From contig CBDEFO010000006.1 of the NCBI GenBank assembly GCA_965237525.1, positions 160,001 through 224,000 of the forward strand: a DNA stretch of 64,000 nucleotides, given 5' to 3'. A program made the position numbers and the translations under genes. Below the pieces are notes generated by a model. That model searched no databases. It saw nothing but the letters and a program-made list of their open reading frames with translations, and was not told the origin of the DNA. Shown here piece after piece: positions 1 to 64,000 of this stretch; positions within the stretch are counted from its first letter, which is position 1, and the number at the start of each line of letters is the position of its first letter. The DNA is from Candidatus Latescibacterota bacterium. GTDB taxonomy: Bacteria > Latescibacterota > CBDEFO01.

Positions 1-1
1 T

Positions 2-2227
2 CCCCGTTCAGTATTCAGTATGGATTTAGATGGAGATGGGGATAATGATTTAGCTGTAGCTAATCAGTTCAGCGATAATGTGTCAGTGTTGTTGAATAAT
101 GGGGACGGGACATTTGCAGATAAGGTGGGATATGGCGTTGGAGCTTGGCCCTTTTCAGTCTTCATTGCAGATTTAGATGGAGATGCTGATAATGACCTGG
201 CTGTGGGTAATGGGGGTGGTCGTACTGTCTCAGTGTTGTTGAATCGCTCTATCATGCCACCCCCTCCTGTTGTCACATCTATTGATCCTGTTTCCGGTTT
301 GAAATTGGAAGCTACTCCTGTGACGATAGCAGGAAACAATTTTCAGACTGGGACAAGTGTTACTTTCAGAGATAGTGTAGCCTCAGATCTGGTCGTAGTA
401 AGAGATAGCCCAGCCACAAATGTGGTCGTAGTATCCGATACCATCATTACCGCAATAACTCATCATCATCCTGCTGGCACTGTGGATGTGATAGTCGCAA
501 ATCCCGATGGTCTGGCAGATACGCTCTTTAGTGGATTTCGGTTTATTAATCCTGGACCCAACATAACTGATGTATCCGTTTCCAGGGGAGTTGTTCCACT
601 TGCTGATCCTGTAGTTATCTTCGTTAACCTGACTGATGCCGACGGTGTAGATTCAGTCTATGTCAGAGTGTGGGATCGGGACGATACGACCTTTCCTCCT
701 GTGCATTTGGCACTCTTCGACGACGGTGTACACGATGACGGTGCTCTTGGGGATGGCCAGTGGGGTAGCGACCCCTGGTTTACACCTGATGACCACCCCA
801 GGTTTTTCTATGTGGACATCTGGGCGATAGACAATCTTGGCGCGGAGAGTCACATGGATAGCGTCGCCCAGTTTGAGACAGCCGACCCGACGATCTTTGT
901 GACTGTGGGAATGGGTGAAGAGATCGCAGGTCCCGGAGGACAGGCTTTAGTTCCTATATTTGCTCATGTTCTAGATGATAAAGATGTAGTATCAGGCGAG
1001 ATACTGATGCGTTTCGATCCAAACCTTGCGCAACTTATACAGGCATTCCCGGGTCCAGGACGGCACTTTCCCAGTGGTTTCGATTTTAACTCCCCTGAAC
1101 CTGGAAAAGCCATAACAGTCTTTGCCTCGACAACTCCGCTCTCTGATACACCAGAAGGTACCCTGGCTTTTGCGGTATTCCAAGTAAACTCCAGTGCACC
1201 GTTAGGCTCAAGGATCAATGTATCTGTAAATCAAGCGAACCTGAACGAGGGCTTTCCCCCTGTGACTTCGTTCGATGGAACTATCACAGTAGAGCTTGTA
1301 GGTGATGTCAGCAGGAACGGTGAGATCAGGGCTTTTGACGCCTCTTTAGCGCTCATGTGGTCAGTGACGACCAGGAACATACCAGTCGAGTTCTTCGGCG
1401 GCGATGCAGATCTTTTTCTTGCGATCTCTGATGTGACTCGCAACGGGGAAGTGGGTGCTTTTGACGCCGTTCGGATTCTCCAATTTTTGGTTAGCAAGAT
1501 CCCTGGACTTCCGTACCTAGGACCCGATGGCCTTGCGAAGGTGGCAGAGATCGAACCGCGCGCAGTCAGCATTTCAGAAGGCTTGGAAACATCCGAAAGG
1601 GGCATAAAAGTTTCTGTTTCCATAGACGATATGTCAGGTGTTCTCGGAGCAGATATATCCATAAGCTACGATGCATCGAAGTTGAAAGCAGTAGGTGTAT
1701 CTCCCTCAGATATGATGTCCCCGTTTATGTTCCAGAGCAACATTGAGGTTGACGAGGTAAAGATGGCCGCTGCCTCCGCAGAAGGAGTAGAAGGCGAAGG
1801 AGATATAGCCTACATCGAGTTTGAGATCTTACCTGGTGAGAGCCACGATTGGGGAGATGCCGTATTAAGGATTCAGGATGTCCAACTCAACGAGGGCTTA
1901 ATCCCCGCCGTAACCGAGCAGACAGAGCTATCGTTGGCTGTCATTCCCGAAGTCTACGCCCTTTCCCAGAACTATCCGAATCCGTTCAACCCTGAGACTG
2001 TGATCCATTACGATCTTCCTTTCCCAAGCCACGTTAAGCTATCTGTCTACAACATAATGGGACAAAAGGTTGCGACACTGGTGGATGGTGAAAGATCGGC
2101 TGGTAGTCACTCCATAGTATGGGATGGAAAAAATAATAAAGGAGAAAGTCTTGCCAGCGGAGTGTACCTGTATCGGATGGAGACAGAGGGATTTGTTCAG
2201 ACGAGGAAGCTGGTCTTGATGAGGTAG
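2..2227 (+). CDS. Secreted multidomain protein, 5'-partial: FG-GAP repeats, IPT/TIG, DDG-rich anchor-like segment, cohesin-like, dockerin-like, cohesin-like, C-terminal FlgD-Ig/T9SS-type tail
   Basis: Frame is open from the window edge. DLDGDGDNDLAVAN repeats, GTVDVIVANPDG (IPT), paired GDVSRNGEIRAFDAS/SDVTRNGEVGAFDAV dockerin-like loops, and a LSQNYPNPFNP...GVYLYRM...TRKLVLMR tail. Confidence 0.85.
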   Translation, partial: PRSVFSMDLDGDGDNDLAVANQFSDNVSVLLNNGDGTFADKVGYGVGAWPFSVFIADLDGDADNDLAVGNGGGRTVSVLLNRSIMPPPPVVTSIDPVSGLKLEATPVTIAGNNFQTGTSVTFRDSVASDLVVVRDSPATNVVVVSDTIITAITHHHPAGTVDVIVANPDGLADTLFSGFRFINPGPNITDVSVSRGVVPLADPVVIFVNLTDADGVDSVYVRVWDRDDTTFPPVHLALFDDGVHDDGALGDGQWGSDPWFTPDDHPRFFYVDIWAIDNLGAESHMDSVAQFETADPTIFVTVGMGEEIAGPGGQALVPIFAHVLDDKDVVSGEILMRFDPNLAQLIQAFPGPGRHFPSGFDFNSPEPGKAITVFASTTPLSDTPEGTLAFAVFQVNSSAPLGSRINVSVNQANLNEGFPPVTSFDGTITVELVGDVSRNGEIRAFDASLALMWSVTTRNIPVEFFGGDADLFLAISDVTRNGEVGAFDAVRILQFLVSKIPGLPYLGPDGLAKVAEIEPRAVSISEGLETSERGIKVSVSIDDMSGVLGADISISYDASKLKAVGVSPSDMMSPFMFQSNIEVDEVKMAAASAEGVEGEGDIAYIEFEILPGESHDWGDAVLRIQDVQLNEGLIPAVTEQTELSLAVIPEVYALSQNYPNPFNPETVIHYDLPFPSHVKLSVYNIMGQKVATLVDGERSAGSHSIVWDGKNNKGESLASGVYLYRMETEGFVQTRKLVLMR

Positions 2228-2317
2228 GATCCTCGCCAGTGGACAGATAACCGACTTGGCAGACTTTCTCTATGGTGCGTGATGGATTCTGGCTCAAATC
2301 AGTAGGAGGCTAGATCT

Positions 2318-3286
2318 ATGGAAAGGATCCGACTCGGGATTGTGGGTTCCGGCGGGATGGCAACCAGGAGGATGACCGCATTTTCCCGCCTGGCTGGATG
2401 TGAGATGGTCGCCCTTGCCGCTCGCAACCCGGAGACAGGACCCCCGCTGGCCGAACGCTACGGTCTAGCCCTGCTCACCGACTGGCGGGATCTCGTAGCG
2501 CGGGAGGATGTGGACGCCGTAGTCATCTGCACCCACAACGAGAGCCACGGTCCTATGGCGCTTGCGGCGCTTGAAGCCGGAAAGCACGTGTTGCTGGAGT
2601 ACCCGCTCGCCCGTCATCTGAAGGAAGGGGAACGGCTGGTGGATCTGGCCCGAACCTCCGGATGTGTCCTGAGGGTAGCTCACGATGAGACCCTCTCGGC
2701 GGTACACCAGAGTCTCAAAGAGGAGGTCAACTCCCTGGGAGACCTGCTGACAGCGGTCTTTGTGCGGCTGACGCCGGGTCGAGGATCGGACACGTTGTTC
2801 AATCTGAACATTTCGGGGCCGCCTGTGCTCTTTTTCATCTACCACATCTATCCGCTGGTGGACCTCTTCGGGCCTGCCGCATGGGTGGAGGGCCACGCGG
2901 AATACGTGGGATTGAACCAAGCAGGGCGCTACGAGCGGTTTGTCAATACCGCGACCGTAGGATTCGCGCAGGGAGGCTCGGGCCACTGGACCTGGGCCGG
3001 CGGCATTGCGATCCAGGAGGCAGAAGAGTTTCAGAGACTTGTGCTGGCGGGCGGCACCCTGATCCGTCGCGATGGGCGCTGGTGTCGGTCTACTCCTGAG
3101 GGCCTGGAGGAACTTCAGGTCTCCCGGGAGGATGGTCATTCCCTCGAAGCCCTCTTCTTGGAGGAGATCAGGGGGGGCCAGACGCTCTGGCGCGAGGATA
3201 TGCATCAAGCGCTCGAGGCGATCCGCATCAGCCTGGCAGCCGAAGCGTCGGCCCGGGAGGGCCAGCGGGTCTTTCTATCCTCATAA
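2318..3286 (+). CDS. Gfo/Idh/MocA family oxidoreductase
   Basis: N-terminal IGIVGSGGMA Rossmann motif, VDAVVICT, AGKHVLLEYP; GGAGG RBS upstream. Confidence 0.88.
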   Translation: MERIRLGIVGSGGMATRRMTAFSRLAGCEMVALAARNPETGPPLAERYGLALLTDWRDLVAREDVDAVVICTHNESHGPMALAALEAGKHVLLEYPLARHLKEGERLVDLARTSGCVLRVAHDETLSAVHQSLKEEVNSLGDLLTAVFVRLTPGRGSDTLFNLNISGPPVLFFIYHIYPLVDLFGPAAWVEGHAEYVGLNQAGRYERFVNTATVGFAQGGSGHWTWAGGIAIQEAEEFQRLVLAGGTLIRRDGRWCRSTPEGLEELQVSREDGHSLEALFLEEIRGGQTLWREDMHQALEAIRISLAAEASAREGQRVFLSS

Positions 3287-3383
3287 GGTGAGATAAGGAC
3301 GGAAGAGCTGAAAGAGCCCTTTAACATTTAGGGGGTTGACTCTTAAGAAAATCCTAGCAAATGTTGAAATGGAGGTTCCTCCG

Positions 3384-4613
3384 ATGAAAAAAGGTTTTCT
3401 CAACTTCCCACGCCTGTCCCCGGTCCCCGATAGACTCAATCGGGGATCAATCAGGGACTTGTTCATGGACGTTGTGGCTATCATGTTAGCGCTCTCCCTA
3501 TCCAGCAGCGTTTCCGCCGACCCGATCCGGGGGGAAGTGCCGCAGACCGTGGCCGACATTTTCCACCCAGAAGTGGAAGGGGTCAGCGTCGAAACCTGGG
3601 TGGACAATCTGCAGATCCCCTGGTCTCTGGTTTTCCTGCCAAACGGTGATGCCCTTCTTTCGGAGCGGCGCGGTCGGATTCAACGTATTCCCCGCGGCCA
3701 CAACCAGCCGCAGCTTTATATCAAGCTCGACGAAGTAGCCCACGTCGGAGATGGGGGGCTCATGGGATTGGCTCTGCATCCCCAATTTACACAGCATCCC
3801 TATATTTACGCCATGCATAGCTATCGAAAGGATGACCAACTGTTCAATCGTCTCATTCGCCTGCGCGATCACGGTGATACGGGTGTTTTTGACAGCGTCA
3901 TTCTGGACAACATACCCGGTCACACTTATCATATTGGCGGCAGGATTGGATTTGGTCCGGATGGGATGCTCTATATCGGGACGGGCGATCTCTTGAACCC
4001 GCCGCTCTCCCAGGACCTAAACTCATGGGCAGGAAAGATTCTTCGCATCACGCCGGATGGGCAGATTCCGAAGGATAACCCCTTCCCCGGCTCCCCGATC
4101 TTTTCCTATGGGCACCGCGTTGTGCAGGGTTTGGCCTGGGATCCCGAAACCGGCATCTTGTTTAACTCAGAACACGGACCGTCTGATGAATGGCCGGGCG
4201 TCCTACATCGCGACGAAATCAACATCGTTCAGAAAGGAGCCAACTACGGCTGGCCCAATGTCGTCGGCGCGCCCCGCATTGCTGAATACAGGGATCCCAT
4301 CGCGATATGGAAAAAAGCCTCTGTCCCTCCCGCCGGAATGACCTTTTACCGCGGTGACCTCTTCATTGCCACGTTGCGCAGTCAAGCACTTATTCGCATC
4401 CAGTTTGAGGACGATAACGAAGACTATAAGGTGACGAATATCGAACGCTGGTTCGCTCGCGACCCGAAGAACGGATTCTACGGACGTCTACGTGACGTCA
4501 CCGTTGGACCGGACGGCCATCTCTACGTTTTGACCAGCAACACCGATGGACGAGCCGAATTGCGTCCAAACGATGACAAGATTCTACGCCTGAAGTTTGA
4601 GACCCCAGAATAA
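3384..4613 (+). CDS. PQQ-dependent sugar (glucose/sorbosone) dehydrogenase, copy 1
   Basis: GDGGLMGLALHP, HIGGRIGFGPDGMLYIGTGD, YGHRVVQGLAW, EHGP, NYGWP, GRLRDV motifs. Start placed at ATG 3384 after GGAGG. Confidence 0.9.
   Translation: MKKGFLNFPRLSPVPDRLNRGSIRDLFMDVVAIMLALSLSSSVSADPIRGEVPQTVADIFHPEVEGVSVETWVDNLQIPWSLVFLPNGDALLSERRGRIQRIPRGHNQPQLYIKLDEVAHVGDGGLMGLALHPQFTQHPYIYAMHSYRKDDQLFNRLIRLRDHGDTGVFDSVILDNIPGHTYHIGGRIGFGPDGMLYIGTGDLLNPPLSQDLNSWAGKILRITPDGQIPKDNPFPGSPIFSYGHRVVQGLAWDPETGILFNSEHGPSDEWPGVLHRDEINIVQKGANYGWPNVVGAPRIAEYRDPIAIWKKASVPPAGMTFYRGDLFIATLRSQALIRIQFEDDNEDYKVTNIERWFARDPKNGFYGRLRDVTVGPDGHLYVLTSNTDGRAELRPNDDKILRLKFETPE
3412..3456. repeat. 45-bp nested palindromic element inserted in frame in the signal-peptide coding region
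   Basis: Contains TCCCCGATAGACTCAATCGGGGA (3424-3446); absent from the paralogs at 24532-25716 and 25917-27080. Confidence 0.8.
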
Positions 4614-4933
4614 GAGGAAGAACGTGTTCGACAGACAAATAGGGTGTGTTGGCTTCGCTGTCTATAGATGGGATTAAGTCAGGCAAGGTTGAGTTTACGG
4701 CGCAGCATACATGCTCGCTCGGAATGGTCAAAAATCGCTGCGAATAGCCGGAAATCGAATGGCCTTTGGTGCAGGGTATTACATGGATTTAAAATCACGG
4801 GAACTGAAAGTCAAGGGCTAATATGCTGAGACACCGGCAGTGATCTTTCAGCAGAGGGCTGCATATCCGAACGTCGGATATCGCACCGAAATGCAGAGAT
4901 CTGAGAGATATTAACGATTGGGAGGTGTAACCA

Positions 4934-5854
4934 ATGAATTTAGAAGAATTTAAAGCGAGGTTGAAGGGGATTTACCCACCCATAGCCACAGCACTTACAG
5001 AGGATGAGGAATTCGATGAGCAGGGAATGAGACGCGTGATTCGGTATCTATTGGATGCTGGAGTGCATGGACTCTTCCTGCTGGGGTCAACTGGGGAGTC
5101 TGCGACCTTCACGACCGATGAGCGTCAACGGATTATAGAGGTAGTAGTAGATGAAGTAAGCGGCAAGGTTCCGGTCATGGCAAACGCAACTGATATCGGC
5201 ACCAAGAAGACAATAGAGAATGCCAGGATCGCCGCAGATTCAGGAGCAGATGCCATCATTCTCATGGCGCCATACTATTTTGCGCATACAGCGCCGGAGG
5301 TGATAAGCCATTTCAGGCATGTTCTGTCAGCCGTGGATTTGCCGATATTCATGTATAACTACCCATTTACCACGAATTTCAACATGACGCCAGACTTTGT
5401 GGGGCAATTAGCCGAGGAGGACAGGATTGTAGGGATAAAGGACAGCAGCAACGACTTCGAGCAGTTTCAGGAGCTGCTGCGAATGTTTAGAGGTTCGCAA
5501 GATTTCAAGGTCTTCCAGGGGGAGGAGTCTCAACTTGCTGCCAGCATTCTTCTGGGTGCGGATGGAGCGGTGATGACCGCAAATAATGTGGCGCCGAAGC
5601 TGTCTGTGGAGATATATGAGGCGGCATCTGCCGGCGACATCCAGAAGGCATCTCTTCTGCAGGACAAGTTGATGACTGCCTTTGATATCCTACAGGTCTC
5701 TGGAACGTTGACATCTGGATCGGCTATCGGCGGAGTTAAAGCGGCTCTTTCTTGCCTTGGGATCTGCGGCCCCACAGTTAAGAGGCCTTTCCTGCCTCTT
5801 GCAGACCAGGAAGTAAACAAGATCAAGAGGATCTTAGAAGTGGTCTCGGCTTGA
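4934..5854 (+). CDS. Dihydrodipicolinate synthase (DapA/NanA) family aldolase
   Basis: GSTGE motif, MYNYP, IVGIKDSS Schiff-base lysine. Confidence 0.9.
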   Translation: MNLEEFKARLKGIYPPIATALTEDEEFDEQGMRRVIRYLLDAGVHGLFLLGSTGESATFTTDERQRIIEVVVDEVSGKVPVMANATDIGTKKTIENARIAADSGADAIILMAPYYFAHTAPEVISHFRHVLSAVDLPIFMYNYPFTTNFNMTPDFVGQLAEEDRIVGIKDSSNDFEQFQELLRMFRGSQDFKVFQGEESQLAASILLGADGAVMTANNVAPKLSVEIYEAASAGDIQKASLLQDKLMTAFDILQVSGTLTSGSAIGGVKAALSCLGICGPTVKRPFLPLADQEVNKIKRILEVVSA

Positions 5855-6336
5855 TCTCGCTCTGCCCTGAGAAGGGCAAAAGCCTGCGCAAGGCTCCCTG
5901 TCGGGGACTGTCATAGGAGCCTAAAATCATAAGCTGAGAGAATAGTCCAGGCTTGGGCCGTCAGCTTGATTGATCCCCCATCCCCAGTTAAATCGGGGTT
6001 CAATCGGAGACCTACCGGTAAGGTCTACACATACGGACGGTGACGAAGATTCCATCTTACATTTACATTTCTGCTGCAGGGCAGGACTGGACCCCCTTTG
6101 CATCCGGGGTATAGACTACAACCAGACTTCGTACTTGCGCAGGCTTGGGGCAGGATGTACTTGGAAGTTGAGCATGTTGAACATCGGCGTTGTCGGGGAC
6201 GCTCATACCGTGGCGTTCGCCCGATTGATAAACGTGGAGAAGAGAATCCGCGGGGTGCGGGTGAGCCATGTATGGGGGGAAACTGCGTCTCAGGCGCGGG
6301 CGGCAGCGGCAGACGGCCAGATTCCCCATATCGTTA

Positions 6337-7857
6337 AAAGCCTTGTGAAATAGTTATGTCCCAGGCAGCGTCTGAAGCGCCGATTATGGGTCAAAGAGTA
6401 GCATATCGTATCGTTTTGCTGTGGAATAAGCAAAATAGTCTTATCAGAGTTCTGGTCAGCAAGGAACAGGAGCTGTTTGAAGAACAGGATGCACTGTCTT
6501 TGACAGACAGGGCACACATAGACGCTTTCCCCCTTCTTATGAAAGATACAAGCCTCTTGAGATTCTGTACTGTTGCAACAAGATTCAACTGTTCATTCAG
6601 TGAGGCTGGTCCTCTATAACGGGCTCGTCCCATACCGTGTTGTTGCCTGGCTTCAGCAAAGATATGTTCACTGCGTTTACGGAGTCTCCGGGAGAGTTTG
6701 TAGTCAGCTGTTAATGAGATAGACCGTGCATGATTTCTGGCTTTCGCCTCTCGCACTTTTCTATCCCGTTCGGCCTGAATATGTGCTGAATTTGTCTTGT
6801 TTTTCCATGTAGGAATCGGTTCAATCTTCTCATCGGCTCGCAGAGGAATATGGGGTATGATTCCCCGGTCAAGCACATCAGCGATAAAATTACCAGAACC
6901 GTAACCGGTATCGGCACTAAGTGTCTGAATGTCTTTGGGCATGGTGTATGTTTCAAGGTCATCTACCATCTTAAGGGCACTTTCGGGCTCTGCTGTCCCT
7001 GTCGCCTGCGTGCCCTGAGTCTCAAGGATTACTCTGCTTTTTGTGTCGATCAGATCATGGCCCATAAACGAGAGAAAAGCCCCTTTGCCCTTCGATTTGC
7101 TGTGTAAGCGCGCGTCAGGGTCTGTAGTCGAACGGTGTGTTTGGTTCGTCCACTTTTCACCATGAAAGTCTTTATCCTGAGGATGCCCGGACCTACCCTT
7201 TGTCTTATCACCTTCAAAACCGATTCCCTTGAGATAATCATCAAGAGAAACAGGGGGTTCTATCGGCTCAATACTTTTCACTGAAGCATCAGCTTGTATC
7301 TGAGTGCCGTCGACACTAAGGTGTTTACCGCTCACAAGACCGACATCTATGCAACACTGGACTACCTGACGCATTATCCGTTCAAACAACCCACTGGATG
7401 CCCACTTGTGATTGCGAAGCTTGTTGATCGTGCTCCTATCCGGAACCGCATCATCAAATGTCTGATGACAAAACAACCGATATGCCGCATGCATCCCCAC
7501 TTCCTGACAGAGCCGATTCTCACTCAAATTATACAGATAGCCAATAAGGATCATTCGAACAACTAATTCAGGATCAATACCGGGTCTGCCATTGTCAGGG
7601 CAATAACAATCTGATACAACGTCTCGTACAAATGAAAAATCAACTGCCTCATCAATCTGACGAAGGATATGATCCTCGGGAACTAAATCCTCCATCTGAA
7701 AATAGTGAAACATCGGATTTGTCTGTTCCTGCTTTTGTGGGGTCATTGTTTCCTCCATGTATAATATTATCAATAACATAATATAATACATCGGAACTGC
7801 TTTATCAATGCTTGTTCTATACTATTTTCTGAATCTAAGGGTTTTTCACAAGGCTTT
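6337..7857 (-). mobile_element. Insertion sequence, IS1182 family, copy 1 (1521 bp)
   Basis: Terminal inverted repeats AAAGCCTTGTGAAA / TTTCACAAGGCTTT, flanking TA duplication, near-identical copy at 60296-61816. Confidence 0.92.
6391..7746 (-). CDS. IS1182 family DDE transposase
   Basis: LVPEDHILRQID, GRPGIDP, PDRSTI, SVDGTQIQADAS, STTDPDARL, ADTGYGS, RKRSEHIFAE motifs. Start at MTPQ after GGAGG. Confidence 0.9.
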   Translation of the reverse strand: MTPQKQEQTNPMFHYFQMEDLVPEDHILRQIDEAVDFSFVRDVVSDCYCPDNGRPGIDPELVVRMILIGYLYNLSENRLCQEVGMHAAYRLFCHQTFDDAVPDRSTINKLRNHKWASSGLFERIMRQVVQCCIDVGLVSGKHLSVDGTQIQADASVKSIEPIEPPVSLDDYLKGIGFEGDKTKGRSGHPQDKDFHGEKWTNQTHRSTTDPDARLHSKSKGKGAFLSFMGHDLIDTKSRVILETQGTQATGTAEPESALKMVDDLETYTMPKDIQTLSADTGYGSGNFIADVLDRGIIPHIPLRADEKIEPIPTWKNKTNSAHIQAERDRKVREAKARNHARSISLTADYKLSRRLRKRSEHIFAEARQQHGMGRARYRGPASLNEQLNLVATVQNLKRLVSFIRRGKASMCALSVKDSASCSSNSSCSLLTRTLIRLFCLFHSKTIRYATL

Positions 7858-8776
7858 TAAGGAGCCCGAGGACTTGATTGGGGTGATAGACGCCGCTGTG
7901 GTGACCCACGTCCACGGGAAGTACCACTTGCAGGCGGCCAAGCCCCTACTGGAAGCCGGGATGCCGCTCTTCATCGACAAGCCGTTCTGCTGTAGCAGGT
8001 CCGGGGCCAAGCGCTTCCTGGCGCGGGCAGCCCAACTGGGGGTGCCAATCTGCTCCTTTTCGGTGATGCCCTTGCAGTCGTCCTTTTTGGATTTGAAAAA
8101 GCAGGTGCGCAAGCTGGGAGAGATATACGCAGTGGTCTCTACCGGACCCTGCGATATCAAGTCTAAGCATGGAGGAATCTTCTTCTACGGTATCCACCAG
8201 GTGGAGATGATCCTGGAACTGGTCGGACGCGAGGTGAGCTATGCACAAATCGGCAAGGGGACCGGGAAACATCACGTGGCCACTCTGGCCTTCAAAGACG
8301 GAAAGCTGGCCACCATGAACCTGATCGGGAAGGAAGCAGCTTTCCATTTGAGCGTCATCGGCCAAAAAGGCCGCATCGACCGGAGGATTGACCCTGACGA
8401 GAGCATGTTCCTTCCGGGAGTTCGCTCCTTTGTGCGCATGTTCAGGACCGGCAAAACTGATCAGACCGCGGAGACTCTGCTGGCACCGCTGGCGGTTCTG
8501 GAGGCGCTGGAAAAGTCCATTGCCCGCAAAGGGCAGGGTCAGAGTCTCCCTCCTAATGTAAATCACGGCTGAATCGCACTGACGCCGATCCAGTTGCTTA
8601 CCCAGTCGCTTACATGAAACACGTAATGCCGAAGCCGGGGGAACTGAGGAGCTTGGGAGCCTTCTTTCCCAGAGGAAATCTTGACATGCAAGACTTAGCC
8701 AGGGGAAGAATAGATACCTGTGTGCGCAGAGGCTTGGCCCAAAGAGGCGCTCAGGACTTAAAGAAAGGAAACAACC

Positions 8777-9895
8777 ATGCAAGTTGAAGTCCTTCACGAC
8801 CGGAGCGTTTCGCCTTCCGAGGAGCTCACCTGCGCCTACCCGTTGACCACGCTGGGCGCCGACGGCTCCATCGTCTGCCTCTACCGGCGCGGCCAGGAGA
8901 AGCACTCCTACGACGGCGTCCTGGTGTCACAGCGCTCGACCGACCTGGGAAGGACCTGGTCCGATCCAGTGACTGTCTTTGCGGGACAACACCTGAATCC
9001 GCCTCAGGCGGCCGTCAGCGGGGGTCTCTGCAAGTGCGGCGACGGTTCGTTGTTAGCTGTCATTGGAATCGTGGAGGTCACCAGACCGGATGTCTACATC
9101 TTCAGCGAGGAAGGCTTTACTCAGCGCCGCCTCTTGGCCATGGTCAAGAGCACGGATGGCGGCCGCTCGTGGAACCCGTGCAAGTACGTGGATATAGCTG
9201 CCCCGGGCAAACCCTTCGGCGCCTCCAAACCCTTGCTCCTCGACGACTGCCGGATCTTCTTTCCCGGGGAGCACCGCCACGAAGGGGGCCAGTTGGGCAT
9301 GTGCGCCAGCTTCTCCTCCGACCACGGGGAGTCCCTCGAACCGGTGCACGACTGCATCGTCGATCCCACTGCTCAGCTGAGCCTGTGCGATGCCCGTTTC
9401 GCCCTGTTTGACGACGGCCAGATGCTGGCCCTGCTATGGACCTTCCGCCAGAGCGACGAGCAGACCGTGGAGGTGCACCGCTCTGTGTCCGACGACCAGG
9501 GCCGCACCTGGTCTGAAGCCCGTCCAGTCGGCCACCTCGGCCAGATCACGGCGCCACTCGTCGTAGCTGGCGACAGCGTAATAGCGGCCAGCAATTACCG
9601 CTGGCCTCCCCAGGGTATCCGCCTCTGGCAGTCACGGGACAGAGGGGAGACCTGGCCGGTGGGGGAGTCCCTGCAGATGTGGGACGCGGATCAAAAGCAG
9701 ATGCTGGCCCAACCCCTGCAGGTGGGCGAGCAGAGCCAAAACGACAGCGTGTGGGACGCCCTGCCCGGATTCACCTTCGGCACCCCGGATCTGACAGCCC
9801 TGCCCGACGGTACTGTACTCCTGACTTACTACGCCGAGATTGACGGCTTAGCCCAGGTCAGAGCATGCCGCTTCACTGAAAGAGACAGGCAATGA
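8777..9895 (+). CDS. BNR/Asp-box repeat (sialidase-like) glycosidase
   Basis: Repeated SxDxGxTW boxes (STDLGRTW, STDGGRSW, SDDQGRTW, SRDRGETW) and a C-terminal FGTP...YY. Confidence 0.82.
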   Translation: MQVEVLHDRSVSPSEELTCAYPLTTLGADGSIVCLYRRGQEKHSYDGVLVSQRSTDLGRTWSDPVTVFAGQHLNPPQAAVSGGLCKCGDGSLLAVIGIVEVTRPDVYIFSEEGFTQRRLLAMVKSTDGGRSWNPCKYVDIAAPGKPFGASKPLLLDDCRIFFPGEHRHEGGQLGMCASFSSDHGESLEPVHDCIVDPTAQLSLCDARFALFDDGQMLALLWTFRQSDEQTVEVHRSVSDDQGRTWSEARPVGHLGQITAPLVVAGDSVIAASNYRWPPQGIRLWQSRDRGETWPVGESLQMWDADQKQMLAQPLQVGEQSQNDSVWDALPGFTFGTPDLTALPDGTVLLTYYAEIDGLAQVRACRFTERDRQ

Positions 9896-10002
9896 AGGTC
9901 ACCGAGATGGAAGTCCGCGAGACTCCTCTCGGATTCCTGGACTGGCACGCCTACCAGCTTGACCACCAGTTCCAGTGGCGCGAGCGCGCCTTGATGAAAT
10001 AA
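9892..10002 (+). pseudogene. Truncated N-terminus resembling mandelate racemase/enolase superfamily proteins
   Basis: ATGA overlap with the upstream stop. MKVTEMEVRE... stops after 36 codons, just before the repeat at 10012. Confidence 0.4.
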
Positions 10003-10011
10003 ACTTCAGAG

Positions 10012-10180
10012 CCCTTGTCAAAAAAGCTCACAGAGTATTCAAAATATATCGATTAGACGGCAATGACGATTCTATCTTTGGTCATTTACAAGAGTGCTAC
10101 TTTAACAGAAATGGCAGTCTACAATGATTTTGCACTGAGGGTTTTCATTGACATCCATCATTTTCTTTCTTATCTTCTTT
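10012..10180 (+). repeat. Imperfect direct repeat of about 170 bp, copy A (promoter-like)
   Basis: Shares CTCACAGAGTATT, TATCTTTGGTC, CTACTTT, ATTGACATCC and TTATCTTC in the same order as 11562-11733. Confidence 0.7.
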
Positions 10181-10305
10181 GGCAAGTTTATACAGTCTGT
10201 ATATAATCCCTACAAAACTTACGATCATCATGACTTAACAGAAAAATAGTTTTGATTTTACTGGGAGGCCCCCGATGAAGTGCCTCAAGAGAAAGGAGGA
10301 CGCTC

Positions 10306-11381
10306 ATGCTTAGGACAGACTGCAGCAAGCTCTGAGCGAGGTCTTGTTGGGACTCGACCAGAGCGGAATGTTCAAGTTATTCGAGTCGGAGCAAATGCGG
10401 ACAAAATCACCAGATGAGAGGGTGAAGATCGCTGTTCTGGAAACATTCAAGCAGTACTTGCAGGTCTATGAGAGATTCGGAAATACTGAGCGGAAGATAA
10501 TGGAGATCCTTAAACTGGACGTACTGAATAAAGTCGATCTCTGGACGATGCTCATGGGAGACGAAGGTTTCAGACACGGTAAAGCGCATGATATCTACCT
10601 GAATCTTCTCTTTACCAAGCGGAATCTCCCTAAGATCTTGGATCTTCTGGAACGGGATACCGATAGAATTCCACGGGAATCAGAATCCTCTAAAGAGGAG
10701 GCTGGCGATCTTGCCCAGCTCACAGCTATCGTCATCGAGGAAAAAGAATTCTCTACTCCTGAGCGACTCATTCTCATGCTGGAAGCTCTCGAAGGGCTAT
10801 ATCAAGCTAGTGCTCAAGTCCTTAAGTGCGACATCTCTAGTCTTTCAGTTTTGTCATGCGACTCGGGAAGCGACAAGTCTTTCGACTTTCTCGGTGTTGC
10901 CAAGGTTATCCAATGCGTCAAGGAAATCATTCTGAGCTTCTGGGACAGAGTCGTGTACTTCAGGGAAGACAAGACCGAAAAGCAGCTCGACCTTATTGCC
11001 AATTCATTGCCCATCTTGAAGACAATCAGTGATATGAAAACGCGCCGAGAGATAGAACCCGAAAGCGCTGAGTTGCTCAAGAAACAGGTTATTGAATCTG
11101 TACGCAAGTTCGCCAACGCAGGCACCACGATCCCTGAAATAGAAAAGTTCACAACATTTAACCCGCGGCAACTTATGAAACCGGAGCGCAAGTTGCTTGT
11201 AGCTGCGGCTCAGTCAACACAAGAGGAAGAGCCTCAGAAGCCGTCGACACAGCCACCAGGAGAAATCGATGACCCAGAATTTCAGGAATATATGGAACAG
11301 ATGTCCGCCGACTTCCTGAGAAGACGAAACGAAGCGAAGAAAGGCCGAGAAGATCCTCCGGACCAGACAGAAGACCGATGA
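10306..11381 (+). CDS. Hypothetical protein, probably with a 1-bp frameshift near the start
   Basis: 345-aa ORF from 10344. The ATG at 10306 follows AAGGAGG but is one base out of frame (MLRTD / LQQALSEV). Confidence 0.65.
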
Positions 11382-11561
11382 TGAAGTGCAGCTTACCCAT
11401 ATTGATACAGCAACAATAAAATAGCCGGCAACGTAGAACCAGTTGTATACAGCAGTCAAGCGATCACTAACACGAAGACTAATCTCCCGAAGAGATACTA
11501 CTACGCTGTGAACAGTTATAGACAAAAGTAAAAACAGGTTTAGCAGAAGATCAGGTTAATC

Positions 11562-11733
11562 CTTCTTTAACAAAATCTCACAGAGTATTGAATACAAAGC
11601 CCGTCAGACATCAATGGCGGGCTTTATCTTTGGTCTTTTGCAGAAGTCCTACTTTGACGAAAGTGAGCAGTTTTGATAGACCCTCCACTGAAGAATCTTA
11701 TTGACATCCGCTATTTCCTCCTTTATCTTCCTT
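11562..11733 (+). repeat. Imperfect direct repeat of about 170 bp, copy B
   Basis: Matches 10012-10180 and contains the hairpin AAAGCCCGTCA...TGGCGGGCTTT. Confidence 0.7.
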
Positions 11734-11987
11734 ATGGATTCCTTCTGGCAGGACTCAAGACCTTTTCTCAACACCATTGCAGTTGTGCAAGGTACCGTCA
11801 ACACAGAGGGAAGTCAGGTGGAATCAGCCTCCGATACCGCGGATTTCGATCATAATCTCCGATGCCGCACAAAGATCAGCAGCGCACATAACTCACCACA
11901 AGCCCGATGGAGTCTACCGTAGAGGCGGATGCTTCTAAGACTTGAAGGTGAATCAAGATCTGTAGATGGACATAAAGGAAGATAACA

Positions 11988-12770
11988 ATGAGAAAAAGTA
12001 AAGCGCTCAGGAAGTTTCGTGAAGGCAGATGTGCCCGTGTATGCAACCTGGGGCATTATTTGCCGTTTTTTGTAAGACATGCGGCGCATTTCAACTACGA
12101 TGTCATCTGGCTGGACCTGGAACATCGCGCAATGTCTGCCCGCGAGGTTCAGTCCCTGCTGGCGATGTGTCACGCCAACGATATAGACTGCATGGTGCGT
12201 TCCCCGAGCCTGGGTCGTACTCACCTCTATCGCTACCTCGAGGACGGCGCCGCCGGCTTGATGATCCCCTTTGCCTCGGATGCGGATATCGCCCGGAACA
12301 TCGTGAGCGCTGTGAAGTTCCCGCCCCAGGGTAACCGCGGCCTAGATGGAGCGGGTCTGGACGGAGATTTCGCCCTCGACATCTCGCGTCCTGACAGCAC
12401 CTACACAACTGACGCCAACCAGGAAACCTTTGTAGTTCTGCAGATCGAGACGAGGGAGGCCCTCGAAAATGTGGATGAAATAGCAGCTGTTCCGGGAATA
12501 GATGTCCTCTTTGTAGGGCCGGCCGATCTGGGACTGCGTCTCAGACAGAAGACGGACGGGCCGCCGATCACCCTTGAGGATGCCATCCCCACGGTTGCCG
12601 AGGCCGCTCGACGACACAATAAAGCCTGGGGCATGCCGGCCCCCACGCCTGAGAAAATAGCCCAATACCGGGAATTAGGAGCCCAGTTCCTGAGCTATGG
12701 CGGAGATTTCGCTCTCAGGGACGTACTGGAGCGCGGCAGTCACGAGTTCGATGAGGTCTTGGGCGAATAA
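11988..12770 (+). CDS. HpcH/HpaI family aldolase
   Basis: WLDLEH, KFPPQGNRG, LQIETREALENVDEIAAVPGIDVLFVGPADL. Confidence 0.92.
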   Translation: MRKSKALRKFREGRCARVCNLGHYLPFFVRHAAHFNYDVIWLDLEHRAMSAREVQSLLAMCHANDIDCMVRSPSLGRTHLYRYLEDGAAGLMIPFASDADIARNIVSAVKFPPQGNRGLDGAGLDGDFALDISRPDSTYTTDANQETFVVLQIETREALENVDEIAAVPGIDVLFVGPADLGLRLRQKTDGPPITLEDAIPTVAEAARRHNKAWGMPAPTPEKIAQYRELGAQFLSYGGDFALRDVLERGSHEFDEVLGE

Positions 12771-12997
12771 GCTGGGTAAGGCTCTATATTCCGATGTGCG
12801 TGATAGTATCACAACAACTGTATCTGTGCTGAAGAACAATCGAGATGATACATTCGCACCTCCAACAGACTATCCCGTTCGGATTTTTCCTGCTCACAAT
12901 CCAGTGCAGAATTAGATGGAGACAGACATAATCACCTGGCTGCTCCTGTCAGGATCGGCAATACTGTATCTGAGACGATAGCCGATGGGAATCTGCC

Positions 12998-14716
12998 ATG
13001 TCAAACGTGCTCCGCACATGTGGGTCTATGCCACCTGCGCTGACCCCGGAGAATCGAAAGAAGAAGGGTGGGTTCACGTATAGCATTCAAGAAGATATGC
13101 TCCGGATCGAAGGCTATGTCTGGCCGTTAAGCGTAAAGGCCGGGGAACGGATCGGATTCCACATCTCTACGAATGCGGATCGCTACTCGATCCAGATCGC
13201 TCGTGTGGGAGCACAGAGACACGTCATCTGGACACAAGACGGCCTGACCGGAGCACAACACCCTGTCCCCTGCAACGCATCGACGCACGGGTGTCAATGG
13301 CCTGTGGCCAAAGAAATATCTGTACCCGTGGATTGGCCGTCAGGCTATTACAACGTGATCATGCAAGCGACAGGCAGGGATGGATCCACTGCCGAAGGAC
13401 AGGCGTTCTTCGTGGTTCGGTCACCCCATCCCGGCCGCGATGCCGCTATCCTTATCCAATTAACCACGAACACATACAACGCTTACAACACATGGGGCGG
13501 CTCAAGTCTCTATCGAGGGCCCGACGGACCAGGACACCGAGTCTCCTTTGAACGCCCGTATGCAGGCCTTCCCGGCGTAGATGGACTTCTCCTATTTTGC
13601 ATGGATGAAGGACGTCAGGAGCTGTTAGAAGATCGAAATATCTCCGAGCGCCTTCAAGAGGAATTCCAGAAACAGGTGGCAGCGTACAACGTCCCCGGCA
13701 TCAGGCTTTCAACGCACGGTAGCATCACGACGGTCGAACCGGGCAGACATTGGCGGATTGATGATAACCTGGGCACGGGTCCTGCAGCCTACCATGTGAA
13801 GCTTCAGGAAGGGCAGCTTCACGTCTATGACGGCACAACATTCTGGGGGGCTGGATGGCGCAACTGGGAGCAGCCGTTCGTAGCCTGGGCCGAGCAAGCC
13901 GGGTATTCGCTTGACTTCGCAATCAACGGAGACCTTGAATTCCACCACGATATTCTGGAGCACTATCGCCTGGTGCTGAGTGTAGGGCACGACGAGTACT
14001 GGTCATCGCCTATGCGCGATCACCTTGAGTCGTACATAGCTGCCGGCGGAAACGTGGCCTTTTTCAGCGGAAATGTGATGTGGTGGCAGGTGCGCAGCCA
14101 AGACAACGGCAGAGCACTGGTCTGCTGGAAGGGCGCCTATAGACAAGACCCCGTCTATCAAACCGGTGACCATAGAAAGCTCAGCACGCTCTGGTGCCAC
14201 CGCCTCATCAATCGACCCGAGAATTACCTGACCGGTGTCAGCTTTGCCTACGGGGGCTATGCAGGCTTTTTTGACCAGTTTGTGGACGAGCCCGGCGCAT
14301 ACACAATACATCGTCCCGATCATTGGATCTTTGAGGGGACCGGTCTGAAACGCCATGACCTCCTGGGCGTTCAGGACAGTATCGTCAGCTACGAATGTGA
14401 CGGCTGCGAGTTCGAGCTTCATGATGGACTACCCATTCCCACACAGCGCGACGGTACACCGGAGACATTTCAGATTCTCGGCACCGCCTCGGCAGGACTG
14501 ACCGATTATGACGACTCCATCGAATTGGTGAATGAGACGCTGCACCCGGAGGGGAGCGAACCTCACCCCTACCCAGGTGCGGCGGTGCTCGGAACCTACA
14601 GCCGCGGCGGCACGGTGGTTACCGTGGGTTGCACCTCATGGGCAAATGGACTTCGCGGTGGGGACAGGCAGGTCGAACGAGTCACACGGAATATCCTTGA
14701 GCGTCTTTCGTCGTGA
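12998..14716 (+). CDS. N,N-dimethylformamidase large-subunit-like protein (start may be 13097)
   Basis: IEGYVWPLSV, WPSGYY, TTNTYNAYNTWGGSSLY, VSFERPY, SVGHDEYWS, GGNVAFFSGN motifs. Confidence 0.8.
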   Translation: MSNVLRTCGSMPPALTPENRKKKGGFTYSIQEDMLRIEGYVWPLSVKAGERIGFHISTNADRYSIQIARVGAQRHVIWTQDGLTGAQHPVPCNASTHGCQWPVAKEISVPVDWPSGYYNVIMQATGRDGSTAEGQAFFVVRSPHPGRDAAILIQLTTNTYNAYNTWGGSSLYRGPDGPGHRVSFERPYAGLPGVDGLLLFCMDEGRQELLEDRNISERLQEEFQKQVAAYNVPGIRLSTHGSITTVEPGRHWRIDDNLGTGPAAYHVKLQEGQLHVYDGTTFWGAGWRNWEQPFVAWAEQAGYSLDFAINGDLEFHHDILEHYRLVLSVGHDEYWSSPMRDHLESYIAAGGNVAFFSGNVMWWQVRSQDNGRALVCWKGAYRQDPVYQTGDHRKLSTLWCHRLINRPENYLTGVSFAYGGYAGFFDQFVDEPGAYTIHRPDHWIFEGTGLKRHDLLGVQDSIVSYECDGCEFELHDGLPIPTQRDGTPETFQILGTASAGLTDYDDSIELVNETLHPEGSEPHPYPGAAVLGTYSRGGTVVTVGCTSWANGLRGGDRQVERVTRNILERLSS

Positions 14717-14829
14717 CGAGACAGTACGTCGTGCCTGCCCCGATAGCTAGGTACGTGGCGATACGTCCCAGTCGCAAGTGGCCGACGCGCCCGAATCTTC
14801 CAATGCAAATTAGCTAAGGAGGCAGTAGC

Positions 14830-16053
14830 ATGCACGTAGATCGAGACCGATTCCTGGAAGAAGGGTACCTCATCTTGCGCAACGTCATCCCGCCGGACGA
14901 GCTGGACGAGCTGCGCGCAAGTTACGAAATCATGGTCGAAAGACAGAGGGAAATCTGGGCGCGCGAACGCAACACGGACGATCCGCCCGGAGGTGCATGG
15001 GACACCTCGGCGCAGCCGCGGTTGAACTTGGATAGCCTGGTTGATCAGATAGATGCACAGACCGCCAAGACTGTGGAGATCTGGCTTCACGAAAACACGC
15101 AAGGTGTCAGCAGCAACTTGCTGGGGCTAGAGGATGCGGCGGTGACGGAAATGATGCTGATGTGCAGTCCTTCGCGCGACCATGGGGCGGCGAACCACCG
15201 GGGATGGCACCGGGATTTTTATCCACCCCGCTGCGCCCCACTCCAGGGCTACGCAGAGGACATCATCGAGAATGGCCCCCGGTACGTGCAGTGGAACATC
15301 CCCCTTTACGACGACGATGTGCTGTGGGTGGTGCCCGGCAGTCACAACCGCTTCAACACCGAGCAGGAAGACCGGCTGCTGAACGAGGACCCCAGCGTGC
15401 CCTTACCCGGCGGTATCCAGACCCATCTCAGGGCCGGCGACGGCGTCGTCTATATCCTGCCTATCCTGCACTGGGGCAGCAACTACAGCACCAAGATGCG
15501 GCGCACCATCCACGGCGGCTTTTCCACCCTCACCCAATACCAGAAGATGAGCTACCTCAAACATCTTTCCGCCCCAGACCGGGCAACCTTCGAGCGCTGG
15601 GACCGGCGCAGTAAAAAGATGCAGGACCACACCGAATCCGTGCTCCGCGCTGCCATCAAAGAGGACGGTGCTGCCTACTATGCCGGGCTCGAAAAGCTGC
15701 ACCCGGGCAGGGGCGAAAAGGGCAACCTCCAGTCGACCATATTCCTGAGCAAGGCCGCCAAACGCATATACCAGCTCAAGAGCCCCGGCTTCGACAACCT
15801 GCCGCAATTAGAGCGCCGCTGGGCCACCAGCGTGCAGCCGATGACGCTCCAGTGGGGCGTGCTCTTCGCCGATCGCTTCTCGCCTGACGAGGCCAAGATT
15901 CTATGGCAGCGGTTTAAGCCGGTGGACGACAGCCTCCAAGCGGAAGAAGATCAGTGGGCGCCCGGCTTCCAGGGCGATTCGACGCGTTACTACTTCAACC
16001 AGGTGCCGGCGGATTTCAGTGTCGAAAGCTTCATCTCAGACTGGGGCACGTAA
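14830..16053 (+). CDS. Phytanoyl-CoA dioxygenase (PhyH) family Fe(II)/2OG oxygenase
   Basis: FLEEGYLILRNVI, WHRD, VVPGSH, LRAGD, ILHWG. Confidence 0.85.
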   Translation: MHVDRDRFLEEGYLILRNVIPPDELDELRASYEIMVERQREIWARERNTDDPPGGAWDTSAQPRLNLDSLVDQIDAQTAKTVEIWLHENTQGVSSNLLGLEDAAVTEMMLMCSPSRDHGAANHRGWHRDFYPPRCAPLQGYAEDIIENGPRYVQWNIPLYDDDVLWVVPGSHNRFNTEQEDRLLNEDPSVPLPGGIQTHLRAGDGVVYILPILHWGSNYSTKMRRTIHGGFSTLTQYQKMSYLKHLSAPDRATFERWDRRSKKMQDHTESVLRAAIKEDGAAYYAGLEKLHPGRGEKGNLQSTIFLSKAAKRIYQLKSPGFDNLPQLERRWATSVQPMTLQWGVLFADRFSPDEAKILWQRFKPVDDSLQAEEDQWAPGFQGDSTRYYFNQVPADFSVESFISDWGT

Positions 16054-16110
16054 CAGCCAGCGCAGCCTGAAACCCGGATCGGCGTACTTGAGCGTTCCAT
16101 AGGGTTTCGG

Positions 16111-16203
16111 TGGGGAGGATGGGGAGGATCTTCTTAGAACTTCTTGAAATAAAAAAAACTTTTTTTTGAGAAAGTTTTAGTTTTGTCCTCCCCATCCTCC
16201 CCA
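16111..16203. repeat. 18-bp perfect inverted repeat around an AT-rich core (origin-like)
   Basis: TGGGGAGGATGGGGAGGA (16111-16128) and TCCTCCCCATCCTCCCCA (16186-16203) enclose A8-C-T8. Confidence 0.8.
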
Positions 16204-16279
16204 ATTGGGAGCAGAAAAGAAAGTGATTGACATCCGAGGATGGAGAAAGACAAACTCGCGTATTCAAAAGGAGGGAAAG

Positions 16280-16459
16280 ATGGATACCCACGACATGCTT
16301 ACAGTCAAAGAAGTAGCCAGGTTCTTATGGTACTCAGAAAGGCACCTGCGTCAGTTAATACACTTTGGATTCGTCACAGCCTACAAGCTCGGGAAAAGGT
16401 CTCCAACAAGAGGTCCCTTAGACTATTTCAAAGGATCCGAATCTGCCCCCTTTGAGTAG
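16280..16459 (+). CDS. Short excisionase/MerR-type helix-turn-helix protein
   Basis: MLTVKEVARFLWYSERHLRQLIHFGFVTAYKLG; AAGGAGG RBS. Confidence 0.7.
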   Translation: MDTHDMLTVKEVARFLWYSERHLRQLIHFGFVTAYKLGKRSPTRGPLDYFKGSESAPFE

Positions 16460-16495
16460 TGGCTCTACCTGTGTGCCGTACATAAAACGGCCATC

Positions 16496-16670
16496 TGTAG
16501 GGGCAGACCCGTGTGTCTGCCCTTGGGGCGAGTGGACCTCGCCCCTACATTCTGTTAGCTGTGACCGAGATTGCTTCGCTATCGCTCGCAATGACCCAAA
16601 CTGAGCAACGTCATTGCGTGGAGGCCTGCCCCCGAATGATTGATCCCCGATAGACTCAATCGGGGACTCA
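16496..16670. repeat. Cluster of REP-like palindromes from three families
   Basis: TGTAGGGGC...GCCCCTACA; GAGATTGCTTCG...CTCGCAATGAC; TCCCCGATAGACTCAATCGGGGA. Confidence 0.75.
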
Positions 16671-16814
16671 AGGGCTGGAAGGTGGTCCCCCCTGACTACT
16701 CCCTCCTGCCTTTAAGACTGCCTGAGTGACCTTCGTGTAGATTCCACATCTGCAAAGGTTGCCCTTGGCTTGGCCGATCCCCGATAGACCTAATAGCGGA
16801 TTAAGGAGAGTCCT

Positions 16815-17512
16815 CATGAGCAGCCTGCCAAAGACAGACAAGACAACCGTTGCCGTGGTTACAGGAGGACCATGCCTTCGACGTGCCCGGGTTCCACGCT
16901 CTATTCCGAAGCCTTCCAGATGCCGACTGCTATATTCAGCATGTGGAAGATTATGTCTACAATGCCGGACAGGTAAGAGACCAATATGATGTCGTTCTCT
17001 TTGCGGATATAGTGGATAGGAAGCAGATTTACAACCCTCAGAGCATGCCTCCCGAAGGGGGGACAGGTTATGAAGGCAGAATACAAGGCATCTTGCAGCA
17101 GCTCGGTAAGACCTCGCAGGGAATCTTCATCCACCATCATGCTCTCCTGGCCTATACGGCGTGGCCCCTCTGGTCAGACCTGGTCGGCATTCAGAATCGA
17201 GAACTCGCCGGGGCGCACGTAGTTCCGAACCTGCAAATCGAAATCGTCAACCCCGACCATCCCATCACACATGGGCTGGAAGCATGGAAGATGCCTGACG
17301 AGACCTATACCATGGATGAACCGGAGGTAGACAGCGACATCTTGCTCGCTGTCAATCACCCTCAAAGCATGAAAGCCGTCGGTTGGGTGAGGACCTTCAA
17401 AGAATCCCGTGTATTCTGCCTCCAGTCGGGGCACGATAACAGAACATACGTGAACCCGAATTTCCGCAAAATTGTGGAAAGGGGCATTAAGTGGTGTGCA
17501 GGACGGATTTGA
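16815..17512 (+). pseudogene. ThuA-like (class I glutamine amidotransferase fold) protein with a +1 frameshift near 16870
   Basis: MSSLPKTDKTTVAVVTGG joins HAFDVPG if one C is removed. HPITHGL, DETY, RVFCLQSGHD motifs. Confidence 0.75.
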
Positions 17513-17722
17513 GGGAAGGAGAGAGGGTTCCAACAAATAGCGTTGCTTAATCGAAGTTGCTTTCCAGGGGCCACTACGACTCTTCCTGCTTTATACGTCC
17601 CCGATTAAATCGGCGGCGGGGATCGGCTTCTGCTGGCTTCTTCATAAGCACGCTTTGTTGATCTTCTCGAGGCGGGAACTTGGCGGACATCCACAGATCC
17701 GTAATCGGCACTGGGCAGGTCC

Positions 17723-18627
17723 CTAGGGAATACCCAGCTCTTCAACAGCCTGATGCAGGTCGGCCGGGAGAGGACCAGCCTGCGCTGCAGTTACGCTCTC
17801 TTCGATCTCGGCAGGCGTTGCTGCGCCGACCAGAATCGTTGTAATAGCTGGATCGGCTATCAAGTAGCGGATCGTCAGAGCGACCAGAGATAGGCCGGAG
17901 GCTTTCTGCAAGTCGTTCAGACGGGCATCTGGACTCTGCCCCTTATCGGCCCCGATGGTCTTAATCACACCCGCTGTGATGAAGGCTACTCCCTTCTTGC
18001 GAGCCAGCGGCAACGCCGTCCGACGCGCCTTTCGGGACAGTAGCGTGTAGTCGTAGGCGACCAGACAGGCGTCCACTTCCACATGGTGGAGGATGTGCGC
18101 GAGCTCCTCAGCGGGTCGGACGTAATCCCGATGAAGCGGCAGAGTCCGCGCTCCCTGGCCTCGTGGAGCACCTCCATCACCGGGGCGTTGGGAAGGTCGT
18201 AAGCCTCGTCAAGGCTCAGCAGCTGTTCGTTTGGCACGCCGTCCTTCCACCAGCAGGCCCACTCAGCCATATGTACCTGCAGTACGTCCACTTGGCTGCG
18301 GCGGAGGGCACGCAGGTTCTCCCAGAGCTGGGCACGGAAGGCATCCCGTGATCGGAAGTCGGCCGGCGCGGCAAGGTAGCCCAGCTTTGTTGCCAACAGA
18401 TATGGCTCCGTGCACCCCTCAAGCGCGTTGCCCAGTATTACCTGTGAAGCCCCCTGGCAGTAGGCCGGTGAGGTGTCAAAATAGCTGACGCCCAGTTCCA
18501 GCGCCCGGCGCACCGTGGCCACACCTTCGGTCAGAGAATACTTATCGAGAGAGCCGCCACCCAGACCCACGACTGTTACATGCTCCTCTGTCCTGCCGTA
18601 AGGGCGTCTTTCAATTGCTGCTTTCAG
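17723..18627 (-). pseudogene. Aldo/keto reductase, frameshifted near 18113, with CTG at the start position
   Basis: Two overlapping ORFs together reconstruct a paralog of 19791-20708; YFDTSPAY, LATKLG, LQVH. Confidence 0.85.
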
Positions 18628-18670
18628 GATTAGTCCCCCTCGAAAAATTTAAGAATATAAACACTGGCAA

Positions 18671-19711
18671 TTAGAATATTGCGCTCATAAATTTGATTTG
18701 TGGTAAAGAATGGACGTTATCAGCTATTTTCACCATTTCCTCATATGATCTTCTCCTGGCCAGTCTCATCTTAAGTACGTTGTATTGTCTGAATCTCCAA
18801 AACGAAACTGCAACAGCAGCATACTCTACAAAATCCTTTAGTGCATTTCGTTCCTCTTGTTCTAAAGGTCTTATTTTCTGATATCCATCAACAAGCGCCC
18901 TTATTTTTTCTACAGATACATTCTCTCTCTCTATACATGCTGCTATTATGGCAACGCCAATATCAAATATACAAAAATCGTTACTTGATTCTTCAAAATC
19001 AATAATAGCTTTTATGTTTTCACAGTCAAAGATTATGTTTTCAGGGAACATATCACCGTGTACCAAGCCTCTGGGAAGATTGGGACATAAACTTTCCCGC
19101 AGGTATTTAGATTTCTCTCTGAGCCATTCAATGTACTCGTGCTGTACGTCCAATTCAGTTACTTCTGGAAAAGCTTTAATTCCATAGGGATATGCTATAG
19201 AGAGAAAACCAAGCGGCGCTATTTGATGCAATTGTGCTATCGTTTCCCCCAGCTGCGATAACATCCCTGGAGTCAAGTTGTTTAGCACTTGACCTTCAAG
19301 GTACTCCTTAAGTATTATAGATCTAGTTCCCTTATATTTGTCCCTGATTGAACGTATCGGGGATTTGACAATGAAGTTTCCTTCTTCGGACGGAACTAAC
19401 CTTGAAGTAGGAAAATTGTGTTCTTCCAGAATCCGTAATAGAGCCACGAGGTTTTCTATTCCTAGTCCTTGTACTCCTGAAGATGTCTTCTCGTCAGCTT
19501 TAGTATTCAGCAGTTCCGAATCACAGGCTGTAAGTACATAAACTCCTTGTGATGTGTGTAGCACGTAACTGGAGTTAGTTTGACCTTCCTTAAGTGGATA
19601 GTGTTGAGCAATATCTTGTATGCCAAATTTTCTGGCTATGTCCACAATCTCTTCGGACCTTAGTTGCGTATAGCTATCTATTTCATCCTGCTTCGAGTGA
19701 GAATCCATCAA
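18671..19711 (-). CDS. Homoserine kinase type II / APH-like phosphotransferase
   Basis: EGQTNSSY, IAQLH, LPRGLVHGDMFPENI, IIDFE; visibly AT-richer than its neighbours. Confidence 0.8.
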   Translation of the reverse strand: MMDSHSKQDEIDSYTQLRSEEIVDIARKFGIQDIAQHYPLKEGQTNSSYVLHTSQGVYVLTACDSELLNTKADEKTSSGVQGLGIENLVALLRILEEHNFPTSRLVPSEEGNFIVKSPIRSIRDKYKGTRSIILKEYLEGQVLNNLTPGMLSQLGETIAQLHQIAPLGFLSIAYPYGIKAFPEVTELDVQHEYIEWLREKSKYLRESLCPNLPRGLVHGDMFPENIIFDCENIKAIIDFEESSNDFCIFDIGVAIIAACIERENVSVEKIRALVDGYQKIRPLEQEERNALKDFVEYAAVAVSFWRFRQYNVLKMRLARRRSYEEMVKIADNVHSLPQIKFMSAIF

Positions 19712-19790
19712 GCATGCCCTCTGCTAAGGTAATTTATTGCTGCCCAGACAGACTCTTCCTGCTTCATACGTCCCCGATTAAATCGGGGGT

Positions 19791-20708
19791 TCAGTCGGGG
19801 TCGGGAGACGTTTCCAGTTCTTCAAGGGCCTGATGTAAGTCAGGCGGCAGAGGGCCAGCCTGGGCTGCGACGACGCTCTCTTCAATCTCGGCAGGCGTTG
19901 CAGCACCGACCAGAATCGTTGTAATAGCTGGATCGGCTATCAAGTATCGGATCGCCAGTGCCACCAGAGATAGGCCGGAGGCTTTCTGCAGGTCGTTCAA
20001 GCGGGCATCGGGACTTTGCCCCTTATCAGCTCCGATGGAGTCAATCACCCCCGCTGCGATGAAGGCTACTCCCTTCTCGCGAGCCAGCGGCAACGCCGTC
20101 CGACGCGCCTCGCGCGACAGAAGCGAGTAGTTATAGGCGACCAGACACGCATCCACCTCCACATGGCGCAGCAGACGGGCAATTCGGTCTGCACTGTTTC
20201 CGGTGATCCCGATAAATCTACATAGACCTTGCGCTTTTGCTTCTCTTAGAACCTGCATTATGGGCGCGTTGGCAAAATCGTAATCGTACTCAGGTTGAAT
20301 GTGCGCGCTGTGCGCAGCATCATCAGACCACCAGCAGTGAAAATCAGCCTCGTGCACCTGTAGCGTGCCCACGCTGTCACGGCGCAGTAAACGCAGATTC
20401 TCATCAAGCTGTGTGCGCAGGGCGTCAGGCGAACGGTAACGGGTCTGGGTGGCCAGATGTCCGAGCTTGGTCGCCAGAAGATACTCTTCCGATCGTTCCT
20501 GCAGGGCCACACCATAAATTGCCTGCGATACTCCACTGCCGTAGAAAGGAGAGGTATCGAAATAGCTGACGCCCAGCTCCAGCGCCTGGCGCACTGTGGC
20601 CACGCCGTCTGCAAAGGAGTGCTTATCGAGAGAACCGCCACCCAGGCCCACGACAGTCACATGCTCATCTGTCCTGCCGTAAGGGCGTCTTTCAATTGCT
20701 GTTGTCAC
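19791..20708 (-). CDS. Aldo/keto reductase
   Basis: RRPYGRT, YFDTSPFYG, LATKLG, LQVHE, TILVGAATPAEIEE. Confidence 0.92.
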   Translation of the reverse strand: MTTAIERRPYGRTDEHVTVVGLGGGSLDKHSFADGVATVRQALELGVSYFDTSPFYGSGVSQAIYGVALQERSEEYLLATKLGHLATQTRYRSPDALRTQLDENLRLLRRDSVGTLQVHEADFHCWWSDDAAHSAHIQPEYDYDFANAPIMQVLREAKAQGLCRFIGITGNSADRIARLLRHVEVDACLVAYNYSLLSREARRTALPLAREKGVAFIAAGVIDSIGADKGQSPDARLNDLQKASGLSLVALAIRYLIADPAITTILVGAATPAEIEESVVAAQAGPLPPDLHQALEELETSPDPD

Positions 20709-20752
20709 GATTAATTCCTCCTGATCTTTCCTGGAAACGATCCCCTATAGGT

Positions 20753-21670
20753 TCACTCGGGGTCAGGAGACGTTTCCAGCTCTTCAAGGGCCTGATGTAA
20801 GTCAGGCGGAAGTGCGCCAGCCTGGGCTGCGACGACGCTCTCTTCAATCTCGGCAGGCGTCGCTGCGCCGACCAGAATCGTTGTAATAGCTGGGTCGGCT
20901 ATCAAGTAGCGGATCGCCAGTGCGACCAGAGATAGGCCGGAGGCTTTCTGCAGGTCATTCAAGCGGGCATCGGGACTTTCCCCCTTATCAGCTCCGATGG
21001 AGTCAATCACCCCCGCTGCGATGAAGGCTACTCCCTTCTTGCGAGCCAGCGGCAACGCCGTCCGACGCGCTTGCCGCGACAGAACCGAGTAGTTATAGGC
21101 GACCAGACACGCATCCACCTCCACGTGGCGCAGCACACGGGCAATTCGGTCTGCACTGTTTCCCGTGATTCCGATAAATCTACATAGACCTTGCGCTTTT
21201 GCTTCTCTTAGAACCTGCATTATGGGCGCGTTGGCAAAATCGTAATCGTACTCAGGTTGAATGTGCGCGCTGTTCGCAGCATCATCGGACCACCAGCGGT
21301 GAAGAATCGCTTCGTGCACCTGCAGCGTGTCCACGCTGTCACGGCGCAGTAAACGCAGATTCTCATCAAGCTGTGTGCGCAGGGCGTCAGGCGAACGGTA
21401 ACGGGTCGGGCTGGCTAGGAATCCGAGCTTGGTTGCCAGAAGATACTCTTCCGATCGTTCCTGCAGGGCCACACCATAGATTCCCTGCGATAGTCCACTG
21501 CCGTAGAGAGGAGAGGTATCGAAATAGCTGACGCCCAGCTCCAACGCCCGGCGCACTGTGGCCACGCCGTCGGCAAAGGAGTGCTTATCGAGAGAGCCGC
21601 CACCCAGACCCAGGACAGTCACATGCTCCTCTGTCCTGCCGTAAGGGCGTCTTTCAATTGCTGTTGTCAT
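20753..21670 (-). CDS. Aldo/keto reductase, tandem near-identical paralog of 19791-20708
   Basis: Same length (305 aa) and same motifs. Confidence 0.92.
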   Translation of the reverse strand: MTTAIERRPYGRTEEHVTVLGLGGGSLDKHSFADGVATVRRALELGVSYFDTSPLYGSGLSQGIYGVALQERSEEYLLATKLGFLASPTRYRSPDALRTQLDENLRLLRRDSVDTLQVHEAILHRWWSDDAANSAHIQPEYDYDFANAPIMQVLREAKAQGLCRFIGITGNSADRIARVLRHVEVDACLVAYNYSVLSRQARRTALPLARKKGVAFIAAGVIDSIGADKGESPDARLNDLQKASGLSLVALAIRYLIADPAITTILVGAATPAEIEESVVAAQAGALPPDLHQALEELETSPDPE

Positions 21671-21708
21671 AGTTCCTCCCTATCACGATCTGTTGCTTAT
21701 GAATCCAT

Positions 21709-23025
21709 CTATTCACGTACCCGCAGCGGTATTCTGATATCCTGCCGCCTGAACAAACAGGTGCCGTCCACATCTTCACACACATAGTAGAGGGCGTACG
21801 CCGGCAGAGCCACCTCTCCTGGCTCTGTTTCTGACGCACACCTCAGTTCAAAATCCAGCCGGCGCGTCTCAAGACTTACAGACTCAGATGGATTCTTTAC
21901 GGTATGAAGCTTCTGTTCCAGCTCCCAGCCAGGCAAGGGATCTACCCATAGTTTCAGACCTTCGACTTCATTATTCCAGTGAGCTTTTACAGCCTGATTC
22001 GGACGGAATATCACATGTATCCGTGCACTGCCGCCCGGTGGGATGACCGCCGGCACAGAGACCACTTCCACCTGAATAAGGCCCTCCTCATCCAGCCGTA
22101 TCCGGCCATCTGGATCGGGGTTTTGCACCGATGATTCACCGATCTCCAGATCTACTAATGGCGCTGCATATTCGGCGCCGGCAGGTTCAACCGTCAGTTC
22201 CACCGGGACCTCACCCCGTGCCGTGATTTCTTCTCGCGCCTGCTCTGTCCAGTCGTAGAACGGATAAGGCTTGTCCAGACGCGGGCCATACTGCTGAATG
22301 CGCCGTCTCCAGATATACTGGTTAGGGTCCAGCTCCAGGGCTCGGCTCCACTCTATCACAGCCTCCTGAAAATCGTTTGCCTTTCGGTATTCACTTTCAT
22401 AGCGCCGCCGCAGGCAAACCCCCAGGCGGAAATGCCAGCGCCCATCGCCTCCTTCCAGGTCCAGAGCCTGCCGAAAGGCCTCCACCGCCTCATTAATGCG
22501 CTCAATACCTCCCCATAGATAAAGGGCTGCACCGTACTCCCCCCAAGTCTCAGCTCCACCTGCAGCAGTCTGGCCCTTCAGGACGTTCAGGTCCGGTCTT
22601 TCTGCTACCAGAGGATCCTGAAGTTGCTCAGGCGGCGCAAAATCCCTGTGGATGAATTCCGCCTCAAATTTTTCCTGCGCAATCTCATGCCCTATTCCGT
22701 ACTCATCGATGGCCGTAACCGTGGGAACAGCCGTAAGTTCCAGCAGGTTCAACGGATCGATCATAATCGGCCAGTTCATCTCTTGCCACTGCAAAAAGAG
22801 GCGGCATCTCTCCGGATGCTGTTCCTGGATGCGCCCCACTACGACGAGCTGCCTGTTCTCTACCAGTTGCTTCACCTGTCGATACCAGCCTAGTATGTGC
22901 CTGCGGCAGCCCGCTCACCAGGACGCAAAATCCATCAGCAGAATCCTGCTGCCCCGGTACTGTCCCAGCGACATCGGCTCCCCATCCATCGAGGGAAGCG
23001 TCCGATCTCTATAGCTGGTCTCCAT
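21709..23025 (-). CDS. Probable selenoprotein: TlpA-like redoxin (W-U-A-G-C) + TPR + DsbD-N-like domain, 438 aa
   Basis: AAGGAG RBS and ATG at 23025. Reads ...RILLMDFASW-TGA(22915-22917)-AGCRRH... in frame into the 388-aa ORF. The TGA sits at the first Cys position of CxxC, with a hairpin at 22882-22896. Confidence 0.75.
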
Positions 23026-23158
23026 ATCTGCAGCTCCTTGAGTGGACAAAAGAATAGAGCAAACTGCAACAAATAGGTACAATTTCATCTTGTAAATGTA
23101 GTCGTATCGAGTCCCTAGATCCTGCCGACAGACAGGCCGCTTCTATCACCAGCGAATC

Positions 23159-24037
23159 CTAAAGCTCCGGCTCTTCCCCGATCTCAGCCAGGCGCTCTTT
23201 GGCCTGCTCATAGACATCGGTCGGAAGCGCCCCGGCCTTGGCTGCCGCCACGTTAGCCTGGAGGTGATCCAGATCGGCGGTGCCCACGATTGTAGTGTGG
23301 CAGGACGGATGGGAAAGCGTGAAGCGCAGCACAAACTCGTAGCGATTCATATCGCCCATCAGGTCGTTGAGCTTGGCCCGATCCCACTTTGTCCAGCGGT
23401 CACCGCTCTCGCGATGTCCCTTTGCGATGCCCCCGCGGATGATGATGCTAGCCCCCAGATCGGCCGCCTCCTGGATCATTTGCTCGTGCCTGCGCTCCAG
23501 GGCAGAATACGGAATCTGAAATGTGTCGAATACGCCCATCCGTGCAAAGGCCAGAAGATCCGGGGCCGTGGAAGATACACCGATGAACCGGGTCTTCCCT
23601 GACTCTCGAATCTCTTGAAGGGCCTGGACGAGTCCGCCCTGCTCTACCTGCTCCACAGAGGGGTTGTGCATCTGCAGCACGTCCACATGGTCGGTCTTCA
23701 TCCGCTCCAGGCTCTGGTCAATGTTCCTCTGCAGCCGATCTGCCGTCCACAGGTGGCCAGGATCTTGCCGGGCCCCGTCGGGGCCGATGTTGCACCCACA
23801 TTTTGTGGCCAGATAGAATTCGCCGCGACGATGGCTGATATATGCGCCGATGCGCTCCTCGCTCAAGCCGTAATCGGGTGAGGTGTCGATGAAGTTGATG
23901 CCCGAGTCAAGCACTGCATTTATGATGCTCCCGGGATCTTCAGTATGCGAAATCGCCATCGCGCCGTAGCCTAACTGGGTCACTTCTAACCCTGTGCGCC
24001 CAAGGGTCTCTTTCGGTAGCTCCATCTGCATGATCAA
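23159..24037 (-). CDS. Aldo/keto reductase
   Basis: LGRTGLEVTQLGYG, FIDTSPDYG, LATKCGC, LQMH. Confidence 0.92.
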   Translation of the reverse strand: MIMQMELPKETLGRTGLEVTQLGYGAMAISHTEDPGSIINAVLDSGINFIDTSPDYGLSEERIGAYISHRRGEFYLATKCGCNIGPDGARQDPGHLWTADRLQRNIDQSLERMKTDHVDVLQMHNPSVEQVEQGGLVQALQEIRESGKTRFIGVSSTAPDLLAFARMGVFDTFQIPYSALERRHEQMIQEAADLGASIIIRGGIAKGHRESGDRWTKWDRAKLNDLMGDMNRYEFVLRFTLSHPSCHTTIVGTADLDHLQANVAAAKAGALPTDVYEQAKERLAEIGEEPEL

Positions 24038-24239
24038 CCTCCAGTTCCAAGTCTATGTTTGTGTTTGCGGCCTACTAGCGGATTTGTCGGTGGTAGGCCA
24101 ACTTCTGCTTGTTAGAACGATCTGGCTACTTCAGTCGTGGATGCTTCCTATCAGCTCTTAAGTATCGAGCAAGAATAGTCTAGACAAGATTATACAGATC
24201 TAAAATAGTAGACAGTATGGAGGAAGAGGCAAGCTCACA

Positions 24240-24343
24240 AAGATTGCTTCGGCATCGTCGCCAGTCGTGTGGATTCTCAGAATGCCATAGACCAATCTAC
24301 TTGCTATCAATCCTGTCTCTTGTCCTATCTCGTGTGATTTCAT
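24240..24343 (-). pseudogene. Aldo/keto reductase N-terminal fragment
   Basis: GGAGG RBS, then MKSHEIGQETGLIASRLVYGILRI, truncated at the CGAAGCAATCT junction. Confidence 0.55.
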
Positions 24344-24531
24344 AATTACCTCCTGTGCTGATGTGTGTGATAATCAGAATCATCTTCTCTGAGAGGCAAC
24401 GAGGTCATAATCATGCGGCCTCCACTTTCCTACTTGAAACCGTTGATCCGCATATACTCGGACTCTTGGTCTGGATTCCGGTCCACCTTAGAGCAGGTCG
24501 GCGACTCACTTCGGGGGTATAGAACTACGTC

Positions 24532-25716
24532 CTATTCCGGGGACTCAAACTTCAGCCGCAGAATCTTGTCATTCTTTGAATTGCTGGTCAAAACGTAGAG
24601 ATGGCCGTCCGGTCCAACGGTCACGTCACGCAGGCGTCCGTAGATTCCATTGCGCAGGTCGCGAGCAAACCAACGTTCGATATTCGTTACCTTATAGTCT
24701 TCGTTATCGTCTTCGAATTGGACACGGATCAGGGCATGACTTCCTAGCGTGGCAACAAAGAGATCTCCGCGGTAAAAGGTCATGCCGGTGGGAGGGACAG
24801 CGGCTTTTTCCCACATCACGATGGGATCCCGGTATTCAGCGATCCGAGGCGCGCCGACGACATTGGGCCAGCCGTAGTTGGCTCCTTTCTCAACGATGTT
24901 GATCTCGTCGCGCTATAGGACGCCCGGCCATTCACCAGACGGTCCGTGTTCTGAGTTAAACATTACACCGGTCTCGGGGTCCCAGGCCAGGCCTTGCACA
25001 ACACGGTGCCCATACGAAAAGATCGGAGAGCCGGGGAAGGGGTTATCTTTCGGAATCTGCCCATCCGGCGTGATGCGAAGAATCTTTCCTGCCCATGTGT
25101 TGAGATCCTGGGAGAGCGGCTGGTTCCAGAGATCGCCAGTCCCGATATAGAGCATCCCATCCGGACCGAATCCGATCCTGCCGCCAATATGAACTCTGTG
25201 ACCGGGTATGTTGTCTAGAATGACGCTGTCAACAACACCGGTATCACCGTGATGGCGCAAACGAATGATACGATTGAATAGCTGTTCATCCTTTTGATAG
25301 CTGTGTATGGCGTAGACAAAGGGGTGCTGTGCAAATTGGGGATGCAGGGCCAATCCCATGAGTCCCCCATCTCCGACAGGGGCCACCTCATCAGGTTTGA
25401 CGTAAAGCTGCGGCTGGTTCTGGCCATGGGGGACACGTTGTATTCGGCCGGGCCTTTCGGAGAACAGGGCATCGCCATTCGGCAGGAAAACCAGAGACCA
25501 CGGAAGCTCCAGACTGTCCACCCAGGTCTCGACCCTGACTCCTTCCACTTGTGGAAGGAAAACGTCGACCACGGTCTGCGGCACTTCCCCGCGGATGGGT
25601 TCACCGTTAACGCTTCTGGGAAGGGAAAGCGCAACTATGATCGCCAAAACGTGCTGGAGCAAGTATGGGCTGTGGAAGGATGTCTTTCGCATTTCGAAGC
25701 TCCTTGATTTAGTCAT
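24532..25716 (-). pseudogene. PQQ-dependent sugar dehydrogenase, copy 2, with an in-frame TAG at 24913-24915
   Basis: Both ORF halves are in the same frame: GVL*RDEI versus GVLHRDEI and GVYERDEI in the paralogs. Confidence 0.85.
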
Positions 25717-25796
25717 AGTTTGACCTCCTCTATCATGAGACGTTATGAGAAATTCTCTACAGCTTCAAAAGTACGCTTTTTCCCCACTTCAACAGA

Positions 25797-25887
25797 GCGA
25801 ACTTGACGGACATCCACAGATCCGTAATCGCCATTGGGCAGGTCCCTAGGGAATTCCCAGCTCTTCAACAGCGTGATGCAGGTCGGC
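25797..25887 (-). repeat. Duplicated AKR 3' end (ADLHHAVEELGIP*) plus downstream spacer
   Basis: Matches 27187-27276 and 17676-17764. Confidence 0.85.
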
Positions 25888-25916
25888 GACTCACTTCGGG
25901 CGTTTACAACTACGTC

Positions 25917-27080
25917 CTATTCTGAGGTGTCAAACTTCAGGCGCAGAATCTTGTCAGTGGTCAAAACGTAGAGATGGTCATCCGCTCCAACGGTCACGTC
26001 ACGCAGGCGTCCGTAGATTCCATTGTTCAGGTCGCGAGCAAACCAACGTTCGATATTCGTCACTTTATAGTCTTCGTTATCGTCCTCAAACTGGATACGA
26101 ATCAGTGCTTGACTTCGCAACGTGGCAACGAAGAGGTCCCCGCGGTAAAAGGTCATGCCCGCGGGAGGCACGGACGCACCGCGCCACATGATGATCGGAT
26201 CTCGGTATTCAGGGATGCGAGGCGCGCCGACGACAGTGGGCCAGCCGTAGTTGGCTGCTTTCTCGATGATGTTGATCTCGTCGCGCTCATAGACGCCTGG
26301 CAAGTCACCAGACGGTCCGTGTTCTGAGCTAAACAAGACGCCGGTTTCAGGGTCCCAGGCCAAGCCCTGGACATTACGGTGCCCATAGGAAAAGATAGGG
26401 GAGCCGGGGAAGGGGTTATCCTTCGGAATCTGACCGTCTGGCGTGATGCGAAGAATCTTTCCTGCCCATGTGTTGAGATCCTGGGCAGGCGTCTGCTTCC
26501 AGAGTTCGCCTGTGGCGATGTAAAGCATCCCATCCGGACCGAATCCGATCCTGCCTCCGATATGCTCCCCGATATGCTGCCCCTTGCCAGCAGGTATGTT
26601 GTCCAAAATGACGCGATCAATAACACCGGTATGATGGTGGTGGCGCAAGCAAATGACACGATTGAATAGCTGTTCATCCTTTTGATAGGTGTGCATGGCG
26701 TAGACAAAGGGGTGCCGTGTAAATTGGGGATGCAGGGCCAATCCCATGAGTCCCCCATCTCCGACGCGGACAACTTCATCGATTTTGATGTAGAGTTGCG
26801 GCTGGTTCTGGCCACGTGGAATATGCTGAATTCGACCGCGTGGTTCTGAAACAAGGGCATCACCGTTTGGCAGGAAAACAAGTGACCAGGGAGTATGCAG
26901 ACTGTCCACCCAGGTTTCGACGCTGACCCCTTCCACTTCTGGAAGGAAAACATCGGCCACGGTCTGCGGCACTTCCCCATGGATGGGGTCGGCGGAAACG
27001 CTGCTGGAAAGGGAAAGCACGACTATGATCACCAAAACGTGCTGGAGCAAGTGTGGACTGTGGAAGGATCTCTTTCGCAT
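25917..27080 (-). CDS. PQQ-dependent sugar dehydrogenase, copy 3
   Basis: Signal peptide, YGHRNVQGLAW, EHGP, NYGWP, GRLRDV. Confidence 0.9.
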   Translation of the reverse strand: MRKRSFHSPHLLQHVLVIIVVLSLSSSVSADPIHGEVPQTVADVFLPEVEGVSVETWVDSLHTPWSLVFLPNGDALVSEPRGRIQHIPRGQNQPQLYIKIDEVVRVGDGGLMGLALHPQFTRHPFVYAMHTYQKDEQLFNRVICLRHHHHTGVIDRVILDNIPAGKGQHIGEHIGGRIGFGPDGMLYIATGELWKQTPAQDLNTWAGKILRITPDGQIPKDNPFPGSPIFSYGHRNVQGLAWDPETGVLFSSEHGPSGDLPGVYERDEINIIEKAANYGWPTVVGAPRIPEYRDPIIMWRGASVPPAGMTFYRGDLFVATLRSQALIRIQFEDDNEDYKVTNIERWFARDLNNGIYGRLRDVTVGADDHLYVLTTDKILRLKFDTSE

Positions 27081-27234
27081 TTCGAAGCTCCTTGATTCAG
27101 TCGTAGTTTGACCCCCTTTATCATGAGACGTTATGACAACTTCTCTACAGCTTCAAAAGTACGCTTTTTCCCCACTTCAACAGACGCGAACTTGGCGGAC
27201 ATCCACAGTTCCGTGACCGCCATTGGGCAGGTCC

Positions 27235-28182
27235 CTAGGGAATTCCCAACTCTTCAAGGGCCTGATGCAGGTCGGCAGGTAGAGGGGCAGCCTGCGCTGC
27301 GGTCACGCTCTCTTCGATCTCGGCAGGCGTCGCAGCGCCTATCAGAATCGTCGTGACCGCTGGGTCCGCCATTAGAAACCGCACGGCCATGTTCACAAGC
27401 GAAAGACCGCAATCCTTCTGCAGCGCATAGAGCCGCTCAAAACGGTTCAGAACCTCGGGCGTCCAGGAGTCCGGGGGAGAACTCAGCCACTCGGGATGAA
27501 CCTCCGTCAGTTGACCATTGTGAAAGGCACCGCCCAGGATCAATGTCACCCCCTTCTCAACTGCGACCGGCAAAGCCTGGCGGCGGGTCCCCCGCCTTAT
27601 CAGATCGTAGTTGAAGGCGGGCAGACAGGTGTCAACCTCCACGTGTCGCAGGACATGAGCAACGGAGTCCACACTGTTTCCGGTGATCCCGATAAATCTA
27701 CATAGGCCTTCCGCTTTTGCCTCTCTCAGAACCTGCATGACCGGGGCGTTGTCAAAATCGAAATCATCCTCAGGTTGAACGCGTCCGGTTGCCCCTTCGG
27801 ACCACCAGCAGGGATAATCGGCCTCATGCACTTGCAGCGTGTCCACGCTGTCACGGCGCAGGACACGGAGGTTTTCCTCAAGTTGCGTTCGCAGAGCCTC
27901 AAGCGACCGGTAACGAGCAATGGTTTTAAAACCCCGTAATTTTGTCGCCAAAATATACTCTTCCGAACGTCCCTGCAGGGCCTCCCCGTAGATTGCCTGC
28001 GATACTCCATAGCCATAGCCAGGTGAGGTGTCGAAATAGGTAACGCCGAGTTCCAGCGCCCGCCGTACTGTAGCTACACCATCGGCATAGGAGCGCTCGT
28101 TGAGAGGTGAGCCACCCAGGCCTACGACTGTAACACGCTCACCTGTCTTGCCGTAAGGACGTGTTTCAATTGTTGTTGCCAT
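27235..28182 (-). CDS. Aldo/keto reductase
   Basis: YFDTSPGYG, LATKL, LQVHE, FNYDLIRR. Confidence 0.92.
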   Translation of the reverse strand: MATTIETRPYGKTGERVTVVGLGGSPLNERSYADGVATVRRALELGVTYFDTSPGYGYGVSQAIYGEALQGRSEEYILATKLRGFKTIARYRSLEALRTQLEENLRVLRRDSVDTLQVHEADYPCWWSEGATGRVQPEDDFDFDNAPVMQVLREAKAEGLCRFIGITGNSVDSVAHVLRHVEVDTCLPAFNYDLIRRGTRRQALPVAVEKGVTLILGGAFHNGQLTEVHPEWLSSPPDSWTPEVLNRFERLYALQKDCGLSLVNMAVRFLMADPAVTTILIGAATPAEIEESVTAAQAAPLPADLHQALEELGIP

Positions 28183-28284
28183 GATTAATTTCTCCTATTC
28201 TCCTGCCACCTCATGCGCAACACTGGATTGATCCCCGATAGACTCAATGGGGATTCAATCCCCGAAAAGTTAATCCAATGAGCA

Positions 28285-29157
28285 TTAGTCCTCCGGCTCT
28301 TCCCCGATCTCAGCCAAGCGCTCTTTGGCCTGCTCATAGACATCGGTCGGAAGCGCCCCGGCCTTGGCTGCCGCCACGTTAGCCTGAAGGTGATCCAGAT
28401 CGGCGGTGCCCACGATGGTAGTGTGGCAGGACGGATGGGAAAGCGTGAAGCGCAGCACAAACTCGTAGCGGTTCATATCGCCCAGCAGAGCGTTGAGCCC
28501 GGCCCGATCCCACTTTGCCCGGGTGTTAGGCCCCCCGGTATGCCCCCTAGCGATGCCGCCGCGGATGATGATGCCAGCCCCCAGATCGGCCGCCTCTTGG
28601 ATCATCCGCTCGTGCCTGCGCTCCAGGGCAGAATACGGTATCTGAAAGGTGTCAAAGACGCCCATCCGTGCAAAGGCCAGAAGATCCGCGGCCATGGAAG
28701 ATACGCCGATGAACCGGGTCTTTCCCGCCTCTCGAATCTCTTGAAGGACTTGGACGAGTCCACCCTGCTCAACCTCCTCCACGGAGGGATTGTGCATCTG
28801 TAGCACGTCCACGTGGTCAGTCTTCATCCGCTCTAAACTTTGGTCAATGTTCCTGCGCAGCCGATCTGCCGTCCACACGTGGATAGGATCTAGCCGTTCC
28901 CCATCGGGGCCAATGTTGCAGCCACATTTAGTGGCCAGATAGAACTCGTCGCGACGATGGCTGATATAGGCGCCGATTCGCTCCTCACTCAAGTCGTAAC
29001 AGACGGCAGTGTCGATGAAGTTGATGCCCGAGTCGAGCACTGCATTTATCATGCTCCCGGGATCTCCAGTACGCACAAGCTCCATCGCGCCGAAGCCTAA
29101 CTGCGTCACTTCTAACCCTGTGCGCCCAAGGGTCTCTTTCGGTAGCTCCATCTGCAT
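28285..29157 (-). CDS. Aldo/keto reductase, close paralog of 23159-24037
   Basis: Near-identical backbone plus a shared upstream region of about 220 bp. Confidence 0.92.
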   Translation of the reverse strand: MQMELPKETLGRTGLEVTQLGFGAMELVRTGDPGSMINAVLDSGINFIDTAVCYDLSEERIGAYISHRRDEFYLATKCGCNIGPDGERLDPIHVWTADRLRRNIDQSLERMKTDHVDVLQMHNPSVEEVEQGGLVQVLQEIREAGKTRFIGVSSMAADLLAFARMGVFDTFQIPYSALERRHERMIQEAADLGAGIIIRGGIARGHTGGPNTRAKWDRAGLNALLGDMNRYEFVLRFTLSHPSCHTTIVGTADLDHLQANVAAAKAGALPTDVYEQAKERLAEIGEEPED

Positions 29158-29489
29158 GATCGACCTCCACTTCCAGGTTTATGTTTGTGCTTGCGGCCTG
29201 CCGGCGGACTCATCGGCTGTAGGGCCAACGTCTGTTTGTGAGAAAGGTCCCGTTACTATCAGCCGCGGATGCTTCCCATAAGCGCTTAACTATCGGGTCA
29301 AAATAGTGTGGACAAGATTAAAGAGAACCAAGATACTAGACAGCATAGAGGGAGAGGCAAGCTAACGGAGATTGCTTCGCTTTGCGTTAAATGACGTTGC
29401 AGGGACTTTTGTCATTATGAGGGGCAAAACCCTGAAGTAACTTGACCTTTCTACGAACTTAATATATCCCAGAAGCTTTGTCAAGCTAC

Positions 29490-30469
29490 TTAGCTGGATA
29501 CCAGGCCATGCTCCTCAAAAATCTCCAGCGCCTTCTGGAATATCTTTTGATCGGGGTAATTTCCATCGGCAGCATCCAGGACTTCGTCGACCTGCTCAGG
29601 CGTATTCAGGCCTACTATTACACTGCTTACGATGGGATGGATCAGGGCAAATTTGATCGCAAACTCGGTCCACGATTCTATTTCCCCGGCAATAGCAGCC
29701 TTTAAAATCTCCAACCTTTCATAGGCAGAATCCCAATTATCTGCCAACATACGATCACCTTTCGGCAATTGGCTGCGGCAGGCCCGCCTGTCCGTGAGCA
29801 AACCGCCCATAAAGGGACGAATGCAGAAGAATCCCTGGCCCTTCACCTGCATCTTGAGAAAAATTCGGCCATCTCCATTTCGATCGGGTTGTAGTAAGCC
29901 ACTATTCCGCTGAAAGCGTCGGTTTTCAAAGCCGCAGATGCAAATCCAGGGGTATAAGGAAAGGTCGTCAGGTAACCGACCTTACCTTCCTCTTTTAATT
30001 TCTGGAATATCTCCAGCATAGGCTCATAAACTGCCTCAATATTCGGAACACTGAGTTCATCCGTGTTGGGATTGGATCTTTGCAAGTGCTGCACTACCGC
30101 GATACGATCCGCGTGAAGATCCCGCAGGGCTTCTTCGACACGCAATCTGAACTTGTCGGAATGAAATTTTCCGCCGTCTTCGAAATCAGGCACCGGCACT
30201 TTGATGATATGATGAAGCTCTTTCCGCTTCGGATGATCCTTCAGAACCTGTCCGACGGCCCAACGAGTTCCGTACTCGTAGCTCGAGTGGATGAAATTAA
30301 CGCCCCGCTCGATGGCTCTTGCCAGAGCCCGTTGTCCGGTATTTGACCTGTCCTCATGACCCGGCTCCGTGGCCGCAAACCGCATCGGGCCAAAACAGAT
30401 TTCCGATACCTCTAAATCGGTCTTTCCAAATTTCCGATATGGCATCTTTCCCTCCTTAAGAGGTGACAT
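29490..30469 (-). pseudogene. Aldo/keto reductase with a -1 frameshift near 29858
   Basis: YRKFGKTDLEVSEICFG N-terminal half and IRPFMGGLLT...SSVIVGLNTPEQV C-terminal half lie in adjacent frames. Confidence 0.82.
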
Positions 30470-30534
30470 CTGCAGTCTAAGTTGTTTCTGATCCTTTGAG
30501 GAGAGGGATACATAAGCTCTCTAACAGCGTGAGG

Positions 30535-31398
30535 TTACGACACCATCGCTGGGCTGGACGCTACCCGGAATCCACTAACCAACCCCTTGTTGTGCGTCCC
30601 GGAGCTGGCTGAGATACGCTCACAACAGCGCAGGCCGAACGTGTTGTTCTCCCAGGAACCACCCCGGATCGCCCGGAACGAGCGGGCCGGCACCTGCAGG
30701 TGATCGTTGTCTCGCCACCGTACGATCGGACTATACAACGCATTGACATCCTCTTCCGGGCCGAGCGGATTAGCACAGCGGCTTACCTCATAGTAGCAGG
30801 GATGGTAGGCATCCGCACACCACTCCCACACGTTTCCGGACATGTCGTAGAGGCCGTATCCATTGGGAGAATAACTTCCGACTGGGGTGAGGCCCCAACC
30901 CTGGTTGTTGAGCGGCGTCACGTCAGGTTTATGGCAGGCATGACGCCAGTTGCAATGCTGCCCGGGTGGATCATTCCCCCAAGAGTAGTCGGACCGCTCA
31001 AGGCCACCCCGCGCGGCTTTCTCTCACTCCGCTTCGGTGGGCAGCCGCAGACCGGCCCAGATGGCGAAGGCGACCGCATCGATCCAGTTGACGCAGATGA
31101 CAGGGTAACGCTCTTTTCCAGGGCTAGCAAAATGTGACCAGACCTGCAGGGTTTCCCCTGCCCGCTCACGAGTGGTCTGGTACTCAGTCTGCGCCACAAA
31201 CCAGGCGAAATGGGCGTTGGTAACAGGATACTGGGCCATGTAGAAACTGTCAAGATAGACCTTGTGCACTGGTCTGGTATCCGGCTCCGGACTTAGCTCC
31301 ATCACGTCGCCCATCCAAAATGGACCAGAAGGGATCAAAACGAGTTCGATCTCAGGACCGCCACCAGGCAGCGTAAGTCTCTTTTTACAGCATCCCAC
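30535..31398 (-). pseudogene. Formylglycine-generating enzyme family (SUMF1/EgtB/PvdO) protein with an in-frame TGA at 31024-31026
   Basis: LRLPTEAE*EKAARGG, where the family consensus has W; PNGYGLYDMSGNVWEWC, RGGSW, GFR. Confidence 0.85.
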
Positions 31399-31545
31399 AG
31401 GAATTTATCCTTTCGCCTAATTCCTGAGAATAGTACTAATTTAGCGACCGCGTACTGGCTGTCAGGACTGCGGATACTATATGTAGCGGAATGTGGCCAA
31501 CAGATGGGGAAAAACGGGATTGCAGTCCTCCTTATCAGTCGGAGG

Positions 31546-32586
31546 CTATAACGGAAAACATACCGCTTCCCCAGACATTTCCGATCGATAGGCCGCTTCT
31601 ACAATCTCCAGATCCTTTCGTCCTTCTTGAGCGTCCATCGGCGATTCTTTATCCGTCTGAATCCATTCTACAAACTCCCGACACTCGGCCGCAAATCCGT
31701 CTTGATGCCGATGTCCACTCAGGTCGATACGCAACTCACCCTCGGCCGGCCCAACACCCTCGATTCCACGGGAATGGATTAAGAGGGTATCCTGACCCTC
31801 CGAGATGATCGAGCCATCCGTACCGTAGACTGCAAAACGAGGTCCGGGACCGGGGTGGGAAGTCGCCCAACTTATCACCATATTTCCGATGACCCCATTC
31901 TCAAACTTTACTGAAAGCACGGAGGTATCTTCCCCTTCCAGGAAGAGTTCTGGGCTTACTCTGTCGGCAAAGAGGGCGAAGACTCGATCGGCTCGACTCC
32001 CTGCCAGCAACCGCAGCGTCCGAACCGAATGAATACCCAGGCTCATCAGGCTCCCTCCACCGGCAGTCTCACGCTGAAACCACCACGAATCCGGCCGGGG
32101 GCCTATGCGCCATAACTCATGCACACGTACCATGAAAACTGTGCCGATCAAACCAGCATCGATCAACCGACACGCCTCTGTACTATCCGGCTGGAACTGA
32201 TAGTTCTCAGCGACAGCCAGGCGAGTTCCCGCCTGGTCAGCGGCCTTTAACATGGCGTCGGCTTCAGATAGGTTCAGGGCCATCGGCTTTTCCGTCATGC
32301 AGTGCTTTCCTGCTTCCGCTGCCTGCACAGCTACGGGACAGTGCAGATGATGTGGCAGCACTACACCCACGGCACCGATAAGATCCGATGCCAAAATCTC
32401 GTCAATCGAAGAAAAGGTCCCAACAACCCTTAGTTCTTGTTCTGCCCGTTGAACTTTGACTGGATCAATATCATAGACATACAGATCCACATCTTCCATA
32501 TCACTGAAATGCCCGGCATGGGTATAACCCATCCATCCAAGACCGATCACACAGATACCCAGTTTCCGGGAACTGACATTTTTCAT
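31546..32586 (-). CDS. Gfo/Idh/MocA family oxidoreductase
   Basis: IGLGWMG, AGKHCMTEKPMA, GGGSLMSLGIH. Confidence 0.9.
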   Translation of the reverse strand: MKNVSSRKLGICVIGLGWMGYTHAGHFSDMEDVDLYVYDIDPVKVQRAEQELRVVGTFSSIDEILASDLIGAVGVVLPHHLHCPVAVQAAEAGKHCMTEKPMALNLSEADAMLKAADQAGTRLAVAENYQFQPDSTEACRLIDAGLIGTVFMVRVHELWRIGPRPDSWWFQRETAGGGSLMSLGIHSVRTLRLLAGSRADRVFALFADRVSPELFLEGEDTSVLSVKFENGVIGNMVISWATSHPGPGPRFAVYGTDGSIISEGQDTLLIHSRGIEGVGPAEGELRIDLSGHRHQDGFAAECREFVEWIQTDKESPMDAQEGRKDLEIVEAAYRSEMSGEAVCFPL

Positions 32587-32903
32587 TGCCTTCTCCTTAT
32601 TTGGTGGTCACGCTCTGATGCGGCATTCGCCTTCCTATTGAGTGTCGCTCTCAAAAAGAAGGACGATACAGAATCAGATTGTGGATGTCAGTGAGAACTT
32701 CTCAGCCCAAAGTTCATGTCCACTTTATCAGCAGACTTCCTTATCCAGTCACGTTCTCGGATCGTCAGTTACTTTTGACCGCAGCGTGCTGGTGATATCT
32801 ACAGCCCACAACGCCCCCAAACCTAATAGGGCATGATCCCTCATGGCGACCTTCAGGACACTTGCAACTCTATATTTCATCCTGTGAGTCTTGTCAAAAT
32901 TCT

Positions 32904-33779
32904 TCACGACACCTGCGACGGCGTCAAACCGACACCATCCAGGCGGCGTTTCGCTTCCACATAAACATCCGGAGACAGGGGGCCTTTCAGCACGGTGCGT
33001 GCGTTCTCCTGAAGGTGTTCAGGATTCTGGGTGCCCACGATAATAGTACTTATCTGGGGATGTGCAAGCGTAAAGCGTAGCATGAAGGCAGTGTGGTTCT
33101 CGCCTTCCTCCCGTAATTCATCCAACTTCGCTTCGTCAAAACTGCCCCACTGCGCGGCAGAGCCTGAACCTATCCCCGGTTCACCACTTGCCACTCCACC
33201 TCGGATAATGGTACCTATCCCGGCTTCTGAGGCCTTGGTGATCCAAGTTTCGTGCTTCCGCTCGAGAGCTGAATACGGTATCTGGAATGTATCAAAGACA
33301 CCCCACGAAAGATAGGTAGGTAAATCGGGCAGCGTAGTGGAGATGCCGATCCAGCGCACTTTTCCCTGCTGGCGCATCTCTTGCATCGCCTCGACCAGGT
33401 TACCCTCCTCGCACTGCTGCACCGACGGGTTGTGGGGCTGTATCAAGTCTATATAGTCGGTTCTCAGACGCTGCAGGCTCTCCTGCAAGCCCCGAAAGAG
33501 GTTCTCCTTCGTCCAAATATGCCCATCCGGGTGACAGCCGCACTTGGTTGCCAAATAGTATTCTGATCTCCGGTGGGAGATACATTTGCCGATGAACTCT
33601 TCACTGCGACCATAGTCACTGGCGGTATCTATGAAGTTGATTCCGGAATCCAGCACTGCGTTGAAGATGGTCTTGGAGTTATCATCTGTCCATGGCCGCC
33701 TATCCCAGGCACCAAAGCCCAGGCGAGTCACCTCCAGTTCAGTGCGTCCTAAATTTGCGGTAGGTAAACCTTGTGACAT
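32904..33779 (-). CDS. Aldo/keto reductase
   Basis: LGRTELEVTRLGFG, FIDTASDYG, LATKCGC, SLQRLRTDYIDL. Confidence 0.92.
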   Translation of the reverse strand: MSQGLPTANLGRTELEVTRLGFGAWDRRPWTDDNSKTIFNAVLDSGINFIDTASDYGRSEEFIGKCISHRRSEYYLATKCGCHPDGHIWTKENLFRGLQESLQRLRTDYIDLIQPHNPSVQQCEEGNLVEAMQEMRQQGKVRWIGISTTLPDLPTYLSWGVFDTFQIPYSALERKHETWITKASEAGIGTIIRGGVASGEPGIGSGSAAQWGSFDEAKLDELREEGENHTAFMLRFTLAHPQISTIIVGTQNPEHLQENARTVLKGPLSPDVYVEAKRRLDGVGLTPSQVS

Positions 33780-34178
33780 TTGAAGTGCCTCCTCTTGATA
33801 TTGGGATTCAGTGTCAGAACGAGCGCCTCAGTCTGTACTCAGGCTCTATCACAGGCTAAACTCCCAAAGAGATAGTCGTTGCAGTAGCGATATCTCCCTT
33901 CAGAAAGTTCCGTCTCTATATGTTCGTCGAGATTGCCGAAGATCATTCATTTTATGATCTTCTACAGTCTTATGCCTCCTCTGCCTTGTGTTTCACACAT
34001 ACACGGACACTTACTTCGAGCACATCGGATAATATATCCGTCTGATATGTAGAAATCAAGTAAAATCACAACCAGTGCGCTACCTCGGCAGGGGATATCG
34101 TGATCTGTGTGTTTAACCCTATCAGTTCCATAAGTACACTCGTTGGATGATTCTGGCGCTTCAATGGAGAATAAACAC

Positions 34179-34213
34179 AAAAAGCCCGCAAGTCTATAAT
34201 TTTGCGGGCTTTT
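34179..34213 (-). terminator. Intrinsic terminator-like hairpin 3' of tRNA-Met
   Basis: AAAAGCCCGCAA...TTGCGGGCTTTT with A and T tails. Confidence 0.65.
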
Positions 34214-34226
34214 CATCGTATATTAT

Positions 34227-34303
34227 TGGTAGCGGTGGAGGGACTCGAACCCCCGACACGAGGATTATGATTCCTCTGCTCTAACCAGCTGAGCTACACC
34301 GCC
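34227..34303 (-). tRNA. tRNA-Met (CAT), elongator type
   Basis: GGCGGTGTAGCTCAGCTGGTTAGAGC...AATCATAAT...GGTTCGAGTCC...CCGCTACCA, 77 nt; no C1:A72 mismatch. Confidence 0.93.
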
Positions 34304-34317
34304 GTCATTCAAATTTA

Positions 34318-34346
34318 AATATGATAAATCTACCAACCTATGTCAA
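34318..34346 (-). promoter_or_regulatory. sigma70-type promoter for tRNA-Met
   Basis: TTGACA-N17-CATATT on the minus strand. Confidence 0.55.
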
Positions 34347-34404
34347 TATTTTTCTCACGAGTCAACGCAGGGCTGCGGCCCTCCGAACTCCGCTAAGTTC
34401 TTAT

Positions 34405-35490
34405 TCATTTGCCCTCGTATATCTCTTCATTGGGACGAGGAAGCCTTTCACGAACCACGGGCAACTTGGGGCCTCCCCACTGAGGCCTTGATAGATAGTA
34501 GTAAGCAGTGCTGGAATAATCGTTGCTCAATTTATTTGCGTGTCCGTGCTCGATGCTTACATTTATGCTCTTCTGAAAGCGTATCGGGTCTTCGATATGA
34601 TAGCGATAGACCGTGTTCTTACCCTTCCATGGCCAGTCGGGATTCCCGCTGTAAAGGATAACTCCATAGTAAGGGGCATTGTATTCCTGAGTGGGGCAAT
34701 AGGCGCAGTGGTACCAATCTTCAGTCCCCGTGCCGTGAAGCGACGGAGGCCATTCCTCACCGTCTATAAAGATCATGTCATCGCCTTCACCGTACCAATC
34801 ATTCGGATTCCGCTGAAAGCAGTCTATATCCAGATGAGCTCCGCAGTAGATGCCATCGCCCTCAACATCGCAGATGATATAGTTCTCCTTCCCTTCCTTG
34901 TTCAGAATTCGGGAGTCTTTCCAGATTTCATCTGGCTTGAGACCCTCTTCGTAGGCCCATCCTGCAGTGTTCGCCTCACGTCTCCACTGGACGTGAAAGT
35001 ACGATAAGTCAGCCACAGATTCGGGGTCCGGATACCGCTCGTAGTCGATGTAGAAGTAGTGCGAGTAGGTCTCCTCACCCTGATTTTCCACCTCTACAAT
35101 CGCCTTACTCTTGAACGGCATCGTCCACCAGGAGTTAAAGCCCTTGCCATCTTCAGGACTCATCTGGAGGGGCAAAGTTATGAAGTTCTTTCGCATTCCG
35201 TGACCCAATCCAAAAAAGTCCCCTATCGGACACTCCACACTCGGATCCTTGCAGTCGTCCCAGTACATACGCAGGACGATGCGCCTGCAGTAATCTTCGT
35301 TGGGGATACCGAGCGTCATCCAGATATGCTTAATGCAGGCGGGGCCTTCGATCTCGGCAACGACCCTTTTCGTCCCGGGTTCGATGCGCCAGGCATCTCT
35401 GTTGCCGCCCGTAACATCGTAGCTGGAGACACGATGACTGGTGTAATCCCGCAGTTTCGGCAGAGACGCCAAACTCGTCAGACCTATCAT
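34405..35490 (-). CDS. DUF2961 / glycoside hydrolase family 172 protein
   Basis: SSYDVTGGNRD, GPACIKHIWMT, PIGDFFG, WYGEGDDMIFIDG, GTGTEDWY. Confidence 0.88.
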   Translation of the reverse strand: MIGLTSLASLPKLRDYTSHRVSSYDVTGGNRDAWRIEPGTKRVVAEIEGPACIKHIWMTLGIPNEDYCRRIVLRMYWDDCKDPSVECPIGDFFGLGHGMRKNFITLPLQMSPEDGKGFNSWWTMPFKSKAIVEVENQGEETYSHYFYIDYERYPDPESVADLSYFHVQWRREANTAGWAYEEGLKPDEIWKDSRILNKEGKENYIICDVEGDGIYCGAHLDIDCFQRNPNDWYGEGDDMIFIDGEEWPPSLHGTGTEDWYHCAYCPTQEYNAPYYGVILYSGNPDWPWKGKNTVYRYHIEDPIRFQKSINVSIEHGHANKLSNDYSSTAYYYLSRPQWGGPKLPVVRERLPRPNEEIYEGK

Positions 35491-35493
35491 CTT

Positions 35494-36225
35494 TCATCCC
35501 CTTTCCTTTTCGATAATGGCAATGTAAGCAGAATTCTCGGAGTCAATGAATTTCTTGACCTTCCAACCGGTGTCCGAAAGAATAGCCTCCATCTCGTCTT
35601 TTGAAACAATAAGGTAGTCAAGCCAAGGGGTAACATATTTACTGTACCTTACTCTGATCCGCAACTGTCCGGGCATTCTGCCTCTTTTTCTGTTGAGTTC
35701 GTGATATTCCAAATGTTCCTGACGTTTTGTCTTATACGGGTTTCCACTTTCTCCGATTATCCTTCCCTTTCCCGAAGTTATTTTGTGAAATCTCCTCAAC
35801 AGCCATTTTGCCCTCTTCGCGCTGCCGAATAGACCGAAGTTGTTCCCTAACATAAGAATAGTTTCAAAAGTACCCAACTTAGAGCCTATTTGAGTGATAG
35901 ACAGTACTCTGGCATTTTGTATCCCTCTCCTTCTGCAGACTTCTACTGCCAGGGGAGAAGTATCCACCCCCATAACATCGAATCCCTTGCCCTGAAGATA
36001 CAGAGAATGTCTGCCGGCACCGCATCCTATGTCCAGCACTCTACCCTTAACAAATCTCATTGCTTTTCTCTGATGACCAGGCCAAACCTTATACTCTGAC
36101 AAATATGCCTTTGGACCTCCAGAGACAGCAAAATATCCATCGTCTCTTTCTACGATTTCAAGACCACCTTCACCCTCAAAGTAGTCGTATATTGCGCGGC
36201 CAAATGCGTCCTGGCAATCTTTCAT
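35494..36225 (-). CDS. Class I SAM-dependent methyltransferase
   Basis: VLDIGCGAGRHSL motif I. Confidence 0.88.
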   Translation of the reverse strand: MKDCQDAFGRAIYDYFEGEGGLEIVERDDGYFAVSGGPKAYLSEYKVWPGHQRKAMRFVKGRVLDIGCGAGRHSLYLQGKGFDVMGVDTSPLAVEVCRRRGIQNARVLSITQIGSKLGTFETILMLGNNFGLFGSAKRAKWLLRRFHKITSGKGRIIGESGNPYKTKRQEHLEYHELNRKRGRMPGQLRIRVRYSKYVTPWLDYLIVSKDEMEAILSDTGWKVKKFIDSENSAYIAIIEKERG

Positions 36226-36255
36226 AATCTCAAATCTCTCCTATTTGACAGAAGA

Positions 36256-36873
36256 TTAACACTCTTTAGCAATTACACAAAGTTCAGTGTATCCACTCCT
36301 GGGAAACGATCTACTAATAATCGGAGAAAATGTAATATTAAACAGTTTCATTATAAAACCATTAATACTATAGGGATCGATTCCTAAAACTTCTATTACG
36401 CGAAACTCATTACGGACAAATAGCGACTTTAACTTATAATAAGTATAGGATTTCTCATATCCATGCTGCCAGAAACCAAAATGAGATAACCTATAAAGCT
36501 GCCACAACGAAAATCTTGCCGGAACAAACGTAATTAGATAGCCGTCACCCTTCAAAACCCTCTTCATCTCTGCCAAAAAAGGCTTTTCATCCCTGAAGTG
36601 TTCCATTAATCCGGCGCTGAAGATGAGGTCAAACTTATTATTGGCAAAAGGCGTGTCTCTACAATCGGACAAAAAGGCGCTGGGAATATCTTCTCTTATC
36701 AATTTAATAGCAGTACTACTATTATCCAGAGCATAGCATTCCACATCGCTTCTATTCTCCTTTAACAGTCTTATGTTAGAGCCATAACCACATCCTATTT
36801 CAACGATTTCTTTTCGGCATGAACCTAATCTATCTATATAAGAATTTATTATCTTATCTCTTTCCAAAACCAT
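36256..36873 (-). CDS. Class I SAM-dependent methyltransferase (frame open about 20 codons further upstream)
   Basis: VEIGCGYG, PFANNKFDLI, GLMEHF, RVLKGDG. Confidence 0.85.
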   Translation of the reverse strand: MVLERDKIINSYIDRLGSCRKEIVEIGCGYGSNIRLLKENRSDVECYALDNSSTAIKLIREDIPSAFLSDCRDTPFANNKFDLIFSAGLMEHFRDEKPFLAEMKRVLKGDGYLITFVPARFSLWQLYRLSHFGFWQHGYEKSYTYYKLKSLFVRNEFRVIEVLGIDPYSINGFIMKLFNITFSPIISRSFPRSGYTELCVIAKEC

Positions 36874-37062
36874 CCATTTTTCTGCCTTAGATATTGAATA
36901 CCTCTCCCAATAGTCATCCCATTTTATAATATTATGTCACCCTCATATTTCAGCGAGTACTCAAAAGCTTGTTTCTACAGATTGCGGCTGACCTGTTGAT
37001 CTTGAAACCGAAGTTTGGGAGATTCTTCTTTAGGATGGATTATCCGAATTTGTTTGCTACAC

Positions 37063-37767
37063 CTACTCTCCGCGGGTTTGTAGTTCCTCACCCAAGAATA
37101 GACTGGATGCTGCCCTGCCATCTTTCTTGTTTACCTTTCTGAGATATTTTTTGTGCATCAGACCGGATTTGAGCGTTTCCACTTCCCAAGCTACCTCATA
37201 TCGGAACTTGGGTGTCTCCTTGACCACAAAGGGCCAAGGATAACCTCGCACATTAAGCAGCGGTGGAGATCTGTATGAAGTAACATCCTCTCGTTGAAAT
37301 TTCGGTCTCTGCTTTAGGTTCTCGATCTTCCATTTAGCGCTATCATCGTCCATTGTCAACTTCGCTGCTGATCTATAGGATAAGAGCGTATATGTATTGT
37401 TGTCTGGCGCTATACCTTTCACACCAGACGGATGAGAACCCTGATCCTGTAACCTAAACGTCTTGACCAATGTTGGTTGTGTTGGGTTGCCCAAGTCATA
37501 TATTTCTACCCGGGTCATGATCAAAACAATCAAGAACTTTTTGTAGTTTGCATATCCGCGAACATTGTAATCTGCTGGCGTTGTTACTTGTCCTGCTATC
37601 TTTAGATTAGCCTTGTCGTCTAAAACAACTACATTGAAGATTCTGCCAGATTTCCCGAAAGTGTCATAGATAAACAGATCATCGAACCAATAGATGTCCA
37701 GGTCGTGGTCAGCCCAGACTGGACACGTTACGAGCATAATGAAAGTGATCGATATCAAATGGCGCAT
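37063..37767 (-). CDS. Secreted hypothetical protein, tandem paralog A
   Basis: Signal peptide ending VWA; 234 aa; highly similar to 37872-38576. Confidence 0.75.
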   Translation of the reverse strand: MRHLISITFIMLVTCPVWADHDLDIYWFDDLFIYDTFGKSGRIFNVVVLDDKANLKIAGQVTTPADYNVRGYANYKKFLIVLIMTRVEIYDLGNPTQPTLVKTFRLQDQGSHPSGVKGIAPDNNTYTLLSYRSAAKLTMDDDSAKWKIENLKQRPKFQREDVTSYRSPPLLNVRGYPWPFVVKETPKFRYEVAWEVETLKSGLMHKKYLRKVNKKDGRAASSLFLGEELQTRGE

Positions 37768-37871
37768 ACATTGCCTCCTTTCTCATGGGACGGTGGCTAA
37801 CTCGTTCATCTTGGAACACAGCTTCAATAAATCCACACTTTGTTCGGATTACCCCAACTGGGTTCCTACTC

Positions 37872-38576
37872 CTACTCTCCACAGGTTTCTAGATCCTCAC
37901 CCAAGAATAGACTGGATACAACCCTGTCGCCTTTCTTGGTTACCTTTCTGAGATATTTTTTGTGCATCCGACCACATTCGAGCGTTTCCACTTCCCAATC
38001 TACTTCATATCGGAACTTGGGTGTCTCTTTTACCACAAAGGGCCAAGGATAATTTGGGAAATGACGGAATGGTGGGAATCTGGAGGATGTAACAGCCTCT
38101 CGTTGAAGTTCCGGTCTTTGTTTTAGGTTCTCGATCTTCCATCTAGAACTATCATCGTCCATTGTCAACTTCGCTGCTGATTTATAGGATAAGAACGTAA
38201 ATGTATTGTTGTCTGGCTCTATACCTTTCACACCAGACGGATGAGATCCCTGATCCTGTAGCATAAAGGTCTTGACCAATGTGCGTTGTATTGGGTTGTT
38301 CAAGTCATAGATTTCCACTTGATCCATAAGCAAAACAATCAGGAAGTTCCTGTAGTTTGCATATCCATCAACATTGTAATCTGCTGTCGTTTTCGCTTGT
38401 CCTGCTATCTTTAGATCAGTCTTGTCGTCTAAAACAACTACGTTGAAGATTCTGCTAGGTTCTCCGAAAGTATCATAGATAAACAGATCATCAAACGAAT
38501 AGACGTCCAGGTCGTGGTCAGCCCAGACAGGACACGTAACGAGCACAATGAAAGTAATCGACATCAAGCGCCGCAT
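37872..38576 (-). CDS. Secreted hypothetical protein, tandem paralog B
   Basis: Same length, with shared flanks, forming an 809-bp tandem unit. Confidence 0.75.
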   Translation of the reverse strand: MRRLMSITFIVLVTCPVWADHDLDVYSFDDLFIYDTFGEPSRIFNVVVLDDKTDLKIAGQAKTTADYNVDGYANYRNFLIVLLMDQVEIYDLNNPIQRTLVKTFMLQDQGSHPSGVKGIEPDNNTFTFLSYKSAAKLTMDDDSSRWKIENLKQRPELQREAVTSSRFPPFRHFPNYPWPFVVKETPKFRYEVDWEVETLECGRMHKKYLRKVTKKGDRVVSSLFLGEDLETCGE

Positions 38577-38763
38577 ACATTGCCTCTTTTCTCATGGGAC
38601 GGTGGATAAATCGTTCATTTCCGTTAGATTTCCAGCCTTCAATCCAACGCCACTTCGTCTACGTAAAAACGGCTATTGCGCACCCCATCGTCTCTGTGCA
38701 CAATAGCCGCCCTGTTCCTGGGGCGAGGAAGACCTCGTCCCTACACTGTGTCCTATATCAGAC

Positions 38764-40437
38764 CTATTGGGTGACTGCACCCTGGCACGCGGAGGAGACT
38801 AATCGGGCGTACTTGGCCATAACGCCGCTTTTGTAGCGCGGAGGTGGAGGCGTCCAGCGGCTCAGCCTTTCTTTCAGTTCCTCATCTGACAGTTCCACGT
38901 CGAGCCGACGGGATTCCACATCAAAGACTATGGTGTCGCCGTCCTGAACCGCTGCAATCGGTCCTCCCCGCGCCGCTTCAGGTGCGACGTGACCGACCAT
39001 AAGACCGTGCGTGGCGCCTGAGAAGCGTCCGTCTGTCAAGAGGGCGACCGAATCGCCAAGTCCCGCTCCGACAAGTGCCCCTGTCACAGCGAGCATCTCG
39101 CGCATACCTGGACCTCCTACGGGACCCTCGTACCGGATAACGACCACATCACCCGCTTTGATCTGGCCCCGCTCGATGCTCGGAAGGACGTCATCCTCAG
39201 CGTCAAAGACTCGAGCAGGACCCCGGTGGCTGGGACGCTCGTGGCCGGCCACCTTCAGGACGGAACCCTCGGGCGCCAGGTTGCCTTTCAGGATGACGAG
39301 TCCTCCGGTCGGCTTGATCGGATCTGAAAGAGGCCTTAAGACCTCTTGGCCCGGCGTCTCCGAGGCTTTACTCGCCTCCTCTTTGATGGTCTTCCCTGTA
39401 ACCGTTATTTCATCCGCGTTCAAGATTCCCGCATCCAGCAGGCGCCTGGCGACAAGAGCTATGCCGCCGGCGCGGTAGAGGTCGTTAGCTACGAAGCGGC
39501 CTCCGGGCTTTAAATCGGCAAGCAGCGGCGTTTTAGAACTGATCCGATCGAAGTCATCTATGGTCAAAGGGATGCCCATTTCGTGAGCGATAGCCAGAAA
39601 ATGCAGGACTCCGTTGGTGGAGCCGCCGGAAGTAGCGATAGATGCGATAGCGTTCTCGATTGAGGCCCTGGTGATAATGTGCCTGGGGCGGAGGCCCTGC
39701 TGTAGCATGTCCATTACTAATTTTCCAGCTTCGACTGCGACCTCGTCCTTTCTGGAGTCCATCGCCGGCACAGATCCGCTCCCCATAGGCGCCATCCCGA
39801 GTATCTCTATAGCGGTCGCCATCGTGTTGGCTGTGAACTGCCCTCCGCAGGCGCCAGCACCCGGACAGGCGTGATCCTCCAAATCGTGAAACTCCTCGTC
39901 CGTCATCTTACCGGCTGCGCGCGCGCCGACCGCCTCGAAGACATCCTGAATCGTCACATCGCGTCCCTGGAACTGTCCCGGCATAATCGAGCCGCCGTAG
40001 AGCATCAAGGAAGGGACATCAAGACGCGCCAGGGCCATCACCGTGCCGGGTATCGTCTTGTCGCAGCCTGAGAGGGCAACCACAGCGTCGAACATATTCC
40101 CGCGCGCCACAAGCTCGATTGAATCAGCGATGATCTCGCGGCTGACAAGCGACATCTTCATCCCCTCTGTCCCCATCGTGATCCCGTCGGAGATCGAGAC
40201 CGTGTTGAACTCTAATGGCGTGCCGCCGCCGGCTCGGACACCCTCTTTGACCTTCTCTGCCAATCGGCGAAGGTGAAAGTTGCAGGGACCAACTTCAATC
40301 CAGGTGTTGGCGATTCCGACTAAGGGTCGCGCTAAGTCCTCGTCCCTTAATCCGATCGATTTGAGCATCGCACGCGCCGGTGCGCGTTCCAACCCGTCGG
40401 TGATGGTGCTGCTAAGACGCTTTGTACTATCGGTCAT
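38764..40437 (-). CDS. ilvD: Dihydroxy-acid dehydratase
   Basis: PCNFHL, SDGITMGTEGM, GCDKTIPG, CPGAGACGGQFTANTM, TDGRFSG. Confidence 0.96.
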   Translation of the reverse strand: MTDSTKRLSSTITDGLERAPARAMLKSIGLRDEDLARPLVGIANTWIEVGPCNFHLRRLAEKVKEGVRAGGGTPLEFNTVSISDGITMGTEGMKMSLVSREIIADSIELVARGNMFDAVVALSGCDKTIPGTVMALARLDVPSLMLYGGSIMPGQFQGRDVTIQDVFEAVGARAAGKMTDEEFHDLEDHACPGAGACGGQFTANTMATAIEILGMAPMGSGSVPAMDSRKDEVAVEAGKLVMDMLQQGLRPRHIITRASIENAIASIATSGGSTNGVLHFLAIAHEMGIPLTIDDFDRISSKTPLLADLKPGGRFVANDLYRAGGIALVARRLLDAGILNADEITVTGKTIKEEASKASETPGQEVLRPLSDPIKPTGGLVILKGNLAPEGSVLKVAGHERPSHRGPARVFDAEDDVLPSIERGQIKAGDVVVIRYEGPVGGPGMREMLAVTGALVGAGLGDSVALLTDGRFSGATHGLMVGHVAPEAARGGPIAAVQDGDTIVFDVESRRLDVELSDEELKERLSRWTPPPPRYKSGVMAKYARLVSSACQGAVTQ

Positions 40438-40485
40438 TCTTCTCTCCCGTCTACCGGGCGAGGTTACCTCGCCCCAACATTCTGT

Positions 40486-43254
40486 CTACATTTTACTTTT
40501 TAGCACCGCCTGCGCCGCTGCAAGGCGAGCAATCGGCACTCGATACGGCGAACAGCTTACGTAGTCCAGGCCGATGGCATGACAGAACTCCACAGAGCTC
40601 GGATCGCCGCCGTGCTCGCCGCAGATCCCAACCTTAAGGTCGGGACGAGTCGCTCTCCCCCTTTCTGTGCCCATCTGCACTAGCTGCCCCACACCCTCCC
40701 TGTCCAACTCCTGGAAGGGATCTGTCTTCATTATGTCTAAGGCTATGTAATCGGGCAAAAACTTCCCGGCGTCGTCTCTGGAAAGCCCCATTGTAGTCTG
40801 GGTCAGATCGTTAGTCCCAAACGAGAAGAAGTCTGCCTCCACCGCTATCTTATCGGCCGTCAGCGCCGCCCTCGGCAGCTCGATCATAGTCCCGACAAGA
40901 TAGTGTATCTCCACGCCGGAGGATGACATAACGCTTTGAGCAGTCTCCTCCACTATCCTCCTTTGCAGCGCCAGCTCGTTCACGTCCCCCACAAGGGGGA
41001 TCATCACCTCAGGATGAACACTTTTACCTTCAGACACCACCTGACACGCCGCCTCAAATATCGCCCTTGCCTGCATCGCCGTTATCTCAGGATAAATAAT
41101 ACCCAGGCGGCATCCTCTGTGCCCTAACATTGGATTTAGCTCCTTAAGCTCGTCTATCCGAAGATGAAGTTTTTCCACAGGGACCTTCATCTTCTCAGCT
41201 AAGTTCTCAATTTCCTGGGGACCATGTGGCAGGAACTCGTGTAGAGGGGGATCCAGAGTCCTTATGGTCACCGGGAGTCCGTCCATGAGCCTGAATATCT
41301 CAACAAAGTCCTGTCTTTGCATCGGCAGGAGCTTTTCGAGGGCTTGCTCCCTGTCCTTTTTGTTGTCAGCGAGGATCATCTCCCTCATAGCGTCGATCCT
41401 GTTACCTTCGAAAAACATATGCTCCGTCCGACAGAGTCCGATGCCCTGTGCTCCGAAACCCAGGGCTGTCCTCACCTGATCCGCTTCGTCAGCGTTAGTC
41501 CACACCTCCAATCTCCTCACCTCGTCCGCCCAGGACATCAAGGCAGCAAAGTCCTGATATGCCTCTGACTCCTCAGGCTCCATAGTCCTGTCCACCAAAA
41601 CCTGCAGGACCTCCGAAGGGACAGTCTTGATATGGCCGGAGAACACCTCGCCTGTGGCGCCGTCTATGGAGATGTAAGCCCCTTCGTCTATCGCTGAGCT
41701 GCTCCCGGAAGTGCCATCCCCTCTTACGGTTATCTTCCCTGCTCCGTAGTCTATCTGGAGAGCCTCGCACCCCACTACACATACCTTTCCCATCTGACGG
41801 GCCACCACTGCAGCGTGTGAGGTCATCCCTCCTCTTGAGGTAAGTATCCCCACCGCTGCGTTCATTCCCCTTATGTCCTCGGGGGACGTCTCGATACGGA
41901 CCAGGATTAAGTCCTCCCCCTTTCTTGCCATCTCCTCTGCCCTATCCGCTCTCAAGACCACTATCCCCGATGCCGCCCCCGGGCCTGCCTTGAGTCCTCT
42001 TGCAAGGAACCTACCTTCGGATATGGCTTTTTCCTTCTCCTCTGGATCGAATATGGGCCTTAGAAGCTGGTTCAACTGGTCTGCCTCGACCCTCTTTAGG
42101 GCCTCCTCCTTATCTATTATTCCCTTCTTTGCCAGATCCACGGCTATCCTGCAGGCTGCAAACCCCGTCCTCTTGCCTGCCCTCGTCTGGAGCATCCATA
42201 GCTGCTTCCTCTCTATGGTGAACTCGAAGTCCTGCATATCCTTGTAGTGGCTGTCCAGCTTCTGGCTAATATCTTCGAGTTGCCCGTAAATCTCCGGCAT
42301 ATCCTCCTCCAAAGAGGGAAGGTCGCTTTCTGCTTTTTGAGCGCGCTTGATAGGCTGTGGAGTCCTTATACCCGCCACCACATCCTCACCCTGAGCGTTC
42401 ATCACGTATTCACCGTAGAGCACGTTGTCACCTGTGGCGGGGTTACGCGTAAACGCCACGCCCGTTCCGCTGTCACCTCCCATATTCCCGAAGACCATAC
42501 CCTGCGCGCTCACAGCTGTCCCCCAATCGTCGGGGATCCTGTTGAGTTCTCTGTAAGCTATTGCCCTTTGGTTGTTCCACGATCCGAAGACCGCTCCGAT
42601 GGCTCCCCACAACTGCTTCATGGGGTCAGAGGGGAACTCCACATTCAGCCGCCTTCTGATCTCATCCTTAAATCGAACTACCAGATTCTTGAGGTCACAG
42701 GCGTCTAAATCCAAATCTGATTTTACGCCCTTTTTCCTCTTTTCCTCCTCTATTATCAGCTCAAAAGGATCGCGTTCGTCATCCTCACTCTCCTTTAACC
42801 CCAGCACCACATCGCCGTACATCTGCACAAGTCTCCGATAGCAATCCCAGGCAAACCTTTCATTTTCCGACCTTTTGGCCAATCCCTCCACGGTCTCGTC
42901 GTTCAGACCCAAATTCAGCACCGTATCCATCATCCCCGGCATAGACGCCCTCGCCCCCGACCTTGCCGACATCAGGAGAGGATCTTCCTTATCCCCGAAT
43001 CTGGAGCCCATAACCTCCTCCATCCTCCCTATCGCCCATTCTACGTCCTCTTTCAGGCCCTCTGGATATGTGCCGTTCACCTGATAGATACTGCATACCT
43101 CTGTGGATATAGTAAATCCGGCCGGTACTGGTATGCCCAAGTTGGTCATCTCCGCCAAACTAGCACCCTTGCCCCCTAAAATATCCTTCATCACACCAGT
43201 TTCTTCGGCAGCGCCACTGCCGAAGGAATATACATATTTTGCAGACACTGCCAT
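40486..43254 (-). CDS. ppdK: Pyruvate, phosphate dikinase
   Basis: LGGKGASLAEM, SMPGMMDTVLNLG, GGMTSHAAVVAR, GIGLCRTEHMF, GICGEHGGDP. Confidence 0.97.
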   Translation of the reverse strand: MAVSAKYVYSFGSGAAEETGVMKDILGGKGASLAEMTNLGIPVPAGFTISTEVCSIYQVNGTYPEGLKEDVEWAIGRMEEVMGSRFGDKEDPLLMSARSGARASMPGMMDTVLNLGLNDETVEGLAKRSENERFAWDCYRRLVQMYGDVVLGLKESEDDERDPFELIIEEEKRKKGVKSDLDLDACDLKNLVVRFKDEIRRRLNVEFPSDPMKQLWGAIGAVFGSWNNQRAIAYRELNRIPDDWGTAVSAQGMVFGNMGGDSGTGVAFTRNPATGDNVLYGEYVMNAQGEDVVAGIRTPQPIKRAQKAESDLPSLEEDMPEIYGQLEDISQKLDSHYKDMQDFEFTIERKQLWMLQTRAGKRTGFAACRIAVDLAKKGIIDKEEALKRVEADQLNQLLRPIFDPEEKEKAISEGRFLARGLKAGPGAASGIVVLRADRAEEMARKGEDLILVRIETSPEDIRGMNAAVGILTSRGGMTSHAAVVARQMGKVCVVGCEALQIDYGAGKITVRGDGTSGSSSAIDEGAYISIDGATGEVFSGHIKTVPSEVLQVLVDRTMEPEESEAYQDFAALMSWADEVRRLEVWTNADEADQVRTALGFGAQGIGLCRTEHMFFEGNRIDAMREMILADNKKDREQALEKLLPMQRQDFVEIFRLMDGLPVTIRTLDPPLHEFLPHGPQEIENLAEKMKVPVEKLHLRIDELKELNPMLGHRGCRLGIIYPEITAMQARAIFEAACQVVSEGKSVHPEVMIPLVGDVNELALQRRIVEETAQSVMSSSGVEIHYLVGTMIELPRAALTADKIAVEADFFSFGTNDLTQTTMGLSRDDAGKFLPDYIALDIMKTDPFQELDREGVGQLVQMGTERGRATRPDLKVGICGEHGGDPSSVEFCHAIGLDYVSCSPYRVPIARLAAAQAVLKSKM

Positions 43255-43274
43255 GACTCCTTTTTTGAACCTAT

Positions 43275-43667
43275 CTACTCTTTTTCAGAATGCAAACATA
43301 AACAGAGCTTCAATTTCCAGCCGAACGCTTTTCTATCTCCGCGTTCCACCGCTTCTGCCTCCCTCTGGCACGATTCTATTTCACGCAGGACACTAGATAC
43401 GTCGATTCCCAGATAGAAAGGCGGACACTTTTCGAGCTTATCCTTGGACTTTCTAATGAGGGTTTTGACCCCGTGCATATTCTCCTTTTCGAGATGGTGA
43501 AAGGCCGCCGCAAGCTGTATGATACCGTGGTAGAATAGCTTCCGGATGGGATCCTCCTCCGCTCTCCAGGCATCCTCAAGGGCTTCGTGAGCGTCCCAGT
43601 GTCTACCTTGTCGATAAAGATCCAGAGCCTTGAGATACGAGGCATCGTACTTTTGATTGTTCATCAT
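43275..43667 (-). CDS. DUF309 family protein
   Basis: WDAHEALEDAW...YHGIIQLAAAFHH. Confidence 0.85.
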   Translation of the reverse strand: MMNNQKYDASYLKALDLYRQGRHWDAHEALEDAWRAEEDPIRKLFYHGIIQLAAAFHHLEKENMHGVKTLIRKSKDKLEKCPPFYLGIDVSSVLREIESCQREAEAVERGDRKAFGWKLKLCLCLHSEKE

Positions 43668-43960
43668 CGTTCAAAGATTCAGGCAGAGTATCCAAGAGAA
43701 TAGAAGGTGCACAGGGAGTGGAGGAGGACCGGCTCTACTTACTACTGTCTACTATTCTAACTTGCTCCTGAAGAACGGCATGCATATCCAGATAGGGCGT
43801 CTTTATCTTTGTGCGTCCATTAAACTTTGAGTTCATCGCCGCAGCCAATATCCCTGCGGTGAAAAGCGTCCTCTGTGCCGTATCTTGTGGCCTGCTGGTG
43901 TTGAACATCTCCCGGACATTCAGCCCTGAATAGCTGATCGGTCATGCTTTCCCTCAGAGC

Positions 43961-45700
43961 TTATCCTCTACTAAGCAGTTCCTCGGCGTATCTTTTCGTC
44001 ACGTCCGAAATATCCTCTCCAGCTATAAGCTTCGCGAGTTCTTCTTTCCTCTGGTCTTCATCTAAGGTCACTACTGATGTTATACTCCTTCGGCCTTTGA
44101 CCTCTTTGATCACACAAAGGTGCTCCTCCGCATGGCTGGCTATCTGAGGCAGATGGGTGATGGAGATTACCTGATGCGACGCCGACAGCTGTCTGAGCTT
44201 TTTCCCCACTGCGTCCGCTATCCTGCCGGATATTCCTATATCTATCTCGTCGAACACCAGAAGTGGAACAGAGTCCACGTCCGCTAATATTGATTTTAAG
44301 GCGAGCATGATCCTTGAGACTTCTCCGCCTGAGGCGATCCTTTTGAGGGGCTTTTCGCCCTCGCCCGGATTGGTCGAGATGTAGAACTCCGTCCTCTCGG
44401 CACCTTTGGGACCCGCCTCGAATCTCCTTCCATCTATAACCGCTCCGCCCTCTCCCACTTCCGTACGCATCAGATCGACCCTGAACTTTGCCCTTTCCAT
44501 CCCCAGATCGCCTAAAGCATCGTTCACCTTCAAAGAGAGCTTCCGCCCCGATAAATCTCGCTTTCTTGATAGCTCGGCGCATAGCTTGGAGAATTTCTCC
44601 TCTATCTTTACAAAGAGACTCCGGGCTTCTCCTATCTGCTCATCTATAGCATCCGAAAGGCCTAATTCCCTCTCCAAAGTCTCCATGTACTTTATCACAT
44701 TGTCCAGAGTTTGGCCGTATTTCCTCTTCAATCTCTCCAGTAGAACGAGCCTTTCCCCCACCTCTTCCAATCTGCCAGGATCGCTTTGAATCTTTTGTAC
44801 GTAATCTCTGAAAAAGTCAGCGAGGTCCTCGACACGGTATATCAGCTCTTGAAACTGCGACAGCTTTGAAGAGAGCTCATTATCTATCCTGGCGGCATCC
44901 GACATCTGCCTTTCTCCCCTCCCCAAGCGATCTACGACCGAGTCTTCCCGTTCGTATAACATATCTAAAAGCCCCGAGCCCGTCTCAGAAAGAAACTGGG
45001 AGTTCTCAAGCACCGACCTTCCTCTTTCCAGATCGTCGTCCTCTCCTATTTTTGGGTCTGCCTCCAGAATCTCGTTCAGCTGAAACGCCTGAAGTTCCCT
45101 TTTTTCCTCTAAACGCTCCTTTTGCCACTCTAATTCGCTGATACTCTTTTTTGCGTCTCCCAGTTCCCTGTGGGCTTTCTCCACTTTCTGCACCAGACCT
45201 GTCAGTCTCCCGAAGCCGTCCAGAAACTCCACATGTTCATCTACCTTCAAAAGGGACTGGTGATCGTGCTGACCGTGAAGGTCTACCAGAAGGTCGCCGA
45301 TCTGTCTTAGGGTCCTGCTCGTGATAGAGGAGCCATTTGCAAAGCACCTGCTCTTTCCATCAGAGGACACCTCACGTCTTAGGATAAACAGATAGCTATC
45401 CTCGTCGGAGGCTGAAACGCCTATATCGTCCAACTTCTGAAGGATCGGATGCCCTTCACTAAGTTCAAATGTACCTTCGACCATACATCTTTCTGCGCCC
45501 TTTCTCACCGAGTCGGTGTCAGCGCGTTCGCCCAATATCAGTCCTAAAGCCCCGATCAGCATAGACTTTCCCGCGCCCGTCTCCCCCGTGATGATGTTCA
45601 ACCCTGGGGAGAGCTCCACATCTGCACCCTCAATTAGAGCCAGGTCCTTTATGTACAACCGACGAAGCAAGTCAATCACCTCCGGATATATATACATCAC
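43961..45700 (-). CDS. recN: DNA repair protein RecN (true start may be about 10 codons later)
   Basis: GETGAGKS, DLHGQHDHQ, ASGGEVSRIMLALK, VFDEID, ITHLPQIA. Confidence 0.95.
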   Translation of the reverse strand: MMYIYPEVIDLLRRLYIKDLALIEGADVELSPGLNIITGETGAGKSMLIGALGLILGERADTDSVRKGAERCMVEGTFELSEGHPILQKLDDIGVSASDEDSYLFILRREVSSDGKSRCFANGSSITSRTLRQIGDLLVDLHGQHDHQSLLKVDEHVEFLDGFGRLTGLVQKVEKAHRELGDAKKSISELEWQKERLEEKRELQAFQLNEILEADPKIGEDDDLERGRSVLENSQFLSETGSGLLDMLYEREDSVVDRLGRGERQMSDAARIDNELSSKLSQFQELIYRVEDLADFFRDYVQKIQSDPGRLEEVGERLVLLERLKRKYGQTLDNVIKYMETLERELGLSDAIDEQIGEARSLFVKIEEKFSKLCAELSRKRDLSGRKLSLKVNDALGDLGMERAKFRVDLMRTEVGEGGAVIDGRRFEAGPKGAERTEFYISTNPGEGEKPLKRIASGGEVSRIMLALKSILADVDSVPLLVFDEIDIGISGRIADAVGKKLRQLSASHQVISITHLPQIASHAEEHLCVIKEVKGRRSITSVVTLDEDQRKEELAKLIAGEDISDVTKRYAEELLSRG

Positions 45701-45823
45701 GTTGTGAACTGGTACTTGGCCTGGTATACTGTCAGGATCACCTAGTTTTATTTTTGTAGGTAAGCGAGTTCCGTTCGAACACTTTGTAGGGGCTGGGTAA
45801 CCCAGCCCCTACATCATCTATTG

Positions 45824-45868
45824 CCAGTCCCCGATCCCCAATAGTATCAATTGGGGATCGGGGACTGG
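45824..45868. repeat. Nested palindrome (CCCCGA family inside itself)
   Basis: CCAGTCCCCGA[TCCCCAATAGTATCAATTGGGGA]TCGGGGACTGG. Confidence 0.8.
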
Positions 45869-45949
45869 ATTTTAGTACCATTTCTTGATATGGTATCTAC
45901 CGCATATGGGGCAGGGAGGAGGGTGGTCCCTGTCTACCCACGATTGAAT

Positions 45950-46864
45950 CTATCGGGGGCTACTGTCTACTGTATAGCCTATTCCCCATCCCAATTTCTC
46001 TCGCAGAAGAGAGTAGAACGATAGGCCGCTCAAGTTCATCAAATTGATCGAAAAGGGAGCCTTACTTACAACCACTCTGCTGTCAGGTTCCAGATCTCCT
46101 GCCGTGCGGCTGTCAACAGTAAGCATCACATCATCGCCCTTCTGTGCCTTAAGCCGGACAGTGATCACCTCATCTTCTGGAACTACCATGCTCCTCAGGG
46201 ACAGAGAATGAGGACATATCGGAGAGGCTATGATGGCCTCCATCCCGGGGTGCACTATAGGTCCGCCCGCAGACAGCGAATAAGCCGTGGATCCTGTTGG
46301 ACTCGATACCACCACTCCATTTCCCATGTAAGACGCCACCATCTCGTCGTTTATGTACATTTCGATCTCCAGGATCCTGGCGCATGATCCTTTCTCCACC
46401 ACCACGTCGTTGAGGGCAAAGAACCTTTTGTCCTCGCCCTCAAGCCCGGCCGAGAGCACCATCCTCCTGTCCACTGTAAACTTGCCTGCTTTAAGCTCTC
46501 TTACGCCCTCCTCCAGATTCTTGGGAGATACATCGGCCAGAAATCCCAATCTCCCTAAATTGACTCCCAATATCGGCACACCTGAATCTCCGACAGCCTC
46601 AGCTGCCTTCAAGATAGTTCCATCTCCCCCGAACGACACCACCACATCGACACTTTCGGCCAGATCGTCCTTGGGCAGTAACCTGCCCTCTACAGCGGAC
46701 GCTTTGAACCGATCCACAGTTTCTTTCAGGTCGTCAACTGCATAAAGTTCAAGGCCTTCCTGTTCCGCTATCCTTATAAATTCCCTTATGACACTTTCCA
46801 CCCTGGGGCGGACACTTTCCCTCAGATCAGATGGGATGCCGAATATGCCTATCTCCCTAATCAT
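45950..46864 (-). CDS. nadK: NAD(+) kinase
   Basis: GGDGT, GVNLGRLGFL, ALNDV, SPTGSTAYSLSAGGP. Confidence 0.95.
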   Translation of the reverse strand: MIREIGIFGIPSDLRESVRPRVESVIREFIRIAEQEGLELYAVDDLKETVDRFKASAVEGRLLPKDDLAESVDVVVSFGGDGTILKAAEAVGDSGVPILGVNLGRLGFLADVSPKNLEEGVRELKAGKFTVDRRMVLSAGLEGEDKRFFALNDVVVEKGSCARILEIEMYINDEMVASYMGNGVVVSSPTGSTAYSLSAGGPIVHPGMEAIIASPICPHSLSLRSMVVPEDEVITVRLKAQKGDDVMLTVDSRTAGDLEPDSRVVVSKAPFSINLMNLSGLSFYSLLREKLGWGIGYTVDSSPR

Positions 46865-47096
46865 CGAGTGCCTCTAATTTGAAGGCGCCATCTTCGTCCT
46901 TTGTTAACTTCTGAATCCTCTTTTTCACCTCGTCAAGGATCGCTGCACATTCCTTTGAGACCCTGACTCCCTCCTCGAACATCTCCAGGGAATCTTCCAG
47001 GGAAATATCTTCGCTTGAAGTGATTTCTCCGCCCTCTAACTTCTCTACTATCTGTTCTAATCGTCGTAGCTTATCCTCAAACTTTTCTTCAGGCAT
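46857..47096 (-). CDS. xseB: Exodeoxyribonuclease VII small subunit
   Basis: FEDKLRRLEQIVEKLE...SLEDSLEMFEEG; follows xseA. Confidence 0.92.
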   Translation of the reverse strand: MPEEKFEDKLRRLEQIVEKLEGGEITSSEDISLEDSLEMFEEGVRVSKECAAILDEVKKRIQKLTKDEDGAFKLEALDD

Positions 47097-48324
47097 AGTT
47101 GTCACGGTCCTCCACATCCTGCACGGAGCAGATTGCGCTGCCCCTTTGGAATCTTATCTTGACCCTATCTTCGACCGAAAGGGTTGAACTGTCCCTTATT
47201 ATGACCCCTTCTGGAACTTTTTGGCAGACAGAAAATCCCCTGCTCAAAGCCGAAAGTGGACTTAAAGCGTCTAACTTCCCCGCCATCTGTCTGTAGGAAA
47301 ACTCCCAGGAACTTATGATATTGTCGAGATAAAGTCTCATCTTGTCGGTAAGTTCATCCACGTTTTGAGCCTTTCTGCCCATCTCTTCCGGGAATCGCCG
47401 CAGGGCGTAGCTTGCAGTTAGTCTCTTCAGGGCGGCGTCTCTGTCCTCGATTCTCCCCTGGATGGTCTTTGATGCCCTCCATAGGAGTCCCTGTATTTCC
47501 CTCTTTATGTCGTTTCTATCCATAACGGCCATCTGGGCGGCGGCAGAGGGCGTCGAAGCCCTTACGTCCGCCACAAGGTCGGCTACGGTAATATCCACTT
47601 CGTGTCCAACAGCCGAGATCACCGGAATTTTCGAGGCGTATATAGCCCTTGCCACCACCTCTTCGTTGAACGCCCACAGGTCTTCGGCGCTCCCGCCCCC
47701 CCTGCCTACGATTAAGACTGAGACGTCACCGTACTCGTTCAGATCCGCTATACCCCTTGCTATCTCATCTGCGGCTCCATCTCCCTGGACTCTTACAGGC
47801 GCCAGAACTATGCGGACGCCTGGGGATCTCTTGGCTATTACGTTTTCAATATCCCGTATTGCAGCACCCACAGGAGATGTAACAACCCCTACCGTCTCAG
47901 GGAACGGCGGAATCGGCCTTTTCCTCGACTCGTCGAAGAGCCCCTCGGACGATAATTTTTCCTTCAGCCTTTCAAACGCCGATTGGAGCTCGCCCGGTCC
48001 AAAAGGGAGCATCTTTGAAGCGTAGAACTGATACTGTCCACCCTTCTCGTAGACCGAAACCTTCCCATATGCCAGCACCTTCATCCCCACATCGGGAGCA
48101 AACGCAATATCTCGGCCCTCCTCTCTCCACATCACACACCTTATCTGGCTCTTTTCATCTTTTAGAGTGAAGTACCTGTGGCCGGACGGATGGCGAGTAA
48201 AATTCGACACCTCGCCCTCTATCCATACGGGTGGGAGACCCTCCTCAATCAACAGCTTCAGGGCCATCGTCACCTCAGATACGCTGTAAGGACGTTCGCC
48301 TGTAGTATCATTCGACCAGTTCAA
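47089..48324 (-). CDS. xseA: Exodeoxyribonuclease VII large subunit
   Basis: WIEGEVSN, SGHRYFTLKD, GRGGGSAEDLWAFN, SAVGHEVD. Confidence 0.96.
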   Translation of the reverse strand: MNWSNDTTGERPYSVSEVTMALKLLIEEGLPPVWIEGEVSNFTRHPSGHRYFTLKDEKSQIRCVMWREEGRDIAFAPDVGMKVLAYGKVSVYEKGGQYQFYASKMLPFGPGELQSAFERLKEKLSSEGLFDESRKRPIPPFPETVGVVTSPVGAAIRDIENVIAKRSPGVRIVLAPVRVQGDGAADEIARGIADLNEYGDVSVLIVGRGGGSAEDLWAFNEEVVARAIYASKIPVISAVGHEVDITVADLVADVRASTPSAAAQMAVMDRNDIKREIQGLLWRASKTIQGRIEDRDAALKRLTASYALRRFPEEMGRKAQNVDELTDKMRLYLDNIISSWEFSYRQMAGKLDALSPLSALSRGFSVCQKVPEGVIIRDSSTLSVEDRVKIRFQRGSAICSVQDVEDRDNYA

Positions 48325-49099
48325 GATCCAGCCTTATCCTTTCGATGCTCTCAGCTTTGCCCGTGCTTTCGTCTATGTCCAAAAGCACAGCGCAAAACTT
48401 AATGTCCGCCTCTGCGGGTTCGAACCTTTCCGGCAGACCGGTCAGGAATCTCCTTATTGCTATATCCTTCTGCGCTCCGATCACAGAGTCGTGGGGACCG
48501 GTCATACCCACGTCTGTTATATAAGCTGTCCCGCCGGGGAGTACCCTCTCATCGGCGGTCTGGACGTGCGTGTGAGTGCCGACCACAGCGCTGGCATGGC
48601 CGTCTGTGTACCATCCAAAGGCGATCTTTTCGGATGTAGCCTCTCCGTGAAAGTCGACTATTATTACCAGAGCTGATTCCTTTAACTGTTCGATCTTTTG
48701 TCTTCCGAGTCGAAATGGACAATCGATGTGCGTCATAAATGTCCTGCCTTGGAGGTTGAGCACCCCTACCGGGATTCCACCTGCAGATTCGAATACTCCA
48801 TAGCCCACACCTCCTGCCTCAGGCGGATAGTTAGCGGGGCGCAGGAGACAGACAGCGTTTTGTATGTATTCTTGGGACTCCTTCCTGTGCCAGACGTGAT
48901 TTCCGCTCGTGATCACGTCAACGCCGTACGAATAGAGTTTTCTTGCGATATTCTCCGTAATCCCGAATCCGCCCGCTGTGTTCTCTCCGTTGGCTATGCA
49001 AAAGTCGATCTCCTTATTCTCCCTAATCTTCGGGAGGAGCTCCGACACCGCCCTTCTCCCTGGCCTTGCGTAAATATCCCCAATGAAAAGTATCCTCAA
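48308..49099 (-). CDS. ymdB: YmdB-like metallophosphoesterase
   Basis: ILFIGDI, NGEN, SGNH, DFHGEATSEK, GTHTHV. Start set at TTG 49099 after GGAG. Confidence 0.92.
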   Translation of the reverse strand: MRILFIGDIYARPGRRAVSELLPKIRENKEIDFCIANGENTAGGFGITENIARKLYSYGVDVITSGNHVWHRKESQEYIQNAVCLLRPANYPPEAGGVGYGVFESAGGIPVGVLNLQGRTFMTHIDCPFRLGRQKIEQLKESALVIIVDFHGEATSEKIAFGWYTDGHASAVVGTHTHVQTADERVLPGGTAYITDVGMTGPHDSVIGAQKDIAIRRFLTGLPERFEPAEADIKFCAVLLDIDESTGKAESIERIRLDLELVE

Positions 49100-49327
49100 A
49101 AGAATGCTCCAAAAAAATAGACAGTAGCCCTGATAGATCCAATCCGAGGTAGACAGGGGCACCATCTGCCCTCCCTTGTCCCCGATTGACTCTATCGGGG
49201 GGCGGGGGGAAGCAATCTCGTAGACAGTAGTTGGGGAGAGGTGGGGCCGTCCTGTATGCTGTTTACTGCTTTTGCCTGCCTTCACTCATCTAATTTGCGA
49301 GCATAATCCACAGCTTAGCGCGCATAA

Positions 49328-50899
49328 TTAGCGGGCATAATCCACAGCCCTGATTTCTCTTATGACTGTAACTTTGATCTGATCTGGATACTCCAGCTGC
49401 GATTCTATCTTATCGGCTATATCAGAGGCTAACTGATCCGCCTGGGCATCATCTAAGAGTTTGCAGTCGGTTATTACCCTTACCTCTCGTCCCGCCTGTA
49501 TTGCATATGTCTTTTCCACGCCGTCAAACGATTCTGCTAACTCCTCCAAGTGATCCAGTCTCTTTACGTAGCCTTCCAGAGTATCTCTCCGTGCCCCCGG
49601 CCTTGCGCTGGAGATGTCATTCGCCGCATCGACTATCGCTGTGATCGGGGATATGATCGGGACACCTTCGTGATGCGCCTCTATTGCGTTGATTACGACC
49701 TCATGTTCCCTGTGCCTTTTTGCTAACTCTGAGCCTATTTCCACGTGTGTTCCCTCAACCTCGTGGTCTACTGCCTTCCCTATATCGTGCAGCAGCCCTG
49801 CCCTTTTGGCTAACTGTTGGTCCAAGCCTAACTCTGCGGCCATCATCCCGGCAAGTAACGCCACTTCCTTGCTGTGCTGAAGGACGTTCTGTCCGAAGCT
49901 TGTGCGATATTTAAGCTTTCCCAAGAGCACAATTAGCTTGTCGTGCAGTCCGTGCACTCCCACCTCGAAGGCCGTCTGTTCCCCGGCCTCCTTTATCTTG
50001 TCGTCTATCTCTGCCTCCACTTTTTCGACGACCTCTTCGATCCTCCCCGGATGAATCCTACCATCCAGGATCAATCTTTCCAGGGATATCCTAGCAATTT
50101 CTCTCCTTATGGGATCAAAGGACGAAAGGATAACAGCCTCAGGGGTGTCGTCCACTATGACATCTACTCCTGTGCGTATCTCAAAGACCCTGATGTTTCT
50201 GCCTTCCCTACCTATGATCCTCCCCTTCATCTCATCCGAGGGGAGAGAGACGATTGATACGGTGGATTCTACAGAATGATCTGCTGCACACCTTTGGATA
50301 GCCATCACCAGGATCTCCCTTGCCTCCCTTTCGGCGTTCGATATAGCTTCATCTTTGATTTCTTTGGCCCGGCGCGCTCCCTCCCGTTTGACCTTGTCCT
50401 CCAGATTAGCCATCAAGATCCTCTGTGCCTCATCCTGCGTCATACGGGATATCTTTTCGAGCCTTTGGTTTTGCTCTGAGATAATCTGTAGTAGCTGCTC
50501 ATCCTTGACCTTTATGCTCCTTTCTCTGGACGATAACTGTTGCTCTCTGATTTGAAGATTCTTCTCTTTGTTGTTCAATATATCCACCTTTTTGTCCATC
50601 TTCCTTTCCCGATCCACAAATTGCATCTCAAGTTTATGGAGTTCATTTCTCTTTTCTTCAGTATTTCTGTCAAAATCGAGTTTTGCCTTGTACCACTCAT
50701 CCTTTGCCTCCAGAAGGGCGGTCTTCTTGAGGGATTCCGCCTCTTCTCGGGCCTCTTCGATAATCTTTTCTGCCTGGGCATCTGCACTTGCGATCTTGCC
50801 CTGTCCTGCTCTGCTATTAGCCAGCCACCCCAAGCCGAAACAGGCTATAAGAACTATGACAAGACCCGCTGCCGGCATGATCAATTGAAGTATATCCAT
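49328..50899 (-). CDS. rny: Ribonuclease Y
   Basis: N-terminal transmembrane segment, coiled coil, KH domain (MKGRIIGREGRNIR), HD domain (LLHDIGK). Confidence 0.96.
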   Translation of the reverse strand: MDILQLIMPAAGLVIVLIACFGLGWLANSRAGQGKIASADAQAEKIIEEAREEAESLKKTALLEAKDEWYKAKLDFDRNTEEKRNELHKLEMQFVDRERKMDKKVDILNNKEKNLQIREQQLSSRERSIKVKDEQLLQIISEQNQRLEKISRMTQDEAQRILMANLEDKVKREGARRAKEIKDEAISNAEREAREILVMAIQRCAADHSVESTVSIVSLPSDEMKGRIIGREGRNIRVFEIRTGVDVIVDDTPEAVILSSFDPIRREIARISLERLILDGRIHPGRIEEVVEKVEAEIDDKIKEAGEQTAFEVGVHGLHDKLIVLLGKLKYRTSFGQNVLQHSKEVALLAGMMAAELGLDQQLAKRAGLLHDIGKAVDHEVEGTHVEIGSELAKRHREHEVVINAIEAHHEGVPIISPITAIVDAANDISSARPGARRDTLEGYVKRLDHLEELAESFDGVEKTYAIQAGREVRVITDCKLLDDAQADQLASDIADKIESQLEYPDQIKVTVIREIRAVDYAR

Positions 50900-50929
50900 C
50901 TTTATTTCCTTTCTGTCTATAAACAAAAA

Positions 50930-51110
50930 TTCCCCTGTACCGCGTTATACTCTCCCCAGAAGCATCGAAGGAATCTTTGGGGAACAGTGGCTAAACCGTG
51001 TTTTGACTTTCAAAAGGAGTCTCCTGATCCTTAGACACGCGGCGGGGATTCTAGAAACCGTATATTATGTTGGTGGAATTCTTTGGAGGCGTTCCATCTA
51101 AAGGGCCGAG
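50930..51110 (-). ncRNA. ssrS: Probable 6S RNA (ends approximate)
   Basis: ORF-free interval between zapA and rny, a common 6S position; the 5' CCCT... and 3' ...TACAGGGG ends can close a long hairpin. Confidence 0.6.
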
Positions 51111-51406
51111 GTGTGTGGACAAATTTCCAGGAAGAGACACTCTACGGGAGACTGCTTAGCCCACTTCGTGGCTAGCTTCCAGCCCAGGAAAGGGGCCACG
51201 CCGCCTCACAACGAAGTTGCGATGGCCTTTGGTATTGCTTGCTTTTGCCTTGAGTGCCATTGAGAGGGGCAAAGCCTGACGCCGTCTGGCGTTGCGACCC
51301 CGAAGGAGACGACAGGCGGAACCAGAACCAATCTGAAGGGATGGGAGGAGGCACCTGGCTACCCCCCGACCCCCAATAGGTTAAATTGGGGGCTATCGTC
51401 TGTCTA

Positions 51407-51715
51407 TTACTGTCTACTAATCTGCGTCAACTCTCCCTCCAAAAGATGGGAAAGTTTCTTGACCCTGTCATCTAAATCCAATAGTACAGATTCTCCCTCT
51501 CCTCTTTCTTTGAACAGTTCATCTGCCAGGTTTAAGGCTGCAACTATAGCCGCCTTCATTGCGGAGTGCACCGGAATATCCTTTGCCGCTTGCCTCATCT
51601 TATTGTCAACGTAGCGGGCCACCGACTTTACGTATTTCGGGTCTGCCTTCACTTGAACAGGATAATCAGTTCCGAATATTTTTACTACTATCGCCTCTTT
51701 ATCCAGCAATTTCAC
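51407..51715 (-). CDS. zapA: Cell division protein ZapA
   Basis: VKIFGTDY, VARYVDNKM, AIVAALNLADELF. Confidence 0.92.
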   Translation of the reverse strand: MKLLDKEAIVVKIFGTDYPVQVKADPKYVKSVARYVDNKMRQAAKDIPVHSAMKAAIVAALNLADELFKERGEGESVLLDLDDRVKKLSHLLEGELTQISRQ

Positions 51716-52004
51716 TCCCTTTCAATTTTTGCACACTTCCAGAAGAATCCTCAAGGCCGCGTCCTTCTACCTTGGAGACGATCGCCTCAATCTTGGCCTT
51801 GATCTCTTCTTTTTTCTCCAAAAACTGGGAGTTCTGCTCCCTCAAGAGCCCGACTTCTTCAAGCTCGGAAGGTTGTCTTTCCAGGTCCTCTTTAAGCTGT
51901 GTATTCTGCCTTTCGAGCTCCTCTATTTGCCTCCTGAGCTCCCGTATTAGTGCCACAGCCATCTTGACCTGGGATTCCAACTTATCGAGACTTTCGATCT
52001 CCAT
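51699..52004 (-). CDS. ZapB-like coiled-coil protein
   Basis: Heptad-rich 101 aa protein located between pheT and zapA. Confidence 0.7.
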   Translation of the reverse strand: MEIESLDKLESQVKMAVALIRELRRQIEELERQNTQLKEDLERQPSELEEVGLLREQNSQFLEKKEEIKAKIEAIVSKVEGRGLEDSSGSVQKLKGSEIAG

Positions 52005-52047
52005 TTTCCCCTGTCTACTTTTCTTTAGAAAATTATTAGAAAGCCTT

Positions 52048-52117
52048 TGAGATTGCTTCGCCCACTTCGTGGCTTGCTGTCACCCCAGCAAAGCGGCCAC
52101 GCCGCCTCGCAATGACG
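52048..52117. repeat. REP-like element GAGATTGCTTCG...CTCGCAATGAC
   Basis: Degenerate twin at about 51148-51215; relatives near 16567, 24241, 29368, 55843 and 63137. Confidence 0.7.
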
Positions 52118-52153
52118 GTGGGGGGAGGCGGTGTCCTGTCTACTGTCTACTTC

Positions 52154-54553
52154 TTATGAGCGGAGTTCGGCTCCAAAATCCTCTTTAAGCCTTTGAGTTA
52201 TCCTATGAAATAGAGCATCGGCGTGGCTTTCTGATAGTGTAGCTTCCTTTGAGCGGAACTTCAGGGCAACCGCAAGGCTCTTTTTGCCCTCTGATATCTG
52301 ATCCCCCCTGTAAAGGTCGAACAGGTTTACCGATTCTACCAATTCTTTGTCCACATCACGAATCGCAGAAAGGACGTCTCCTGTGGAGACATCCTCCCCT
52401 ATTACAAAGGCAAGATCCCTTTCTGCTGCCGGGTATCTCATAAGTGGACTGAACTTAGTATCCCTCTTCATCCACCCGGAAAGCGATTCAAAGTCCAAAC
52501 AGAACGCAAAGACATCTCTATCGATATCGAACAGGGCAGTTACATCAGAACTCAGCTTGCCCATGCTTCCGAGAGGCTCTTTGTCTATCATCACGCATGC
52601 CGAAAGTCCCTTCTGATATGTAGGTGATTCCTCTGCTCTAAACCTAAACCTAAACTCTAACTGCGATCCACATATCGCTTCTACATAGGCTTCCACTGTG
52701 CCTCTGAGGTCGAAAAAATCGACAGACCTTGCCCCTTCGGTCCAGGATGGAGAGACCCAATTACCCGTAAAGAGGCCAGCTATTTGCTTCCTTTCCTCTA
52801 TTTTTGCCCTATCAGAAGAAGGGATAAATGTCCTTCCGATCTCGAATATCCTGATCGCCTCCATCTTATAGTTCATGTTCCTCTTTGCAACGTCCAGAAG
52901 GCTTACAAGGAGCGTCGTCCTTAAAGCCGAGGCATCGAGGCTTGAGGGGTTGGACAATAGGACAGGTTCAACATCGGATTCTACAGCTTTGAGGAGATGG
53001 GGGTTGCACAGATTAACAGTCACGACCTCCGTCAATCCGAGCCCACAAAGGACGTCCCTGCTTTTTTCAGTCAGTCGCTCCGAATCGCTCTCCTCCACAC
53101 CTAACTTACCTCCGCCTACTTCCCTTTCGGCTATCTCATTATAGCCGTAGACTCTGGCTACCTCCTCGATAAGGTCTATTTCCCTTGTTATGTCAGGTCT
53201 GAAACTCGGGACAGTCGCCTCTATTTTTCCGTCTTCCAGCTTCGCCTTGCATCCCACTGAGTCCAGGATCTCTTTCATCCTGTCTCCATCTATGGAGGTC
53301 CCCAGAATGTTGTTGGCCCTACCTATACGCAAGGGTACAGAGCGCCTTCTGATCGGTTTGGGATATACATCTATGACGCCCTTTGTTGCCCTGCCACCTG
53401 TAACCTCTGCTATCAGTTGAGCCGTCCTGTCTATAGCCCTTACGGGTACTTCGAAATCTGTGCCCCTTTCGAACCTCTGCGACGCCTCCGTCGAAAGTTC
53501 CACTTTCCTTGCAGAAGCCCTCACGACCTTCGACGAAAAGTAAGCACTCTCCAGGAGAATACCCTGGGTCGTATCGGTCACCTCAGAGTTAAGACCTCCC
53601 ATAATCCCGGCCAGCGCCACCGTCTTTTCCCCGTCAGCTATTACCAGGACATCTTCGTCCAGCTTTCGCTCGACGCCGTCTAATGTCGTGAAGATCTCCC
53701 CTTTTTGTGCCCTTTTGACCACGATCTTGTTCTCCGAGAGCATGTCCAAGTCGAAGGCGTGCAAGGGATGGCCCATCTCCATCAGGCAATAGTTAGTCAC
53801 ATCCACTACGCTGTTTATCGGCCTTACCCCCACAGCTTCAAGCCTCCGCCTCATCCACAGGGCCGAACTTTCGACCTTTACGCCTCTTATCACCCTTGCT
53901 GCGTATCGCGGACAGCCTTCCACGTCGGAGATCTCCACCGAGACTATATCCTCAGTTTTCTCCTCCCCTTCGTTGACCTTCACACAGGGCATCCTGAGAC
54001 TCTTGCCTGTAGCCGCTCCTACCTCCCTTGCCACTCCGATTATGCCCATCGAGTCCGGTCTGTTCGGGGTCACCTCAAAGTCGAGGACAACGTCCCTTAA
54101 ATCAAGGGCATCTGCAAGTTTCGCGCCGACTGGGGCGTCATCAGACAGCACCATGATCCCCTCGGCGTCCTCGCCTAATCCTAATTCCACCTCAGAGCAT
54201 ATCATCCCCACGGACTCGACCCCTCTGATCGGACGTCTATCCACAGAGGTCCCGGATGGGAGCTTTGCGCCGACTGTGGCCACCGGAACCTTCTGCCCAA
54301 CATCCACATTCGGCGCTCCACACACAATGTCCAACTTTTCGTCCCTGACATCAACTCCCACGACCCAGAGTCTGTCCGCATCCGGATGCCCCACCTTCGA
54401 GATCACCTCTCCCACCACTACATCCTCAAATTCATCTCCCAACCTCTCTGTCGATTCCAGATCGAGCCCCAACATCATCAGACACTCTCCCAACTGGTCG
54501 GGAGTCATTTCCAAGTCAATGTAGTCTTTGAGCCAGTTGTAAGAAACTTTCAT
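52154..54553 (-). CDS. pheT: Phenylalanine--tRNA ligase beta subunit
   Basis: MKVSYNWLKDY, HPDADRL, VCGAPN, TPNRPD, RFERG, DLIEEVARVYGY. Confidence 0.97.
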   Translation of the reverse strand: MKVSYNWLKDYIDLEMTPDQLGECLMMLGLDLESTERLGDEFEDVVVGEVISKVGHPDADRLWVVGVDVRDEKLDIVCGAPNVDVGQKVPVATVGAKLPSGTSVDRRPIRGVESVGMICSEVELGLGEDAEGIMVLSDDAPVGAKLADALDLRDVVLDFEVTPNRPDSMGIIGVAREVGAATGKSLRMPCVKVNEGEEKTEDIVSVEISDVEGCPRYAARVIRGVKVESSALWMRRRLEAVGVRPINSVVDVTNYCLMEMGHPLHAFDLDMLSENKIVVKRAQKGEIFTTLDGVERKLDEDVLVIADGEKTVALAGIMGGLNSEVTDTTQGILLESAYFSSKVVRASARKVELSTEASQRFERGTDFEVPVRAIDRTAQLIAEVTGGRATKGVIDVYPKPIRRRSVPLRIGRANNILGTSIDGDRMKEILDSVGCKAKLEDGKIEATVPSFRPDITREIDLIEEVARVYGYNEIAEREVGGGKLGVEESDSERLTEKSRDVLCGLGLTEVVTVNLCNPHLLKAVESDVEPVLLSNPSSLDASALRTTLLVSLLDVAKRNMNYKMEAIRIFEIGRTFIPSSDRAKIEERKQIAGLFTGNWVSPSWTEGARSVDFFDLRGTVEAYVEAICGSQLEFRFRFRAEESPTYQKGLSACVMIDKEPLGSMGKLSSDVTALFDIDRDVFAFCLDFESLSGWMKRDTKFSPLMRYPAAERDLAFVIGEDVSTGDVLSAIRDVDKELVESVNLFDLYRGDQISEGKKSLAVALKFRSKEATLSESHADALFHRITQRLKEDFGAELRS

Positions 54554-54711
54554 AGACAGAATCGTCCCCGATTGAGCCCCCGATAGATTCAATCGGGGGT
54601 CGGAGATCGCTTTGCTGCCTCCAATTAGATCGGAGGTCGCCATGATGTTACTTACTTTTGCCTTGACTGACTACAGGGTGCCAAACCCGGAGGCAACCTC
54701 ATAGGCGCAAG

Positions 54712-55788
54712 TTAGAATTGAGAGATAAAGCGCAAGTCACTTTCCAAAAAGAGTCTTATGTCGTCAATGCCGTACTTGACCATAGCTACCCTTTCGATTC
54801 CCATCCCGAATGCGTAGCCCGTCCATACCTCGGGGTCGTAGCCTACGGCTCTGAACACCTCAGGATCCACCATGCCGCATCCTGCAATCTCGATCCAGCC
54901 GGTGCCTTTGCAGACACTGCATCCCTTCATATCGCATAGGACACACGAAAAGTCATATTCTGCGCTCGGCTCTGTGAACGGAAAGAAGTGGGGGCGGAAT
55001 CTTACCTTCACATCTTCGCCGAGTATCTTCCTTGCAAAGACCGATATGACGCCCTTGAGGTCTCCAAACGTCACATCGTTGTCCACGTATAGACCTTCCA
55101 CCTGATGGAAGATGAAATGGTGCGTGGCGTCTGACGTATCCTTCCGATAGACCCTTCCAGGGGAGATTATTCGAACGGGGGGAGATGTCTTTTCCATCAC
55201 CCGTATCTGCACCGGTGAGGTCTCGGTTCGAAGCAGAAGATCCCCCGTAGATTCAATCGGGGACAAGATGTAGAACGTATCTCTGGTATCCCGTGCGGGG
55301 TGATCCGGGGGTGTGTTCAAAGCGTCAAAGTTGTAGTACTCGGTCTCCACCTCGGGTCCATCTGCAACCGAAAAGCCCATACTCGTAAATATCTGAACAA
55401 TCCGGTCTGTGACCACTGTCAGAGGATGTCTCTTTCCAAGTGTTCTTTTTCTTCCGGGTAGAGTTATATCCACAGCCTCCTGGAATTCCTTGGCCCCCTT
55501 CTCTATCTTGACAATGATCGCATCTATCCTGCGGGTTATCTCATTTTGAGCCAGTCCGGCGGCTTTGCCCACATCTTTGCGAAGCTGGGGAGACAGTGAG
55601 CCTATTCCTCTTGACATCCTGGTTAGTTGCCCGCTTTTCCTTCCCAGATACTTGATCCTGATCTGCTCCAATTCGTTTGGATCAGAGCACGATTCAAGTT
55701 CCTTGATCGCCTCCTGTCTGATATTCTCTATGACCTCTACCAGCCCATCCCCGTCCGGCACACTATCTTTTGTCTTTTCAGCCTCCAT
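54712..55788 (-). CDS. pheS: Phenylalanine--tRNA ligase alpha subunit
   Basis: NFDALN, HPARD, FHQVEGL, FPFTEPSAE, AFGMGIER. Confidence 0.97.
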   Translation of the reverse strand: MEAEKTKDSVPDGDGLVEVIENIRQEAIKELESCSDPNELEQIRIKYLGRKSGQLTRMSRGIGSLSPQLRKDVGKAAGLAQNEITRRIDAIIVKIEKGAKEFQEAVDITLPGRKRTLGKRHPLTVVTDRIVQIFTSMGFSVADGPEVETEYYNFDALNTPPDHPARDTRDTFYILSPIESTGDLLLRTETSPVQIRVMEKTSPPVRIISPGRVYRKDTSDATHHFIFHQVEGLYVDNDVTFGDLKGVISVFARKILGEDVKVRFRPHFFPFTEPSAEYDFSCVLCDMKGCSVCKGTGWIEIAGCGMVDPEVFRAVGYDPEVWTGYAFGMGIERVAMVKYGIDDIRLFLESDLRFISQF

Positions 55789-56035
55789 ACATAACTCTTC
55801 CAAAATAGTAGACTGTTGACCGAGCACCACCTCCGCACCCTTCAGATTGCTTCGGGGCTTTGCCCCTCGCACTGACTAAGGATCGAAGCAGAGTAGCGTC
55901 ATTGCGAGCCCACGATTGAATCCATCGGGGCAGCCTAGAGCCTTTAGCCCAGAGCGAAGCGAAGGGTCTGCCAAGCAATCTCGCAGACAGCAGTCAGGGA
56001 TACTCCTCTTCTGTCTACCGTATGCTGTCAACTGT

Positions 56036-56395
56036 CTACTTGGCTAATGCTTTGCTGGCTTTTTCTGCCAGAGCGGCAAAGGCACTTTCATCTGACACAG
56101 CTAAGTTTGCAAGGATCTTCCTGTTTATATTTATGCCTGCTGCCTTCAGACCCGTAATAAACTGGCTGTAAGATAATCCATTTAGCCTTGCAGCGGCGTT
56201 GATCCTTGTTATCCAGAGTCGTCTGAAATCCCTCTTTTTTCTTTTTCTGTCCCTGTAGGCGTAAACAAGCCCCCTGTTGACGCTCTCTACGGCTGTCTTA
56301 TAGAGCCTGTTCCTTGCGCCCCGGTAGCCCTTTGCTAACTTCAGGATCTTCTTTCTGCGCCTTCGAGACGCGATGCTATTTTTGGCCCTCGGCAT
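56036..56395 (-). CDS. rplT: 50S ribosomal protein L20
   Basis: [27 protein letters not shown]. Confidence 0.98.
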
Positions 56396-56404
56396 CTTCT
56401 TCTC

Positions 56405-56605
56405 CTATTTCTTGCCAGCTAACATTCTTTTTACTCTGCCCAGATCCACAGAACTGATACGATCCGGACTATTTATTCTTCTTTTCCTTTTACTGCTCTT
56501 TTTCGCCAGCTTGTGACTCGAACATCCTTTGTTCCTTTTGATCACACTACCCGCTGTCTTTTTGAACCTCTTGGCGGCGCTCTTTCTTGTCTTAATTTTA
56601 GGCAT
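56405..56605 (-). CDS. rpmI: 50S ribosomal protein L35
   Basis: MPKIKTRKSAAKRFK. Confidence 0.97.
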   Translation of the reverse strand: MPKIKTRKSAAKRFKKTAGSVIKRNKGCSSHKLAKKSSKRKRRINSPDRISSVDLGRVKRMLAGKK

Positions 56606-56711
56606 CAGAGCCTCCCTTTGTTAAGCAGATAGCAGCATCAGATAGCATACACGGATGGGAAGAGATCCCCCTGTCTACTGTTTGCTGTCCACTTGCTTAT
56701 GCTATTTACTC

Positions 56712-57233
56712 TCATTTGGGGGAGAGAATCATAAACAACGTTCTCCCTTCAGACTTGGCGGCAGCTTCTATCTTGCCGATGTCCTCTACGTCCTCCTGAA
56801 CTCTATCCAGGAGCCTGCGACCGAACTCCCTGTATGCGTTCTGCCTGCCCTTGAATACCACTGTGACTTTGACTCTATTTTTTTGATCGATGAAGTTCCT
56901 TATATGACGGAGTTTGAACTCATAATCGTGAGTTGCCTCGGACGGAGTGAACCTCATCTCCTTGAGCTGGACAGTATGCTGCTTTTTCTTGGCGTCTTTG
57001 AGCTTCTTGCTCTGCTCGTATTTATATTTGCCGTAGTCCATTATGCGACAGACCGGCGGCTTGGCGTTTGGAGAAACCTCCACAAGGTCCAGATCCCGTT
57101 CCTGTGCCAGTTGGAGAGCATTCCTTGTCTCCATAACACCTACCTGGTTCCCGTCCGAATCTATAACTCTGATCTGAGGGATGCGGATTTGATTGTTGAC
57201 TCTGGTTGTATCTTTCTTGATCCTTTTATTGAT
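56712..57233 (-). CDS. infC: Translation initiation factor IF-3, with a non-canonical ATC start
   Basis: GGAGGTG-N7-ATC at 57233 with an in-frame TAA just upstream; RVNNQIRIPQIRVID, DLVEVSP, PPVCRIMDYGKY. Confidence 0.93.
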   Translation of the reverse strand: MNKRIKKDTTRVNNQIRIPQIRVIDSDGNQVGVMETRNALQLAQERDLDLVEVSPNAKPPVCRIMDYGKYKYEQSKKLKDAKKKQHTVQLKEMRFTPSEATHDYEFKLRHIRNFIDQKNRVKVTVVFKGRQNAYREFGRRLLDRVQEDVEDIGKIEAAAKSEGRTLFMILSPK

Positions 57234-57319
57234 CCTTTATCACCTCCGTATAAACAAAACGTGTAACACAAAGCATAGCGAAAAAATAGAGTGCGCTCTA
57301 CGTTACACGTCTTCAAGAA

Positions 57320-59245
57320 TTAGAATTGTCCCTTTACCTCTATTTCCTCGAGCATTTTTCTTTTCAGATCTTCAAGCGATAGGGTGTCGAGATCACCTCT
57401 GCCGTGACTCCGAAGGGAAACTGTTTCCTTTTCAATCTCTTTGGCGCCGACAACCGCCATGTATGGAATTTTTTGGACTTCGGCTTTTCTGATCTTATTT
57501 CCGAGTTTTCCGCTCTCTTGCTCCACTTCGGCTCTTATGCCTTCTTTTTTGAGTTCATCGGCCACCCTTTGGGCGTAGTCCATATGGTCGTCAGTGATCG
57601 GGAGCACAAGCGCCTGCACGGGAGCAAGCCACAGTGGAAACGCACCTGCATAGTGCTCGATAAGCGCGCCGAAGAATCTCTCCATAGACCCCAGAAGTGT
57701 CCTGTGAACCATATAGGGTCTTTTATCTTTCCCATCCTCGCCCACAAACGTCATATCGAACCTTTCGGGCATATTAAAATCGAACTGGATAGTGGTACAC
57801 TGCCAGGAGTGCCCAATAGAATCCCTTATGTACAGATCTATCTTCGGCCCGTAGAAGGATCCACCTCCTTCATCCACCTGGTAAGAAAGCCCCTTTTTGT
57901 CGATAGCCCTCCTTAGAGCCTCAGTTGCCCTTTCCCAGTCCTCGTCGCTCCCTACCGCCTTTTCTGGTTTGGTCGAAAGGTACATCTGTATATCCTTATC
58001 CTTAAACCCGAATGCACCCAGCACGTCCAGAGTGAAATCGATCACACCTAATATCTCATCTTCGACCTGATCTGGGCGGCAGAATATGTGAGCGTCGTCC
58101 TGTGTGAAGCCCCGAACCCTCGAAAGGCCGTAAAGTGTGCCTGATCTTTCGTATCTGTAGACCGTTCCGAGCTCCGCCCATCTGAACGGGAGATCCCTGT
58201 AGCTCCTTAAATGGTTCCTGTAAATCTGAATGTGAAAGGGACAGTTCATAGGCTTGAGATAATACTCCTGTCCCTCGATGTCCATAGAAGAGTACATGTT
58301 CTCCTTAAAGAAATCCAGATGCCCGCTGGTCTCCCAGAGATCTCCTTTGCCTATATGGGGCGAATAGACGAGCTCGTATCCTCCGTCGTAGTGAGCTTTT
58401 CGCCAGAAATCCTCAATAGCTGTCCTTATTCTCCCTCCCTTTGGATGCCACAAGATAAGTCCGGGGCCTACGCTTTGGTTTATCGAAAAGAGGTCAAGTT
58501 CTCTGCCCAGGACTCTGTGATCGCGTCTTTTTGCCTCTTCCAACCGTTCGATGTGCTCATCAAGACCAGCCCTTTTGGGGAAGGATATGCCGTATATCCT
58601 TTGGAGCATCTTATTTCTCTCGTCCCCGCGCCAGTACGCCCCGCTGCTCCTCAGGAGCTTGAAAGCCTTCACAGCGCCTGTTGACGGGACGTGAGGACCT
58701 CTGCAGAGGTCGAAGAAGCTCCCCTGCCTGTAGGCCGTGATAACCTCACCATCATCTATACCGTCAAGTATCTCGACCTTATAGGCCTCACCCATCTCTT
58801 TGAACGTCTTTATCGCTTCATCCCTTGTCAGCACCTGCCTTTGAAAGGGATAGTCCTCCACCAGGATCTGTCCCATCCTGTCTTCGATCTTCTCCAGATC
58901 CTGGGGAGTAAAGGGCTCGGGCACGTCGAAATCGTAGTAGAAGCCGTCCTGGATGGGGGGACCTATCGTAACTTTCACCTCGGGGAAAAGTTGCACCACC
59001 GCCTGGGCCATAATGTGAGAGGTGCTGTGCCAGTAGACCTGCTTTCCCTCATCGTCAGAAAACGTAAGGATCTCAACCTCGGAGTCGGACTCGATCCTAC
59101 TATTTAAGTCCACCACCTTCCCATCCACTTTCCCTGCAATTGCATCTTTCAAAAGCCTTGGTCCTATATCCGCCGCAATATGCTCTAAAGTTACGCCCTT
59201 TTCGTACTCCTTTTTGCTGCCGTCCGGGAGAGTAACTGTAATCAA
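57320..59245 (-). CDS. thrS: Threonine--tRNA ligase
   Basis: TGS domain ITVTLPDGS, HSTSH, DLCRGPH, KPMNCPFH, RVRGFTQDDAH, FYGPKID. Start set at TTG 59245. Confidence 0.97.
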   Translation of the reverse strand: MITVTLPDGSKKEYEKGVTLEHIAADIGPRLLKDAIAGKVDGKVVDLNSRIESDSEVEILTFSDDEGKQVYWHSTSHIMAQAVVQLFPEVKVTIGPPIQDGFYYDFDVPEPFTPQDLEKIEDRMGQILVEDYPFQRQVLTRDEAIKTFKEMGEAYKVEILDGIDDGEVITAYRQGSFFDLCRGPHVPSTGAVKAFKLLRSSGAYWRGDERNKMLQRIYGISFPKRAGLDEHIERLEEAKRRDHRVLGRELDLFSINQSVGPGLILWHPKGGRIRTAIEDFWRKAHYDGGYELVYSPHIGKGDLWETSGHLDFFKENMYSSMDIEGQEYYLKPMNCPFHIQIYRNHLRSYRDLPFRWAELGTVYRYERSGTLYGLSRVRGFTQDDAHIFCRPDQVEDEILGVIDFTLDVLGAFGFKDKDIQMYLSTKPEKAVGSDEDWERATEALRRAIDKKGLSYQVDEGGGSFYGPKIDLYIRDSIGHSWQCTTIQFDFNMPERFDMTFVGEDGKDKRPYMVHRTLLGSMERFFGALIEHYAGAFPLWLAPVQALVLPITDDHMDYAQRVADELKKEGIRAEVEQESGKLGNKIRKAEVQKIPYMAVVGAKEIEKETVSLRSHGRGDLDTLSLEDLKRKMLEEIEVKGQF

Positions 59246-59375
59246 TTTTTCTTGAGATCTCCTTCTTTGCAAAGCGCCAACATCAAGCAGGGGTGAGGTC
59301 ACCCCGCCCTTACCATAAAGGTTACAGCGTAGATCAAAGTACGAACCCACAATTATTACGAATACTATCTGTTAA

Positions 59376-59404
59376 AATCTATATTGTTAACTCTGTTTTG
59401 TCAA
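59376..59404 (-). promoter_or_regulatory. sigma70-type promoter upstream of thrS
   Basis: TTGACA-N17-TAGATT. Confidence 0.55.
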
Positions 59405-59563
59405 GAGAAAACGGTCGAGCGCAAACGATAGCAGACAGGTAAGATTGCTTCATCAGACAGGAATGTCTGACCCACCAGAAGAGTGTGTTGATAATGTGGT
59501 TGGTAGGACAGACATTTTTGTCTGTCCATTTGCTTCATCAGACAAGAATATCTTCCCTACTGT

Positions 59564-59881
59564 CTACTTACTTTCCTGGAGGCGAACAGATATTGCCATT
59601 TCCTCTTCGGCTTGAGGTATCATTCCCTTACGCTGATACATCATCGAAAGACTACTGTGAGTTAAGGGGTCGTCTGGTGTGATCTCCACAGCCTTCTTGA
59701 TGTACTCCAAAGCCTGATCGTACATCTCCTTTTTCTCATAGACGTGCCCCAAAGCCAAAAGCACCTCCGCAAATTGGGGATCCATTTCCAATGCCTTATT
59801 GAGATCCTCCAAAGCCCCGTCCAGATCTCCCTGTCCGTATTTGGTTACTCCCTCCATATACAGATCTTCTTTTTGTCCCAT
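59564..59881 (-). CDS. Small tetratricopeptide repeat protein
   Basis: ALEDLNKALEMDP and ALEYIKKAVEITP TPR patterns. Confidence 0.85.
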   Translation of the reverse strand: MGQKEDLYMEGVTKYGQGDLDGALEDLNKALEMDPQFAEVLLALGHVYEKKEMYDQALEYIKKAVEITPDDPLTHSSLSMMYQRKGMIPQAEEEMAISVRLQESK

Positions 59882-60154
59882 AGTAGTGTCCTTGCATTTA
59901 GGGTATTATCAGATGACCAGCTACTTCGTAAATTGCCTCAATCAAACCTAAGCTTTTTTATCCTTTGTGTCAAGTCCAAAATAGTAGGCAGCATACAGTC
60001 AGAGGGAGTCTGGGGAGATAGGTTTGCCCTCGGTCACAATGACACTTATTATCTACTAAGTGTTCCGTCAATGTGAAGGTTGAAAGCCCCGGAGCCCCGA
60101 GAGAATCAATCGAGCTCTCAAGTGACAGGTGGCGGTGCCCTGTCTACTTTTCAT

Positions 60155-60181
60155 TAAAGGATACCTACAGGGTGCCGATAT
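60155..60181 (+). promoter_or_regulatory. sigma-28 (FliA/SigD) promoter
   Basis: TAAA-N15-GCCGATAT, matching the consensus and pointing at the flagellin gene. Confidence 0.85.
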
Positions 60182-60295
60182 AATAGAGGGAGAACATTAT
60201 AGTATGAGTGAACAGACGACACTACGTCCAGAATCGCCTCAAGCCGGAAGGGAAGATATGAAAACCGCTAGAAATATCTAAAGCGAGAGACATTA

Positions 60296-61816
60296 AAAGC
60301 CTTGTGAAATAGTTATGTCCCAGGCAGCGTCTGAAGCGCCGATTATGGGTCAAAGAGTAGCATATCGTATCGTTTTGCTGTGGAATAAGCAAAATAGTCT
60401 TATCAGAGTTCTGGTCAGCAAGGAATAGGAGCTGTTTGAAGAACAGGATGCACTGTCTTTGACAGACAGGGCACACATAGACGCTTTCCCCCTTCTTATG
60501 AAAGATACAAGCCTCTTGAGATTCTGTACTGTTGCAACAAGATTCAACTGTTCATTCAGTGAGGCTGGTCCTCTATAACGGGCTCGTCCCATACCGTGTT
60601 GTTGCCTGGCTTCAGCAAAGATATGTTCACTGCGTTTACGGAGTCTCCGGGAGAGTTTGTAGTCAGCTGTTAATGAGATAGACCGTGCATGATTTCTGGC
60701 TTTCGCCTCTCGCACTTTTCTATCCCGTTCGGCCTGAATATGTGCTGAATTTGTCTTGTTTTTCCATGTAGGAATCGGTTCAATCTTCTCATCGGCTCGC
60801 AGAGGAATATGGGGTATGATTCCCCGGTCAAGTACATCAGCGATAAAATTACCAGAACCGTAACCGGTATCGGCACTAAGTGTCTGAATGTCTTTGGGCA
60901 TGGTGTATGTTTCAAGGTCATCTACCATCTTAAGGGCACTTTCGGGCTCTGCTGTCCCTGTCGCCTGCGTGCCCTGAGTCTCAAGGATTACTCTGCTTTT
61001 TGTGTCGATCAGATCATGGCCCATAAACGAGAGAAAAGCCCCTTTGCCCTTCGATTTGCTGTATAAGCGCGCGTCGGGGTCTGTAGTCGAACGGTGTGTT
61101 TGGTTCGTCCACTTTTCACCATGAAAGTCTTTATCCTGAGGATGCCCGGACCTACCCTTTGTCTTATCACCTTCAAAACCGATTCCCTTGAGATAATCAT
61201 CAAGAGAAACAGGGGGTTCTATCGGCTCAATACTTTTCACTGAAGCATCAGCTTGTATCTGAGTGCCGTCGACACTAAGGTGTTTACCGCTCACAAGACC
61301 GACATCTATGCAACACTGGACTACCTGACGCATTATCCGTTCAAACAACCCACTGGATGCCCACTTGTGATTGCGAAGCTTGTTGATCGTGCTCCTATCC
61401 GGAACCGCATCATCAAATGTCTGATGACAAAACAACCGATATGCCGCATGCATCCCCACTTCCTGACAGAGCCGATTCTCACTCAAATTATACAGATAGC
61501 CAATAAGGATCATTCGAACAACTAATTCAGGATCAATACCGGGTCTGCCATTGTCAGGGCAATAACAATCTGATACAACGTCTCGTACAAATGAAAAATC
61601 AACTGCCTCATCAATCTGACGAAGGATATGATCCTCGGGAACTAAATCCTCCATCTGAAAATAGTGAAACATCGGATTTGTCTGTTCCTGCTCTTGTGGG
61701 GTCATTGTTTCCTCCATGTATAATATTATCAATAACATAATATAATACATCGGAGCTGCTTTATCAATGCTTGTTCTATACTACTTTCTGAATCTAAGGG
61801 TTTTTCACAAGGCTTT
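60296..61816 (-). mobile_element. Insertion sequence, IS1182 family, copy 2 (1521 bp)
   Basis: Same terminal inverted repeats as copy 1; TA duplication at 60294-60295 and 61817-61818. Confidence 0.92.
60350..61705 (-). CDS. IS1182 family DDE transposase
   Basis: Differs from copy 1 at only a few residues (K/E, H/Y, C/Y). Confidence 0.9.
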   Translation of the reverse strand: MTPQEQEQTNPMFHYFQMEDLVPEDHILRQIDEAVDFSFVRDVVSDCYCPDNGRPGIDPELVVRMILIGYLYNLSENRLCQEVGMHAAYRLFCHQTFDDAVPDRSTINKLRNHKWASSGLFERIMRQVVQCCIDVGLVSGKHLSVDGTQIQADASVKSIEPIEPPVSLDDYLKGIGFEGDKTKGRSGHPQDKDFHGEKWTNQTHRSTTDPDARLYSKSKGKGAFLSFMGHDLIDTKSRVILETQGTQATGTAEPESALKMVDDLETYTMPKDIQTLSADTGYGSGNFIADVLDRGIIPHIPLRADEKIEPIPTWKNKTNSAHIQAERDRKVREAKARNHARSISLTADYKLSRRLRKRSEHIFAEARQQHGMGRARYRGPASLNEQLNLVATVQNLKRLVSFIRRGKASMCALSVKDSASCSSNSSYSLLTRTLIRLFCLFHSKTIRYATL

Positions 61817-61818
61817 TA

Positions 61819-63088
61819 GTGACGCGGATAAATTCTAACATGGAAGCTCTGGACGCCGCAAATGCTCTTAGCAAAATCAACAAGAGCCTGGACACCCATC
61901 AGGCCAGACTCGCCACGGGCAAAAGGATCAACACCGCTGCCGACGACGCTGCAGGACTATCTTTGGCTACCAAGTTTAAGGTAAGATCAGAAGGTCTGGG
62001 TGTTGCACTGAACAACATAGGAGATGCCAGGAACCTTATGGCCGTCGCCGAAGGACACCTCCAGACCATCAGCGACATCCTGGGACAGATAAAAGCCAAG
62101 GCGAACCAGGCTGCGAACGACACGCTGGGAGCTTCGGAACGGCAGGCCCTAAAGAGCGAGATCGAGCAGTTGGCCGCGGAGATTGACGATCAGGTGGAAC
62201 AGGCTCTGTTCAACAATATCGAGATTTTGAAAACCACGACCAGCGCGTTTAACTTCCAGGTGGGAGCAGGCACTGTCGATACGATAAGGTTCGATCTTAC
62301 ATCGTCTGCTGTGGGATACACGACAGGATACACATCCGCACAGCTCGGTGTGGATGTAGGCGCAGTGACAGCTTCTGTATCAACGACCTACAGTCCCCGG
62401 ACGAATCGATGTATCTTTGGCCACGTCCACAGCGCGGAACGATGCCTTAAGTGAACTTAAGGCAGGATTCTACACAGTGGAAGTGACAGACATTGACGTT
62501 AATTCTGCTGGGAAAGGGGATCTTACGTTCAGGATAAGAGATTCGTCGGGCAATATAGTCTCGATAGATAGCGATGGAGACGGCACAGGCTCAGACACAG
62601 ATACTACTATAACCGTTGTTATCGACAAGGAAATACCATCACCACCGGGACCAAACAAACCAGGGGCTAGCGCCACGATCGATCTGGGTGTGGGATTTAA
62701 ATTACGCTTCTCTGACGTGAACTCCACTGATGACCCTACATCCTTCGGAGTCCAGTACACTCCCAGAGGAAACACAGTAAGCTCCAACGCCCAAGCGTCA
62801 GCATTCATCCAGAAGATTGACGCAGCCATAGACAATGTCTCCAAGGGACTGAGCTTCATTGGGGCAATTACCAACAAGCTGACGTTCAAAGAAGACTCAT
62901 TGTCAAGTGCAGAGACGAACACAGAAGCAGCCAAGAGCAGGATTCTGGATGCCGACATGGCGTTAGAGCAACTGGAATCCACCAAGTTGCAGATATTACA
63001 GCAGACATCCACAGCCGTACTTGCTCAGGCTAATATCATCCCACGATCGGTATTACAACTATTCCAGTCCAGAGATGACCTCCCATAA
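61819..63088 (+). pseudogene. fliC: Flagellin, frameshifted near 62395-62398 and separated from its promoter by the IS
   Basis: N-terminal RLATGKRINTAADDAAGL and C-terminal AKSRILDADMALE...QILQQTSTAVLAQAN lie in two frames. Confidence 0.88.
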
Positions 63089-63331
63089 ATCAGCAGACAG
63101 TAGTAAGCAGATAGGCTCCCCATAGATTCAATCAAGGATTGCTTCGGAGTTGAACCGCTCACCATGGCAAGGCGCGGCAACGTCTTTGCAAGTCCTGTAA
63201 ATCGTCATTGCGAGGGATCTCAAGCTGCCCCGCTAGGAGTTGCCATCCAGATGCAGATGCGAAACGGAACCAAACTCTCCAGTCTATCTATCCAAGTCTC
63301 TAAAGCACACATGCTGACCTGAATTTTCTCC

Positions 63332-63360
63332 TTGACTGTTGAATGCAGTTTGACTATATT
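63332..63360 (+). promoter_or_regulatory. sigma70-type promoter for tRNA-Lys
   Basis: TTGACT-N17-TATATT. Confidence 0.6.
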
Positions 63361-63378
63361 TTCTGGTCAGAACCAGAT

Positions 63379-63454
63379 GCGCCCATAGCTCAACTGGTAG
63401 AGCAACTGACTCTTAATCAGTAGGTTCGGGGTTCAAGTCCCTGTGGGCGTACCA
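63379..63454 (+). tRNA. tRNA-Lys (CTT)
   Basis: GCGCCCATAGCTCAACTGGTAGAGC...ACTCTTAAT...GGTTCAAGTCC...GGGCGTACCA, 76 nt. Confidence 0.94.
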
Positions 63455-63569
63455 TAAAAAACAAGGGGTTACGACAACTTCGGTCGTAGCTCCTTGCATT
63501 TTTTCTACTGTAATTTTCCCATACCCGTCAAATAGATGATAGTCCAGACGCTTCACGCCTCTCGGTGAA

Positions 63570-63705
63570 CCCCCGTCATCAAATGTTCCATCTCCATCGT
63601 TGAAAACGAGCTGTACATTATCAGTGAAATAATTAGCGACAGCTCGGTCATGGGCTCCATCTAAATCTGATATGAACACTGAACGAGGACCGTCCCCTAC
63701 ACTTT
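63570..63705 (-). pseudogene. Degenerate FG-GAP repeat fragment
   Basis: VGDGPRSVFISDLDG...AVANYFTDNV...NDGDGTF resembles the repeats at 2-245. Confidence 0.6.
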
Positions 63706-64000
63706 CAGCCCTACCCGCCATCCCCGGACCATCTATCTCGGCACTGCAGGTTTGACCTCCATCCGTCCCGGGTCTTGGATAGAAGACAGCTACGACCCCG
63801 TCCGGGAGACAGACAGGCTCGCGGCATTCTGATACTTCAAGGGCTGGAGGAAAGTCGGCTCACGGACAGTGATCTTAAGGATATCAGTTTCTTCGCCTAC
63901 GGCAGGCCGTACCGCTGAACCAGTATCACAAAGAATCTTCGCGATGCAAAATCTGATCCCTACTACGTACAGCCAATTCCGCTGCACGTGCATATCTTCA

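Follow-up and report, generated by a model that had tools for sequence, protein, structure and literature searches.

A gene-less, self-nesting 23-nt hairpin that replaces about four target bases in a Latescibacterota genome

The spread of REP-like and SDR-like micro-repeats is a long-open question, and very small mobile repeats of the SDR kind have already been published. The 21-nt SDR5, as cited, occurs in Nostocaceae alone and inserts precisely into a short palindrome, HIP1, always between its bases 3 and 4 (PMC4390886, PMC5861425, PMC13756078, PMC2884548, PMC3116915). GTAG and CGTC REPs and REPINs, in the excerpts available, are imperfect palindromes of 20-40 nt with hundreds of mostly intergenic copies (PMC3733652, PMC8266576, PMC3116915, PMC6006769). 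The same excerpts describe HUH enzymes that cut and rejoin hairpin single strands and choose their sites by DNA-DNA pairing (PMC8266576), and class-3 TnpA-Y1 hairpins, which are atypical, high in copy number and have CnGA as their foot (PMC6006769). In the part of PMC2229807 available, bacterial MITEs and Rickettsia palindromic elements appear as non-autonomous palindromes that also occur in frame in conserved proteins.

The 23-nt hairpin family of Candidatus Latescibacterota bacterium described here is classed as an SDR/REP-like micro-element and not as a tagged REP, a MITE or an operator. Like SDR5 in the citing passages, it is about 20 nt long, gene-less and precisely inserted at a fixed position of a short palindrome. 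It has both filled and empty alleles, as expected of an SDR, which citing papers define as a dispersed repeat of about 20-27 nt. Unlike SDR5 as cited, it stands in for about 4 target bases, inserts into its own copies and spans several phyla. It shares with the REPs of those excerpts the size, the copy number, some in-frame copies in genes and a 4-nt foot in part of the copies, and its 8-bp stem is like that of the CGTC-1/2 families. It differs from REP/REPIN-RAYT systems, as these sources present them, in that a singlet or nest moves and not a doublet, no RAYT gene is flanked by it, and there is no constant tag: GTAG stands at the 5' foot of 17 of 555 copies, and the commonest 5' 4-mer at 39. 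The excerpt of PMC8266576 gives C|T and C|A as the sites of TnpA-REP, and the junctions of filled and empty alleles fall at neither. CnGA feet occur in a minority of copies, with CCGA and CTGA among the commoner feet, as in the class-3 hairpins; unlike in that system as excerpted, most CCGA feet belong to the outer arms of nests, and family, phmmer and motif scans found no class-3-like gene. Compared with the MITEs and Rickettsia elements of the cited part, the hairpin is five times shorter and has no TA ends; compared with MITEs, it shows no target duplication in its main class, and neither of the two abundant IS families has matching ends. The original prediction holds for a gene-less unit with empty alleles; its label MITE-like is not supported, nor is REP in the strict sense. 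As for its being undescribed, SDRs are a published kind of very small mobile repeat, and the junction rule is new to the literature searched, which lay mostly outside subscription journals and contained nothing on this hairpin family or on a 4-nt replacement rule.

The window, the 64,000-nt stretch of contig CBDEFO010000006.1 analysed here, holds 15 matches to the refined consensus YCCCCGATAGAHTCAATCGGGGR at 10 distinct sites with at most 3 mismatches, and 100 shuffles of the window gave a mean of 0.00. In the genome under study (G000), the first-proposed consensus has 555 copies at up to 4 mismatches and 0 in each of two order-5 Markov genomes, which bears out the predicted family. A wider count gives 614 copies (range 555-614, about 600 places; Markov controls 0). 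The congener used for allele comparison (G001) carries about 387, private insertions included. Both orientations of the hairpin occur. The sites in the window are as follows.

3424..3446, + strand: perfect, T..A-ended copy within the nest remnant 3417-3458; common to G001
5974..6010, + strand: decayed composite, an outer copy with a short inner copy of the 19-nt type replacing positions 8-11; common to G001
16640..16666, + strand: perfect copy (16644-16666) with a TTGA tail at the 5' foot; left flank not alignable in G001
16778..16800, + strand: degenerate copy, 4 mismatches; present in G001 too
17598..17616, + strand: 19-nt short variant; at this site G001 has a nest that encloses a short inner copy
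19341..19363, - strand: copy in frame in the APH-family kinase ORF 18671-19711; no orthologue aligned
19771..19789, + strand: 19-nt short variant, then the right arm of an outer copy
20741..20763, + strand: degenerate copy; inner copy in the G001 allele, net +20
28232..28254, + strand: copy with 3 mismatches and TTGA at the 5' foot; 28226-28265 has no alignable G001 orthologue
45828..45864, + strand: nest of a compensated inner variant (45835-45857, A6-T18 pair) and 7-nt outer arms; common to G001
45937..45959, - strand: C..G-ended copy in an AGTAGAC heptamer tract
49179..49201, - strand: loop-variant copy (AGAGTCA), part of a nest remnant that lies within a GAGATTGC-type repeat; 12 nt more in the G001 allele
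51363..51392, + strand: between zapA and rny, a 7-nt outer arm and a compensated variant (51370-51392, 4-5 mismatches); G001 allele 35 nt longer by further nesting
54565..54606, + strand: proven nest, inner copy 54577-54599 replacing TCTA of an oppositely oriented outer copy
55241..55263, + strand: copy in frame in pheS; common to G001
55909..55931, - strand: copy inside a GAGATTGC..GCAATGAC repeat
63116..63138, + strand: degenerate copy, 4-5 mismatches

All 13 positions originally named are copies or remnants, although three of them (45938, 55910 and 63118) really begin at 45937, 55909 and 63116, and the copies at 19341 (- strand) and 20741 (+ strand) had been missed. The two mismatch-free copies of the consensus begin at 3424 and 16644. 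Both short variants reported (17598 and 19771) were confirmed; the 19-nt subfamily to which they belong has 33 copies in the genome. Among the five nests named, 54565-54606 is proven by an empty allele in G001 (net +19), and 45824-45868 folds as a single 45-nt hairpin (-23.6 kcal/mol, z -9.4). The stretches 51362-51398 and 3417-3458 are nest remnants, and 28226-28265 is the one that could not be aligned. An Rfam scan of the window returned two tRNAs only, with no family matching the hairpin, and there was no match to 6S RNA between zapA and rny. As had been noted, no transposase in the window is linked to the motif; the two transposases present are of the IS1182 family, with ends unrelated to it.

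Variation among the copies indicates that the fold of the hairpin matters. In 724 copies the terminal pair is T-A in 308 and C-G in 244, and the pair 6-18 is G-C in 615 and A-T in 35. The same 21-mer is present in metagenome-assembled genomes (MAGs) of other phyla. Viral contigs gave 0 matches, and no RNA holding the hairpin was among the matches listed.

The evidence for movement comes from a comparison of G000 with G001 that covered 2.8 of the 4.5 Mb of G001, with 227 of 651 orthologous pairs not anchored, and that used two genomes without an outgroup. About 120 hairpin sites are common to both, and 76 distinct sites are non-shared, with filled and empty alleles at orthologous positions, as predicted for a gene-less insertion unit. 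The 23-mer replaced 4 nt at 22 of these 76 sites, 5 nt at 8, 3 nt at 7 and 2 nt at 4, and a further 11 belong to a class with a net gain of 27 nt. With slightly looser anchors, 4 nt were replaced in 23 of 42 replacement events (10 of 15 in older copies, 13 of 27 elsewhere). The main junction class loses 4 (2-5) target bases, and the unit ends at the foot of the stem. A target duplication, which filled and empty sites had been expected to define, gave no signal across 555 copies. At two loci a 19-mer took the place of the same 4 nt, and at wholly empty sites a 42-mer composite replaced 4 nt and a 43-mer 3 nt; the 4-nt replacement rule is independent of cargo size, from 19-nt and 23-nt units to composites of 42-43 nt. 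The polymorphic units are single hairpins or nests and not inverted doublets. As to polarity, deleting the inner copy cannot restore the lost TAGA or TCTA, and in three nests (C3:400127, 54577 in the window and G001 offset 2117232) a base peculiar to the locus is preserved in the outer arm of both alleles. In a repeat of other organisms, junction lengths of 8-10 and 14 nt also occur. Near-relative contigs (6 runs, two 19.5-kb stretches) often break at copies and showed no gain or loss of a unit among the matches listed; neither an excised intermediate nor within-species polymorphism was seen.

These alleles bear on the reading that the motif is a functional host signal, such as an operator, terminator or methylation site, held by selection. 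The palindrome itself, the GANTC kept in the loop of 474 of 614 copies and the sites common to G001 are what such a signal would leave. The empty alleles refute it as the origin of the family, with a later co-opted role at single sites possible. Nests and copies inside IS elements and genes also speak against it. Of the spacers, divergent ones have the fewest copies per length (0.31 per kb vs 0.59 in tandem ones), which together with the non-shared sites disposes of the transcription-factor operator that the original prediction had set against its own reading, just as the empty alleles dispose of fixation at orthologous sites. Copies lie sense to transcription in 151 cases and antisense in 149, a lack of strand bias that also counts against the single-strand reading preferred below and is matched by none evident along G001. 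GANTC is unskewed genome-wide (O/E 1.04), and word counts give no link to methylation. A host signal is thus extremely improbable.

The hairpin favours its own kind. Older copies were the target in 15 of 42 replacement events vs their 1.2% share of intergenic DNA, nearly always at positions 8-11 of the older copy, and in 38 of 60 nests the inner copy sits at this one fixed spot. The claim that the element targets its own hairpin thus stands for own copies, which are hit far above chance. For hairpins in general it is not supported: 26 of 41 empty sites are stem-enclosed vs 54% of controls (p 0.27). The hairpin also enters the genome's own GTAG- and CGTC-type repeats, with one fixed insertion site per host repeat. 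HIP1, rare in this genome (57 sites), is not among the targets. In 13 non-self 4-nt events, 36 of the 52 replaced bases equal the unit's first two and last two (p 3e-11); for the outer bases alone, 15 of 26 match (permutation p 0.006). Variants keep to particular contexts. Of 35 distinct copies of the A6-T18 variant, 29 are nested, vs 140 of 689 other copies, and this variant accounts for 5 of 15 self events vs 0 of 27 others; the AGAGTCA loop variant is nested in 25 of 29 copies; and heptamer tracts hold 46 of 244 C..G-ended copies vs 4 of 308 T..A-ended ones. The likeness of replaced bases to the hairpin ends, together with the loyalty of variants to particular host repeats, suggests that pairing of the unit's ends or donor flanks with the target may guide site choice.

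The same observations give weight to a reading with no dedicated enzyme, in which host repair, by short-homology gene conversion or template switching from donors with target-like flanks, would be homing-like among repeats and use 2-nt microhomology in unique DNA. The attachment of variants to host repeats and the single fixed site in each are what it would produce, some events convert flank bases with the net gain unchanged at +19, and no enzyme is common to the carriers. Against it, the exact stem-foot ends and 4-nt loss also appear in unique DNA and IS copies (the 13 of 27 non-self events), where the likeness to the target is just 2+2 nt, and the 21-mer is identical in other phyla. No hairpin copy has entered 273 kb of young IS DNA, which is more in keeping with a factor since lost than with repair that is always at work; hairpin activity predates the recent IS burst. 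We regard host repair as possible but doubtful.

The second junction class carries an extra 4-nt tail (CCTG, CTTG, CAGG, TTGA or TTCA at 8 clean loci). For most such sites a duplication no longer explains the extra 4 nt, as it is exact at 1 of 8. Likewise rejected was blunt entry of a 19-nt core into TC^GA: of the 9 T..A targets that are non-self, just 3 are TCGA, and the 4-mers lost to C..G-ended copies are unrelated. Double-strand cutters such as restriction-type nucleases and type II topoisomerases can cut with a 4-nt stagger. Such a cutter could leave overhangs at which a hairpin is captured, the overhang being trimmed (+19) or kept (+27). The symmetry of the two classes about 23, the loosely palindromic unique targets (R-TCGA-Y), some exact or near duplications at +27 sites (TTGA, CCTG, TTTA) and the 22 N6/N4 methyltransferase matches in G000 point this way. 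However, +27 tails are mostly not target copies, the targets are too degenerate for a single restriction site, the genome does not avoid TCGA (O/E 0.94), and the source of the hairpin is left unexplained. This route is unlikely.

The search for a mobilising enzyme turned up no linked gene. The Y1_Tnp profile and IS200 TnpA had no match in either genome. A RAYT model found a single gene in G000, below the family cut-off and flanked by its own GTAG repeats, one of which contains a hairpin copy; of the 6 carrier genomes tested, 5 have a RAYT-like gene. G000 encodes no further HUH-Y1 protein, and the 2.8 Mb of G001 encode no such protein at all; RAYT, IS200 TnpA and small GIY-YIG genes had no match there despite the many copies. 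One small GIY-YIG gene in G000 adjoins other hairpins, with a partial match in a further genome (G169), and the remaining GIY-YIG matches are frames of 517-669 aa, read as UvrC. DUF559 has 2 matches in long ORFs of G000 and 0 in G001. The 49 genes with a hairpin on both sides, judged by eye with one Pfam-scanned, include no nuclease, and the hairpin has no likeness to the ends of the two IS families that abound in G000. The original check was to look for RAYT/TnpA or GIY-YIG genes flanked by the motif; none came up in G000 or in the part of G001 covered, and mobilisation in trans stays an inference. Among 80 metagenome loci, no neighbour recurred beyond host repeats and ordinary genes. Copying of a small RNA by a reverse transcriptase primed at a nick, with small target deletions, is a further candidate. 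A fixed template would suit the target-site deletion, the variable junctions and the identical sequence across phyla, and G001 has two reverse transcriptase genes. It is very improbable, with no RVT_1 match in G000, no Rfam family match, and many variants and composites moving instead of one template.

The reading that we tentatively prefer, at a little under an even chance, is that the 23-nt hairpin moves as a folded single strand and is joined to its target by a trans-acting nick-and-join enzyme, probably of the HUH/Y1 class, with pairing likely to aid target choice. The target would be nicked twice about 4 nt apart, leaving a gap roughly spanned by the stem foot. The enzyme would join the hairpin into this gap, the 27-nt form may be the hairpin closed by a 4-nt loop, and pairing of the unit's ends or donor flanks with the target would help to pick the site. 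One-base flank co-conversion and variant-context coupling fit gene conversion equally; G001 yielded no candidate enzyme, junctions are off C|T and C|A, and there is no constant guide tetranucleotide. A wider version, an undescribed cross-phylum system in which an enzyme swaps single-stranded hairpins of 19-46 nt into a 4-nt gap and both ends and carried flanks pair with the target, is rather unlikely; if true, no self-guided system for inserting DNA would be smaller, and its chemistry, which replaces four bases, would be unusual. The hairpin is likely one of the smallest mobile DNA units. Its signature is ready for an assay, with a 23-nt hairpin in, four bases out, a known spot in its own sequence and any cargo, and if pairing sets the target, it would offer a very small steerable DNA insertion reaction.

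The family is mostly extragenic, as long-ORF interiors make up about 57% of the genome yet hold 49 of 614 copies. These roughly 49 copies are in frame, and selection in genes likely spares only those junction variants that keep the frame (+18, +21, +27, +33). Short peptides such as SPIDSIGD, PDRFNRG and PRLNLSG are thereby written into proteins, including conserved ones such as PheS, which has 6 extra residues at its copy relative to two solved PheS structures. A RelA/SpoT gene, so labelled from sequence, in a Deltaproteobacteria MAG also carries an in-frame copy. The APH-family kinase ORF in the window has a paralogue, whose distance is too great for it to give the size of the insertion at 19341, and copy-dense clusters contain an APH kinase together with proteins without a Pfam match.

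A hairpin family of 23 nt that carries no gene is dispersed through the Latescibacterota genome holding the window (G000), and this family is real and was mobile in the recent past. The positions originally listed for it in the window are correct. Allowing up to three mismatches, the refined consensus YCCCCGATAGAHTCAATCGGGGR matches the window 15 times, at 10 distinct sites, against 0.00 in 100 shuffles; the remaining listed sites are degenerate copies or remnants of nests, in which one copy lies inside an older one, and two additional copies lie at 19341 and 20741. Counting across the genome (4.58 Mb) with the original consensus and at most four mismatches gives 555 copies against none in two order-5 Markov controls, and the refined consensus gives 614. 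Folding of either strand gives a stem of 8 bp and a loop of 7 nt. Of 724 distinct copies, 308 have T-A and 244 have C-G as their end pair; at pair 6-18, G-C is present in 615 and A-T in 35. Covariation is observed at both positions, since the alternatives occur as matched pairs. An Rfam search of the window returned two tRNAs and nothing else. A 19-nt variant (33 copies) is the 23-mer minus TAGA, mostly plus one more change, and may be a scar left by an inner copy's departure.

The hairpin is very probably a mobile insertion unit. Its ends and junctions can be read directly by comparison with a congener (G001), of which 2.8 of 4.5 Mb was covered and which is 86-97% identical over the window. 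Collinear flanks were found for 339 of 614 copies in G000 and 312 of 387 in G001. These 651 pairs comprise 239 shared, 227 not anchorable, 80 differing otherwise and 29 that re-count one event through IS or other repeats. The empty alleles that the original prediction proposed to seek in related genomes exist, at the remaining 76, all distinct sites. The 23-mer replaces 4 target bases in 22 of these, 5 in 8, 3 in 7 and 2 in 4; the net gain is +27 in 11 and +26 in 3, nine differ by 11 nt, and 12 scatter over other lengths. The nine have the appearance of slippage by 12 nt from one repeated nest arm to the other. Slightly looser anchors give 42 replacement events, 23 of them with 4 nt replaced. 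One 4-nt replacement is at window site 54577, where G001 has TCTA and G000 a full copy.

Cargo size does not alter this pattern. At wholly empty sites, nested composites of 42 nt replaced 4 nt and those of 43 nt replaced 3 nt, and the replacement rule is therefore independent of cargo. The 19-nt variant replaced the identical 4 nt at two loci. Eight clean loci were kept from the 11 net +27 rows, after two complex rows and a site counted twice were set aside; they carry CCTG, CTTG, CAGG, TTGA or TTCA at one stem foot, and these extra 4 nt are an exact target copy at only one of the eight. Some sites in other organisms have a 4-nt duplication-like look, and in one repeat there the hairpin replaced 8-10 or 14 nt, each case probably a single event propagated by its repeat. 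Target duplication was sought across 555 copies and none was seen. Capture of the hairpin at a 4-nt staggered double-strand cut is a distinctly unlikely source of these junctions.

The hairpin also targets its own copies, as originally predicted. Copies account for 1.2% of intergenic sequence, yet 15 of the 42 events fall within an older one (p 1e-18). A self host fits 60 of the 738 distinct copies, and in 38 of the 60 the inner copy exactly replaces positions 8-11 (TAGA), in either orientation, with none in random controls. At three nests the outer arm's locus-specific bases are retained in both alleles. The polarity is insertion with loss because removal of the inner copy cannot regenerate TAGA. 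No comparable preference for hairpins in general emerged: a stem encloses 26 of 41 empty sites versus 54% of controls.

Target choice appears to reflect the hairpin's ends. The 13 non-self events of 4 nt replaced 52 bases in all, of which 36 are identical to the two bases at the start and the two at the end of the hairpin; counting the outer bases alone gives 15 matches in 26 (p 0.006, end types shuffled among events). A preferred site is also present in each of the GAGATTGC..GCAATGAC repeats, the GTAG repeats and the AGTAGAC heptamer tracts; we read the host repeats as CGTC- and GTAG-type from their ends. Variants are coupled to context. Of the A6-T18 variant, 29 of 35 distinct copies are nested, versus 140 of 689 other copies; of the AGAGTCA variant, 25 of 29 are. 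Heptamer tracts hold 46 of 244 C..G-ended copies versus 4 of 308 T..A-ended ones. As evidence for the 4-nt rule the nests are therefore less than fully independent; the 13 non-self events are independent. Part of the coupling comes from composites moving whole, but the A6-T18 bias does not: that variant accounts for 5 of the 15 insertions that hit resident singles and 0 of 27 elsewhere. Spread of the hairpin by host gene conversion or template switching is somewhat unlikely.

Our preferred route, held tentatively, is transposition of a folded single strand. The folded strand would be the moving intermediate, the target would be nicked twice, some 4 nt apart, and a putative trans-acting nick-and-join enzyme, most likely of the HUH/Y1 type, would join the strand into the target. 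Pairing of the ends or flanks with the target may assist site choice. Searches of G000 and G001 for RAYT, GIY-YIG, IS200 TnpA, RT and DUF559 found no enzyme tied to the hairpin. The following genes and elements are relevant here.

L319:319-849 (G000 C8:1476118-1476648), RAYT-like gene with GTAG repeats on its flanks and an internal in-frame GTAG hairpin, an arrangement described for subclass 2.4
L318 (G000 C4:479836-480159), GIY-YIG gene of 107 aa between inverted TGTC-ATTCCCG hairpins
G001 C1:3731487-3732290 and 3677790-3679328, reverse transcriptase ORFs of 268 and 513 aa, no G000 counterpart found
Window 6334-7857 and 60293-61816, IS1182-family element, about 130 near-identical (99%) full copies in G000
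G000 C1:64271-65578 and about 45 other places, second abundant IS of 1.3 kb, tentatively IS256-like from its ends

The suggested RAYT or GIY-YIG gene flanked by the motif was thus not recovered: the RAYT-like gene adjoins GTAG repeats and the GIY-YIG gene other hairpins, and neither has a match in G001. RAYT-like genes occur in five of six tested carrier genomes, and their presence does not scale with copy number. IS200 TnpA is absent in both genomes, DUF559 in G001 and RT in G000; an RNA/RT route is highly improbable. The ends of the abundant IS families of G000 are unrelated to the hairpin, and 80 metagenome loci share no telling neighbour.

Among known systems, the hairpin resembles in its behaviour the Nostocaceae SDR micro-repeats, in the available parts of PMC2884548, PMC4390886, PMC5861425, PMC13756078 and PMC3116915, with SDR compared through partial citing descriptions. 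Target loss may already be in the Elhai 2008 SDR description or its supplements. The hairpin also behaves like REP-type hairpins, in the accessible parts of PMC3733652, PMC6006769, PMC8266576 and PMC3116915. The label REP is not borne out by the tag, the flanked RAYT or the doublet, and MITE-like is not borne out by duplication or shared ends (cf. the available part of PMC2229807). Literature searches found no paper on the 23-nt family; its junction rule is distinctive and testable.

The 18-nt core was found in two of 41 relatives searched and, with one mismatch allowed, in four of 168 genomes of the phylum, among which it is abundant only in G000 (394) and G001 (387). A contig database scan gave at least 55 loci, at least 43 from a single Latescibacterota record. 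Among the matches listed, ten loci are in four Deltaproteobacteria MAGs and one each in a Thermodesulfobacteriota MAG and a Nanoarchaeia MAG. Five of these non-Latescibacterota genomes carry 34, 11, 5, 8 and 1 copies, and the single one in the archaeal MAG may be contamination. GC content at metagenome loci ranges from 37 to 68%, and viral contigs gave 0 matches.

Going by crude ORF calls whose margins differ slightly, 49 of the 614 copies sit well within long ORFs, and the interiors of such ORFs make up about 57% of G000. Relative to paralogues or orthologues these ORFs gain mostly 6, 7, 9 or 11 residues; PheS has 6 additional residues relative to 4P71 and 2RHQ. Tailed copies, with 4 extra nt at the stem foot, are somewhat commoner in ORFs (17/49 vs 87/448, p 0.016). 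Orientation is sense in 151 and antisense in 149, and divergent spacers have the lowest density. That the hairpin is a host signal is hardly credible. At two loci (L036 and L250), from a Deltaproteobacteria MAG and from a contig of a metagenome, the hairpin lies in frame in an ORF that by eye is RelA/SpoT-like.

Young IS DNA of G000 has no copies in 139 IS1182 pieces (206 kb) or 54 pieces of the second IS (67 kb), and older IS1182 pieces have two copies in five. Most activity therefore appears to predate the IS burst and postdate the start of the split from G001. The IS1182-family element inserts at YTAR-like 4-mers in G000, its copy at window 6334 is missing from two related runs, and G001 has only 3 full copies within 2.8 Mb. 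A dispersed repeat of about 200 nt (about 37 G000 copies, e.g. C8:1479300-1479480) carries one or two hairpins as passengers.

Two other window features were noted.

Window 50926-51407, zapA-rny spacer of 480 nt
Window 17723-18570, aldo-keto reductase gene in two pieces, among several paralogues at 17-34 kb

The zapA-rny spacer is a usual place for 6S RNA, and Rfam gave no match for it here even at a loose threshold. In the aldo-keto reductase gene, one run shows 1 nt inserted at 18113. N6/N4 DNA methyltransferase matches number 22 in G000 versus 6 in G001, and CTAG is strongly avoided in G000 (O/E 0.27). Related strains show 21-nt length differences at window 49301-49321 and 8534 that are unrelated to the hairpin.

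Follow-up and report, generated by a model that had tools for sequence, protein, structure and literature searches.

In the DsbD system, as laid out in the accessible part of PMC3137068, reducing equivalents flow from the membrane domain to the thioredoxin-fold domain cDsbD, from there to nDsbD and finally to DsbC and CcmG. In SOQ1, a Trx-like domain, a scaffold and a domain resembling nDsbD are combined in one protein (10.1101/2024.11.01.621559; structure in 10.1101/2021.03.16.435614), and the available text of the former report describes unidirectional transfer from the Trx-like domain to the C-terminal domain (CTD) together with methionine sulfoxide reductase activity. Thioredoxin-fold selenoproteins with a UxxC motif are already known; the fusion of such a domain to TPR and DsbD-N-like domains described here is a new architectural variant. 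The encoding gene was found in a DNA stretch of 64,000 nucleotides from a Candidatus Latescibacterota bacterium (contig CBDEFO010000006.1, positions 160,001 to 224,000), hereafter the window, in whose numbering all coordinates are given unless a locus is named.

An in-frame TGA in a TlpA-type motif

The full gene (21709..23088, minus strand) consists of 459 codons and a TAG stop (21711-21709). Its codon 58 is an in-frame TGA (22915..22917, minus strand) where a TlpA-type motif has its first Cys (FASW-U-AGC), and the full product, read from ATG 23088, would be a protein of 459 residues with Sec58, Cys61, Cys437 and Cys444. On the 5' side of the TGA the frame is open for 75 codons, a stretch that includes ATG 23088 and a product beginning MKLYLFVAVCSILLSTQGAAD; on the 3' side 401 open codons lead to the TAG. 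The reading from which this work started, that of a single in-frame TGA at codon 37 counted from an ATG at 23025 with AAGGAG 8 nt upstream, is accurate as to these sequence facts.

A profile scan of genome contigs returned 354 relatives, the best 80 of which were kept; 79 of these cover the TGA site and one is cut by a contig end. All 79 covering homologs (best 80 of 354) have TGA at the same position and none has Cys there. The PF00578 match runs through the TGA, and dN/dS relative to the ortholog from the same genus (locus L013) is about 0.29 on either side of it, with few changes to count on the upstream side. The window's genome (96.6% complete) contains selB, selA, selD and a tRNA-Sec(UCA), each scoring over its curated cut-off, and its selD itself carries one TGA followed by a G-loop hairpin. 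The earlier note had proposed a Sec-containing UxxC redoxin, had asked for these four genes and for the codon used by homologs, and had named a genome devoid of Sec machinery whose close homologs all use TGC or TGT as the finding that would speak for a nonsense mutation; the opposite was found on both counts, the machinery being complete and TGA being present in 79 of 79 homologs (best 80 of 354) with no TGC or TGT. Among the 79 homolog genomes (from the best 80 of 354), selB exceeds its cut-off in 76 and the other three have selA over cut-off, against a background of 28 selB-bearing genomes among 61 of the window's phylum, a rough comparison given that the phyla differ. The sel cluster adjoins the homologous gene in two loci: in L056 (133-4763) and L081 (62-4776), selC-selA-selB-selD lies directly upstream of, and divergent from, it. 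An HMM screen of 27701 read-through fragments of the window's genome returned this gene as its only match, and TGA interrupts one of the ten PF00578 matches of that genome. We conclude that the apparent internal stop almost certainly encodes selenocysteine: we regard this reading of the UGA as practically assured for the family as a whole and as highly probable for the allele carried by the window.

Other accounts of the TGA were considered and rejected. An assembly slip is at odds with a contig of run X1, possibly the source sample itself, which agrees with the window throughout 21634-23221 (0 differences), and with contigs of runs X2 and X4, in which the TGA is kept. A chance TGA is at odds with its presence at this very site in 79 of 79 homologs (best 80 of 354). 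A genome-wide reassignment of UGA to Trp or a similar change is contradicted by the use of TGA as a normal gene end (31 of 80 family members, best 80 of 354) and by the finding that the sole tRNA with a UCA anticodon in the genome is tRNA-Sec. Recoding without Sec machinery is not borne out by the three homolog genomes in which selB stays below its cut-off: selA exceeds its own in each of them, a partial selB stands beside selA in G066 and G136, and a tRNA-Sec is present in G066 and G115, while none was found for G136 among the 150 of 636 candidates scored. On the closed chromosome of G136 (G136:C1:1736343-1738270), the selB that follows selA matches over its first 171 positions only, possibly owing to a frameshift or an assembly error.

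Domain architecture and a possible two-centre relay

The N-terminal part of the protein is a TlpA/ResA-like thioredoxin-fold domain (22650..23025, minus strand) with U58-A-G-C61 and an invariant Pro122, the predicted cis-Pro. It matches AhpC-TSA above the Pfam cut-off, has UxxC in all 80 sequences (best 80 of 354) and is matched by Foldseek and VIA to DsbE/ResA/Etrx (Z 12.9). Taken in isolation this domain does have CxxC relatives, DsbE/ResA/TlpA/Etrx being its top sequence matches. It is followed by a TPR-like helical region (22219..22590, minus strand) with invariant PNQYIWRRRIQQYG and KPYPFYDW motifs, a TPR_2 match above the Pfam cut-off, model helices at residues 146-269 and TPR structural matches (Z 12.8). 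Both assignments agree with those of the earlier note, as does that of the third domain, a DsbD-N-like Ig beta-sandwich (21712..22110, minus strand; model pLDDT 94.6, profile alignment to DsbD_N) that carries a Cys437-x6-Cys444 pair (YYVCEDVDGTCL; 21757..21780, minus strand) invariant in 44 of 44 aligned sequences. The AlphaFold model, computed from an alignment of 44 of the 80 rows and with Cys in place of Sec, shows a thioredoxin fold, a helical TPR-like region and a beta-sandwich (pLDDT 92.9, pTM 0.91); no transmembrane domain was found in the sequence or in the model.

Assignment of the third domain was made by hhalign against 30 PF11412 regions from homolog-bearing genomes, a set that retains at least one row probably read out of frame. 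The match reached 94.95% (E 4e-8, 122 columns), placing KAHWNN on WHxYW and both Cys, in the last hairpin, on the DsbD_N Cys pair, whereas the reversed control gave 0.3% and 20 column shuffles gave at most 1.2%. Given this match and these controls the third domain is, by profile comparison, a remote DsbD-N homolog that lies below the Pfam cut-off. Pfam DsbD_N (PF11412) itself matched the domain in 1 of 41 members (E 0.068, below cut-off), and an Atlas search gave DsbD_N at rank 27 (score 0.87, 11% DsbD_N), to be taken as a lead only. Fold searches with the C-terminal model confirmed the Ig fold and returned generic Ig domains, nDsbD being absent among the matches listed, and a PDB sequence search with the C-terminal domain alignment gave 0 hits.

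The two Cys of this domain and the Sec site appear to have been lost together. Among 270 fetched proteins, 251 start 3' of the UGA and keep both C-terminal Cys, their Sec status being deduced from this truncation; 8 leave the C-terminus uncovered, 4 rows are odd or frameshifted, and 7 are real full-length forms devoid of the UGA. In five of these seven, Ser occupies the Sec site and both C-terminal Cys are gone, and the other two, which are near-identical, are CxxS forms that keep one C-terminal Cys, so that the pair is absent. All seven (P0198, P0209, P0223, P0226, P0247, P0219 and P0271) keep the Ig domain and are probably redox-dead paralogs that retain the scaffold. No full-length CxxC ortholog was found among the 270 proteins or the 79 loci (best 80 of 354); Cys orthologs are usual for bacterial selenoproteins, not required. 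Since none of the seven full-length non-UGA homologs has the C-terminal Cys pair, these sequences suggest that the Sec site and the pair are coupled centres. A quick larger tree put the non-Sec forms in three places, and an AU test with the alignment cut down to 35 rows did not reject a single clade (p = 0.145); the co-loss therefore represents one to three events, and may have been a single one. We note that the pTM of 0.91 implies a fairly rigid monomer, in which the two centres might be far apart.

Mostly by analogy with DsbD and SOQ1, we lean towards a likely exported thioredoxin-TPR-DsbD-N-like selenoprotein acting as a two-centre relay, in which electrons would pass from CcdA to the Sec-thioredoxin and on to the DsbD-N-like domain. 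SelB, acting on the in-frame hairpin, would insert Sec58, and the N-terminal signal would export the protein. The genome's single CcdA-type protein, either directly or through its ResA-like neighbour, would reduce the Sec58-Cys61 bond, and the Sec58 selenolate would then reduce the Cys437-Cys444 disulfide of the Ig domain, in the way that nDsbD is reduced by cDsbD and SOQ1-CTD by SOQ1-Trx. The Ig domain would in turn reduce an envelope client positioned by the TPR region, be it a disulfide, a sulfenic acid or a methionine sulfoxide. The genome has one DsbD_TM match, of CcdA size (241 aa) and next to a ResA-like gene, and has no PF11412 (DsbD_N) match. This ccdA-resA-like pair (G000:C5:23815-25157, L126) lies right after gyrA and is a candidate electron donor. 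No neighbour is conserved across the 80 loci (best 80 of 354), the largest real neighbour cluster comprising 6 of the 80, and no client is indicated.

The main rival to this relay is the reverse order, in which the DsbD-N-like pair would be the point of entry and would recharge the U-x-x-C site, the latter being the catalytic end that acts on TPR-bound clients. Donation from nDsbD to a TlpA-like protein, CcmG, makes this direction equally precedented: CcmG and DsbC are both reduced by nDsbD according to the accessible part of PMC3137068, and PilB likewise, as cited in the available text of 10.1101/2024.11.01.621559. Sec is moreover usually the catalytic residue, other DsbD_N domains occur in 32 of 47 homolog genomes, and the co-loss of the centres is compatible with either direction. 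We nevertheless consider the reverse order a possibility of rather low probability, as the window's genome has a CcdA-type conduit only and CcdA-type proteins act on thioredoxin folds. Electron flow in SOQ1, the nearest counterpart in architecture, is also from Trx to CTD (10.1101/2024.11.01.621559, available part).

The N-terminus of the protein is suggestive of export. Read from ATG 23088, the product starts with a predicted cleavable signal peptide, MKLYLFVAVCSILLSTQGAA followed by D (23026..23088, minus strand; hydropathy 2.76, a heuristic only), the MKLYLFVAVCSILLSTQGAAD start having the basic, hydrophobic and small-residue succession typical of such peptides. A hydrophobic segment precedes the thioredoxin domain in 72 of 80 sequences (best 80 of 354 relatives), from which export of the whole selenoprotein family appears likely. 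The earlier note had set the start at ATG 23025. While the RBS and ATG that it described are real, the probable start is 63 nt further upstream, at ATG 23088, so that this "RBS" also encodes Q-G-A of the signal-like segment. ATG 23088 has no Shine-Dalgarno (SD) sequence (0.4 kcal/mol), a weakness found at 11 of the 166 signal-like starts of the genome, whereas the internal AAGGAG and ATG 23025, at Met22 (23023..23039, minus strand), combine into a possible second start for a cytoplasmic isoform (SD -7.8 kcal/mol).

It is conceivable that translation in this genus begins mainly at ATG 23025 and yields a cytoplasmic protein, with the signal segment little used or vestigial, or that both isoforms are made. 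Both start features are unchanged in L013, and Met22 falls exactly at the predicted mature N-terminus. Yet both genomes of the genus have an unbroken 21-codon signal segment, which with 2 changes in 63 nt is as conserved as the rest of the gene, while a 14-nt indel lies just 5' of ATG 23088; an SD of -7 kcal/mol or lower occurs by chance at 1252 of 15023 internal ATGs (8%); and an internal SD-start of any kind is found in only 13 of 77 homologs (best 80 of 354), at scattered positions. We regard main use of the internal start as unlikely and favour ATG 23088 as the ancestral start, which is probably still used. The indel is a 14-nt tandem duplication directly 5' of ATG 23088 (window 23092) that is present in L013 and X7 and absent from the window. 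No promoter-like site was found 5' of the gene.

A further alternative keeps the Sec site and denies the second centre, the protein then being a single-centre Sec redoxin or peroxidase whose C-terminal Cys form a structural disulfide in a binding Ig domain. Structural disulfides are frequent in exported Ig domains, and the generic Ig domains returned by the fold searches would fit; the alignment of the pair with the DsbD_N redox pair, and its loss exactly in those forms that have no Sec and still keep the domain, render this alternative improbable in our view.

The SECIS hairpin and the surrounding locus

The bSECIS model in the accessible text of PMC13188914 calls for a loop of 3-9 nt, a stem of 4-16 bp, a G in the first two loop positions, a distance of 16-37 nt from the UGA and a free energy of -7.5 kcal/mol or lower. 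In the window, the putative bSECIS (22881..22897, minus strand) pairs positions +22..26 with +32..36 around an invariant G+28; the hairpin ATACTA-GGC-TGGTAT (22896-22882) begins after an 18-nt spacer, at the place and with the sequence first noted. Across the family (best 80 of 354) the stem is 5-6 bp, the loop 3-5 nt and the spacing 23-24 nt, with G+28 in 80 of 80, a geometry that fits the model as given in that part of PMC13188914. Of the cells of the +22..26/+32..36 stem, 97% pair, a value reached in 0 of 500 shuffles, slid controls giving 22-69% (best 80 of 354); one stem pair is broken in 11 sequences, mostly from Planctomycetota. Synonymous codons within the hairpin are frozen (Val GTG 78/78, Gly GGG 55/57, His CAC 62/65; best 80 of 354), in contrast to control codons elsewhere in the gene, whose entropies are 1.5-2.0 bits at conserved four-fold sites and 0.9-1.0 bits for His, a comparison among related sequences and hence short of a formal test. 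Genuine compensatory changes are rare and confined to the window's lineage, where two G-C pairs became A-U with Val to Ile and His to Tyr substitutions. Synonymous freezing is the stronger evidence for constraint on the hairpin.

The window's own allele is weak. The pair at +26 is a U.G wobble and that between +21 and +37 is gone; the energy of the allele is -1.9 kcal/mol (17 nt) or -2.1 (+16..+45), with a pairing probability of about 0.35, against -6.2 (17 nt) and -8.4 (+16..+45) for L013 and a family median of -8.5 kcal/mol, and the hairpin lies outside the minimum-energy fold of the 60-nt region. Between this strain and the near-identical X2 there are 6 differences in 1575 nt, of which two fall within the 17-nt hairpin, and both make it stronger in X2. 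The weakening changes, at window 22892 and 22881, replace a near-invariant Pro by Leu and Gly by Arg, respectively, which is a post hoc observation. The stronger state is common to X2, X4, X7 and L013; since X4, X7 and L013 share it, the window's two hairpin alleles are derived. They may lower read-through or may represent drift in a region with four broken genes. Natural strong and weak SECIS alleles whose amino-acid changes track base pairing lend themselves directly to testing bacterial SECIS rules in organisms other than E. coli. That the TGA is a nonsense mutation, or that the copy in this strain is in decay and has ceased to be read through, is hardly credible: four broken genes lie within 10 kb, two of the six differences from the near-identical strain weaken the hairpin and its local energy falls short of -7.5 kcal/mol, but the TGA is present in 79 of 79 homologs (best 80 of 354), purifying selection (dN/dS 0.29) acts on both sides of it, the five stem pairs, spacing and loop G are all retained, and the Sec machinery is complete.

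The gene lies within an array of at least eight co-oriented aldo/keto reductase (AKR) genes (17723-33779) of two or more subgroups with near-identical pairs (93%, 88%). The placement within an AKR array given by the earlier note is thus true of the window; it is not a conserved context, AKR neighbours occurring in 1 of 80 homolog loci (best 80 of 354), namely L013 only, and a functional link to the array was rejected on this count and for want of conserved neighbours. Two AKR genes are frameshifted, at about 18113 and about 29860, the second being intact in L013. A lower-GC (44%) kinase/phosphotransferase-like gene (18671-19711, minus strand) is inserted among the AKR genes, and two tandem signal-bearing beta-propeller genes (24532-27080, minus strand), which we take to be sugar-dehydrogenase-like, include one broken by TAG 24915; a block at 24.5-29.2 kb is missing at the matching place in L013. 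Further along (30535-31398, minus strand), a gene that is presumably FGE-sulfatase-like has a TGA at 31026, in the context LPTEAE-stop-EKAARGG and, we assume, at the conserved Trp of the FGE motif, which looks like a plain nonsense change and not Sec. The earlier caution that other stops nearby are ordinary nonsense mutations is upheld by TAG 24915 in one of the two paralogs and by TGA 31026, to which the two frameshifted AKR genes may be added. Within 61 genomes of the phylum the full gene occurs only in the window's genome and its congener, and in the tree these two occupy a long branch among members of other phyla, a pattern compatible with acquisition of the gene by this genus.

Comparison with described families and systems

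The family comprises 466 representatives at 50% identity (E <= 1e-30) from Acidobacteriota, Planctomycetota, Gemmatimonadota and others. In most database entries the protein is truncated, labelled "TPR/hypothetical" and stripped of its active site, and the family is for that reason missing from selenoproteome counts. As no full-length CxxC ortholog was found among the 270 proteins, it would also be hidden from searches for Cys/TGA pairs, a limitation of such searches stated in the accessible text of PMC12013277. NCBIfam 20 has no model for the thioredoxin-TPR-DsbD-N-like architecture. Its best match, NF041054 (WAxxUGC_long; E 7.7e-13), covers the thioredoxin domain and the TPR region (residues 7-244), Sec taking the place of the first Cys, but scores 48.4 bits against a cut-off of 300, has the motif WAxxUGC (U-G-C) where this family has W-U-A-G-C (UxxC), and leaves out the C-terminal DsbD-N-like domain. 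The UxxC thioredoxin-fold selenoproteins of Table 1 of the 2026 review PMC13188914 share fold and motif with the present protein, which scores above the PF00578 cut-off, and some proteins of the present family may be filed under the same names; none of the entries in that 119-family table, as far as the accessible part of the review goes, names a fusion to TPR and DsbD-N-like domains, and its supplementary lists could include members. The fusion is likewise unnamed in the available text of PMC9312934, PMC12013277 and PMC4807772, whose supplements (S9 Table in the case of PMC4807772) could list members, as could those of deep-Sep. Our literature searches found the architecture nowhere described, one relevant paper (PMC12013261, Haft and Tolstoy 2025) lying outside the search.

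TlpA, ResA, CcmG (DsbE), StoA and Etrx resemble the protein in being the top matches of its N-terminal domain, in their export signal (here predicted) and in the Pro at the cis-Pro position. They differ in having Cys where Sec stands here, in lacking the two extra domains and in their anchored N-terminus, which here is of the cleavable type by heuristic only. No cytochrome c maturation neighbours were found at the 80 loci (best 80 of 354). With DsbD the protein shares a thioredoxin-fold redox pair, an Ig-fold Cys pair and profile homology to DsbD_N; it has no transmembrane domain, and the reversed domain order, the TPR spacer and Sec set it further apart. The Cys spacing is Cx6C here versus mostly Cx4C in the fetched DsbD_N set, the E. 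coli DsbD pair, C103-C109, being Cx5C.

SOQ1 of the plant thylakoid lumen and NHLRC2, as described in the accessible parts of the SOQ1 reports cited above, have the same order of a Trx-like domain, an interaction scaffold and an nDsbD-like CTD with a Cys pair, and SOQ1 resides in an extracytoplasmic compartment fed by CcdA, as modelled here. They differ in having an NHL propeller in place of the TPR region and CCINC in place of WUAGC, and the present protein has no HAD or TM domain. Residues 921-1027 of 7djl, which we take from title and numbering to be the SOQ1 CTD, appeared in both C-terminal fold searches (Z 8.1, rank 28). This match is no better than those of generic Ig domains, and the likeness to SOQ1 is therefore to be taken as an analogy, short of demonstrated orthology. 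More speculatively, and with little confidence, one may picture an uncatalogued, essentially Sec-only family of soluble "DsbD-without-membrane" proteins as the equivalent of SOQ1 in bacteria, a reductase for protein repair in the envelope that possibly acts on methionine sulfoxide or sulfenic acid by means of its Ig fold, with one mRNA giving exported and cytoplasmic forms in this genus and with SECIS strength, varying between strains, as a tuning knob for selenium use. The relay that we favour points to selenium chemistry in the cell envelope, would provide a simple single-chain model for thioredoxin-to-nDsbD transfer, and bears on whether nDsbD-like domains can act as terminal repair reductases.
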